From Cereibacter sphaeroides 2.4.1 (GTDB lineage Bacteria; Pseudomonadota; Alphaproteobacteria; Rhodobacterales; Rhodobacteraceae): a DNA stretch of 32,000 bases. The stretch covers positions 2,670,001 through 2,702,000 of the forward strand of contig NC_007493.2 in assembly GCF_000012905.2 (NCBI RefSeq). Reading direction: 5' to 3'. The translations under genes and the position numbers were made by a program. This document shows, piece after piece, positions 1 to 32,000 of the stretch. The notes beneath the pieces were generated by a model. It did no database searches. It saw only the letters and a program-made list of their open reading frames with translations, and was not told where the DNA came from. Every line of letters starts with the position of its first letter. Position 1 is the first letter of the stretch.

Positions 1-32
1 AGCCTCCCGCCGTCCCCGATCTCGCGCCCCAG

Positions 33-983
33 ATGCAGGCGCCCGCGCCCGAGACGGCGGCACCCGCTCCGGCCCTGCCCCCGGCCGCGCCCGAGGCGGG
101 CCCGGCGCTCGATGCGCCCGCGGCCCCGGCCAGCCCCGAAGCGCAGGGCTCGCAGGCGCCCGCCGATGCGGCCGACGCACAGGAGGCCCCGGCACCGGCG
201 GGCGAGCCCGAGGCGCCGGCGGCCGCGGGGGCAGATCCCGCCCCGGCCGCCTTCGACACCGAAGCCGCAGAGGCGCCTGTTGGGCCGGGCCTTCCGATCC
301 CGCACGATCTGACGCCCTGGGGCATGTTCGAGGCCGCGCACTGGGTGGTGCAGGCGGTGATGATCCTGCTCGCCGCGGCCAGCTTCGTGACCTGGACGGT
401 GCTTCTCTTCAAGCTGGTCGAGATCGCCATCGCCCGCCGCAGGCTGGCGCGGACCGCGGCCACCGTGGAGACCTCGGCCACGCTCGAGGAGGCGGTCCGG
501 CGTCTTGCGGGGCGCAAGGATCCGGCCGCCTTCATGGCGCGGGCGAGCTTCGAGGAACTGCAACGCTCGGACGCGGCGCTCGATCTGGCCGGCACGGCGG
601 GCCTGAAGGAGCGCGTGCGCTCGATCCTCGAGCGGGTCGAGGCGCAGGCGGGCGAACGGCTGCGGCGCGGCATCGGGCTTCTGGCCACCATCGGCTCGGT
701 CGGGCCCTTCGTCGGGCTGTTCGGCACGGTCTGGGGCATCATGAACGCCTTCATCGGCATCTCGCAGAGCCAGACGACGAACCTCGCCGTGGTGGCCCCC
801 GGCATCGCCGAGGCGCTGCTGGCCACGGGCCTCGGCCTCGTGGCGGCCATTCCGGCCGTGGTGATCTACAACCATTTCGTGCGGTCCATCGCCTCGTGGC
901 GGCTGAGCCTCGCCGATGCGGGCGCCGCCATCGAGCGGATGCTGAGCCGCGATCTCGACTACCGCAGCGCCGGGAGGTCCTGA
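33..983 (+). CDS. exbB: ExbB/TolQ-family proton-channel subunit with a ~95-aa Ala/Pro-rich N-terminal extension (5' end may lie outside the window)
   Basis: ORF 33-983. The C-terminal ~220 aa has TM helices and MotA/TolQ/ExbB-type segments (GSVGPFVGLFGTVWGIMNAF; APGIAEALLATGLGLVAAIPAVVIYN). exbD follows 4 nt later, then tonB. The frame is open from nt 3 to 33, so the real start could be upstream of the window. Confidence 0.85.
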   Translation: MQAPAPETAAPAPALPPAAPEAGPALDAPAAPASPEAQGSQAPADAADAQEAPAPAGEPEAPAAAGADPAPAAFDTEAAEAPVGPGLPIPHDLTPWGMFEAAHWVVQAVMILLAAASFVTWTVLLFKLVEIAIARRRLARTAATVETSATLEEAVRRLAGRKDPAAFMARASFEELQRSDAALDLAGTAGLKERVRSILERVEAQAGERLRRGIGLLATIGSVGPFVGLFGTVWGIMNAFIGISQSQTTNLAVVAPGIAEALLATGLGLVAAIPAVVIYNHFVRSIASWRLSLADAGAAIERMLSRDLDYRSAGRS

Positions 984-986
984 GCC

Positions 987-1412
987 ATGGCGGGGTTCCG
1001 CGGCAGCGACGGCGACGATCTGAACCACGAGATCAACGTCACGCCCTTCATCGACGTGATCCTCGTGCTGCTCATCATCTTCATGGTGGCGGCGCCCCTC
1101 TCGACGGTGGATGTGCCGGTCGATCTGCCGGGCTCGACCGCGAGCCAGAGCCAGCGGCCGGAAGAGCCGATTTTCCTCACGCTGCAGAAGGATCTGACGC
1201 TGTCGCTGAAGAACACGGCCATCGCGCGCGCGGCGCTGCAGGCGGATCTCGACGCGGCGACGCAGGGCAATCGCGACACGCGGATCTTCCTGCGCGCGGA
1301 TGAGGCGGTGCCCTACGGCGACCTGATGGAGGTGATGAACCTGCTGCGCGGCGCGGGCTACCTGAAGGTGGCGCTGGTCGGGCTGGAGGCGCTTCCGGGA
1401 GGCACGCCATGA
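987..1412 (+). CDS. exbD: ExbD/TolR-family biopolymer transport protein
   Basis: 141 aa with the typical N-terminal anchor INVTPFIDVILVLLIIFMVAAPL. It starts 4 nt after the exbB stop and has an ATGA overlap with the next gene. Confidence 0.9.
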   Translation: MAGFRGSDGDDLNHEINVTPFIDVILVLLIIFMVAAPLSTVDVPVDLPGSTASQSQRPEEPIFLTLQKDLTLSLKNTAIARAALQADLDAATQGNRDTRIFLRADEAVPYGDLMEVMNLLRGAGYLKVALVGLEALPGGTP

Positions 1413-2293
1413 GCCATTATGCGGACTGGCGGCAGAGCCTCGGGCCCGGACGGCTGCGGCGCGAGGCGGCGGGCTGGTCGCTCGCCGCGCTGACGGTGGC
1501 GGCGACAGCGACCGCCGCGGCCACGGCGGCCTTCCGCGTCGAGGAGCTGGGCCACCGGGATGCCCTGCAGGAGGCGCTCTATCTCGATCTCGAGCCGGTG
1601 CCCCCTGCCCCTGCGGCGCTGGCCGCCCCCGAGGCGGCGCCCGAGGTGCCGCAGGTCGAGGCGCCCGTCGCCCCGGAGCCCGAGGAGATCGCCGAGCAGG
1701 AACCGGAGCTGGCTCCGCCGCCGCCCGACGTCCGGCCGTCGGCCGAGACGGTGGACCTGCCCGACATTCCGGTGCCCACCTCCGAGACCTTCGCCTACGA
1801 CCCACCGCCCCCGCCGCCGCCCGAAGAGGAAGAGGTGGCCGAGATCCCGCCCGATGCGCGCCCGATGCCGCGCCCCGAGCGCACGCCGCCGCCCGAGAAA
1901 AAGCCCGATCCGCCGAAGCGCGAGGTGAAGAAGGCCGCCGCTCCGCCGCCGCAGCAGGCCGCAGCGCCGACCCGCTCGACGGGCAGTGCCGCCGCGGTGG
2001 CCTCGCGCGGGCAAGTGCAGAACCTGACGGCGAAATGGGGCGCCGAGATCCGCAAGCGCATCCAGCGCCACACGCGCGGCGCGCGCGGTCAGGCGGGCGA
2101 GGTGACGGTGCGGCTGACGGTGTCGCAGGGCGGCGCGCTCGGCGGCGCGTCGGTGGTCCGCTCGTCGGGCAATCCGCGGATCGACCAGCTCGCGCTGCGC
2201 GCGGTGCAGTCGGCAGGCCGGTTCCCGGCTGCGCCGGCGGCGCTGACCGATCCGCAGTATACCTTCACCCTGCCGATCACCTTCGCGCGCTGA
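1409..2293 (+). CDS. tonB: TonB-family energy transducer
   Basis: 294 aa. It has an N-terminal hydrophobic anchor (WSLAALTVAATATAAATAAF) and a long Pro/Glu/Lys-rich spacer (PPPPPPPEEEE, PPPEKKPDPPKRE). The C-terminal domain is TonB-C-like (GEVTVRLTVSQGGALGGASVVRSSGNPRIDQLALRAVQSAGRFP). Third gene of an exbB-exbD-tonB unit. Confidence 0.85.
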   Translation: MSHYADWRQSLGPGRLRREAAGWSLAALTVAATATAAATAAFRVEELGHRDALQEALYLDLEPVPPAPAALAAPEAAPEVPQVEAPVAPEPEEIAEQEPELAPPPPDVRPSAETVDLPDIPVPTSETFAYDPPPPPPPEEEEVAEIPPDARPMPRPERTPPPEKKPDPPKREVKKAAAPPPQQAAAPTRSTGSAAAVASRGQVQNLTAKWGAEIRKRIQRHTRGARGQAGEVTVRLTVSQGGALGGASVVRSSGNPRIDQLALRAVQSAGRFPAAPAALTDPQYTFTLPITFAR

Positions 2294-2430
2294 GGCCGCG
2301 GAGGAGCGCTCCGGCGAGGGCGCGCCTGCCGCCCTGCTCCTCCGGGCAGCAGGGGAGCATCTCGCGCCCCCGACATCCGGCGATCTTCGCCGGGGCACGC
2401 CCGCCGTCAGGATGCGGGTTGCGGCCCGTA

Positions 2431-2462
2431 ACAAAAGGCCCGCGCCTCACGGGCAGCGGGCC
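2431..2462 (-). terminator. Rho-independent terminator downstream of map
   Basis: Stem GGCCCGC (2437-2443) pairs with GCGGGCC (2456-2462) around a 12-nt loop. On the minus strand the hairpin is followed by TTTTGT (complement of 2431-2436). It lies 25 nt past the map stop. Confidence 0.6.
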
Positions 2463-2486
2463 TCGCTCCTCGGAAAGCGTGAATGA

Positions 2487-3368
2487 TCAGTCGGCGGTGG
2501 GCCAGGTCGGGTAGAACAGGCCGGCGGGCGAGAGGGTGAAGATCTCGCAGCCATCGGCGGTCACGCCTACCGAATGTTCGAACTGCGCCGACAGCGACTT
2601 GTCGCGGGTGACGGCGGTCCAGTCGTCGGCGAGCACCTTCGTCTCGGGGCGGCCGAGGTTCACCATCGGCTCGATGGTGAAGATCATGCCCTCTTCCAGC
2701 ACGGGCCCGGTGCCGGGGCGGCCGTAGTGCAGCACGTTCGGCGGCGCATGGAAGACACGCCCGAGACCGTGGCCGCAGAAGTCGCGCACGACCGACATGC
2801 GGTTGTTCTCGACATAGGTCTGGATCGCCGCGCCGATGTCGCCGAAGGTGGCGCCGGGCTTCACGACCTCGATCCCCTTCATCAGCGCGTCGTGCGTGAC
2901 CTCGAGCAGACGCTCGGCCTTGCGGCCGAGGGTGCCCGCCACATACATCCGGCTCGTGTCGCCGAACCAGCCATCCACGATCACCGTCACGTCGATGTTG
3001 AGGATGTCGCCGTCCTTCAGCACCTTCGTGCCGGGAATGCCGTGGCAGACGACATGGTTGACCGAGATGCAGGAGGCGTGCTGATAGCCCTTGTAGCCGA
3101 TGGTGGCCGAGGTGACCCCGCGCCGCTCGATCTCGTCGGTGATGAAGCGGTCGATCTCGGCCGTGGTGGCGCCGGGCACGACCAGCGGCCCCACGAGATC
3201 GAGGATCTCGGCCGCGGCCCGTCCGGCCCGGCGCATGCCCGCATAATCCTCGGGCTCGTAGATCCTGATGCCGTTCTTGGTGATGCGGCCGCGCGACTCG
3301 TCCACTGGGACTGATCCTTCTGGTCTCGGTGTCGTCTCAAGATAGTCAAGGTTCCGCTCCTTTGCCAT
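2487..3368 (-). CDS. map: Type I methionine aminopeptidase
   Basis: 293 aa with classic MetAP-I blocks: ASCISVNHVVCHGIP, DILNIDVTVIVDGWFGDTSRMY, FCGHGLGRVFH, FTIEPM, QFEHSVGVT. Confidence 0.95.
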   Translation of the reverse strand: MAKERNLDYLETTPRPEGSVPVDESRGRITKNGIRIYEPEDYAGMRRAGRAAAEILDLVGPLVVPGATTAEIDRFITDEIERRGVTSATIGYKGYQHASCISVNHVVCHGIPGTKVLKDGDILNIDVTVIVDGWFGDTSRMYVAGTLGRKAERLLEVTHDALMKGIEVVKPGATFGDIGAAIQTYVENNRMSVVRDFCGHGLGRVFHAPPNVLHYGRPGTGPVLEEGMIFTIEPMVNLGRPETKVLADDWTAVTRDKSLSAQFEHSVGVTADGCEIFTLSPAGLFYPTWPTAD

Positions 3369-3442
3369 ACCTGCGCCGGCCGCGAAAGGTTTGAAACGCC
3401 GCGCGGCGGGGCCTATAGCTGAGCGATCCGAAGGAGAAGCCG

Positions 3443-4174
3443 ATGCCCGCGAACCCCACCGCCGCCATGCTCGTGATCGGAGACGAGATCCTCTCGGGCC
3501 GCACCCGCGACGGGAACAGCCATTATCTCGCCGGCGAACTGACCCGCCACGGCATCCGCCTGAGCGAGATCCGCTGCGTGGCGGACGACCGCGCCGCCAT
3601 CATCGAGGCGGTCCGGGCGCTGGATGCGCGCTGGGATCACGTCTTCACCTCGGGCGGCATCGGCCCGACCCACGACGACATCACCGCCGAAGCCGTGGCC
3701 GAGGCCTTCGGCGTGCCGATCGGCATCCGGCAGGACGCCTACGACCTGCTGGCCGCCCATTACGCGCGCACTGGGCTCGAGTTCAACGAGGCCCGCCAGC
3801 GCATGGCCCGCATCCCCGAAGGCGCCACCCTGATCGAGAACCCCGTCTCGACCGCGCCGGGATTCACCTTGGGCACCGTGCATGTGATGGCGGGCGTGCC
3901 CAACATCTTTCAGGCGATGGTGGCCTCGGTCATCCCGACCCTCACCGGGGGCGAGCCGCTGCTCAGCCAGTCGCTGCGGGTGGACCGCGGGGAGGGCGAG
4001 ATCGCCGGTCCCTTCGGCGCGCTCGCGACCGAGTTTCCCGACCTGCAGATGGGCAGCTATCCCTTCGTGCAGAACGGCGCCTTCGGCTCGAACCTCGTGA
4101 TCCGCGGCACCGATGCGGGGCGGATCTCGGAGGCGATGACCCGGCTGGCCGCCCTCTTCCCGCAGGCGCGCTAG
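3443..4174 (+). CDS. CinA-like / molybdopterin-binding (MoCF-biosynthesis domain) protein
   Basis: 243 aa. The N-terminal AAMLVIGDEILSGRTRDGNSHYLAGEL .. FTSGGIGPTHDDIT is the CinA/MoaB-type fold signature. GGAG lies about 7 nt upstream of the ATG. Confidence 0.85.
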   Translation: MPANPTAAMLVIGDEILSGRTRDGNSHYLAGELTRHGIRLSEIRCVADDRAAIIEAVRALDARWDHVFTSGGIGPTHDDITAEAVAEAFGVPIGIRQDAYDLLAAHYARTGLEFNEARQRMARIPEGATLIENPVSTAPGFTLGTVHVMAGVPNIFQAMVASVIPTLTGGEPLLSQSLRVDRGEGEIAGPFGALATEFPDLQMGSYPFVQNGAFGSNLVIRGTDAGRISEAMTRLAALFPQAR

Positions 4175-4177
4175 AGC

Positions 4178-4888
4178 ATGACCCCAGAGGACATCTACGC
4201 CACCGTCGAGGCCACCTGGCCCGCGGCGCGGCTGGAGCGCTCGGGCCCCTGGACGATCCGAGAGGGTCGGGGCGGCGGCAAGCGCGTTTCTGCCGCAACC
4301 GCCGCGGAGGGCTGGACGGAGGCGGATCTGCCCGCCGCCGAAGCCGCGATGGAGGCCCTCGGGCAGGAGCCGCTCTTCATGATCCGCGCGGGGGACGAGC
4401 CGCTCGACGCGGCGCTTGCCGCGCGCGGCTACCGGATCGTCGATCCCGTCACCGCCTATGCCTGCCCGGTGGGGCGGCTCTCGGCCGAGCCGCCGGCGCA
4501 GATGGCGGCCTTTCCGCACTGGCCGCCGCTCGGCATCGTCCGCGATCTCTGGACCGAGAGCGGCATCGGCCCCGAACGCGTCGCGGTGATGGAGCGGGTG
4601 GCGGGGCCGAAATGCTGCCTGCTCGGGCGGCAGAACGACCGACCCTCGGGCGCGGCCTTCGTGGGGCTGGCGGGCCCGTTCGCCATGCTCCACGCGCTCG
4701 AGGTCACGCCCGCGCTGCGCAGGCTCGGCTCGGCGCAGGCGATGATCCGCCGCGGCGCCTGCTGGGCCGAGGCCGCGGGCGCCCATTGGTTCTCGCTCGT
4801 CGTCACCACCGCCAATGCGCCGGCCCGCGCGCTCTACGAGGCGCTCGGGATGGAAGAGGTGGGCCACTACCACTACCGGCTGAAATGA
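4178..4888 (+). CDS. GNAT-family N-acetyltransferase
   Basis: 236 aa. The C-terminal part has the GNAT acetyl-CoA motif context (LEVTPALRRLGSAQAMIRRG .. ANAPARALYEALGMEEVG). It starts 4 nt after the preceding stop. Confidence 0.75.
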   Translation: MTPEDIYATVEATWPAARLERSGPWTIREGRGGGKRVSAATAAEGWTEADLPAAEAAMEALGQEPLFMIRAGDEPLDAALAARGYRIVDPVTAYACPVGRLSAEPPAQMAAFPHWPPLGIVRDLWTESGIGPERVAVMERVAGPKCCLLGRQNDRPSGAAFVGLAGPFAMLHALEVTPALRRLGSAQAMIRRGACWAEAAGAHWFSLVVTTANAPARALYEALGMEEVGHYHYRLK

Positions 4889-5817
4889 TCCGGCAGCTCC
4901 TTCTCGCCGCCCTCATCCTCTGCCCGGGAGCCGCCGCCGCGCTCGAGCTCGGCGCGCCCTGGACGCGCGTCGAACGGCAGGAGGAGGACTCTGCCAGCTA
5001 CCGGCTGCCGACGGGCCCCTGGACCGAGGCGGGCCTGCCCATGCGCCCGATCGAGGGCCGGATCGTCCGCAGCGTCTGGCAGCGCGATCTGGCCGAGACC
5101 TCGACGCTCGACCTTCTGGCACCCCTCCGCGCGGCGCTGGAGGCAGAGGGCTTCCGCCCGCTCTTTGAATGCGAGACGCGCGGCTGCGGCGGCTTCGACT
5201 TCCGCTATGCGACGGATGTGCTGCCCGAGCCGGAGATGCATGTGGATCTGGGCGACTTCCGCTTCTTCGCGGCGATCCGCGAGGGGGCCGAAGGTGCCGA
5301 GGCCGTGAGCCTCCTGATCAGCCGGTCGGATGCGACGGGCTTCGTGCAGGTGATCGAGGCCCTGCCCCGCACCGCCACGCCCCCGGCCCCCGTCGCCGTG
5401 CCGGACGAGCCTGTCGCGGCGGAGGCCCCCGCTCCTGCCGCCGGCACCCTCATCCTGCGGCTCGAGGAGACGGGGGCCGCGGTGCTCGAGGGACTGGTCT
5501 TCGGCAGCGGCTCGGCCGAGCTCGAGGACCGCGCCTATCCCGCGCTCGCGGATCTGGCGCAATGGCTGAAAGAGGATCCGGCCCGGCGCGTGGTGATCGT
5601 GGGCCATACCGACGCGTCGGGCGGGCTCGAGGGCAATGTGACGCTGAGCCGGGCCCGGGCCGTTTCGGTGCGCGAGCGGTTGATCGCGCGGCACGGGGTC
5701 GATGGGGCGCAGGTGACGGCGGACGGCGTGGGCTATCTCGCTCCGCGCGCCACGAACCGCACCGAAGAGGGCCGCGCCCGCAACCGCCGGGTCGAAGTCA
5801 TGCTGCTCGCCGGCTGA
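4885..5817 (+). CDS. OmpA-family (peptidoglycan-binding) exported protein
   Basis: An in-frame ATG at 4885 inside track ORF 3391-5817 gives 310 aa with the signal peptide MIRQLLLAALILCPGAAAA. It has an ATGA overlap with the GNAT stop. The C-terminal OmpA/MotB-like domain reads VIVGHTDASGGLEGNVTLSRARAVSVRERL .. GRARNRRVEVML. The N-terminal domain with CGGFDF resembles the DUF4892-type domain (from memory). Confidence 0.85.
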   Translation: MIRQLLLAALILCPGAAAALELGAPWTRVERQEEDSASYRLPTGPWTEAGLPMRPIEGRIVRSVWQRDLAETSTLDLLAPLRAALEAEGFRPLFECETRGCGGFDFRYATDVLPEPEMHVDLGDFRFFAAIREGAEGAEAVSLLISRSDATGFVQVIEALPRTATPPAPVAVPDEPVAAEAPAPAAGTLILRLEETGAAVLEGLVFGSGSAELEDRAYPALADLAQWLKEDPARRVVIVGHTDASGGLEGNVTLSRARAVSVRERLIARHGVDGAQVTADGVGYLAPRATNRTEEGRARNRRVEVMLLAG

Positions 5818-5839
5818 GAGCGCCCGGAAAGGCCACGCC

Positions 5840-6745
5840 TCAATTCCCGATCGGCCCCTTTTCCAGAAAGCGGCGCACGAGGAAGTCGATGAAGGCGCGC
5901 ACCTTGGGCTGGGTGAACCGGCCCGCGGGATAGATGGCATGGATGCCCAGCGTCTCGACCGGCAGGTCCGGCAGCACCTCCTCGACCAGCCCCGCACGCA
6001 TGGCCTCCGCGAAGAGGAACTCGGGCAGATGGGCGATGCCCAGCCCCGAGACCGCCGCCTTGAGCAGCGAATGGCCGTCGTTCACGGTCAGAAAGCCCGG
6101 CGCCCGCACCTGCCGCGGCTCGCCCGAGGGTGACAGGAGCCGCCAGACGTTTCCGTGCGCCTGCGTCGAATGATAGAGCAGCCTGTGATCGGTGAGGTCG
6201 TCGATCTTCATCGGCCGCCCGTGCCGCTGGAGATAGCCCGGAGACGCGATCATCCGCCGGGTGGTCTCGGTCAGCTTGCGTGCGCGCAGGCTCGAATCCT
6301 CGAGATCGCCCACGCGGATCGCCATGTCGAACCCTTCCGAGATCAGCTCGACGCTGCGGTTGTTCAGCACCATGGTCACGGTGATGTCGGGATAGTCGAG
6401 CAGGAACTCCGCGAGGATCGGCGCCAGCAGGGCCACGCCGAAATCCGTCGCGACCGAGAGGCGCAGGTGTCCCGACGGCGCGGTCTGCATCGAGGTCACC
6501 AGCGCATCCGCCTCGCCCGCGTCGGTCAGCACCCGCCGCGCCCGGTCGTAATAGGCGAGCCCGATCTCCGTGGGCGAGACCCGGCGGGTGGTGCGGTTGA
6601 GAAGCCGCGCCCCCAGCCGCGCCTCGAGCGCCGAGACATGTTTCGAGACGGCGGACTTGGAGATCCCCATCTTCCGGGCCGCATCGGTGAAGCCGCCCTG
6701 ATCCACCACCATGGCGAAGGCTTCCATTTCCGTCAGTCGATCCAT
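5840..6745 (-). CDS. LysR-family transcriptional regulator
   Basis: ATG at 6745 (M73 of track ORF 5840-6961) gives 301 aa. The protein starts MDRLTEMEAFAMVVDQGGFTDAARKMGISKSAVSKHVSALEARLG, a LysR winged-HTH. The remainder looks like a LysR substrate-binding domain. Confidence 0.9.
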   Translation of the reverse strand: MDRLTEMEAFAMVVDQGGFTDAARKMGISKSAVSKHVSALEARLGARLLNRTTRRVSPTEIGLAYYDRARRVLTDAGEADALVTSMQTAPSGHLRLSVATDFGVALLAPILAEFLLDYPDITVTMVLNNRSVELISEGFDMAIRVGDLEDSSLRARKLTETTRRMIASPGYLQRHGRPMKIDDLTDHRLLYHSTQAHGNVWRLLSPSGEPRQVRAPGFLTVNDGHSLLKAAVSGLGIAHLPEFLFAEAMRAGLVEEVLPDLPVETLGIHAIYPAGRFTQPKVRAFIDFLVRRFLEKGPIGN

Positions 6746-6951
6746 GGCGGCTCCCGTGCACTGTCCGGACCCTGCCCTCATGGGTGGCAAATCGGGCAGG
6801 ATTGCGGAAAGCAACAGGCAAGTCCGGGATTTATGGCCGGAAAGCCCGGGGCAGGCATCGGGGTGAGTCGCCGTGCCGGGACAGGGGCCTGCGCCCTCGC
6901 GCCGCAGCTTCGACGGCGCGCCGGACAGAATGTCACCTCCCCAAGCGCCAA

Positions 6952-6970
6952 GACGCAACAAAATTGCGTC
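6952..6970. promoter_or_regulatory. Perfect 7-bp inverted repeat (candidate operator) in the LysR / small-ORF divergent region
   Basis: GACGCAA-caaaa-TTGCGTC. A second dyad, CGTCGC-N11-GCGACG, follows directly at 6975-6997. The site is 104 nt upstream of ATG 7074 and 207 nt from the lysR-type ATG. Confidence 0.35.
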
Positions 6971-7073
6971 ATCGCGTCGCGCTGCGTTGCAGCGACGGCA
7001 TGGGTGGCATGCGCCTTTTGGGAGAAGTCATCAGAATTGAGGGGTTTATATCGGGGGGCAAAGGAGAACGACC

Positions 7074-7214
7074 ATGATACACGATCCCCGCCCGATGACC
7101 GCCGCTCAGGCCGCCGAAACCGTGCCGGCCTATTTCACGCCCGAGCGGAACACCCGTCAGCTTCGCAATCTGAGCGCGCTGGAGCAGATGTACGGCTACT
7201 ACAACCGCGATTGA
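7074..7214 (+). CDS. Small hypothetical protein (46 aa), not in the ORF track
   Basis: MIHDPRPMTAAQAAETVPAYFTPERNTRQLRNLSALEQMYGYYNRD. AAGGAGA (7061-7067) is followed by a 6-nt spacer and then the ATG. About 80% of codons end in G/C, as in real genes here. Divergent from the LysR gene. I recognise no family. Confidence 0.4.
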   Translation: MIHDPRPMTAAQAAETVPAYFTPERNTRQLRNLSALEQMYGYYNRD

Positions 7215-7370
7215 TCCTTCGCTGCCACGACGGCGGGCACAGGGCCCGTCGTCCCGGCAGAGCCCCAGGTGCGGTCTGAGGCAGACCCCTCCCGACGCCC
7301 GGCTCCCCTCTTTTCCCCTCTCTCCACGACGCGCCCGAGACCGCGGTCTCCCAGTGGGCCTGCCGCGGCC

Positions 7371-7895
7371 CTAGCGGTTCGCCGCTTCCATTGCATCGAC
7401 GAAGCTCACCATCAGGCGCTTTCCGTTCTCGCGCCCGAGCGGGGCTTTCCCCGTGCCCGAGGCCGTCAACGTCACCATCCGCCCGTTCAGCGTGAGCACC
7501 GCGCGCCAGCTCTCCGGCGGCGCCCCGCGGCTCCGGTCCCGGATCCGGATCAGGAAGGCCTTCCCCCGCCCCAGCGCCTCGAGAACCTGCACGCTATCGG
7601 CACGACCCGAGGCGCTCAGAGCCTTCCGCCCCGCCGCCGACTGGAAATAGGCCGCCAGATCCTGCCCCCGCCGCGCCACGTCGATGCCCGAGCCGGGCAC
7701 GCCGACCGTCGCGGTCAGAACCGCAGGCGGGCGATCGGTCACGCCTGCACAGCGACCCATCAGCACGAGGCCCGGCCCGGTCCCGGGCTCGCGGACGATG
7801 CAGTAGCCGGCGGGCGCCGCGACGCGCACGCCCTCCGCCACGGCAGGCAGGGCCGGAAAGAGGGCGAGGAGGCCTGCGAGGAGAAGATGCCTCAT
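7371..7895 (-). CDS. Exported hypothetical protein
   Basis: ATG at 7895 (M72 of track ORF 7371-8108) gives 174 aa with the signal peptide MRHLLLAGLLALFPALPAVAEG. GGAGGAG lies 5 nt upstream of the ATG. No family recognised. Confidence 0.6.
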   Translation of the reverse strand: MRHLLLAGLLALFPALPAVAEGVRVAAPAGYCIVREPGTGPGLVLMGRCAGVTDRPPAVLTATVGVPGSGIDVARRGQDLAAYFQSAAGRKALSASGRADSVQVLEALGRGKAFLIRIRDRSRGAPPESWRAVLTLNGRMVTLTASGTGKAPLGRENGKRLMVSFVDAMEAANR

Positions 7896-8260
7896 GCGTC
7901 TCCTCCGAAGCAGGCGCCGCAGTCTCGGGCGCGGGGATGGGGCGCGAGGAAGGGCTGTCTCATGGCAGGTCTCCGGTCGGTGGGCACGGGCATAGCGGCC
8001 GCTCCCGCAGCGGGCAAGGCGCGACCTGCCGGTCCACCGGCAGCTTTCGGCGCAGAGCGGCACGCACGGGCCCCGGATCCGCGACACCTTCACGGACGCT
8101 GCGCCCACTCACCCCGGATTGCCGTGATCTGTCCCAAGGCGCGTCCGCCGCATGCCCCCTCTCCCCGCGCGCGGGCGTCACAGGGGCAGCCCGCGCGATT
8201 GCATTTCCCGCCCCTCCGGACTATCTCGGCACCATCGCCGCGACCGGAAGGCTTGCCCGC

Positions 8261-9214
8261 ATGAACTGGATCTCCAACTACGTCCGCCCGAAGATCAACT
8301 CGCTCTTTTCGCGCCGCGAGGTGCCGGAGAACCTCTGGACCAAGTGCCCGGAGTGCGGGACGATGCTCTTCCACCGCGAGCTGGCCGAGAACCTGAACGT
8401 CTGCTCCACCTGCGACCACCACATGAACATCAGCCCGCGGGACCGGTTCGCCGCGCTCTTCGACGGCGGGATCTTCACCGAGGTCGAGGTGCCGGTGCCG
8501 CTCGCCGACCCGCTCCAGTTCCGCGACCAGAAGCGCTATCCCGACCGGATGAAGGCGGCGCAGAAGACCACGGGCGAGAAGGAAGCCATGCTGGTCGTCG
8601 AGGGCGAGATCGCCCGGACGCAGGTGGTGGCCGCGGCCCAGGACTTCAGCTTCATGGCGGGCTCCATGGGCATGTATGTGGGCAATGCCATCATCGCCGC
8701 CGCCGAGCGCGCGGTGAAGCTCAAATGCCCGCTCATCCTGTTTGCCGCCGCCGGCGGCGCGCGGATGCAGGAGGGGATCTTGTCGCTCATGCAGATGCCG
8801 CGCACGACGGTGGCGGTGCAGATGCTGCGCGAGGCGGGCCTGCCCTACATCTGCATCCTGACCCACCCGACCACGGGCGGCGTCACCGCCTCCTATGCGA
8901 TGCTGGGCGACGTGCAGATCGCCGAGCCCAATGCGCTGATCTGCTTCGCCGGCCCCCGCGTGATCGAGCAGACGATCCGCGAGAAGCTGCCCGAGGGCTT
9001 CCAGCGCGCCGAATATCTGCTCGACCACGGGATGCTCGACCGGGTGACCCACCGCAAGGCGATGCGCGAGGAGCTGGTCACCATCATCCGGATGCTGATG
9101 AACCAGCCGCCGGCGATCAAGGGCGACCTGCCTGCGCCCGAGCCGAAGCCGGTGATCGACCTGCCGCCGCCGCCGACGCCGGAGGCGGTGGTCGACGACA
9201 AGGCCGCCGAGTGA
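8261..9214 (+). CDS. accD: Acetyl-CoA carboxylase carboxyltransferase beta subunit
   Basis: ATG 8261 gives 317 aa: MNWISNYVRPKINSLF. It has the Zn-ribbon CPECGTMLFHRELAENLNVCSTCDHH and the carboxyltransferase core (FAAAGGARMQEGILSLMQM). Confidence 0.95.
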   Translation: MNWISNYVRPKINSLFSRREVPENLWTKCPECGTMLFHRELAENLNVCSTCDHHMNISPRDRFAALFDGGIFTEVEVPVPLADPLQFRDQKRYPDRMKAAQKTTGEKEAMLVVEGEIARTQVVAAAQDFSFMAGSMGMYVGNAIIAAAERAVKLKCPLILFAAAGGARMQEGILSLMQMPRTTVAVQMLREAGLPYICILTHPTTGGVTASYAMLGDVQIAEPNALICFAGPRVIEQTIREKLPEGFQRAEYLLDHGMLDRVTHRKAMREELVTIIRMLMNQPPAIKGDLPAPEPKPVIDLPPPPTPEAVVDDKAAE

Positions 9215-10485
9215 GCCTGCCCGCCTCCGACCTCATCCTGCAGCGGATGATGTCGCTGCATCCGAAGATCATCGACCTGACGCTCGACCGGGTGCACCGG
9301 CTGCTGCAGGCCCTCGGCCATCCCGAGCGGTCGCTGCCGCCGGTGATCCATATCGCGGGCACCAACGGCAAGGGCTCGACCCAGGCGATGATCCGGGCCG
9401 GTCTCGAGGCGCAGGGGCTGAAGGTGCACGCCTATACCTCGCCCCATCTGGCCCGCTTCCACGAGCGAATCCGGCTCGCCGGCAGCCTGATCTCCGAGCC
9501 CGCGCTGGCCGCCCTCCTCGACGAATGTCTCGCGGCAAACGGTCCCGAGCCCATCACCTTCTTCGAGATCACCACCTGCGCGGCCTTCCTCGCCTTCGCG
9601 CGCACGCCCGCCGATTACACGCTCCTCGAGGTGGGCCTCGGCGGCAGGCTCGATGCCACCAACGTGGTCGAGGATCCGCGGCTCACCATCGTGACCCCGG
9701 TCTCGATCGACCATCAGCAGTATCTGGGCGAGACCCTGCCCGAGATCGCGGCCGAGAAGGCGGGCATCCTCAAGCGCCGCGTGCCCTGCGTGGTGGGCCC
9801 GCAGCAGGCCACGGCGCTCGAGGTCATCGAGGCGCGCGCGGCCCGTCTCGGCGCGCCCCTCCTCGCCCACGGCCAGCAGTGGCAGGTCTGGGAAGAGCGC
9901 GGCCGGACGGTATTCCAGGACGAGGCGGGCCTTCTCGATCTGCCGCTCCCGGTCCTGCCCGGGCCGCACCAGATCCAGAATGCCGGCGCGGCCCTGATGG
10001 CGCTGCGCCATCTCGGCGCGCCCGAGGCCGCCTGCGAGGCGGCCCTCACCCGCGCCGACTGGCCCGCCCGGATGCAGCGCCTGCGCCAAGGACCGCTTCC
10101 CCGGAGCGCGCCGGGGATCGAGCTCTGGCTCGACGGCGGCCACAACCCCGCGGGCGGCGCTGCAGTGGCGGCCACGCTGTCGCGGATGGCGCCGCGGCCC
10201 ACCCATCTCATCTGCGGGATGCTGAACACCAAGGACGTCAAGGGCTACATGCGCCCGCTCGCCCCCCATGTGACGCGCCTCCATGCGGTCTCGATCCCGG
10301 GCGAGGCCAACACGCTCCCCGCGGAGGCCACCGCCACCGCCGCCCGCGCCGCAGGCATCGCAGCCTGCACGGCGCCCTCAGTCGCCGACGCCCTCGCGTC
10401 CATCGCCGCCGAAAACCCCGCCGCCCGCGTGCTGATCTGCGGCTCGCTCTATCTCGCCGGCGCGATCCTGCGCGAGAACGGCTGA
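9211..10485 (+). CDS. folC: Bifunctional folylpolyglutamate synthase / dihydrofolate synthase
   Basis: In frame within track ORF 8152-10485. The start is GTG 9211 (GTGA overlap with the accD stop) or alternatively ATG 9247. It has the Mur-ligase P-loop HIAGTNGKGST and the conserved accD-folC order. Confidence 0.9.
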   Translation: MSLPASDLILQRMMSLHPKIIDLTLDRVHRLLQALGHPERSLPPVIHIAGTNGKGSTQAMIRAGLEAQGLKVHAYTSPHLARFHERIRLAGSLISEPALAALLDECLAANGPEPITFFEITTCAAFLAFARTPADYTLLEVGLGGRLDATNVVEDPRLTIVTPVSIDHQQYLGETLPEIAAEKAGILKRRVPCVVGPQQATALEVIEARAARLGAPLLAHGQQWQVWEERGRTVFQDEAGLLDLPLPVLPGPHQIQNAGAALMALRHLGAPEAACEAALTRADWPARMQRLRQGPLPRSAPGIELWLDGGHNPAGGAAVAATLSRMAPRPTHLICGMLNTKDVKGYMRPLAPHVTRLHAVSIPGEANTLPAEATATAARAAGIAACTAPSVADALASIAAENPAARVLICGSLYLAGAILRENG

Positions 10486-10530
10486 CCCTGCGCCGATCTG
10501 CGGCGCAGCCTGCACGAGACGGTCCGACCC

Positions 10531-10606
10531 GCTTTCACTCTGCCCAAATATCCCGCGGGGGAGTCGCTCCGCCCGCAGGGCGGGGCGGCGGGGGCGCGAA
10601 GCCCCC
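10531..10606 (+). repeat. REP-like intergenic repeat, copy 1 (conserved 30-nt head plus two GC hairpins)
   Basis: The head GCTTTCACTCTGCCCAAATATCCCGCGGGG matches copy 2 (26150-26179) at about 27 of 30 positions. It is followed by hairpins CCGCCC-gca-GGGCGG (10569-10583) and GGGGGC-gcgaa-GCCCCC (10590-10606), then TCTTCT. It lies between the convergent folC and rppH genes. Confidence 0.6.
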
Positions 10607-10619
10607 TCTTCTCCGGCGA

Positions 10620-11108
10620 TCAGGCAAGATGCGGCCGGAAGGTCGCCACCACCTCTTCATAGACCGCGCGCTTGAAGGGCACGATCGCCGCGACCATCTC
10701 CTCGGCCCCGATCCAGCGCCAGCAGGAAAACTCGGCATGATCCGTGCCGATCCCCACCTCTTCATCGGTCCCGAGATAGCGGTAGAGGAACCATTTCTGT
10801 CTCTGGCCGCGATACTTGCCGCCCCAGACCCTGCCCAGCAGCTCGGGCGGCAGGTCGTAGGTCACCCAGTCCGGCGCCTTGGCCACGAACTCCACCCGCT
10901 CGGCCGGAATGCCGGTCTCTTCCCACAGCTCGCGCAGCGCGGCCTCGCGGGGCTTCTCGCCCTCGTCGATCCCGCCCTGCGGCATCTGCCAGGCGGGCAC
11001 CGGACTGTCGATCCGCTGCCCGGCGAAGATCAGACCCTCGCGGTTGATGAGCACGATGCCCACGCAGGGGCGGTAGGGCAGCGTCAGGGGATCGATCGTG
11101 CGCTCCAT
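10620..11108 (-). CDS. rppH: RNA pyrophosphohydrolase (Nudix)
   Basis: 162 aa with the Nudix box [23 protein letters not shown]. The N-terminal [16 protein letters not shown] is typical of RppH/NudH. Confidence 0.9.
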
Positions 11109-11115
11109 GGCCGCC

Positions 11116-12462
11116 TCAGGGCTTCACTTCGATGGCCGAGAGGCCCTTGAGGATGTCCACCGCATAGGCGAGCTGGTAATCCTCGTCGCGCAGTTTCGCG
11201 GATTCCTCGGCCCGGGCGCGGTCGGCTTCCAGCTGCTTCTTCTCGTCCTCGGTCATCGAATCGTTCGACAGGACGCCGCGCAGGTCGGCCTCCGACCGGT
11301 TGCGGGCGGCGCTCGTCGCGGGGCTCTCCTCCTCCTCGGGGACGGCGGGCTTCGCGGGCGGCTGGTTCACCACGATGTCGGGCGCCACGCCGAGCGCCTG
11401 GATCGAGCGGCCCGAGGGCGTGTAGTAGCGCGCCGTGGTCAGCCGCATGGCCCCCTCGCCCCGCAGCGGGATCACGGTCTGGACCGATCCCTTGCCAAAG
11501 CTCTTGGTGCCCACGACGATGGCGCGGCGATGGTCCTGCAGCGCGCCCGCCACGATCTCCGAGGCCGAGGCCGACCCGCCGTTGATGAGCACGACCATGG
11601 GCTTGCCGTCGATCAGATCGCCCGGCGTCGCGTTGAACCGCTCGCCGTCGCCCGCGGCGCGGCCGCGCGTCGAGACGATCTCGCCCTTGTCGAGGAAGGC
11701 GTCCGAGACCTGGATCGCCTGGGTCAGGAGCCCGCCGGGGTTGTTGCGCAGGTCGAGCACCACGCCGTTGATCTTGTCCTCGCCGCCGAGCGCCTTGATC
11801 TCCTTCTCGAGACCCTCCTTCAGGCCCGAGAAGGTCTGGTCGTTGAAGGTGGTCAGCCGCACGACGACCGTGTTGCCCACCACGCGGCTGCGGGCGGCCA
11901 CGAGCTTGATCGTGTCGCGGACGATCGAGACGTCGAAGGGCTCGGGGGTGCCTTCGCGCACCACCGTGATGAGGATCTCGGAGCCGACCGGCCCGCGCAT
12001 CATGTCCACCGCCTGATCGAGCGTCAGGCCCAGAACGGATTCGCCGTTCACATGGGTGATGAAGTCGCCGGACTGGATGCCGGCCGCGTCCGCGGGGGTG
12101 CCGTCCATCGGCGACACGACCTTGACGAAGCCCTCCTCCTGCGTGACCTCGATGCCGAGGCCGCCGAACTCGCCGCGGGTCTGCACCTGCATGTCGTCGA
12201 AATCGTCGGGCGGCAGGTAGCTCGAATGCGGATCGAGCGAGGTCAGCATCCCGTTGATCGCGGCCTCGATCAGCTTGTCGGTCTCCACTTCCTCGACATA
12301 TTGCGCGCGGATGCGCTCGAAGATGTCGCCGAACAGGTCGAGCTGCTCGTAGACCGATTTCGACCGCTGCTGCTCCTGCGCGATGAGGGGCCCCGCCACC
12401 TGGGTCGCCAGCAGGACGCCGGCCACCGTGCCGCCGAGCGCGGCCATCATGTATTTCCTCAT
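11116..12462 (-). CDS. ctpA: Carboxy-terminal processing (S41) protease
   Basis: 448 aa. It has a signal/anchor, a PDZ region ([36 protein letters not shown]) and an S41 core ([20 protein letters not shown]; [12 protein letters not shown]). Confidence 0.92.
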
Positions 12463-12469
12463 GGCGGTC

Positions 12470-13582
12470 CTATTCCCCGTTTGCCTCGAACCAGTCCGCC
12501 GGATCGACCGGCTCGGCTCCTTGCCTCAATTCCAAGTAAAGCGTTTCCGTATCCCGAGCGCCAGCGCCCTCTCCGCCTGAGGCCGCAGGACCGGCAGGGC
12601 GCGGCTCGCCCCCCATCAGCCCGAGCGGTGCGCCGGCGGCGACCACCTCTCCCGTCTCACCATAGACGGTGCCCAGACCCGCCAACACCAGCAGATAGCC
12701 GGCGCCGGGCTCGAGGATCATCACATTTCCGTAGTCGAGAAGCGGCCCGCGGTAGCGGATCGTGGCGGGCCAGGGCGCGGTCACCAGCGCCTGCGGCCGG
12801 GCCGCGATCAGGATGCCCGGCCGGCGCACGCCCGCCGCATCCGCCTCGTTCGCCCGCCGGAGGATCGTGCCCAGCACCGGCAGCGGCAGCCGCCCGCGCG
12901 CCGCCTCGAAATCGCGCGCCGCGGCGTCGGGATCGCCGGTGGCCAGCCCGCCCGCGAAGGCGTCGAGCGTGTCGGCGCTTTCCAAAAGCCCCTTCAGCAC
13001 CGCCGGGTCGTCGGTGAAGCGCGTGGGCAGGTCCACCCGGTCGCCGATGGCCTGGCTCAGCGCCGTCCGGGCCTCCTGCGCCGCGGCCAGCCCTTCGGCC
13101 AGCGTCCTGCCCGCGGCGGTCTGCAACTCGCGCAAGTCGCGCATCTCGCTCACCTGCTGGCGGAGCGACTCGGCCTGCGCCAGAAGCGCGGGCGTCACAT
13201 CCGACAGGATCATGCCTGAGCGCGCTGTGCCGAGCGGCCCCGCAGGATGCATCAGAAGGAGCGGCCCCGGCCGTGCATCCATCCGCGCGAGCACGCCCAG
13301 CAGCTGCGCGATCTCGTCCCGTTTGGCCTCGAGCAGCATCTCGAGCACCGACTCGCGGATCGCCGCCTGCCGCAGGTTCTCGCGCAGCGCGGCGAGCCCG
13401 CGCTCGTAGGCGCGGATCGTGGTCGTCAGCGCCGAGACCCGGTCGCGCGCACCCTTGGCCTCTTGCAGCGCCGTCACCGCCGCCTGCAGGTCGCGCGCCG
13501 CCTGCGCTGCCTCCTGCGCCACGGTCACGGCCGCGGCCGGCGTGGCGAGAAGGCCCAGCGCAAGGACGAGCGCGCGGATCAT
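12470..13582 (-). CDS. EnvC-like murein hydrolase activator (degenerate M23/LytM domain)
   Basis: 370 aa with a signal peptide and a long coiled-coil-like Ala/Leu/Arg/Gln region. The C-terminal LytM-like domain (GILIAARPQALVTAPWPATIRYRGPLLDYGNVMILEPGAGYLLVLAGL) has no obvious metal-binding His residues, as in EnvC-type activators. ATGA overlap with gpmI. Confidence 0.8.
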   Translation of the reverse strand: MIRALVLALGLLATPAAAVTVAQEAAQAARDLQAAVTALQEAKGARDRVSALTTTIRAYERGLAALRENLRQAAIRESVLEMLLEAKRDEIAQLLGVLARMDARPGPLLLMHPAGPLGTARSGMILSDVTPALLAQAESLRQQVSEMRDLRELQTAAGRTLAEGLAAAQEARTALSQAIGDRVDLPTRFTDDPAVLKGLLESADTLDAFAGGLATGDPDAAARDFEAARGRLPLPVLGTILRRANEADAAGVRRPGILIAARPQALVTAPWPATIRYRGPLLDYGNVMILEPGAGYLLVLAGLGTVYGETGEVVAAGAPLGLMGGEPRPAGPAASGGEGAGARDTETLYLELRQGAEPVDPADWFEANGE

Positions 13583-15099
13583 GCGTCGATCAGGCTCCGC
13601 CCGGTCATCTCCTCGGGCTGAGGCAGCTGCATGAGTTGCAGCAGCGTCGGCGCGAGATCGGCGAGACGGCCCGCATGGAGGCGCGCACCCGCAGGCCCGT
13701 TCACGAGGATCACCGGCACCGGGTTCGTGGTGTGCGCCGTGTGCGGGCCGCCGGTTTCGGGATCGACCATCGTCTCGCAGTTGCCGTGATCGGCCGTCAC
13801 GATCATGGCCCCGCCCGCCTTCGTCACCGCCTCGACCGCCCGGCCGAGCCCGCGGTCCACCTCTTCGACGGCGGCCATGGCGGCCTTCAGATCGCCCGTG
13901 TGGCCCACCATGTCGGGGTTGGCGTAGTTCACCACGATCAGGTCATAGCCCGCGCCGATGGCCTCGACGAGATGGTCGCTCACGTCGGGGGCGGACATCT
14001 CCGGTTGGAGGTCGTAGGTCGCGACCTTGGGCGAATTGGCCATGTAGCGATCCTCGCCCGTCTCCGGCGCCTCGCGGCCGCCGTTCAGGAAGAAGGTGAC
14101 ATGGGGATATTTCTCGGTTTCCGCGATGCGGAACTGCCGCAGCCCATGGCTCGCCACCCATTCGCCCAGCGTGTTGCGGATCACGGGCTTGGGATAGGCC
14201 GTGGTCATGAAGCGGTCATGCTCCTTGGAATAGTCGACCATCCCGAGGAAGGCCGACCAGTCCGGCCGCGCGCCCGTGTCATAGGCGTCGAAGCCCGGCT
14301 GGGCGAGACCGGCGAGGATCTCGCGCGCCCGGTCGGCGCGGAAGTTGAGGCAGAAGAAGCCGTCGCCGTCGCGGGCGCCTGCATAGTCGCCGACCACGGT
14401 CGGCGCGATGAATTCGTCGGTCTCGCCCCGCGCCAGTGCGGCCGCCACCGCGGCCTCGGCGTCGGGCGCGTGCTCGCCCGTGGCATGGAGCATCGCGTCG
14501 GAGGCGCGCTTCACCCGGTCCCACCGCTTGTCGCGGTCCATCGCCCAGTAGCGGCCGATGACCGTGCCGATACGGGCGCCCTCGGGCAGCACCCGCACGA
14601 GCTGGCCCACGAACTCGCCCGCCGAGGTGGGGGCCACGTCGCGCCCGTCGGTGATCGCATGGATTACGACCGGAATGCCCTCGCCCGCCAGAACCTCGAC
14701 CGCGCTGATGAGATGCTGGATATGCCCGTGCACGCCGCCGTCCGAGACGACGCCCATCAGATGCGCCGTGCCGCTTTTGGCCTTCACCTTCCCGATGAAG
14801 TCGCGCAGCGCCGGGTTTTGCGGAAACGACCCCTCCTCGATGGCAAGGTCGATGGCGCCAAGGTCCATCGCCACCACGCGGCCCGCGCCGATGTTGGTGT
14901 GCCCGACCTCGGAATTGCCCATCTGGCCCCGCGGCAGTCCCACATCCGGGCCGTGGGTGACGAGGGTCGCGTTCGGGCAGGTCGCCATCAGCCGGTCGAA
15001 GGTCGGGGTTTCGGCCAGCGCCACGGCATTCGCCTCGCGCTCGGCACGAAGCCCCCAGCCGTCGAGGATGCAGAGGACGACGGGTTTCGGTGCGGTCAT
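13579..15099 (-). CDS. gpmI: 2,3-bisphosphoglycerate-independent phosphoglycerate mutase
   Basis: 506 aa with LCILDGWG, MGNSEVGHTNIGAGR and TADHGNCE blocks typical of iPGM. Confidence 0.95.
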   Translation of the reverse strand: MTAPKPVVLCILDGWGLRAEREANAVALAETPTFDRLMATCPNATLVTHGPDVGLPRGQMGNSEVGHTNIGAGRVVAMDLGAIDLAIEEGSFPQNPALRDFIGKVKAKSGTAHLMGVVSDGGVHGHIQHLISAVEVLAGEGIPVVIHAITDGRDVAPTSAGEFVGQLVRVLPEGARIGTVIGRYWAMDRDKRWDRVKRASDAMLHATGEHAPDAEAAVAAALARGETDEFIAPTVVGDYAGARDGDGFFCLNFRADRAREILAGLAQPGFDAYDTGARPDWSAFLGMVDYSKEHDRFMTTAYPKPVIRNTLGEWVASHGLRQFRIAETEKYPHVTFFLNGGREAPETGEDRYMANSPKVATYDLQPEMSAPDVSDHLVEAIGAGYDLIVVNYANPDMVGHTGDLKAAMAAVEEVDRGLGRAVEAVTKAGGAMIVTADHGNCETMVDPETGGPHTAHTTNPVPVILVNGPAGARLHAGRLADLAPTLLQLMQLPQPEEMTGRSLIDA

Positions 15100-15129
15100 G
15101 GAAGGGCCTTTCGCTGGAATGGCCGGGTT

Positions 15130-16407
15130 TTACGCCGCGAGATCGGCCTCGGCAACCGTGGCGGTCAGGCGCCCCTCCGCATGACCCGTGACGGTGGCGG
15201 ACAGGATCCGCCCCTCGGGCTGGTCGGCGGCGAAGGCCACTTCGGTGAACTGTTCGGTGCGGCCTAGGCGCGGGCCCTCCATCAGCACCCGGTGCGTCCG
15301 GCCCCGCTCGCCCTCGAGATGGGCCAGAAGCCGCGCCTCACCCAAGGCCCGCAGCTGCGCCGCCCGCTCGCGGATTACCGGCCCCGCCAGCTGCGGCATC
15401 CGCGCGGCGGGCGTGCCCTGACGCGGCGAGAAGGGAAAGACATGCAGAAAGGTCAGCCCGCATTCCTCGACCAGCTTCAGCGAATTGGCGAAGGCCGCCT
15501 CGGTCTCGGTCGGGAAGCCCGCGATGATGTCGGCGCCGAAGACGATGTCGGGCCGCAGCCGCCGTGCCTCCTCGCAGAAGCGGATCGCATCGTCGCGCAG
15601 GTGGCGGCGCTTCATCCGCTTCAGGATCAGGTCGTCGCCGTGCTGGAGGCTGAGATGCAGATGCGGCATCAGCCGTGCCTCGGTGGCGATGGCCCCCATC
15701 AGCGCTTCGTCCGCCTCGATCGAGTCGATCGAGGAGATCCGCAGCCGCGCGAGGTCCGGCACGAGCCGCAGGATCCGCATCACCAGATCGCCGAGACGCG
15801 GGGCGGCAGGCAGATCCGCCCCCCAGGAGGTGAGGTCCACGCCTGTCAGCACCACCTCGGCAAAGCCGCGGTCCACGAGCCGCCGGATCTGCTCGACCAC
15901 CACGCCCGCCGGAACCGAGCGAGAATTGCCGCGCCCGTAGGGGATGATGCAGAAGGTGCAGCGGTGGTCGCAGCCGTTCTGCACCTGCACATAGGCGCGG
16001 TGGCGGCCGAAGCCGTCGATCAGATGGCCCGCCGTCTCGCGCACGGACAAAATGTCGTCCACCTGCACACGCTCGGTCTCGCCGATCAGGTCGGGCGCCA
16101 TCGCGGCCCAGGTGGCGGGCTGCATCTTCTCGGTATTGCCGATCACCCGGTCGACCTCGGGCATGGCCGAGAAGGTCGCAGGCTCGGTCTGCGCCGCGCA
16201 GCCGGTGACGATGATCGTGGCTTGCGGGTTCTCGCGGCGCAGGCGGCGGATCTCCTGCTTGGCCTTGCGCACCGCCTCGGCCGTGACAGCGCAGGTGTTG
16301 ACCACCACCGCATTGTCGACACCCGCCGCGGTGGCGAGCTCCTTCATGGCCTCGGTCTCGTAGGCATTGAGCCGGCAGCCGAGGGTGGAGAAGACCGGCG
16401 CACTCAT
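15130..16407 (-). CDS. mtaB: MiaB-like tRNA methylthiotransferase (MtaB type)
   Basis: ATG at 16407 inside track ORF 15130-17049 gives 425 aa starting [19 protein letters not shown]. It has the radical-SAM motif [15 protein letters not shown] and a C-terminal TRAM-like region. ATGA overlap with the dapF stop. Confidence 0.9.
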
Positions 16408-17243
16408 GCCAGCGCCATCATCTCGGGTGAGAGGTGCCCCTCGAACACCCGCGCGACCGGCCCCGAGAGCCAGACGCCCTCGTCGCGCCAGTCCACTTCC
16501 AGCACGCCCCCGTCCATCTCGAGCCGCACCTGCCGCCCCGTCAGGCCGCGCCGGGCCGCCGCCACCGCCGTGGCGCAGGCGCCCGAGCCGCAGGCGAGCG
16601 TGATGCCCGCCCCGCGCTCCCAGACGCGCAGCCGCAGCCGGTCCGGGCCGATCAGGCTCGCGAACTCCACATTGGTGCGCTCGGGAAACAGCGGATCGGT
16701 CTCGACCGCCGCCCCCCGCCCTGCCAGATCGACCGCCTCGGCATCCTCGACGAAGTAGATGCAATGCGGATTGCCCATGCCCACCGCCGAGGGCGTGCCC
16801 TCGAGCGGCAGGCTGTCGGTCTCCATCGCGCGGGCGAGCGGGATCTCGGACCACAGGAGCTGCGGCGCGCCCATGTTCACCGCGACGAGCCCGTCCTCGC
16901 GCCGCCGCGCGTGCAGGCGGCCGCGCGCGGTGACGAGATTCACCTCGTCCCGGCCCAGATCCCGCATCAGGTAGTCGCTGACGCAGCGCGTGGCATTGCC
17001 GCAGGTGCCCGAGCGCGAGCCGTCCGAGTTCCAGAAGTCGAGCGCGCAATCCGCCCCCTCCTGATCGCGGATCTCGGCCAGCTGGTCGAAGCCCACGCCG
17101 CGGTGTCGGTCGCCCAGCGCCCGCGCGAGGCCGGCCGTCACCAGCGCCCCGCCGCGTCCGCGCGAGTCGATCACCACGAAATCATTGCCCGCCCCATGCA
17201 TCTTCATGAAGCCGAGGCCCGAGGAAGCGCCCATGTCCATCAT
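16404..17243 (-). CDS. dapF: Diaminopimelate epimerase
   Basis: Start taken at ATG 17243 ([26 protein letters not shown]); nearby ATGs at 17240 and 17234 are also possible. The catalytic Cys contexts GTCGNATRC and LACGSGACA are present. Confidence 0.92.
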
Positions 17244-17386
17244 GGCGCACCCTATACGCCCGTCAGGATCTTTTTGCCAGAGCAGGCGATCTTTCTGCAC
17301 ATTTGGCCCTTGACCCCCCGCAGCCGGTTGCGTAGAGAGCGGCGCAGTCGAGATCGACGGTCGCAACCGCGATTTCGACATGGTGA

Positions 17387-17461
17387 GGGCGGGTAGCTCA
17401 GTGGTAGAGCAGCTGACTTTTAATCAGCTGGTCGTGGGTTCGATACCCACCCCGCTCACCA
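17387..17461 (+). tRNA. tRNA-Lys (anticodon UUU)
   Basis: Hand-folded cloverleaf. The acceptor GGGCGGG pairs with CCCGCTC (one G-U). D arm is GCTC/GAGC. Anticodon stem is GCTGA/TCAGC with loop CTTTTAA. T arm is GTGGG-TTCGATA-CCCAC. Discriminator A and an encoded CCA follow. 75 nt. Confidence 0.95.
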
Positions 17462-17480
17462 TTTTCCCTGACAGGCAGGA
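17462..17480 (+). repeat. 19-nt direct repeat, copy A (TTTTCCCTGACAGGCAGGA)
   Basis: It starts at the first base after the tRNA-Lys CCA end. It matches 29608-29626 (TTTTCCGTGACAGGCAGGT) at 17 of 19 positions, in the same orientation. Confidence 0.6.
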
Positions 17481-17564
17481 CGGAGGAAACGTGGACTGCG
17501 GTCCATGGCGCCGCCTGTCGACCGGCCGACCCTGACCGTTTCCCCCAAGCTCTGCCGAGGCTTA

Positions 17565-17590
17565 GGAACCCCGCCTCTGCCGGGCGCGTT
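17565..17590 (+). promoter_or_regulatory. ECF-sigma (EcfG/general-stress type) promoter motif upstream of the TreS-like gene
   Basis: GGAAC (17565-17569), a 17-nt spacer, then CGTT (17587-17590). This is an exact match to the GGAAC-N16/17-CGTT consensus known for alphaproteobacterial EcfG-type sigma factors. It lies 51 nt upstream of ATG 17641. The site is also a dyad (GGAAC-N18-GTTCC). Confidence 0.5.
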
Positions 17591-17640
17591 CCCTTGCGTG
17601 ATCTAGGGAGGTGAACGATGCGGATCTGGGCAGGCTGAGG

Positions 17641-19287
17641 ATGGATATCAGCCGCACGAGCGATGTCTGGTGGAAGAACGCCGTCTTCTATTGTCTCGAT
17701 GTCGAGACCTTTCAGGACAGCAACGGCGACGGGATCGGAGATTTCGCGGGGCTGACCCGGCGGCTCGACCATCTCGACCGGCTGGGGGTGAGCTGCATCT
17801 GGCTGATGCCCTTCTATCCCAGCCCGAACCAGGACGATGGCTACGACATCACCGACTATTACTCCGTCGATCCCCGCCTCGGCACGCTGGGCGATTTCGT
17901 CGAGTTCCTGCGCGCGGCCCATGACCGCGGGATGCGGGTGATCGCGGACCTCGTGGTGAACCACACCTCGCGCGAGCATCCGTGGTTCCAAGCCTCGCGC
18001 GCCGATCCCGATTCGCCCTACCGCGACTGGTATGTCTGGCGCGATGAGAAACCCGACGAGGATGCCGCCTCGCTGGTCTTCCCCGGAGAAGAGAACAGCA
18101 GCTGGACCTGGGACGCGAAGGCGGGGAAATACTATCTCCACCGCTTCTACAGCCACCAGCCGGACCTGAATGTCGAGAACCGCGCGGTGCGCGACGAGAT
18201 CCAGCGGATCGTGGGCTTCTGGCTCCAGCTCGGCCTGTCGGGCTTCCGCGTGGATGCCGTGCCCTTCCTGCTCGAGCAGATGTCGACGGTGGACACGGGC
18301 TTCGCGCCGCACCGCTGGCTGCGCGACCTGCGCGCCTTCATCAACCGCCGGTCGGGCGATGCGGTGCTTCTGGGCGAGGTGAACCTCGACTACCCGGACG
18401 TGCGCCGCTTCTTCGGCGACGAGGATGGCGACGAGCTGCACATGTGCCTCGACTTCAACCTCAATCAGGCGATGGCGCTGGCGCTGGCCCGCGAGGATGC
18501 GGGGCCCATCGTCCACGGGCTGCGCCACATGCCCGAACTCGCGCCCGACGATGGCTGGGCGCATTTCCTGCGCAATCACGACGAATGGTCGCTCGACAAG
18601 CTGACCGAGGCCGAGCGGCAGGAGGTCTTCGCCTCCTTCGGGCCCGATCCCTCGATGCAGCTCTTCGGACGCGGCCTGCGGCGGCGGATGCCCACCATGC
18701 TGAAGGGCAATCCCGACCGGCTGCGGATGGCCTATGCGCTGATGGCCTCGATGCCGGGCTCACCCGTGATCTTCTATGGCGAGGAGATCGGCATGGCGGA
18801 AAATCTCGAGATCCCCGGACGGCTCGCCGTGCGCGCGCCGATGCAGTGGGATGCCGGCCCGCATGGCGGTTTCTCGAACGCGAGCACCGAGGCCCTGCAC
18901 CGGCCCATGGTCTCGGATCCGCAATGGGGACCCGGGAAGGTCAATGCCATCGACCAGCAGGACCGGCCGGACACGATGTTCCACTTCATGGAGCATCTCC
19001 TGCGGCGGCGGCGGGAGTGCCCCGAGATCGCCTTCGGCGAGCATGCCGTGCTGCCGTTTCCCGAGCCCGAGATCTTCGCCATCCGGCACGACTGGGAGGG
19101 CCGTACGCTCATCGCTCTCGCCAATCTCGGCGCAAAGCCGCAGAAGGTGACGCTCACGCTGCCGAAGGCCTCGGGGCTGGGCAGGCTGCGGCCCATCCTC
19201 GGCGAGGGGAAGGTCTCGCTGCGCAAAGACGAGCTGACGGTCGAGCTCGGGGGCTACGGGCTGCGCTGGGTGCGGTTCGAGAGCTGA
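17641..19287 (+). CDS. GH13 alpha-amylase-family enzyme, trehalose synthase (TreS)-like
   Basis: 548 aa from ATG 17641; the track start GTG 17611 is less likely. GH13 blocks are present: WWKNAVFYCLDVETFQDSNGDGIGDFAGL, GMRVIADLVVNHTS and GFRVDAV. The TreS-like string YYLHRFYSHQPDLN is also present. Confidence 0.88.
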   Translation: MDISRTSDVWWKNAVFYCLDVETFQDSNGDGIGDFAGLTRRLDHLDRLGVSCIWLMPFYPSPNQDDGYDITDYYSVDPRLGTLGDFVEFLRAAHDRGMRVIADLVVNHTSREHPWFQASRADPDSPYRDWYVWRDEKPDEDAASLVFPGEENSSWTWDAKAGKYYLHRFYSHQPDLNVENRAVRDEIQRIVGFWLQLGLSGFRVDAVPFLLEQMSTVDTGFAPHRWLRDLRAFINRRSGDAVLLGEVNLDYPDVRRFFGDEDGDELHMCLDFNLNQAMALALAREDAGPIVHGLRHMPELAPDDGWAHFLRNHDEWSLDKLTEAERQEVFASFGPDPSMQLFGRGLRRRMPTMLKGNPDRLRMAYALMASMPGSPVIFYGEEIGMAENLEIPGRLAVRAPMQWDAGPHGGFSNASTEALHRPMVSDPQWGPGKVNAIDQQDRPDTMFHFMEHLLRRRRECPEIAFGEHAVLPFPEPEIFAIRHDWEGRTLIALANLGAKPQKVTLTLPKASGLGRLRPILGEGKVSLRKDELTVELGGYGLRWVRFES

Positions 19288-19313
19288 TCGCGCACCGCTC
19301 ACGCAGGCTTGCG

Positions 19314-19339
19314 GGAACATCCGCCCCGAGCCTCCGGTT
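19314..19339 (+). promoter_or_regulatory. ECF-sigma (EcfG-type) promoter motif upstream of the tiny-ORF pair
   Basis: GGAAC (19314-19318), N16, then CGGTT (19335-19339). This reads as GGAAC-N17-GGTT, one mismatch from CGTT. It lies 42 nt upstream of ATG 19381. Confidence 0.45.
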
Positions 19340-19380
19340 GGCTCCCTGACGGCGAAGCGATGCGCCGAAAGGAGGACCAG

Positions 19381-19608
19381 ATGGCACATGCGGACAAGAA
19401 GCACTTCGGTCAGGGCGTGCAGGGCAAGGGCGATGGCACCGGCGCCATGACCGAGGCCGACACCGCCGAGATCCCGGCCAATGGCGTGCTGTCCAACCGC
19501 GACAAGCAGGGCAGCGAAAGCCGCGGCAAGGACGGAGGCTACGTCAAGACGCAGCAGTATCAGGACCATGCCGGCAACCGCAGGACCGACGACGAGGATC
19601 GCCCATGA
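19381..19608 (+). CDS. Small hydrophilic protein (75 aa), hypothetical
   Basis: AAAGGAGG (19368-19375) lies 5 nt before ATG 19381. Sequence: MAHADKKHFGQGVQGKGDGTGAMTEADTAEIPANGVLSNRDKQGSESRGKDGGYVKTQQYQDHAGNRRTDDEDRP. It has no hydrophobic segment and is Gly/Lys/Asp/Gln-rich. The track ORF 19309-19608 has no ribosome-binding site at its own start. Confidence 0.5.
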   Translation: MAHADKKHFGQGVQGKGDGTGAMTEADTAEIPANGVLSNRDKQGSESRGKDGGYVKTQQYQDHAGNRRTDDEDRP

Positions 19609-19697
19609 CCGCGAAGACGCCCCCCATTCCGCCCGCGAACCGCAGCGACAAGGGCCCCGGCGGCCCGGCCCACGAGGCGCCGCCGGACGGGAAATGA
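19605..19697 (+). CDS. Very small protein (30 aa), hypothetical, translationally coupled
   Basis: ATGA overlap with the previous stop. Sequence: MTAKTPPIPPANRSDKGPGGPAHEAPPDGK. Too short for the ORF track. A strong terminator hairpin follows immediately. Confidence 0.3.
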   Translation: MTAKTPPIPPANRSDKGPGGPAHEAPPDGK

Positions 19698-19702
19698 AAG
19701 CA

Positions 19703-19734
19703 GGCGCGGGCGCGGCATCCTCCGCGCCCGCGCC
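19703..19734 (+). terminator. Strong GC hairpin ending the tiny-ORF transcription unit
   Basis: GGCGCGGGCGCGG (19703-19715) pairs with CCGCGCCCGCGCC (19722-19734). This is a perfect 13-bp stem with a 6-nt loop, starting 6 nt after the stop at 19697. There is no clear T-tract (GCTTCGG follows). Confidence 0.5.
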
Positions 19735-19807
19735 GCTTCGGCAGATGCCCGGTTGCACCGCCGGACAGGTCCGGCCATGCTCGGCTTTCCGCGGCAGGGA
19801 GGACGCC

Positions 19808-20587
19808 ATGATCCGCATCGGCATCGGCGGCTGGGTCTTCGAGCCCTGGCGCGGCACCTTCTACCCCGAGGGGCTGCCGCAGAAGCGCGAGCTCGGCCAC
19901 GCCGCCTCGCGCCTGACCACCCTCGAGATCAACGGCACCTACTACGGGTCGCAGAAGCCCGAGAGCTTTGCGCGATGGCATGACGAGGTGCCCGACGATT
20001 TCGTCTTCGCCCTCAAGGCGCCCCGATTCGCCACCAACCGCAGGAAGCTCGCCGAGGCCGGCGCATCGGTGGACCGCTTCCTGAACAGCGGGATCCTGCG
20101 TCTCGGCGCCAAGCTCGGGCCGATCAACTGGCAGTTCCTGCCGACGAAGGCCTTCGATCCCGAGGATTTCGCGGCCTTCCTCGCGCTCCTGCCGCCCGAG
20201 CACGAGGGCCAACGGTTGCGCCATGCTGTCGAGGTGCGCCACGAGAGCTTCCGCGATCCGGCCTTCGTCGCCCTGGCGGCCGAGCGGAACGTGGCGATCG
20301 TGGTCGAGGGCGACAGCGAGCATCCGCAGATCGCCGACCCCACCGCCGATTTCGTCTATGCCCGCATCATGGGCACCCGCGAGGGTGAAGCGGACGGCTA
20401 TCCGCCGGAGGCCCTCGACCAGTGGGCCGCCCGCGCCCGCGACTGGGAGGCCGGGCGCGCGCCCGAGGGGCTCGCGCGCGTGACCGAGACGCCCGACACG
20501 CCCCGCGACGTGTTCCTCTATGTCATCTCGGGCCACAAGGTCGCGAACCCGGCCGCGGCCGAGGCGCTGCTCGCCCGTCTGCGCTGA
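19808..20587 (+). CDS. DUF72-family protein
   Basis: ATG 19808 (M110 of track ORF 19481-20587) with GGGAGGA 5 nt upstream gives 259 aa. MIRIGIGGWVFEPWRGTFYPEGLPQKRELGHAASRLTTLEINGTYYG is typical of the DUF72/YecE-like family (recognised from memory). Confidence 0.85.
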   Translation: MIRIGIGGWVFEPWRGTFYPEGLPQKRELGHAASRLTTLEINGTYYGSQKPESFARWHDEVPDDFVFALKAPRFATNRRKLAEAGASVDRFLNSGILRLGAKLGPINWQFLPTKAFDPEDFAAFLALLPPEHEGQRLRHAVEVRHESFRDPAFVALAAERNVAIVVEGDSEHPQIADPTADFVYARIMGTREGEADGYPPEALDQWAARARDWEAGRAPEGLARVTETPDTPRDVFLYVISGHKVANPAAAEALLARLR

Positions 20588-20593
20588 CCGGAG

Positions 20594-20640
20594 CGCCCGT
20601 TTCGCGGGCACGGCATCGACTTTCGAGAGATATTTGGGCA
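20594..20640 (-). repeat. Degenerate, inverted copy of the REP-like repeat
   Basis: GATATTTGGGCA (20629-20640) is the reverse complement of the TGCCCAAATATC core of copy 1. A small hairpin GCCCG-tttcg-CGGGC (20595-20609) lies where the GC hairpins would be. It is intergenic, between DUF72 and the ABC binding-protein gene. Confidence 0.3.
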
Positions 20641-20735
20641 CATTGGCCGCGGAGACTCCCGCCGCGCGGGCGGTCCGCTTGCACCTGCCCGCCAGCCGGT
20701 CAGCCTCGCCTGCAACGTCAGATCGGGAGAGAGCC

Positions 20736-21743
20736 ATGTTCCGCGCCTCCGCCGCCCTCGCCGCGGCCTTCACCGTCACCGCCACATGGGCCGGGGCCGA
20801 GACCGCCATGCCCTTCGCGCTCGACTGGAAGTTCGAGGGTCCGGCCGCTCCCTATTTCGTAGCGCTCGACAAGGGCCATTTCGCGGCCGAGGACCTCAAG
20901 GTGGAGATTTCCGAGGGCGCGGGCTCGCTCGATGCGATCCCGAAGGTCGCGACCGGCGCCTTCCCGGTGGGGTTCGCCGACATCAACAGCCTGATGAAGT
21001 TCCTCGACCAGAACCCGGGCGCGCCGGTTATCGCCGCCATGATGATCTACGACAAGCCGCCCTTCGCGGTCGTCGGGCGCAGGTCGCAGGGCGTCGAGGC
21101 CCCGAAGGATCTCGAGGGCCGCAAGCTCGGCGCGCCGCCCCCCGATGGCGCCTGGGCGCAGTTCCCGATCTTCGCCGCCGAGAACGGGCTCGACATGGCC
21201 GCCATCACCGTCGAGCCGGTGGGCTTTCCCGTGCGCGAGCCGATGCTGGCCGAGGGTCGGGTCGATGCGGTGACGGGCTTCTCCTTCTCCTCGGTCCTGA
21301 ACCTCGTGCGGCTGGGCGTGCCCGAGGAGGATCTCTCGACCCTGCTCATGGCCGATCACGGCGTGGCGCTCTACGGCAATGCGATCATCGTCAATACCGA
21401 CTTCGGCAAGGACCACCCCGAGGCGGTGACGGGCTTCCTGCGCGCCGTGGCGAAGGGCTGGAAGGATGCGGTGGCCGAGCCCGGCGCAGCCATCGCGGCG
21501 CTGATCGAGCGCAACCCGGCCGCCGATGCCGCGCTCGAGGAGCGCCGCCTCGGCATGGCGATCCGCGACAATGTCCTGACCGACTGGGTGAAGGCCAACG
21601 GCATGGGCAATATCGACCCCGAGCGCATGGCCCGCGCCATCGAACAGACGAAATCCGTCTACGAGTTCCAGAACGAACCCGACGCCGCCCTCTACTTCGA
21701 TCCGCAGTGGCTGCCCGCCGACGGCAGCCTGACCTTCGAGTGA
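20736..21743 (+). CDS. ABC transporter periplasmic substrate-binding protein (NMT1/THI5-like, NitT/TauT family)
   Basis: ATG 20736 (M73 of track ORF 20520-21743) gives 335 aa with signal peptide MFRASAALAAAFTVTATWAGA. The mature protein starts FALDWKFEGPAAPYFVALDKGHFAAEDLKV, typical of this binding-protein family. Confidence 0.85.
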   Translation: MFRASAALAAAFTVTATWAGAETAMPFALDWKFEGPAAPYFVALDKGHFAAEDLKVEISEGAGSLDAIPKVATGAFPVGFADINSLMKFLDQNPGAPVIAAMMIYDKPPFAVVGRRSQGVEAPKDLEGRKLGAPPPDGAWAQFPIFAAENGLDMAAITVEPVGFPVREPMLAEGRVDAVTGFSFSSVLNLVRLGVPEEDLSTLLMADHGVALYGNAIIVNTDFGKDHPEAVTGFLRAVAKGWKDAVAEPGAAIAALIERNPAADAALEERRLGMAIRDNVLTDWVKANGMGNIDPERMARAIEQTKSVYEFQNEPDAALYFDPQWLPADGSLTFE

Positions 21744-21800
21744 CGTCCGAGTGACCGGGGCGCGGGCCATCGGCCCCGCCCCCTCCCCGACGGGAAGACC

Positions 21801-22694
21801 ATGCCCGACCTCATCGACATCCGCGGCGTGAGCCACGCCTACAGAACGCCCGCCGGCCCGCTGCCGGTGCTGGAGGACCTGAACATCTCGGTCCCCGAGG
21901 CCACCTTCTGCGCGGTCGTGGGCCCCTCGGGCTGCGGCAAGTCCACCCTCACCCGGCTGGTGGCCGGGCTGATGAAGCCCGACCGCGGCGAGGTCTGGCT
22001 GCATGGCGAGCGCGTGACCTCGCCGCGCCGCACGGTGGGCATGGCCTTCCAGAACCCGGTGCTGCTCGAATGGCGCACCATCCTCGAGAACGTGATCCTG
22101 CCGCTCGAGATCGTGGCGCCGCGGATGCCGCGGAAGGAGCGGGTCGAGCGGGCGATGACGCTTCTCGAGATGGTGGGGCTGAAGGGCTTCGAGGCCAAGC
22201 GGCCGAGCCAGCTCTCGGGCGGGATGCGCCAGCGCGCCTCGCTCTGCCGGGCCATCGTGCACCGGCCCGACGTGCTCATCATGGACGAGCCCTTCGGCGC
22301 GCTCGACAATTTCACCCGCGAGGATCTGTGGCAGACCATGCGCGACCTGCGTGCGGCCGAACCCTTCACCTGCGTGCTCATCACCCACGACCTGCGCGAA
22401 AGCGTCTTCCTCGGCGATCAAGTCATCGTGCTGTCGGGCCGCCCGGCCTCCACCCAGTTCATCCTGAACGTGGGCCTGCCCGCCGACCGGCGCATCGACG
22501 TGCTCTATACCCCCGAGGCCACCGACATGCTGCATCTCCTGCGCGACCAGATCCGCATCGCGCAGGGACGCGAGGAACCTGTCGCAGGGACCCGCGGAAG
22601 CCCGGTCTCCACCCCGCGCGGTGAGCAGACCGCTGTCCCGGGACGCGACGGCCCCCCGGCTGCCCCGTTGCCTCGCGACGGCGAGGCCCGCTGA
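21801..22694 (+). CDS. ABC transporter ATP-binding protein (NitT/TauT family)
   Basis: Walker A GPSGCGKST, signature LSGGMRQR and Walker B VLIMDEPFGALD are present. The 297-aa protein includes a ~45-aa Pro/Gly/Arg-rich C-terminal tail. Confidence 0.92.
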   Translation: MPDLIDIRGVSHAYRTPAGPLPVLEDLNISVPEATFCAVVGPSGCGKSTLTRLVAGLMKPDRGEVWLHGERVTSPRRTVGMAFQNPVLLEWRTILENVILPLEIVAPRMPRKERVERAMTLLEMVGLKGFEAKRPSQLSGGMRQRASLCRAIVHRPDVLIMDEPFGALDNFTREDLWQTMRDLRAAEPFTCVLITHDLRESVFLGDQVIVLSGRPASTQFILNVGLPADRRIDVLYTPEATDMLHLLRDQIRIAQGREEPVAGTRGSPVSTPRGEQTAVPGRDGPPAAPLPRDGEAR

Positions 22695-23458
22695 TGGATC
22701 TCCTGCGCAAGATCGGCGTGCCGCTCGCCGCGATCCTGATCTTCCTCGCGCTCTGGGAGGGGATCGTCTGGTGGAACGGCTGGCCCAACTACAAGATGGC
22801 CTCGCCCTCGGACCTGCCCCCCGCCTTTGCCCGCTACTGGGAGCTCTTTCTCACCATGGGCTGGCAGACGCTCTGGCGCACGGTGGCCGGTCTCGGCCTC
22901 GCCGTGATCTTCGGCACCCTCCTCGGCATGGTGATGGGCTTCTCGCGCATCGCCCGCGACGGGCTCTATCCGCTGCTCGTGGGCTTCAACGCCATCCCCA
23001 AGGCCACGCTCGTGCCGGTGCTTGCGCTGATCTTCATCGGCCAGCACGATTTCAACACCGTGCTCATGGCCTTCCTGATCTCCTTCTTCCCCATCGCCGT
23101 GTCGGTGGGCATTGGCCTCTCGACGCTCGAGCCGGAATATCGCGACATCCTCCGCTCGCTCGGGGCCTCGAAGCTCACGATCTTCTGGAAGATCGCCCTG
23201 CCCAAGACCCTGCCCGAGTTCTTCGGCGCGCTGAAGGTCTCGGTCACGCTCGCCTTCATCGGCACCAACCTGGTCGAGATCGTGAGCCCGCACGGCCGCG
23301 GCCTCGGCGCGCTCTTCAAGTCGGGCGAGACCAACGGCGACTATCCCCTGATGTTCGCCGTCCTCATCGCGCTCGCCTTCCTCGGCATCCTGCTCTACTA
23401 TGCCGTGGTCGCGCTCGAGCGGATCTTCGCCGGATGGGCCGAGCGTCCGCAGCACTGA
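22694..23458 (+). CDS. ABC transporter permease
   Basis: 254 aa and multi-pass hydrophobic. It has the conserved cytoplasmic loop GASKLTIFWKIALPKTLPEFFGALK. TGATG overlap with the ATPase stop. Confidence 0.9.
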   Translation: MDLLRKIGVPLAAILIFLALWEGIVWWNGWPNYKMASPSDLPPAFARYWELFLTMGWQTLWRTVAGLGLAVIFGTLLGMVMGFSRIARDGLYPLLVGFNAIPKATLVPVLALIFIGQHDFNTVLMAFLISFFPIAVSVGIGLSTLEPEYRDILRSLGASKLTIFWKIALPKTLPEFFGALKVSVTLAFIGTNLVEIVSPHGRGLGALFKSGETNGDYPLMFAVLIALAFLGILLYYAVVALERIFAGWAERPQH

Positions 23459-23566
23459 AATTTCACGAAGCGCGAATGGCGGGGCCGCCCCATACCGGCC
23501 TGTTGCCTTTTCGCCGGATCGCGTCTCAAACTCGACCGAACGGTCAGGAATCACGGCAGGGAGAAG

Positions 23567-24949
23567 ATGATGGAAGGCTTGGCGCAGGCGAACGACCTCA
23601 GCGAGGTGATTGAGGCGGACCGCGCACATATGTGGCACCACCTGAGCCAGCACAAACAATACGAGACGGTCGATCCCCGGATCATCGTCGAGGGCAAGGG
23701 GATGCGGGTCTGGGATGCGGCCGGCAAGGAGCATCTCGACGCGGTCTCGGGCGGCGTCTGGACGGTGAACGTGGGCTACGGCCGCGAAAGCATCGCCAAT
23801 GCAGTGCGCGACCAGCTCATCAAGATGAACTATTTCGCCCATTCCGCAGGCTCGATCCCGGCCTCGCGCTTCTCCAAACGCCTGATCGAGAAGATGCCGG
23901 GCCTCTCGCGCGTCTACTATTCGAACTCGGGCTCCGAGGCGAACGAGAAGGTCTTCAAGATGGTGCGCCAGATCTCGCACCGGCACCATGGCGGCAAGAA
24001 GGGCAAGATCCTCTTCCGCGAGCGCGACTATCACGGCACCACCATCACCGCACTCGCCACCTCTGGCCAGCCGCAGCGCGCCGAGCAGTACGGGCCGCTC
24101 ACGCCGGGCTTCGTGATGGTCCCGCACTGCCTCGAATACCGCAAGCAGTGGGACGTCGAGAATTACGGCGAGCGCGCCGCCGACGCCATCGAGGAGGTGA
24201 TCCTGCGCGAGGGCCCCGATACGATCGGCGCGCTCTGCCTCGAGCCGGTAACGGCCGGCGGCGGCGTGATCGTGCCGCCCGCGGGCTACTGGGAGCGGGT
24301 GCAGGAGATCTGCCGGAAATACGACATCCTCCTCCATATCGACGAGGTGGTCTGCGGGCTCGGCCGCACCGGCACCTGGTTCGGCTATCAGAACTTCGGC
24401 GTGAAACCCGATTTCGTCACCATGGCCAAGGGCGTGGCCTCGGGCTATGCGGCCATCTCCTGCACGGTCACGACCGAGGCCGTCTTCGACATGTTCAAGG
24501 ACGATCCCTCCGATCCGATGAGCTACTTCCGCGACATCTCCACCTTCGGCGGCTGCACCGCGGGCCCGGTCGCGGCGCTCGAGAACATGCGGATCATCGA
24601 GGACGAGGGTCTGCTCGAGAACACGCTGAAGATGGGCGCGCGCGTGGTCGAGAACCTCTCCGCGCTGCAGGAGAAGCACGCCGTCATCGGCGACGTGCGC
24701 GGCAAGGGTCTGTTCTGCGGGGCCGAGCTCGTGGCCGACCGCGCCACGAAGGAGCCCATGGACGAGAAGCGCGTGGCGGCCGTGGTGGCCGACGTGATGG
24801 CGCAGGGCGTCATCATCGGCATGACGAACCGCAGCCTGCCGGGCTTCAACAACACGCTCTGCCTCTCGCCCGCGCTGATCGCCACGCCCGACGACATCGA
24901 CCAGATCACGGACGCCATCGACCGCGCCCTGACCCGCGTCTTCGGCTGA
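23567..24949 (+). CDS. Class-III (omega) PLP-dependent aminotransferase
   Basis: 460 aa with SNSGSEANE, HIDEVVCGLGRTGTWFG and the Lys context FVTMAKGVASGY. GGGAGAAG lies upstream of the ATG. Confidence 0.92.
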   Translation: MMEGLAQANDLSEVIEADRAHMWHHLSQHKQYETVDPRIIVEGKGMRVWDAAGKEHLDAVSGGVWTVNVGYGRESIANAVRDQLIKMNYFAHSAGSIPASRFSKRLIEKMPGLSRVYYSNSGSEANEKVFKMVRQISHRHHGGKKGKILFRERDYHGTTITALATSGQPQRAEQYGPLTPGFVMVPHCLEYRKQWDVENYGERAADAIEEVILREGPDTIGALCLEPVTAGGGVIVPPAGYWERVQEICRKYDILLHIDEVVCGLGRTGTWFGYQNFGVKPDFVTMAKGVASGYAAISCTVTTEAVFDMFKDDPSDPMSYFRDISTFGGCTAGPVAALENMRIIEDEGLLENTLKMGARVVENLSALQEKHAVIGDVRGKGLFCGAELVADRATKEPMDEKRVAAVVADVMAQGVIIGMTNRSLPGFNNTLCLSPALIATPDDIDQITDAIDRALTRVFG

Positions 24950-24956
24950 TCCCACC

Positions 24957-24980
24957 GGCGCCCGCCCCCCGGCGGGCGCC
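24957..24980 (+). terminator. GC hairpin after the aminotransferase gene
   Basis: GGCGCCCGCC-cccc-GGCGGGCGCC, a perfect 10-bp stem starting 8 nt after the stop. No T-tract follows. Confidence 0.45.
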
Positions 24981-25259
24981 CCCCCTCCTGCGCCGGGTCC
25001 CGGTCTCCGGGGCCGCACCGGAGCGCCCGCCCGCCGTGGCTGCCTCGCCCGACGCCTCGCCCTCCGCACCCACGCCGCACCATCGAGCGGGCCCTCGGCC
25101 CTCTCGGCAGCCACCGGGCCGACAAGGGCGGGCCCGCGGGCTCTCTCCGCCCGCCCTGCGACCCGATGTCAGATTCCGCTCACCCTAGGTCGCTTTGTGA
25201 TGTGCCCCGCAGGCCCCGGCGCTATAGCCCCTTCGGAAAGACCACCGCGAGGGAGCCCC

Positions 25260-26144
25260 ATGCCGAAGTTCGTCCTCACCGTCACCTGCCCGACCCGCCG
25301 GGGCATCGTCGCCGCCATCTCGACCTTCCTCGCCGACCATGGCTGCAACATCACCGATTCGGCCCAGTTCGACGATCAGGAAACCGGGCGCTTCTTCATG
25401 CGCGTGGGCTTCCAGTCCGAGACCGGCGCCACGCTCGACGGGCTCACCGCGGATTTCGCCGCCGTGGGCGAGACGCTCGAGGCCGACTGGCAGATCTTCG
25501 ACAGCGCCAGCAAGATCAAGGTCCTGCTGATGGTGTCGAACTTCGGCCACTGCCTCAACGACCTGCTCTACCGCTGGCGCATCGGCGCCCTGCCGATCGA
25601 GATCGTGGGCGTCGTCTCGAACCACCTGACCTACCAGAAGGTCGTCGTGAACCACGACATCCCCTTCCATCTCATCAAGGTCACCAAGGACAACAAGCCC
25701 GAGGCCGAGGCCCGCCTCATGGCGCTGGTCGACGAGACCGGGGCCGAGCTCGTCGTGCTCGCCCGCTACATGCAGGTCCTGTCGGATGCCTTCTGCGCCC
25801 GCATGTCGGGCCGGATCATCAACATCCACCACTCGTTCCTGCCCTCCTTCAAGGGCGCGAACCCCTACAAGCAGGCCTACCAGCGCGGCGTGAAGCTGAT
25901 CGGCGCCACGGCGCATTACGTCACCGCCGATCTCGACGAGGGCCCGATCATCGAGCAGGACACGGTGCGCATCACCCACGCCCAGAGCCCGGACGATTAT
26001 GTGAGCCTCGGCCGCGACGTCGAGGCCTCGGTCCTCTCCCGCGCGATCCACGCCCATATCCACCACCGGGTCTTCCTCAACGGCAACAAGACCGTGGTCT
26101 TCCCGGCGTCCCCCGGCGCCCACGCCTCCGAACGGATGGGCTGA
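25260..26144 (+). CDS. purU: Formyltetrahydrofolate deformylase
   Basis: ATG 25260 (M22 of track ORF 25197-26144) gives 294 aa. It has an ACT-like N-terminus (FVLTVTCPTRRGIVAAISTFLADHGCNI) and a formyltransferase core (SNFGHCLNDLLYRW; IINIHHSFLPSFKGANPY). Confidence 0.95.
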   Translation: MPKFVLTVTCPTRRGIVAAISTFLADHGCNITDSAQFDDQETGRFFMRVGFQSETGATLDGLTADFAAVGETLEADWQIFDSASKIKVLLMVSNFGHCLNDLLYRWRIGALPIEIVGVVSNHLTYQKVVVNHDIPFHLIKVTKDNKPEAEARLMALVDETGAELVVLARYMQVLSDAFCARMSGRIINIHHSFLPSFKGANPYKQAYQRGVKLIGATAHYVTADLDEGPIIEQDTVRITHAQSPDDYVSLGRDVEASVLSRAIHAHIHHRVFLNGNKTVVFPASPGAHASERMG

Positions 26145-26149
26145 GCCCC

Positions 26150-26199
26150 GCTTTCATTCTGGCCGAAATATCCCGGGGGTGCGGGGGCAGCGCCCCCGC
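26150..26199 (+). repeat. REP-like intergenic repeat, copy 2
   Basis: GCTTTCATTCTGGCCGAAATATCCCGGGGG is followed by the hairpin GCGGGGGC-agc-GCCCCCGC (26181-26199). It lies between the convergent purU and MFS genes, the same context as copy 1. Confidence 0.6.
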
Positions 26200-26214
26200 T
26201 CCTTCCCGTGACGC

Positions 26215-27840
26215 TCAGGTCAGATCCTCGGGCTTCAGCGGCAGATCGTCGTGCAAGGGCACCGTCTGGCGCTCGATCATCCGGCGCACCCGCGGCTTGC
26301 CCGGCCCTGCGTGCAGCGCGAGCAGCCGGTCCGTCACCTCGGCATCCGCCTTCGTCCGCCGCTCGTGGTGGCGCAGATATTCCGCCCAGGTCGCGACATG
26401 GTAGCTTTCGGCCCAGATCCCCGGCCGCTCCAGATCGCGCAACAGCACCCACTGCCGCGCCCCGTCCCGGATCCGGATCCGGCGCCGGTCCGCCATGGCG
26501 GCGAGGAACTCGTCCACATTCTCGGGCACCACGTCATATTCGACCGTCACCATGATCGGCCCCGAGCGCATGCGCAGGTCCACCGGCAGGCTCGGCTCAA
26601 CGAACCGCCCCAGCGGATCGAGATCCTGCATCCCGAAGGCCGGCAGCGGCATCCGCAGCCCCACCAGCGCCCCCAGCACGAGGACACCGGCCGCCCCGAA
26701 CAGGGCCCCGTCCACGCCGCCCGCCTCGGCCGCCTGCCCCCAGAGGAAGCTGCCCGCCGCCATCCCGCCGAAAGTGGCGGTCTGATAGAGGGCCAGCGCC
26801 CGCCCCACGACCCAGCGCGGCGTGGCGAGCTGCACGCTCACATTGAACAGCGACAAGGCCAGCACCCAGGCCGCCCCCGCCGGCAGGAGCATGAGCCCCG
26901 ACAGCCACAGCGCGCGCGACAGGCCGAGCCCGGTCAGCGCCAGCGCGAAGATCACGAAGCCCGCCCGCACGATGGTCTCGTTCTGGAACCGCTCGCGCAG
27001 GCGCGCGCCGGCGAAGGCGCCGCCGATGGCGCCCACCCCGAAACAGCCCAGAAGCACGCCATAGGTGAAGGCGCCCCCGCCCACGAGGTCGCGCGCGACG
27101 ACAGGCAGCAGCGCAAGCAGGCTCACCGCCGCAAGGCCGAAGAGGAAGCCGCGGAAGAGCACCTTGAGCAGGATGGGCGACATCGAGACATAGCGCAGGC
27201 CCGCGGCCACGGCCGATCCCAGCGTCTCGCGCGGCAGCCGCCGCGGCGCATAGTCGGGCCGCCAGAGAAAGAGCGTGAGGACCAGCGGCAGATAGCTCGC
27301 CGCATTGATCGCGAAGGCCGCCGCCGCGCCACCCGCCGCTACGATGATCCCGCCCAGCGCGGGGCCCACGCTCCGCATCAGGTTGAAGCCCATGCTGTTC
27401 AGCGCGACCGCCGACGGCAGGTCCTTGCGGGGCACGATGTCGCCGACCGAGGCCTGCCACGAAGGGTTGTGCAGCGCCACGCCCGCGCCGATCAGGAAGG
27501 TGAAGGTCAGCAAGAGCCACGGCGTCAGCAGATCCGCGAAGGCCGCCAGCGCCAGCGCCGCCGAGGCCGTCAGCATGAAGAGCTGCGCCGTCAGCATCAG
27601 GCGCCGCCGGTTGAGGCTGTCGGCCAGCGCGCCCGAGGGCAGCGAGAAGAGCATGATCGGCAGGGTCGTCGAGGCCTGCACCAGCGCCACCATCCCGGCG
27701 GAATGGGTGAGCTCGGTCATCATCCAGCCTGCGCCCACCGCCTGCACCAGCCCGCCGAAGTTCGAGACGATGCTCGCCATCCAGAGGTTGCGGTAGGTGG
27801 GCAGGCGGAAGGGCGCGAGGGGAGAGACACGGTCGGGCAA
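26215..27840 (-). CDS. MFS transporter (12-TM core) with a ~135-aa soluble C-terminal domain
   Basis: Part of track ORF 26215-28020. The likely start is TTG 27840, with AGAAGG 7 nt upstream; ATG 27780 is the alternative. The hydrophobic core starts FRLPTYRNLWMASIVSNFGGLVQAVGAGWMM. The C-terminal tail (IMVTVEYDVVPENVDEFLAAMADRRRIRIRDGARQWVLLRDLERPGIWAESYHVATWAEYLRHHERRT) looks like a small alpha/beta (ABM/Dabb-like) domain. Confidence 0.85.
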   Translation of the reverse strand: MPDRVSPLAPFRLPTYRNLWMASIVSNFGGLVQAVGAGWMMTELTHSAGMVALVQASTTLPIMLFSLPSGALADSLNRRRLMLTAQLFMLTASAALALAAFADLLTPWLLLTFTFLIGAGVALHNPSWQASVGDIVPRKDLPSAVALNSMGFNLMRSVGPALGGIIVAAGGAAAAFAINAASYLPLVLTLFLWRPDYAPRRLPRETLGSAVAAGLRYVSMSPILLKVLFRGFLFGLAAVSLLALLPVVARDLVGGGAFTYGVLLGCFGVGAIGGAFAGARLRERFQNETIVRAGFVIFALALTGLGLSRALWLSGLMLLPAGAAWVLALSLFNVSVQLATPRWVVGRALALYQTATFGGMAAGSFLWGQAAEAGGVDGALFGAAGVLVLGALVGLRMPLPAFGMQDLDPLGRFVEPSLPVDLRMRSGPIMVTVEYDVVPENVDEFLAAMADRRRIRIRDGARQWVLLRDLERPGIWAESYHVATWAEYLRHHERRTKADAEVTDRLLALHAGPGKPRVRRMIERQTVPLHDDLPLKPEDLT

Positions 27841-27951
27841 GGGAGAACCTTCTGTCGGGCCGGCTGCCCCATGGGATAGGTCGCGCGAGGGCGGCTGACA
27901 AGGGAGGGCCCCTCCGGAGCCCCGCAGGCGCCCTCGGCGCGCCCGCGATCC

Positions 27952-27977
27952 AACGCCGGGAACCCTCGGCCCGTTCC
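27952..27977 (-). promoter_or_regulatory. ECF-sigma (EcfG-type) promoter motif directed toward the MFS gene
   Basis: The minus strand reads GGAAC (27977->27973), N16, then GCGTT (27956->27952), so CGTT sits after a 17-nt spacer, an exact consensus match. It lies 112 nt upstream of TTG 27840. Confidence 0.45.
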
Positions 27978-27984
27978 GCCGGTT
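27959..27984 (+). promoter_or_regulatory. ECF-sigma (EcfG-type) promoter motif directed toward the topoisomerase IB gene
   Basis: GGAAC (27959-27963), N16, then CGGTT (27980-27984). It interdigitates with the minus-strand motif: each -35 lies inside the other's spacer. It lies 155 nt upstream of GTG 28139. Confidence 0.45.
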
Positions 27985-28138
27985 GAGCGCGGCGACAGGC
28001 AACCGCGGGTGCGGGGCCATGTCCGGGACGGGGCGGACGGGTCCGACCCTCCCGGCGCGGCAACGACCCGCAGACGGTCATCTTCGCCGGACGTCGGGGC
28101 GGCAGAGGCCGCAGGCCGGATCACAGGAGGGCTGCAAG

Positions 28139-29173
28139 GTGAAGGATGGCTGCGTTCTGGTCGAGATGTCGGACGGCAGCGAGGCCACCGTGCCGCGCGG
28201 CCTCGTCTATGTCACCGATGCCGAGCCGGGCATCACCCGGCGGCGCTGCGGGCGCGGCTTCGTCTTCCGCGGCCCCGACGGCAGGCTTCTGGACCGCGCC
28301 GAGCGCGCACGGATCCTGCGCCTCGGGGTTCCGCCCGCCTACGAGAAGGTGTGGATCTGCCCGCTCGAGAACGGCCATCTGCAGGCCACCGGGTTCGATG
28401 CGCGCGGGCGCAAGCAGTATCGCTACCACCCCGACTGGGGCAGCTGGCGGTCGCAGGCGAAATACGCCCTCCTGCCGGCCTTCGGAGAGGCGCTGCCCCG
28501 CCTGCGCCGCCGCGTGGCCCGCGACCTCAAGGCCGAGGCGGGCGAGCTCGCCTTCTCGCTCGCGGCCCTCACCATGCTGATCGACCGGACCTTCCTGCGC
28601 GTGGGCAGCTCGGCCTATGCCGAGGAGAACAAGACCTTCGGCGCCACCACGCTTCTGGCGCGCCATGTGAAGCTCAAGGACGGCGAGGTGCGGCTCGACT
28701 TCCGCGCCAAGGGCGGCAAGCGCGTGCGTCAGGTGCTGAAGGACCGCCGCCTGCACCGCATCCTGCAGGAGATCGAGGACCTGCCGGGCCGCAACCTCTT
28801 CACCTGGATCGACGAGGAGGGCCAGGTGCGGCGCGTGGCCTCGCACCATGTGAACGACTATCTGGCCGAGGCCACGGGCCTTGCCGGCGCCTCGGCCAAG
28901 ACCTTCCGCACCTGGGGCGGCTCGCTCGCTGCCTTCGCCGTGGCCCGGGCGACCGAGGGCAAGCTCACCGTGAAGATGATGGCCGAAGGCGCGGCCGAGC
29001 GGCTGCACAACACGCCGACGATCAGCCGCACCTCCTACATCCATCCCCGGATCCTCGGCCTCGCGGATCTGAAGCCCGACGAGCGGCTCGCGCAGCTCGA
29101 GGCGGTCCAGCCCGCCGACCTGCCCGACCTGCGCAGCGACGAGCGCCGGATGCTCGGCTTCCTGCTGGGCTGA
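28139..29173 (+). CDS. DNA topoisomerase IB (poxvirus/eukaryote-like bacterial TopIB)
   Basis: GTG 28139 has AGGAGGG 7 nt upstream and gives 344 aa. Blocks typical of bacterial TopIB are present: GFVFRGPDGRLL, GFDARGRKQYRYHPDW, TFGATTLLARHV, RLDFRAKGGK, SAKTFRTWGGS. The active-site Tyr context is HNTPTISRTSYIHP. Confidence 0.9.
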   Translation: MKDGCVLVEMSDGSEATVPRGLVYVTDAEPGITRRRCGRGFVFRGPDGRLLDRAERARILRLGVPPAYEKVWICPLENGHLQATGFDARGRKQYRYHPDWGSWRSQAKYALLPAFGEALPRLRRRVARDLKAEAGELAFSLAALTMLIDRTFLRVGSSAYAEENKTFGATTLLARHVKLKDGEVRLDFRAKGGKRVRQVLKDRRLHRILQEIEDLPGRNLFTWIDEEGQVRRVASHHVNDYLAEATGLAGASAKTFRTWGGSLAAFAVARATEGKLTVKMMAEGAAERLHNTPTISRTSYIHPRILGLADLKPDERLAQLEAVQPADLPDLRSDERRMLGFLLG

Positions 29174-29248
29174 CCCCCGGCACAGACGCCGCCGGCACCG
29201 ATCAGCAAGCGCCCAGATGAGCGCTCGGGCGGACATTCATCCGATGGC

Positions 29249-29289
29249 GAAAAACAATTGCGCCGCGCCGGGGAGCGACGGCGCGGCGC
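29249..29289 (-). terminator. Rho-independent terminator of the DUF3008 gene
   Basis: GCGCCGCGCC (29260-29269) pairs with GGCGCGGCGC (29280-29289), a perfect 10-bp stem with a 10-nt loop. On the minus strand it is followed by AATTGTTTTTC. It starts 19 nt after the stop. Confidence 0.65.
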
Positions 29290-29307
29290 AGGCCTCGCTC
29301 GCGCGGA

Positions 29308-29493
29308 TCAGCCGGATTTATGCTCCGGCTTGCCCTTCCGCTCGGTCGCGGCCATTTCCTTCAATTCCTTCTCCGACATGGAGTCCTCCATGCTGCGGGA
29401 GGCTCCCTTCAGATCGCTCTTCTTCGTGTCGCCGCGCTTGGCCGACAGGGCGGCTCCGGCGGCTTTCTGCTGGGCCTTGGACGTCGCTGGCAT
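29308..29493 (-). CDS. DUF3008-family small protein (61 aa)
   Basis: MPATSKAQQKAAGAALSAKRGDTKKSDLKGASRSMEDSMSEKELKEMAATERKGKPEHKSG. The KAQQ.AAGAALSAKRG..KKS.LKGAS string is what I remember for DUF3008. GAGG lies 6 nt upstream of the ATG, and the gene has its own terminator. Confidence 0.7.
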   Translation of the reverse strand: MPATSKAQQKAAGAALSAKRGDTKKSDLKGASRSMEDSMSEKELKEMAATERKGKPEHKSG

Positions 29494-29557
29494 CGCACAC
29501 CTCGCAGGCTCGGATCGTCAGGCTGCCGGGCAGCCCGGCCTCATCCTCTGCGCAGAA

Positions 29558-29582
29558 AACCGCGCCGCGCGCGCCCGGTTCC
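29558..29582 (-). promoter_or_regulatory. ECF-sigma (EcfG-type)-like promoter motif toward DUF3008 (spacer one nt shorter)
   Basis: The minus strand reads GGAAC (29582->29578), N15, then CGGTTTT (from 29562 downward), i.e. GGAAC-N16-GGTT. It lies about 65 nt upstream of ATG 29493. Confidence 0.3.
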
Positions 29583-29590
29583 CGCGGCGG

Positions 29591-29611
29591 CTCGCCTTTC
29601 GGGCGAGTTTT
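29591..29611 (+). terminator. Small terminator-like hairpin plus T-tract between the divergent promoters
   Basis: CTCGCC (29591-29596), tttcg loop, GGCGAG (29602-29607), then TTTT (29608-29611). The T-tract is the beginning of 19-nt repeat copy B. Confidence 0.3.
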
Positions 29612-29626
29612 CCGTGACAGGCAGGT
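29608..29626 (+). repeat. 19-nt direct repeat, copy B (TTTTCCGTGACAGGCAGGT)
   Basis: 17 of 19 positions match 17462-17480, in the same orientation. It lies 44 nt upstream of the GGAAC at 29670. Confidence 0.6.
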
Positions 29627-29669
29627 TTCCGGCCCCGCTCGGCGGGATGCCGCCGACATGAGCCCAGCC

Positions 29670-29695
29670 GGAACCTCCCCGAGGCCAGCGCGGTT
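29670..29695 (+). promoter_or_regulatory. ECF-sigma (EcfG-type) promoter motif upstream of the DUF4142 gene
   Basis: GGAAC (29670-29674), N16, then CGGTT (29691-29695). This is the same architecture as the sites at 19314 and 27959. It lies 54 nt upstream of ATG 29749. Confidence 0.45.
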
Positions 29696-29748
29696 GATCC
29701 CCTGTCCAGCGCGACGATGATGCGATCCGAAGTTCCCGGAGTCGAAAG

Positions 29749-30273
29749 ATGAGACCTGTTCCGCTCGCCCTCGCGGCTCTGCTCCTCGCCACGCCCGTGG
29801 CCTTCTCGCAATCCGACGCGCCGCCGCCGCCGCTGGTGGTGGTCGATGACGCGCAGGTCTTTGCCGGCATGGCCGTCTCCTCGGCGCTCTTCGGCGTCGA
29901 GGCGAGCGAAACCGCCCTCTCCCGCACCCGGAACGAGACGGTGCGCGCCTTCGCCGAGAAGGTCCTGCAGGAACGGCGCGAGACGGCGGAGCGGCTGGTC
30001 AAGGCCGCCGAGGCCGATGCGCTGCCGATCACGCCGCGCATGTCGCCGCGCCACGAGGCCGAGGCGCAGTCCCTGCGCGGGGCGGATGACCAGATGTTCG
30101 ACGACCTGTATCTTGCAGGCCAGCGACGCGCCATCGACGAGGAGGTCACGCTCTATCAGGGCTTCGCCACCGCAGGTCAGGAAAGCGCGCTGCGCGAGAC
30201 GGCGGGCGAGCTTCTGCCGCGTATGGTGGCCGGACAGGAACAGGTCCGCGCCCTTGCCGCGCCGCGCGGCTGA
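29749..30273 (+). CDS. DUF4142-family exported protein
   Basis: 174 aa with signal peptide MRPVPLALAALLLATPVAFS and GGAG 7 nt upstream. The helical repeats (ETALSRTRNETVRAFAEKVLQERRE .. DDLYLAGQRRAIDEEVTLYQGF .. LRETAGELLPRM) match my memory of DUF4142. Confidence 0.72.
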   Translation: MRPVPLALAALLLATPVAFSQSDAPPPPLVVVDDAQVFAGMAVSSALFGVEASETALSRTRNETVRAFAEKVLQERRETAERLVKAAEADALPITPRMSPRHEAEAQSLRGADDQMFDDLYLAGQRRAIDEEVTLYQGFATAGQESALRETAGELLPRMVAGQEQVRALAAPRG

Positions 30274-30290
30274 CCTCTCCCTCGGATGAT

Positions 30291-30319
30291 CGCTCCGGCC
30301 GCGAGACGCAGCCGGAGCG
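30291..30319. terminator. Hairpin between the convergent DUF4142 and otsA genes
   Basis: CGCTCCGGC (30291-30299) pairs with GCCGGAGCG (30311-30319), a 9-bp stem with an 11-nt loop. There is no T-tract on either side. Confidence 0.35.
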
Positions 30320-30325
30320 CGCCCG

Positions 30326-31738
30326 TCAATCGCTCTCTCGGGTGAGGGCACCGTTGTCCTCGGGCGCCTCGTTCAGGGCGGCGAGGAACGTGCGGCACCA
30401 CCAGAGCACATCGTGGGACTCGAGATGATCCATCATGCGCCGCCAGCGCGCGATCCGCTCGTCGAGCGGCATCGAGAGCGCACGGCCGATGGCCCCCGCC
30501 GTCTGCTCGGTGTCGTAGGGGTTGATGAAGATGGCCCCGTCCAGTTCGCGCGCGGCGCCCGCGAAGCGCGAGAGGATGAGGACGCCCGGATCGGCCGGAT
30601 CCTGCGAGGCCACATATTCCTTGGCCACCAGGTTCATCCCGTCGCGGAGCGGCGTGACGAGCCCCACTTTCGCCAGCCGGTAGAGGCCCGCCAGCACAGG
30701 CCGGGTGAGCGACTGGTTCACATAGCGGATGGGCACCCACTCGATGGTGCCGTGCGCGCCGTTCACCCGGCCGCAATGCGACTCCACCTGCCCCTGCATC
30801 TCGAGATACTCGGGCACGTCCGAGCGCGAGTGGGGCGCCACCTGCAGCAGCGTGACCTTGCCCGCCTGATCGGGATTGCGCATCAGATACCGCTCGAACG
30901 CGTCGATCCGCGCGGCGATGCCCTTGGAATAGTCGAGCCGGTCAACCCCGATGATGAGCGAACTGCCATGCAGGCTCTGCTGCATGTCGGTGACCAGATC
31001 GAGCCCGTCCGTCTTGGCCGCGAGCCGCGCGAAATCCCCGGTCTCGATGCCGATGGGGAAGGCCGCGGCCGCCACCTCCTTGTCGAAGGCGCGGAGCCAG
31101 CCCGGCGTCGACCAGTCGCCCCAGCCCTCGCGGCGCAGACAACCCACGAAATTGTCGAGATCGTAGTCGGTCTGGAACCCCACGAGGTCGTAGGCCGCAA
31201 GGCCCCGCATGATGATCTCGTAGACCGGCAGAGCGGTCAGGATGTCGGCCGGGGGCCATGGAATGTGGAGGAAGAAGCCGATCCGGTTGCGCACGCCGCG
31301 CTTGCGCAGCTCCTGCGCCAGCGGGATCAGGTGGTAATCATGCACCCAGATCACGTCGTCGGGCTCGAGCATCGGCACCAGACGGTCGGCGAACAGGCGA
31401 TTGACGCGGAAATAGCCCGCCATCTCCTGCCGCGCATATTCGGCCAGATCGAGACGGCAGTGGAAGATCGGCCAGAGCACCCGGTTGGCGAAGCCGTTGT
31501 AATATTCGTCGAGGTCCGCCTGCGAAAGGTCGGTCAGCACATAGCTGATCTTGTCCTGCTCCAGCGTGGTCAGGCCCTGCGGCTCCTCCTCGCCGGTCGA
31601 GCGGCCCGACCAGCCCATCCAGATCCCGCCGTTCTTGCGCAGCGCGGCATGGACGGCGACGGCCAGCCCGCCGGGCGGCGGGTTGCCGTTCTCGTCCGGC
31701 AGCGGCACGCGGTTCGAGACGACGACGAGACGACTCAT
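30326..31738 (-). CDS. otsA: Alpha,alpha-trehalose-phosphate synthase (GT20)
   Basis: 470 aa. MSRLVVVSNRVP, WVHDYHLIPLA, GFFLHIPWP, VDRLDYSKGI and LVTPLRDGMNLVAKEY are canonical OtsA blocks. ATGA overlap with otsB. Confidence 0.95.
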   Translation of the reverse strand: MSRLVVVSNRVPLPDENGNPPPGGLAVAVHAALRKNGGIWMGWSGRSTGEEEPQGLTTLEQDKISYVLTDLSQADLDEYYNGFANRVLWPIFHCRLDLAEYARQEMAGYFRVNRLFADRLVPMLEPDDVIWVHDYHLIPLAQELRKRGVRNRIGFFLHIPWPPADILTALPVYEIIMRGLAAYDLVGFQTDYDLDNFVGCLRREGWGDWSTPGWLRAFDKEVAAAAFPIGIETGDFARLAAKTDGLDLVTDMQQSLHGSSLIIGVDRLDYSKGIAARIDAFERYLMRNPDQAGKVTLLQVAPHSRSDVPEYLEMQGQVESHCGRVNGAHGTIEWVPIRYVNQSLTRPVLAGLYRLAKVGLVTPLRDGMNLVAKEYVASQDPADPGVLILSRFAGAARELDGAIFINPYDTEQTAGAIGRALSMPLDERIARWRRMMDHLESHDVLWWCRTFLAALNEAPEDNGALTRESD

Positions 31739-32000
31739 GCGCCGAGCTCCGCCACGAGGTCGCGGAGCGCCTGCGGCGAGGCGAGCCGCGCCCGGGCCAG
31801 CGTCGGCGCCTCGGTCTCGCAGATCCGCACCGAGAGGCCGCCGCAGGCATTGACCACCCGGAACATCTCCTCGTCGGTCACGTCGTCGCCTATCGCAACG
31901 GGCCTCCGCCCGGCGAAGGGCGGCTCCGTCAGAAAGGCCTCGAGCGCCGTGCCCTTGTTGGCCGAGGCCGGCCGCAGTTCCACCACCATCTTGCCGTGCT
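31735..32000 (-). CDS. otsB: Trehalose-phosphatase, 3' part only (gene continues beyond the window)
   Basis: The C-terminal HAD-phosphatase segment reads VELRPASANKGTALEAFLTEPPFAGRRPVAIGDDVTDEEMF. The gene is directly coupled to otsA. The N-terminus is off-window. Confidence 0.85.
   Translation of the reverse strand, partial: HGKMVVELRPASANKGTALEAFLTEPPFAGRRPVAIGDDVTDEEMFRVVNACGGLSVRICETEAPTLARARLASPQALRDLVAELGA

Follow-up and report, generated by a model that had tools for sequence, protein, structure and literature searches.

A stretch of DNA next to the trehalose genes otsBA of Cereibacter sphaeroides 2.4.1 carries repeated GGAAC/GTT motifs, which raises the question of whether these are promoters for an EcfG-type (ECF15) sigma factor, and which genes such promoters would serve. 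The original prediction, made on the whole stretch of 32,000 nucleotides analysed here (NC_007493.2:2670001-2702000; the window, with positions counted from its first letter), placed six sites in it, and exact pattern matching recovers every one of them at the position and on the strand claimed. They are given below with the distance from the GTT to the downstream start codon.

17565–17590, plus strand: predicted EcfG-type promoter of the GH13 gene; GGAAC-N17-CGTT, exact match; 50 nt to the ATG at 17641
19314–19339, plus strand: predicted EcfG-type promoter of the 75-aa ORF; GGAAC-N17-GGTT, exact match; 41 nt to the ATG at 19381
27952–27977, minus strand: predicted EcfG-type promoter of the MFS_3 gene; GGAAC-N17-CGTT, exact match; 111 nt to the TTG at 27840
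27959–27984, plus strand: predicted EcfG-type promoter of topoisomerase IB; GGAAC-N17-GGTT, exact match; 154 nt to the GTG at 28139
29558–29582, minus strand: predicted EcfG-type promoter of the DUF3008 gene; GGAAC-N16-GGTT; 64 nt to the ATG at 29493
29670–29695, plus strand: predicted EcfG-type promoter of the DUF4142 gene; GGAAC-N17-GGTT, exact match; 53 nt to the ATG at 29749

Each site is co-oriented with the gene downstream, and the 41–154 nt from GTT to start codon bear out the claim that every site faces a start codon 42–155 nt away. The strict pattern GGAAC-N16/17-(C/G)GTT has seven matches in the window, all seven intergenic; among the six sites read as promoters, five are N17-(C/G)GTT and one is N16-GGTT. 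Written as GGAAC-N18-GTT, the pattern has six exact matches, at 17565(+), 17567–17592(−), 19314(+), 27952–27977(−), 27959(+) and 29670(+), compared to a mean of 0.17 in 100 dinucleotide-preserving shuffles, where the maximum was two and no shuffle reached six. The 17567–17592 match is a minus-strand mirror of the 17565 site, which arises because the −10 region there reads CGTTCC. The DUF3008 site has N17 between GGAAC and GTT, unlike the N18 of the other five, so it was correct that five of the six have exactly 18 nt. We count 46 GGAAC pentamers on both strands of the window, 37 of them genic; the 39 that lie outside the seven in sites agree with an earlier by-eye estimate of 35–40 others, nearly all within genes, and pattern matching likewise gave no other pentamer with GTT at N18 except the 17565 mirror. 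A (C/G)GTT at N16–17 accompanies 7 of the 9 intergenic GGAAC pentamers and none of the 37 genic ones (Fisher p = 7e-7). The ABC-transporter, aminotransferase and purU genes between the sites are without the motif.

These counts bear on the possibility that the matches are by-products of chance or composition in a genome of 70% G+C, with no function. The motif fixes just 8–9 bases, and the sole further match at spacings of N15–19, an N19 at 21643–21669 on the minus strand, lies inside the NMT1 gene. Against this stand the shuffles, the exclusively intergenic position of the strict matches and the fact that all sites face genes, together with conservation: all six window sites retain their two boxes, around diverged spacers, in three or four further genomes of the Cereibacter group (from C. 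johrii, Rhodobacter sp. NSM, C. azotoformans and C. sediminicola), between species with a DNA identity of about 82–88%. The chance reading is effectively refuted, and we assign it almost no probability.

The genes that follow the sites, and a short ORF that precedes the first of them, are these.

17619–17639, plus strand: six-codon upstream ORF (MRIWAG-stop) with its own GGGAGG Shine-Dalgarno, read from the sequence
17641–19287, plus strand: TreS-like GH13 alpha-amylase-family enzyme, 548 aa (Pfam Alpha-amylase, 4e-86)
19381–19608, plus strand: 75-aa hydrophilic protein (from translation)
26215–27840, minus strand: MFS_3 (EntS-like) transporter, 541 aa, TTG start (Pfam MFS_3, 5e-202; gene calls in C. 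sphaeroides genomes)
28139–29173, plus strand: bacterial DNA topoisomerase IB, 344 aa (Pfam Top1B_N_bact and Topoisom_I; gene calls)
29308–29493, minus strand: DUF3008 small protein, 61 aa (Pfam DUF3008, 7e-31)
29749–30273, plus strand: DUF4142 protein, 174 aa (Pfam DUF4142, 3.5e-28)

Pfam confirms the gene identities first proposed. For the TreS-like GH13 enzyme, the score against TIGR02456 (treS_nterm) is 549 bits and falls short of the 678-bit equivalog cutoff. This protein is 100% identical to ‘alpha-amylase family protein [Cereibacter sphaeroides]’, and its homologues in Devosia and Chelativorans have the motif upstream too. Both boxes of its promoter are kept, with diverged spacers, in Rhodobacter sp. 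NSM (locus L111) and C. sediminicola (L112), and the upstream ORF is conserved there as MRIWTG-stop and MRVRSG-stop, respectively; this ORF ends 1 nt before the GH13 ATG and may therefore couple translation. The 75-aa protein matches no Pfam or NCBIfam family, even at E ≤ 10. It is 80–96% identical in the related loci L001, L002 and L008, where its Shine-Dalgarno is also conserved, and its counterpart in L111 and L112 is annotated as a 70-aa gene. The same three loci retain GGGAACATC and CCGGTT at its promoter, around a variable spacer that is 1 nt shorter than in the window. They also have an almost invariant MFS_3 promoter core (CAACGCCGGGAACC...CCCGTTCCGCCGGTTGA), a DUF3008 motif at the same place with unrelated spacers, and, for DUF4142, CGGAAC and GTTGA with diverged spacers between. 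The DUF3008 and DUF4142 promoters are divergent, with their −35 boxes about 90 nt apart. A terminator-like hairpin (29259–29290) follows the DUF3008 gene, and many C. sphaeroides genomes encode an identical DUF4142 protein. Topoisomerase IB has its GTG start after an AGGAGG, in a conserved start region.

The region had been described as an island. The order dapF, tRNA-Lys, GH13, small ORF, DUF72 and onwards is common to other Cereibacter species, and GC3 is uniformly high throughout, so we reject a horizontally acquired genomic island in favour of a conserved chromosomal cluster; the word fits only in the sense of a cluster of promoters.

The predicted promoters of MFS_3 and topoisomerase IB overlap back to back, with each −35 box lying within the spacer of the other. 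In Erythrobacter litoralis, a bidirectional palindromic EcfG promoter, GGAAC-N17-GTTCC, drives both nepR-ecfG and gsrP, and the hypothesis of palindromic bidirectional EcfG promoters was reportedly put forward by Staron et al. in 2009. Similarly, two opposed EcfG motifs occupy short DNA in the MFS_3/topIB and phyR/nepR regions of C. sphaeroides, and the GH13 site reads GGAAC-N18-GTTCC, although the MFS_3/topIB motifs are offset and do not form one shared palindrome as in E. litoralis. Such inverted repeats, at 17565 (GGAAC-N18-GTTCC), at 27959 (GGAAC-N9-GTTCC) and between phyR and nepR, could instead suggest that GGAAC...GTTCC marks the operator of a transcription factor that binds such repeats as a dimer, and not a sigma promoter. 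However, the half-sites are spaced differently in each case (9, 18 and 22 nt), which makes for a poor fit to one dimeric binder, and the 19314, 29582 and 29670 sites are not palindromic. The mirror reading of the GH13 site is gone in C. sediminicola, where the gene-directed reading alone is kept, and the topIB site is unidirectional in other Rhodobacterales. Near-palindromy is moreover a known property of EcfG motifs, linked to bidirectional promoters (10.1101/641647). We therefore consider operators a very improbable explanation and continue to read the sites as promoters. At the GH13 site, the reverse direction would run antisense through tRNA-Lys toward dapF, and as it is antisense and unconserved in C. 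sediminicola it is probably unused.

On a wider scale, topIB is preceded by the motif in 16 of 28 alphaproteobacterial loci (14 of the 15 from Rhodobacterales among them) vs 0 of 35 loci of other phyla or classes; the background rate is 0.027 per 320 nt. Immediately before topIB, a Rhizobiaceae MAG and Rhizobium sp. Q54 each have an ecfG-like sigma gene that itself follows a motif, and in Sulfitobacter the phyR-ecfG locus is 5 kb away from topIB. PhyR, ECF sigmas, DUF892 and PRC-barrel proteins are among the products of ORFs that follow motif matches in these loci. The leaders in the window, at 154 nt for topIB and 111 nt for MFS_3, are long compared to the roughly 10–60 nt seen in other Rhodobacterales, which counts against assignment to EcfG.

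The original prediction saw no regulator in the window and proposed a genome search for EcfG, NepR and PhyR; these are present at the species level, and the prediction survives on this point. C. sphaeroides has a PhyR (RSP_1274), a NepR-like protein (RSP_1273), a sigma-EcfG (RSP_1272) and a histidine kinase (RSP_1271) (Li et al. 2018, PMC5830050). Using the primers of that study, seven of which match exactly, we recovered the phyR locus (L075) from a C. sphaeroides assembly other than the window's own genome. Its PhyR scores 368 bits against NF006623 (cutoff 240) and its ECF sigma 358 bits against NF009198 (cutoff 270), whereas no NCBIfam model matches the 68-aa NepR candidate. The phyR/nepR intergenic region (3322–3353 of L075) reads GGGAACCGAACGCCGGTGCCCGCGTTCGGTTCC and holds two overlapping divergent GGAAC-N16-CGTT sites, one per strand, an arrangement that, judged by its sequence, looks like a hallmark of autoregulation. 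The sigma acting on the window is most likely the ortholog of RSP_1272.

The window motif agrees with the published EcfG consensus GGAAC-N16/17-CGTT. Its boxes and spacing are those of the GGAAC-N16/17-(C/G)GTT promoters under the PhyR-NepR-EcfG partner switch of Methylobacterium, Caulobacter (SigT), Sinorhizobium (RpoE2), Sphingomonas melonis and E. litoralis, the set used for comparison. The C. sphaeroides sites, at about 40–150 nt from the starts and with the motif also at the species' own phyR/nepR-ecfG locus, share this layout, and the target classes in common are topoisomerase IB, GH13 glycosidase, trehalose genes and uncharacterised small proteins. In S. melonis Fr1, for which the EcfG motif was derived as GGAAC-N17-20-GTT, experiments show that ‘Topoisomerase IB’, ‘Glycosidases’ and a trehalose cluster depend on EcfG, and motifs of this kind accompany them (PMC6599016). 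Compared to these systems, five of the six C. sphaeroides sites use the longer N17 spacing, and EcfG dependence here is predicted. A literature search found no published link to general stress regulons for DUF4142, DUF3008, MFS_3 or the 75-aa protein.

An AAC in the −35 and a CGT in the −10 are generic ECF features, and GGAAC/CGTT-like boxes are common to several ECF groups. The GGAAT/GGAAC-N18-GTT pattern of actinobacterial SigH/SigR/SigE-type ECF promoters is almost identical to the window motif; the host here is, however, an alphaproteobacterium, in which the motif co-occurs with PhyR-type regulators. To our knowledge, Actinobacteria are without such regulators. The generic boxes also leave some room for real promoters read by a different C. 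sphaeroides ECF sigma of similar GGAAC/CGTT specificity, and not by RSP_1272. The ecfG sigma of L075 scores against several other ECF models as well, and the N17 before (C/G)GTT in five of the six window sites is 1 nt longer than the N16 of the autoregulatory phyR/nepR sites, which counts against EcfG. The phenotype of a phyR mutant points the same way: it has no salt, heat or oxidative defect, and is sensitive only to membrane stress (SDS/EDTA, ethanol, polymyxin, CCCP) and to UV in the dark, while RSP_1272 mRNA rises only under membrane stress (PMC5830050). Against another sigma, orthologous promoters within Cereibacter switch between N16 and N17 spacing, a range that EcfG tolerates, and the same motif stands at the species' own phyR/nepR-ecfG autoregulatory region. 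The S. melonis orthologs depend on EcfG, the motif before topIB is confined to Alphaproteobacteria as is EcfG, and topIB is physically linked to ecfG/phyR genes in other genera. We thus think a different sigma unlikely, and prefer the EcfG reading, which the consensus match, footprinting, the regulator locus and the S. melonis targets all support.

The mutant phenotype, membrane-stress and dark-UV sensitivity and not the broad defects of other EcfG systems, makes the ‘general stress’ label uncertain, even doubtful, in this species and is a poor fit to the osmotic and desiccation theme first suggested. A phenotype could still be hidden by redundant trehalose pathways and by other promoters. The trehalose genes themselves lie at the end of the window.

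30326–31738, minus strand: otsA (Pfam Glyco_transf_20; gene calls in locus L065)
31735 to the window end at 32000, minus strand: 3' part of otsB (gene calls in L065)

The original prediction had otsBA as a neighbour of the driven genes. The adjacency holds, but otsBA is probably a target itself: a GTGAAC-N17-CGTT conserved in L065, L001 and L002 lies roughly 33 nt upstream of the otsB ATG, just beyond the window at about 32517 in its coordinates, and this TGAAC-N17-CGTT is near the consensus.

Taken together, the six motifs are most likely EcfG-dependent promoters. The sequences show directly that the motif is present, enriched, placed and oriented as promoters would be, and conserved across species, and that this species has the regulator genes with the motif at their own promoter; which sigma reads the sites, where transcripts start and what induces them we infer. 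As in other Alphaproteobacteria, inducing conditions would lead to phosphorylation of PhyR, which would bind the anti-sigma NepR and so release EcfG; this sigma would recognise the −35 GGAAC and the −10 (C/G)GTT at 16–17 nt apart. EcfG-RNA polymerase would then transcribe six units: GH13 behind its six-codon leader ORF, the 75-aa protein, MFS_3 and topoisomerase IB from an overlapping divergent pair, and DUF3008 and DUF4142 from divergent promoters that stand apart. The otsBA genes would most likely join them via the TGAAC-N17-CGTT promoter. Our literature search found no published regulon for RSP_1272 in C. sphaeroides, and the genes named here form a first predicted target list for EcfG in this species.

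An exact scan of the 32-kb window for GGAAC-N18-GTT gave six matches, where 0.17 were expected from dinucleotide-preserving shuffles, none of which reached six. The matches are at 17565(+), with a mirror reading at 17567-17592(-), and at 19314(+), 27952-27977(-), 27959(+) and 29670(+). Widening the spacer to N15-19 added two more, 29558-29582(-) and a genic N19 match. All six promoter sites of the original prediction were recovered in this way, and we see that five of them have N18 before GTT, as it had claimed, while the sixth, 29558-29582(-), has N17. In its conventional form, GGAAC-N16/17-(C/G)GTT, the motif has seven matches in the window, all of them intergenic. The window contains 46 GGAAC pentamers, in line with the earlier by-eye estimate, and a −10 box is found at the right distance for 7 of the 9 intergenic copies vs 0 of the 37 genic copies (Fisher p = 7e-7). 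The genic N19 match, 21643-21669(-), runs antisense in the NMT1-type binding-protein gene; it is kept among C. sphaeroides strains only as coding sequence and is most likely due to chance.

Gene order was established using Pfam and NCBIfam scans, gene calls on identical public contigs and a tRNA scan, as follows.

Genes surrounding the candidate EcfG-type promoters (window coordinates)
16404-17381, minus strand: dapF
17387-17461, plus strand: tRNA-Lys (tRNA scan)
17641-19287, plus strand: TreS-like GH13 enzyme, scoring under the TreS equivalog cutoff
19381-19608, plus strand: 75-aa hydrophilic ORF of no family
19808-20587, plus strand: DUF72
20736-26144, plus strand: NMT1-type ABC transporter (three genes), class-III aminotransferase and purU
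26215-27840, minus strand: MFS_3 transporter
28139-29173, plus strand: topoisomerase IB (topIB)
29308-29493, minus strand: DUF3008
29749-30273, plus strand: DUF4142
30326-31738, minus strand: otsA
31735 to window end, minus strand: otsB (start)

For DUF4142 and GH13, identical proteins occur in C. sphaeroides (e.g. on the KD131 chromosome, CP001150.1), and an ENA assembly contig matches positions 19749-32000 at full identity, which marks the window as chromosomal DNA of C. (Rhodobacter) sphaeroides. Identity to Cereibacter johrii is 98% for the topoisomerase IB protein and 93-95% for the window DNA. An ATG at 27872 was rejected as the MFS_3 start, being out of frame and not conserved; the TTG at 27840 matches gene calls. 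A mobile island at tRNA-Lys was ruled out by conserved synteny. The metabolic genes from 19.8 to 26.1 kb carry no motif and probably lie outside the regulon.

The window shares 82-95% identity in coding DNA with C. johrii, Rhodobacter sp. NSM, C. azotoformans and C. sediminicola. In these relatives the GGAAC and (C/G)GTT boxes are kept at all six sites, the spacer and flanks diverge, and spacer length alternates between 16 and 17. At the GH13 site, Rhodobacter sp. NSM also conserves the mirror, which would drive antisense transcription across tRNA-Lys toward dapF. As C. sediminicola has lost the mirror and keeps only the gene-directed reading, the mirror is probably non-functional and arises because the −10 region happens to read CGTTCC, although E. 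litoralis does have EcfG sites used in both directions. The same leader contains a six-codon upstream ORF at 17619-17639(+), MRIWAG*, which has a good Shine-Dalgarno sequence (GGGAGG) and ends 1 nt before the GH13 ATG, itself lacking a well-spaced Shine-Dalgarno. Counterparts read MRIWTG* in Rhodobacter sp. NSM and MRVRSG* in C. sediminicola, and this conservation suggests translational coupling or a leader peptide at GH13.

The predicted promoters of MFS_3 and topIB are arranged back to back and overlap, the −35 box of each falling within the spacer of the other, which leaves room for a single holoenzyme at any one time. In Cereibacter both genes have unusually long 5′ leaders. A terminator-like hairpin of its own follows DUF3008. 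Another hairpin, a perfect all-G/C one of 13 bp, lies at 19703-19734 between the 75-aa ORF and DUF72; it gives a terminator-like score for the minus strand and is likely to shield the 75-aa ORF transcript from DUF72 as well. In C. sediminicola, two additional small genes (60 and 62 aa; comparison locus L112, 4958-5330), both missing from the window, separate a 70-aa homologue of the 75-aa ORF from DUF72. We also observed two plus-strand copies of an 18-nt repeat, TTTTCC(C/G)TGACAGGCAGG, at 17462-17479 and 29608-29625 (0.01 expected). Each is directly 3′ of a stem structure (the tRNA-Lys 3′ end and a hairpin at 29591-29607, respectively) and is followed by an EcfG-type −35 box after 60-100 nt, and both copies are in insertions absent from Rhodobacter sp. 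NSM and C. azotoformans or C. sediminicola. A sigma-70 consensus scan of the promoter regions gave no matches, a result of little weight because housekeeping promoters in Rhodobacter depart from the consensus of E. coli (PMC7703639).

The original prediction had left the regulator to be sought outside the window, and at species level both an EcfG-type sigma factor and PhyR are found there. The phyR-nepR-ecfG locus (L075), a 3-Mb contig segment from another C. sphaeroides assembly, was recovered from a public collection with one published RT-PCR primer and has exact matches to seven published primers. Among its ORFs, one scores 368 bits as a PhyR-family regulator (cutoff 240) and another 358 bits as an ECF sigma factor (cutoff 270). 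Between phyR and nepR, a 102-nt intergenic region holds GGGAACCGAACGCCGGTGCCCGCGTTCGGTTCC, which reads GGAAC-N16-CGTT toward nepR-ecfG and again toward phyR; a transcription start lies upstream of the nepR-like gene RSP_1273 (PMC5830050). This motif pair is the autoregulatory signature of EcfG systems, and thereby ties the motif to the EcfG sigma factor in C. sphaeroides. A third palindromic EcfG-type site, GGAACGTGGAAATTCGGCCGCGGTTCC, reads on both strands at L075 1248-1274, ~2 kb from phyR; on one side of it a Crp/Fnr-family gene ends, and on the other the next minus-strand gene begins, with its ATG ~60 nt downstream. Overlapping divergent arrangements such as those at MFS_3/topIB and phyR/nepR have a precedent in Erythrobacter litoralis, where one palindromic GGAAC-N17-GTTCC drives both nepR-ecfG and a divergently oriented kinase gene (10.1101/641647).

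Most of the window sites are probably EcfG-dependent promoters. Phosphorylated PhyR would free EcfG from NepR, and the freed sigma factor would guide RNA polymerase to these promoters, with six transcription units turned on by the EcfG holoenzyme. In principle, another ECF sigma factor with similar specificity could read the sites instead. For EcfG, there is precedent in Sphingomonas melonis Fr1, where ‘Topoisomerase IB’, ‘Glycosidases’ and a trehalose biosynthesis cluster rank among the top EcfG-dependent genes and all carry such a motif; the consensus derived for that species is GGAAC-N17-20-GTT (PMC6599016). A literature search for a link of EcfG to DUF4142 or DUF3008 found none.

The original prediction treated otsBA as a neighbour of the cluster. 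The adjacency holds, but otsBA is probably more than a neighbour, as GTGAAC-N17-CGTT lies 33 nt ahead of the otsB ATG and on the same strand, just outside the window, and is kept in three genomes: C. sphaeroides (L065 12770-12830, window-equivalent ~32518-32578), C. johrii and Rhodobacter sp. NSM (comparison loci L001 ~14400-14460 and L002 ~14717-14780). With this conserved element, otsBA is probably a target of the same sigma factor rather than a bystander. Its mirror on the opposite (plus) strand is a perfect GGAAC-N18-GTT, but in just two of the genomes, C. sphaeroides and C. johrii; as a promoter antisense to the M20 peptidase gene the mirror was rejected, since only the otsB-directed orientation is conserved in Rhodobacter sp. 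NSM.

To look more widely, topoisomerase IB was surveyed at 63 loci in a species-representative genome collection, seeking the motif within 300 nt upstream on the coding strand. Among Alphaproteobacteria it precedes topIB at 16 of 28 loci (14 of 15 in Rhodobacterales, from five genera). None of the 35 loci from Gemmatimonadota, Beta- and Gammaproteobacteria, Bacteroidota and others has it, and the background is 0.027 matches per stretch of equal size. In a Rhizobiaceae MAG (L010 8040-9684) and Rhizobium sp. Q54 (L020 9326-10876), a motif-preceded ecfG-like sigma gene lies directly upstream of topIB, probably in one operon. In Sulfitobacter (L012 3400-17300), 5 kb separate topIB from the phyR-ecfG locus, and the 21-kb region around them contains ten motif matches, a far denser ‘GSR island’ than that of the window. 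Behind motif matches at the Rhizobiaceae and Sulfitobacter loci lie, among others, ORFs for PhyR, ECF sigmas, DUF892, PRC-barrel and hemerythrin proteins. The motif is likewise found ahead of GH13 homologues in Devosia and Chelativorans, in Chelativorans via an upstream co-oriented gene.

The published study of the R. sphaeroides cascade concluded that it has a specialised role only: growth of the phyR mutant is normal in the face of salt, oxidative or heat stress, its only sensitivities are to membrane-perturbing agents and dark UV exposure, and RSP_1272 (ecfG) mRNA rises only under membrane stress (PMC5830050). Because the mutant is unaffected by those three stresses, an osmotic/desiccation theme for the window genes is unproven; redundancy may mask a phenotype. 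The searchable literature reports no targets of this PhyR-NepR-EcfG cascade, and the RSP_1272 study defines no regulon (PMC5830050). This class of motif, its regulatory system and bidirectional EcfG promoters have all been described before, so what is new is these predicted members, a finding useful to specialists rather than surprising. For R. sphaeroides, a major model organism, the cluster offers six to seven conserved candidate promoters for testing the cascade, and its genes are candidate explanations for the UV and membrane-stress phenotypes of the phyR mutant.

Overall, the comparative data suggest a widespread link to the EcfG system in Alphaproteobacteria for bacterial topoisomerase IB, an enzyme with a poorly understood role in physiology. 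Drawing on the motif in most Rhodobacterales, the ecfG-paralogue operons in some Rhizobiaceae and the phyR adjacency in Sulfitobacter, we tentatively propose, as a reading we consider rather unlikely, that topIB is an ancestral core member of the EcfG regulon in this class, that MFS_3, DUF4142 and DUF3008 explain the membrane-stress phenotype, and that lost topIB induction underlies the light-independent and unexplained UV sensitivity of the phyR mutant. If true, the Rhodobacter EcfG response would be redefined as a DNA-damage, envelope and trehalose programme, and not a ‘minor’ system.

Follow-up and report, generated by a model that had tools for sequence, protein, structure and literature searches.

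The near-palindromic promoter motif of EcfG was first proposed to be used in both directions by Staron et al. in 2009, as credited in a later preprint (bioRxiv 10.1101/641647). In Erythrobacter litoralis DSM 8509, RNA-seq supports a GGAAC-N17-GTTCC sequence that drives both nepR-ecfG and gsrP, by a "mechanism not known" (bioRxiv 10.1101/641647). This is a single site, in which the -35 box of one strand is the -10 box of the other (GGAAC-N17/18-GTTCC). Symmetric key elements also coincide on opposite strands in the bidirectional sigma-70 promoters of E. coli and other prokaryotes, as these are outlined in two reports (bioRxiv 10.1101/2020.01.31.928960; PMC12825309). In E. coli, competition for RNA polymerase between the two directions is seen only when one of them is strongly activated (PMC12825309).

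Rhodobacter (Cereibacter) sphaeroides 2.4.1 encodes PhyR (RSP_1274), a NepR-like protein (RSP_1273) and EcfG (RSP_1272), the sigma factor that the other two control, and its phyR mutant has a membrane-stress phenotype only (PMC5830050). The DNA analysed here is a 32,000-nucleotide stretch of this genome (NC_007493.2, positions 2,670,001 to 2,702,000), referred to below as the window; the PhyR-NepR-EcfG module lies outside it. Between two divergent genes of the window is a 33-bp element which, judging from its comparison across related genomes, probably contains two functional EcfG-type promoters that are interdigitated and point away from each other. A literature search for R. sphaeroides yielded no map of transcription starts, EcfG regulon or salt-stress transcriptome that names the two genes.

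Organization of the element and its flanking genes

The element (27952-27984) is the 33-mer AACGCCGGGAACCCTCGGCCCGTTCCGCCGGTT, read directly from the window, and lies midway in a 298-bp divergent intergenic region. To its left, on the minus strand, is the gene of an MFS_3 transporter (26215-27840; Pfam MFS_3, E=3.6e-202, residues 6-525); to its right, on the plus strand, is the gene of a DNA topoisomerase IB, TopIB (28139-29173; Pfam Top1B_N_bact and Topoisom_I). An earlier, sequence-only reading of this DNA had named the neighbours as divergent MFS and topoisomerase IB genes, and the Pfam matches back this. The true start of MFS_3 is most likely the TTG at 27840, since the Pfam profile begins at residue 6 and the orthologues align from residue 1. 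The GTG start of TopIB at 28139 is preceded by AGGAGG, and both the GTG and the Shine-Dalgarno sequence are conserved in the orthologues. Two long open reading frames that cover the element, 26215-28020 on the minus strand and 27983-29173 on the plus strand, were rejected on the basis of Pfam coverage, conserved starts and ribosome-binding sites, which place the starts at 27840 and 28139; these long frames are artefacts of the high G+C content.

The TopIB-directed site, on the plus strand, consists of a -35 box GGAAC (27959-27963) and a -10 region CGGTTGA (27980-27986), within which the five-nucleotide box CGGTT occupies 27980-27984. The two boxes are separated by 16 nt, an arrangement that is the same as GGAAC-N18-GTT. 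The MFS_3-directed site, on the minus strand, has its GGAAC box at 27973-27977 (GTTCC on the plus strand) and a -10 region GCGTTG at 27951-27956, with the five-nucleotide box GCGTT reading from 27956 to 27952; its spacer is also 16 nt and it is an exact match to the canonical GGAAC-N17-CGTT. Base-by-base inspection confirmed the earlier description of the two sites, in which each -35 box falls within the spacer of the opposite promoter. The -35 boxes are 14 bp apart, centre to centre, while the -10 boxes are at the outer ends of the core, about 24 bp apart, separate and without overlap. A 9-nt central spacer, CCTCGGCCC (27964-27972), lies between the two -35 boxes and completes a dyad, GGAAC-N9-GTTCC, that spans 27959-27977. 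The -10 box on the minus strand is 112 nt ahead of the MFS_3 start codon, and that on the plus strand is 155 nt ahead of the TopIB start codon. Transcription is predicted to start at about 27990-27998 on the plus strand and at about 27938-27946 on the minus strand, which would place the two starts approximately 45-60 bp apart.

The plus-strand -10 box, CGGTT, departs from the textbook CGTT; it fits the form GGAAC-N17-20-GTT described for Sphingomonas melonis, and several EcfG-dependent targets of this organism carry a CGGTT -10 box (PMC6599016).

The element and the E. litoralis promoter share the sigma family, the boxes and the placement of a short site between divergent GSR genes. The evidence for two-way use is RNA-seq in E. 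litoralis and conservation for the Cereibacter element. In contrast with the single E. litoralis site, the Cereibacter element has four separate boxes and a dyad spacing of 9 (8 in relatives), and the -35 box of one strand does not coincide with the -10 box of the other. In the sigma-70 promoters of Warman and Grainger it is reportedly the -10 hexamers that coincide; the starts lie about 18 bp from each other, and the sigma factor is the housekeeping one. What the element has in common with these promoters is that pseudo-symmetric DNA would engage RNA polymerase either way, one binding event excluding the other. The resemblance is mechanistic only: the element has interleaved -35 boxes and two separate -10 boxes. 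Both directions of the element would, moreover, use one alternative ECF sigma factor and hence be switched on together, unlike the housekeeping sigma-70 case.

A second promoter-like element, CTTGTC-N16-CCTATCCC (27873-27902, minus strand), has the EcfG-type site on one side and the MFS_3 start on the other. It was detected through conservation only: its boxes are conserved, and its spacer is variable, in seven orthologues. It is probably the proximal promoter (P1) of MFS_3, of an RpoH-like or sigma-70-like type, an assignment that is tentative. The consensus of RpoHI/II in R. sphaeroides is TTG/TAT (PMC10673084), so the sequence is compatible with these factors; a sigma-70 consensus scan of 27700-28300 gave no site. 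MFS_3 may thus have two promoters.

The length of the TopIB leader varies, with about 150 nt in both the window and Cereibacter johrii and 36-100 nt in five other orthologues (Rhodobacter sp. NSM, Cereibacter azotoformans, L055, L057 and L058). The extra G+C-rich stretch of the longer leader (27985-28138) is not conserved in the orthologues and has no Rfam match.

Conservation of the element and alternative readings

Expected counts of the motifs were taken from dinucleotide-preserving shuffles of the window, which is 70% G+C. GGAAC-N17-CGTT is found twice in the window compared with 0.09 expected, and the dyad GGAAC-N9-GTTCC once compared with 0.02. The pattern GGAAC-N16-SSGTT occurs six times compared with 0.12, a count that was reached in 0 of 100 shuffles; by arithmetic from the same scan, the chance that a first site is accompanied by another on the opposite strand, no more than about 30 bp away, is approximately 1e-4. 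The element is not a product of chance. A position weight matrix derived from 26 independent sites scores the real sites at 12-17 bits, against a mean maximum of 15.1 in shuffled sequence, and does not separate the two; any single EcfG-type site is therefore weak evidence on its own, and exact-pattern enrichment, position and conservation were used in place of the matrix.

The spacer between MFS_3 and TopIB was compared in seven orthologous regions, namely those of the window, C. johrii (L001), Rhodobacter sp. NSM (L002), C. azotoformans (L007) and three taken from assemblies (L055, L057 and L058). The set represents one clade with roughly five independent lineages, and the TopIB proteins are 74-98% identical; TopIB of the window is 97% identical to its C. 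johrii orthologue, and protein identity between the window and C. johrii is 97-99%. When the spacers are aligned on the dyad, both GGAAC and GTTCC are identical in all seven. The left segment CAACG, which is CGTTG of the MFS_3-directed -10 region, is likewise invariant, as is GGTTGA in the right segment GC(C/T)GGTTGA. The centre varies in sequence and in length: the window and C. johrii have CCTCGGCCC (9 nt), and the five others have 8 nt, with the sequences CCGCACCC, CGGCACCC, CCGCCCGC and CCCGCCGC. In L057 and L058 the 8-nt centre is compensated by one added base, located between GTTCC and CGTT, and the minus-strand spacer stays at 17; all spacings in the orthologues are within the 16-17 nt tolerated by EcfG-type promoters. 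The 30 nt beyond the element show identities of only 32% and 45% on the two sides. The identical 33-mer is also present in a Cereibacter-like contig (L124). Invariant boxes amid drifting spacers are what selection on all four boxes would produce, with the spacers free to change in all but their length. The suggestion that the element comprises two interdigitated ECF-type promoters is therefore the best fit to the comparative data.

The alignment also bears on the alternative that had been offered for the dyad, in which a dimeric transcription factor would bind GGAAC-N9-GTTCC as its operator, with both divergent genes under its control. A perfect 5-bp inverted repeat, at a frequency well above its expectation and between divergent genes, is in a position typical of operators. 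However, the half-sites are 9 bp apart in two orthologues and 8 bp apart in five, a shift of about 36 degrees, whereas an operator needs a fixed spacing. The conserved flanks (GCCG on the left, CGGC on the right) are asymmetric, yet they are placed where -10 boxes belong, and GGAAC-N16-SSGTT sites that form no dyad precede other stress genes in the window as well as TopIB in other genera. Among the flanking genes, Pfam analysis identified no regulator gene adjoining the element. The operator is accordingly disfavoured, and we regard it as very improbable.

The inverted repeat might also act as RNA, forming the hairpin of a leader structure, a terminator or a small RNA; many of the similar patterns in metagenomes are perfect long palindromes (see below). 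Folding of either strand of the element is nevertheless worse than that of shuffled controls (z = +0.96 and +1.11), and the stem would be merely 5-6 bp, with a symmetry that stops before the flanks. A search of the element against Rfam gave no match, and the only terminator-like site reported (28245) is inside the TopIB gene, away from the element. An RNA hairpin is the least credible of the explanations considered and can be given hardly any weight.

Putative general-stress sites in the window and upstream of TopIB in other genera

The six GGAAC-N16-SSGTT matches in the window fall in four places, all of them intergenic and beside typical GSR genes. Two of the four places contain a match on each strand: the element itself, in the spacer between MFS_3 and TopIB (27952 on the minus strand, 27959 on the plus strand), and a site 20 nt before an alpha-amylase-family gene (17565 on the plus strand, 17567 on the minus strand). 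The other two are GGAAC-N16-CGGTT sites on the plus strand, at 19314-19339 before a 75-residue hydrophilic open reading frame and at 29670-29695 before a DUF4142 gene. A looser scan added an EcfG-type site on the minus strand (29558-29582), before a gene for a 61-residue DUF3008 protein (29308-29493, minus strand). The DUF3008 and DUF4142 sites are back to back, 88 bp apart, and the pair is conserved in C. johrii, C. azotoformans and L057; four relatives whose spacers have diverged keep the GGTT variant of the -10 box ahead of DUF4142. The OtsA gene (30326-31738) adjoins this stress cluster. A 167-residue open reading frame in the same region (29217-29720, plus strand) has no Pfam match and is probably spurious.

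The EcfG-dependent genes of S. melonis Fr1 include TopIB, a glycosidase gene and trehalose genes (PMC6599016). The stress-type neighbours in the window are typical members of alphaproteobacterial EcfG regulons.

The site at 17565-17592 has the form GGAACC-N16-GCGTTCC, that is, a GGAAC-N18-GTTCC palindrome of the single-site type seen in E. litoralis, and the alpha-amylase-family gene downstream of it occupies 17611-19287. The minus strand (17567-17592) was not accepted as a genuine divergent promoter; the sole neighbour on the left is a co-directional gene for tRNA-Lys(UUU) (17387-17461), and a leftward transcript would be without an obvious target unless it were an antisense or non-coding RNA.

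The very hydrophilic 75-residue frame begins with an ATG at 19381, has a strong AAAGGAGG Shine-Dalgarno sequence and is followed by a further frame of 30 residues (together 19381-19697). Both precede a DUF72 gene, the true start of which is probably later than listed, as its Pfam match begins at residue 128 of the listed frame.

TopIB is preceded by EcfG-type sites in other Rhodobacterales. Limimaricola, Oceanicola and Salipiger have a one-way GGAAC-N16-GCGTT directly before their TopIB gene. In Frigidibacter the site is GGAAC-N18-GTT with a -10 box GGGTT, in Falsirhodobacter the -10 box is GCAGTT, and in L062 a site with a GGGGTT -10 box lies ahead of an operon of Pyrid_ox_like and TopIB genes. 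In the named genera and their metagenomic relatives the one-way sites precede TopIB, or the operon to which it belongs, by 7-60 nt. The GGAAC-N16-CGGTT form also precedes TopIB in L056 and L003, and the L056 site ends in CCGGTTG, the same as in Cereibacter. In L056 and L059, TopIB is divergent from a different operon (Phage_holin_3_6/DUF3618), with two separate EcfG-type sites that are back to back and 36-42 bp apart; the Cereibacter element resembles the compressed extreme of a series of this type. In S. melonis Fr1, TopIB (gene #1831) is among the top EcfG-dependent genes (PMC6599016). The one-way sites in relatives, together with the EcfG dependence in S. melonis, support TopIB as a conserved member of the GSR regulon. 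The S. melonis, Limimaricola, Salipiger and Oceanicola promoters share the target gene and the motif with Cereibacter and differ in being unidirectional and near the start codon, whereas in Cereibacter a divergent promoter is merged with the TopIB promoter, which is 36-155 nt upstream.

These sites are relevant to the question of whether one promoter alone works, either the minus-strand site for MFS_3 or the plus-strand site for TopIB, with the opposite match a by-product of the near-palindromic motif. The reverse complement of GGAAC contains GTT, and such a by-product has a precedent in the window, where the leftward reading upstream of the alpha-amylase-family gene faces a tRNA gene and has no plausible target. 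The non-canonical -10 box of the plus strand also speaks for this reading, and the data from E. litoralis suggest that one direction is preferred (bioRxiv 10.1101/641647). At the alpha-amylase site, however, the by-product is near-automatic because of the symmetry of GGAAC and GTTCC, whereas interdigitation is not automatic: it takes an additional GGAAC and an additional GTT at the right offsets, some eight more specified bases (a chance of about 1e-4), and those bases are conserved. The four boxes are invariant in the seven orthologues while spacers and flanks drift. If the plus-strand site were absent, TopIB would miss the EcfG-type promoter that is present upstream of its orthologues elsewhere; if the minus-strand site were absent, the conservation of CAACG and GTTCC would be left unexplained. 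A single working promoter is thus an unlikely account of the element.

With respect to the two-promoter reading, both sites show the -35/-10 spacing and the intergenic orientation toward a downstream gene of EcfG-type promoters, and cross-species conservation is found for the TopIB site. The MFS_3-directed motif is conserved within the Cereibacter clade only. Besides the CGGTT box of the plus strand and the restriction of the orthologues to one clade, points against this reading include that MFS_3 is no known EcfG target, that it has another conserved promoter candidate and that the R. sphaeroides phyR mutant is affected under membrane stress only (PMC5830050). That at least one of the two promoters is functional is very likely.

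The same layout at phyR loci and its possible consequences

A metagenome collection was scanned with the pattern AACG-N3/4-GGAAC-N8/9-GTTCC-N3-SGTT, which demands both -10 boxes and gave at least 120 matches. Among the matches listed, most are perfect palindromes unrelated to EcfG, and no frequency can be derived from them. Of the non-palindromic matches of high G+C content that were followed up, three (L090, L093, which is the same as L125, and L113) are located exactly between phyR and the genes of nepR-ecfG and a histidine kinase. The PhyR proteins of these contigs share 61% identity with a Sphingomonas protein. Conservation covers the four boxes but not the bases between them, bearing in mind that both -10 boxes were required by the search pattern itself; L093 has an N8 centre, and L090 and L113 have an N9 centre. 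In all three (2955-3070 in L090, 8376-8480 in L093) there is a second conserved site, GGAAC-N17-CGTTGA, about 70 nt nearer to nepR, a putative tandem EcfG-type promoter for this gene.

Two families of palindromes were seen among the remaining patterns. One is a perfect 14-bp inverted repeat, AACGCCGGGAACAC-N5-GTGTTCCCGGCGTT, with variable 5-nt loops, found in at least twelve contigs of 56-63% G+C, several of which bear JGI-style Ga names; it shares the AACGCCGGGAAC half with the element and looks like a hairpin-type repeat element. The other is a palindromic element, AACGGCAGGAAC-(T6ACG / CGTA6)-GTTCCTGCCGTT, found on either strand in many contigs of about 50-54% G+C (eight recorded, and others), several of them labelled human gut metagenome; in one contig (L115) it occurs twice, 2 kb apart.

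Related arrangements are present at the phyR loci of named genera, which were drawn from a collection of plasmids and chromids. At five loci in Gemmobacter, Dinoroseobacter, Pseudorhodobacter and Roseicitreum, a nested palindrome, GGAACCAAACGC-N9/10-GCGTTTGGTTCC, reads as an EcfG-type promoter both ways and takes up some 32 bp. The left arm in Ketogulonicigenium is GGAACCTAATGC; here an EcfG-type site is present toward phyR only. The phyR locus of Methylobacterium bullatum has a back-to-back pair.

The regions between phyR and nepR-ecfG thus share with the element two EcfG-type promoters within 28-33 bp between divergent genes, and those of L090, L093 and L113 match its geometry exactly, including the N8/N9 variation. 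They differ in serving regulators, where the Cereibacter element serves effector genes; L090, L093 and L113 also add the tandem promoter of nepR, and promoter function at these loci is extrapolated from model organisms. The sequence-only reading had called the architecture unusual, which was an overstatement: bidirectional EcfG promoters are published, and the same interdigitated geometry is found at these loci. The interleaving of the -35 boxes is a new geometry of the known bidirectional EcfG promoter, and one that is not unique to the MFS_3-TopIB locus.

GGAAC-like -35 boxes and GTT-like -10 boxes are recognized by several ECF groups. Both promoters could in principle be real and be the targets of another Cereibacter ECF sigma factor with this specificity, the EcfG regulon of R. 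sphaeroides being undefined and the phenotype of its phyR mutant narrow (PMC5830050). The same motif is, however, found in the autoregulated phyR-nepR-ecfG spacers of Rhodobacterales, the neighbouring targets in the window are classic GSR genes, and TopIB is EcfG-dependent in S. melonis. Recognition by another ECF factor appears improbable, and the sigma factor is most likely of the EcfG (ECF15) general-stress type; the EcfG dependence of both promoters follows by inference from these comparisons.

If both promoters are read by EcfG, the released EcfG holoenzyme would bind the 33-bp core in one orientation or the other. Binding in the rightward orientation, to GGAAC(27959)-N16-CGGTT, would engage the only conserved promoter candidate for TopIB. 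In the leftward orientation, GGAAC(27977)-N16-GCGTT would act as a distal, stress-inducible promoter of MFS_3, beside the proximal RpoH- or sigma-70-like one. Open complexes cover roughly -55 to +20. Two of them at the element would overlap by about 65 bp and therefore should not coexist, and mutually exclusive firing, which had been predicted from the sequence, is a reasonable expectation on steric grounds. The quality of the -10 boxes (GCGTT as compared with CGGTT) may set the share of initiation between the two genes. Since both directions answer to the same sigma factor, competition would partition initiations and would not switch between the genes.

It is conceivable, though we think it doubtful, that the interlocking is a selected regulatory device and not an accident of saving space, with each initiation allotted to either the exporter or the topoisomerase. 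If this were true, the ratio of expression would be fixed through the quality of the -10 boxes and the N8/N9 spacer, and cell-to-cell noise or anticorrelation would be shaped by it; at phyR-nepR-ecfG loci initiation would be divided between the anti-anti-sigma factor and the anti-sigma/sigma operon. The coincident, nested, interdigitated and back-to-back geometries would then be tunable settings of one alphaproteobacterial mechanism.

Bidirectional EcfG promoters are already in the literature, and nothing is overturned by the present analysis. The window provides a cluster of candidate EcfG targets, and an SGGTT variant of the -10 box with which more may be found. The element is a natural test case for the action of one alternative sigma factor on overlapping divergent promoters, and the same layout at phyR-nepR-ecfG loci could bear on the balance of feedback in the general stress response.
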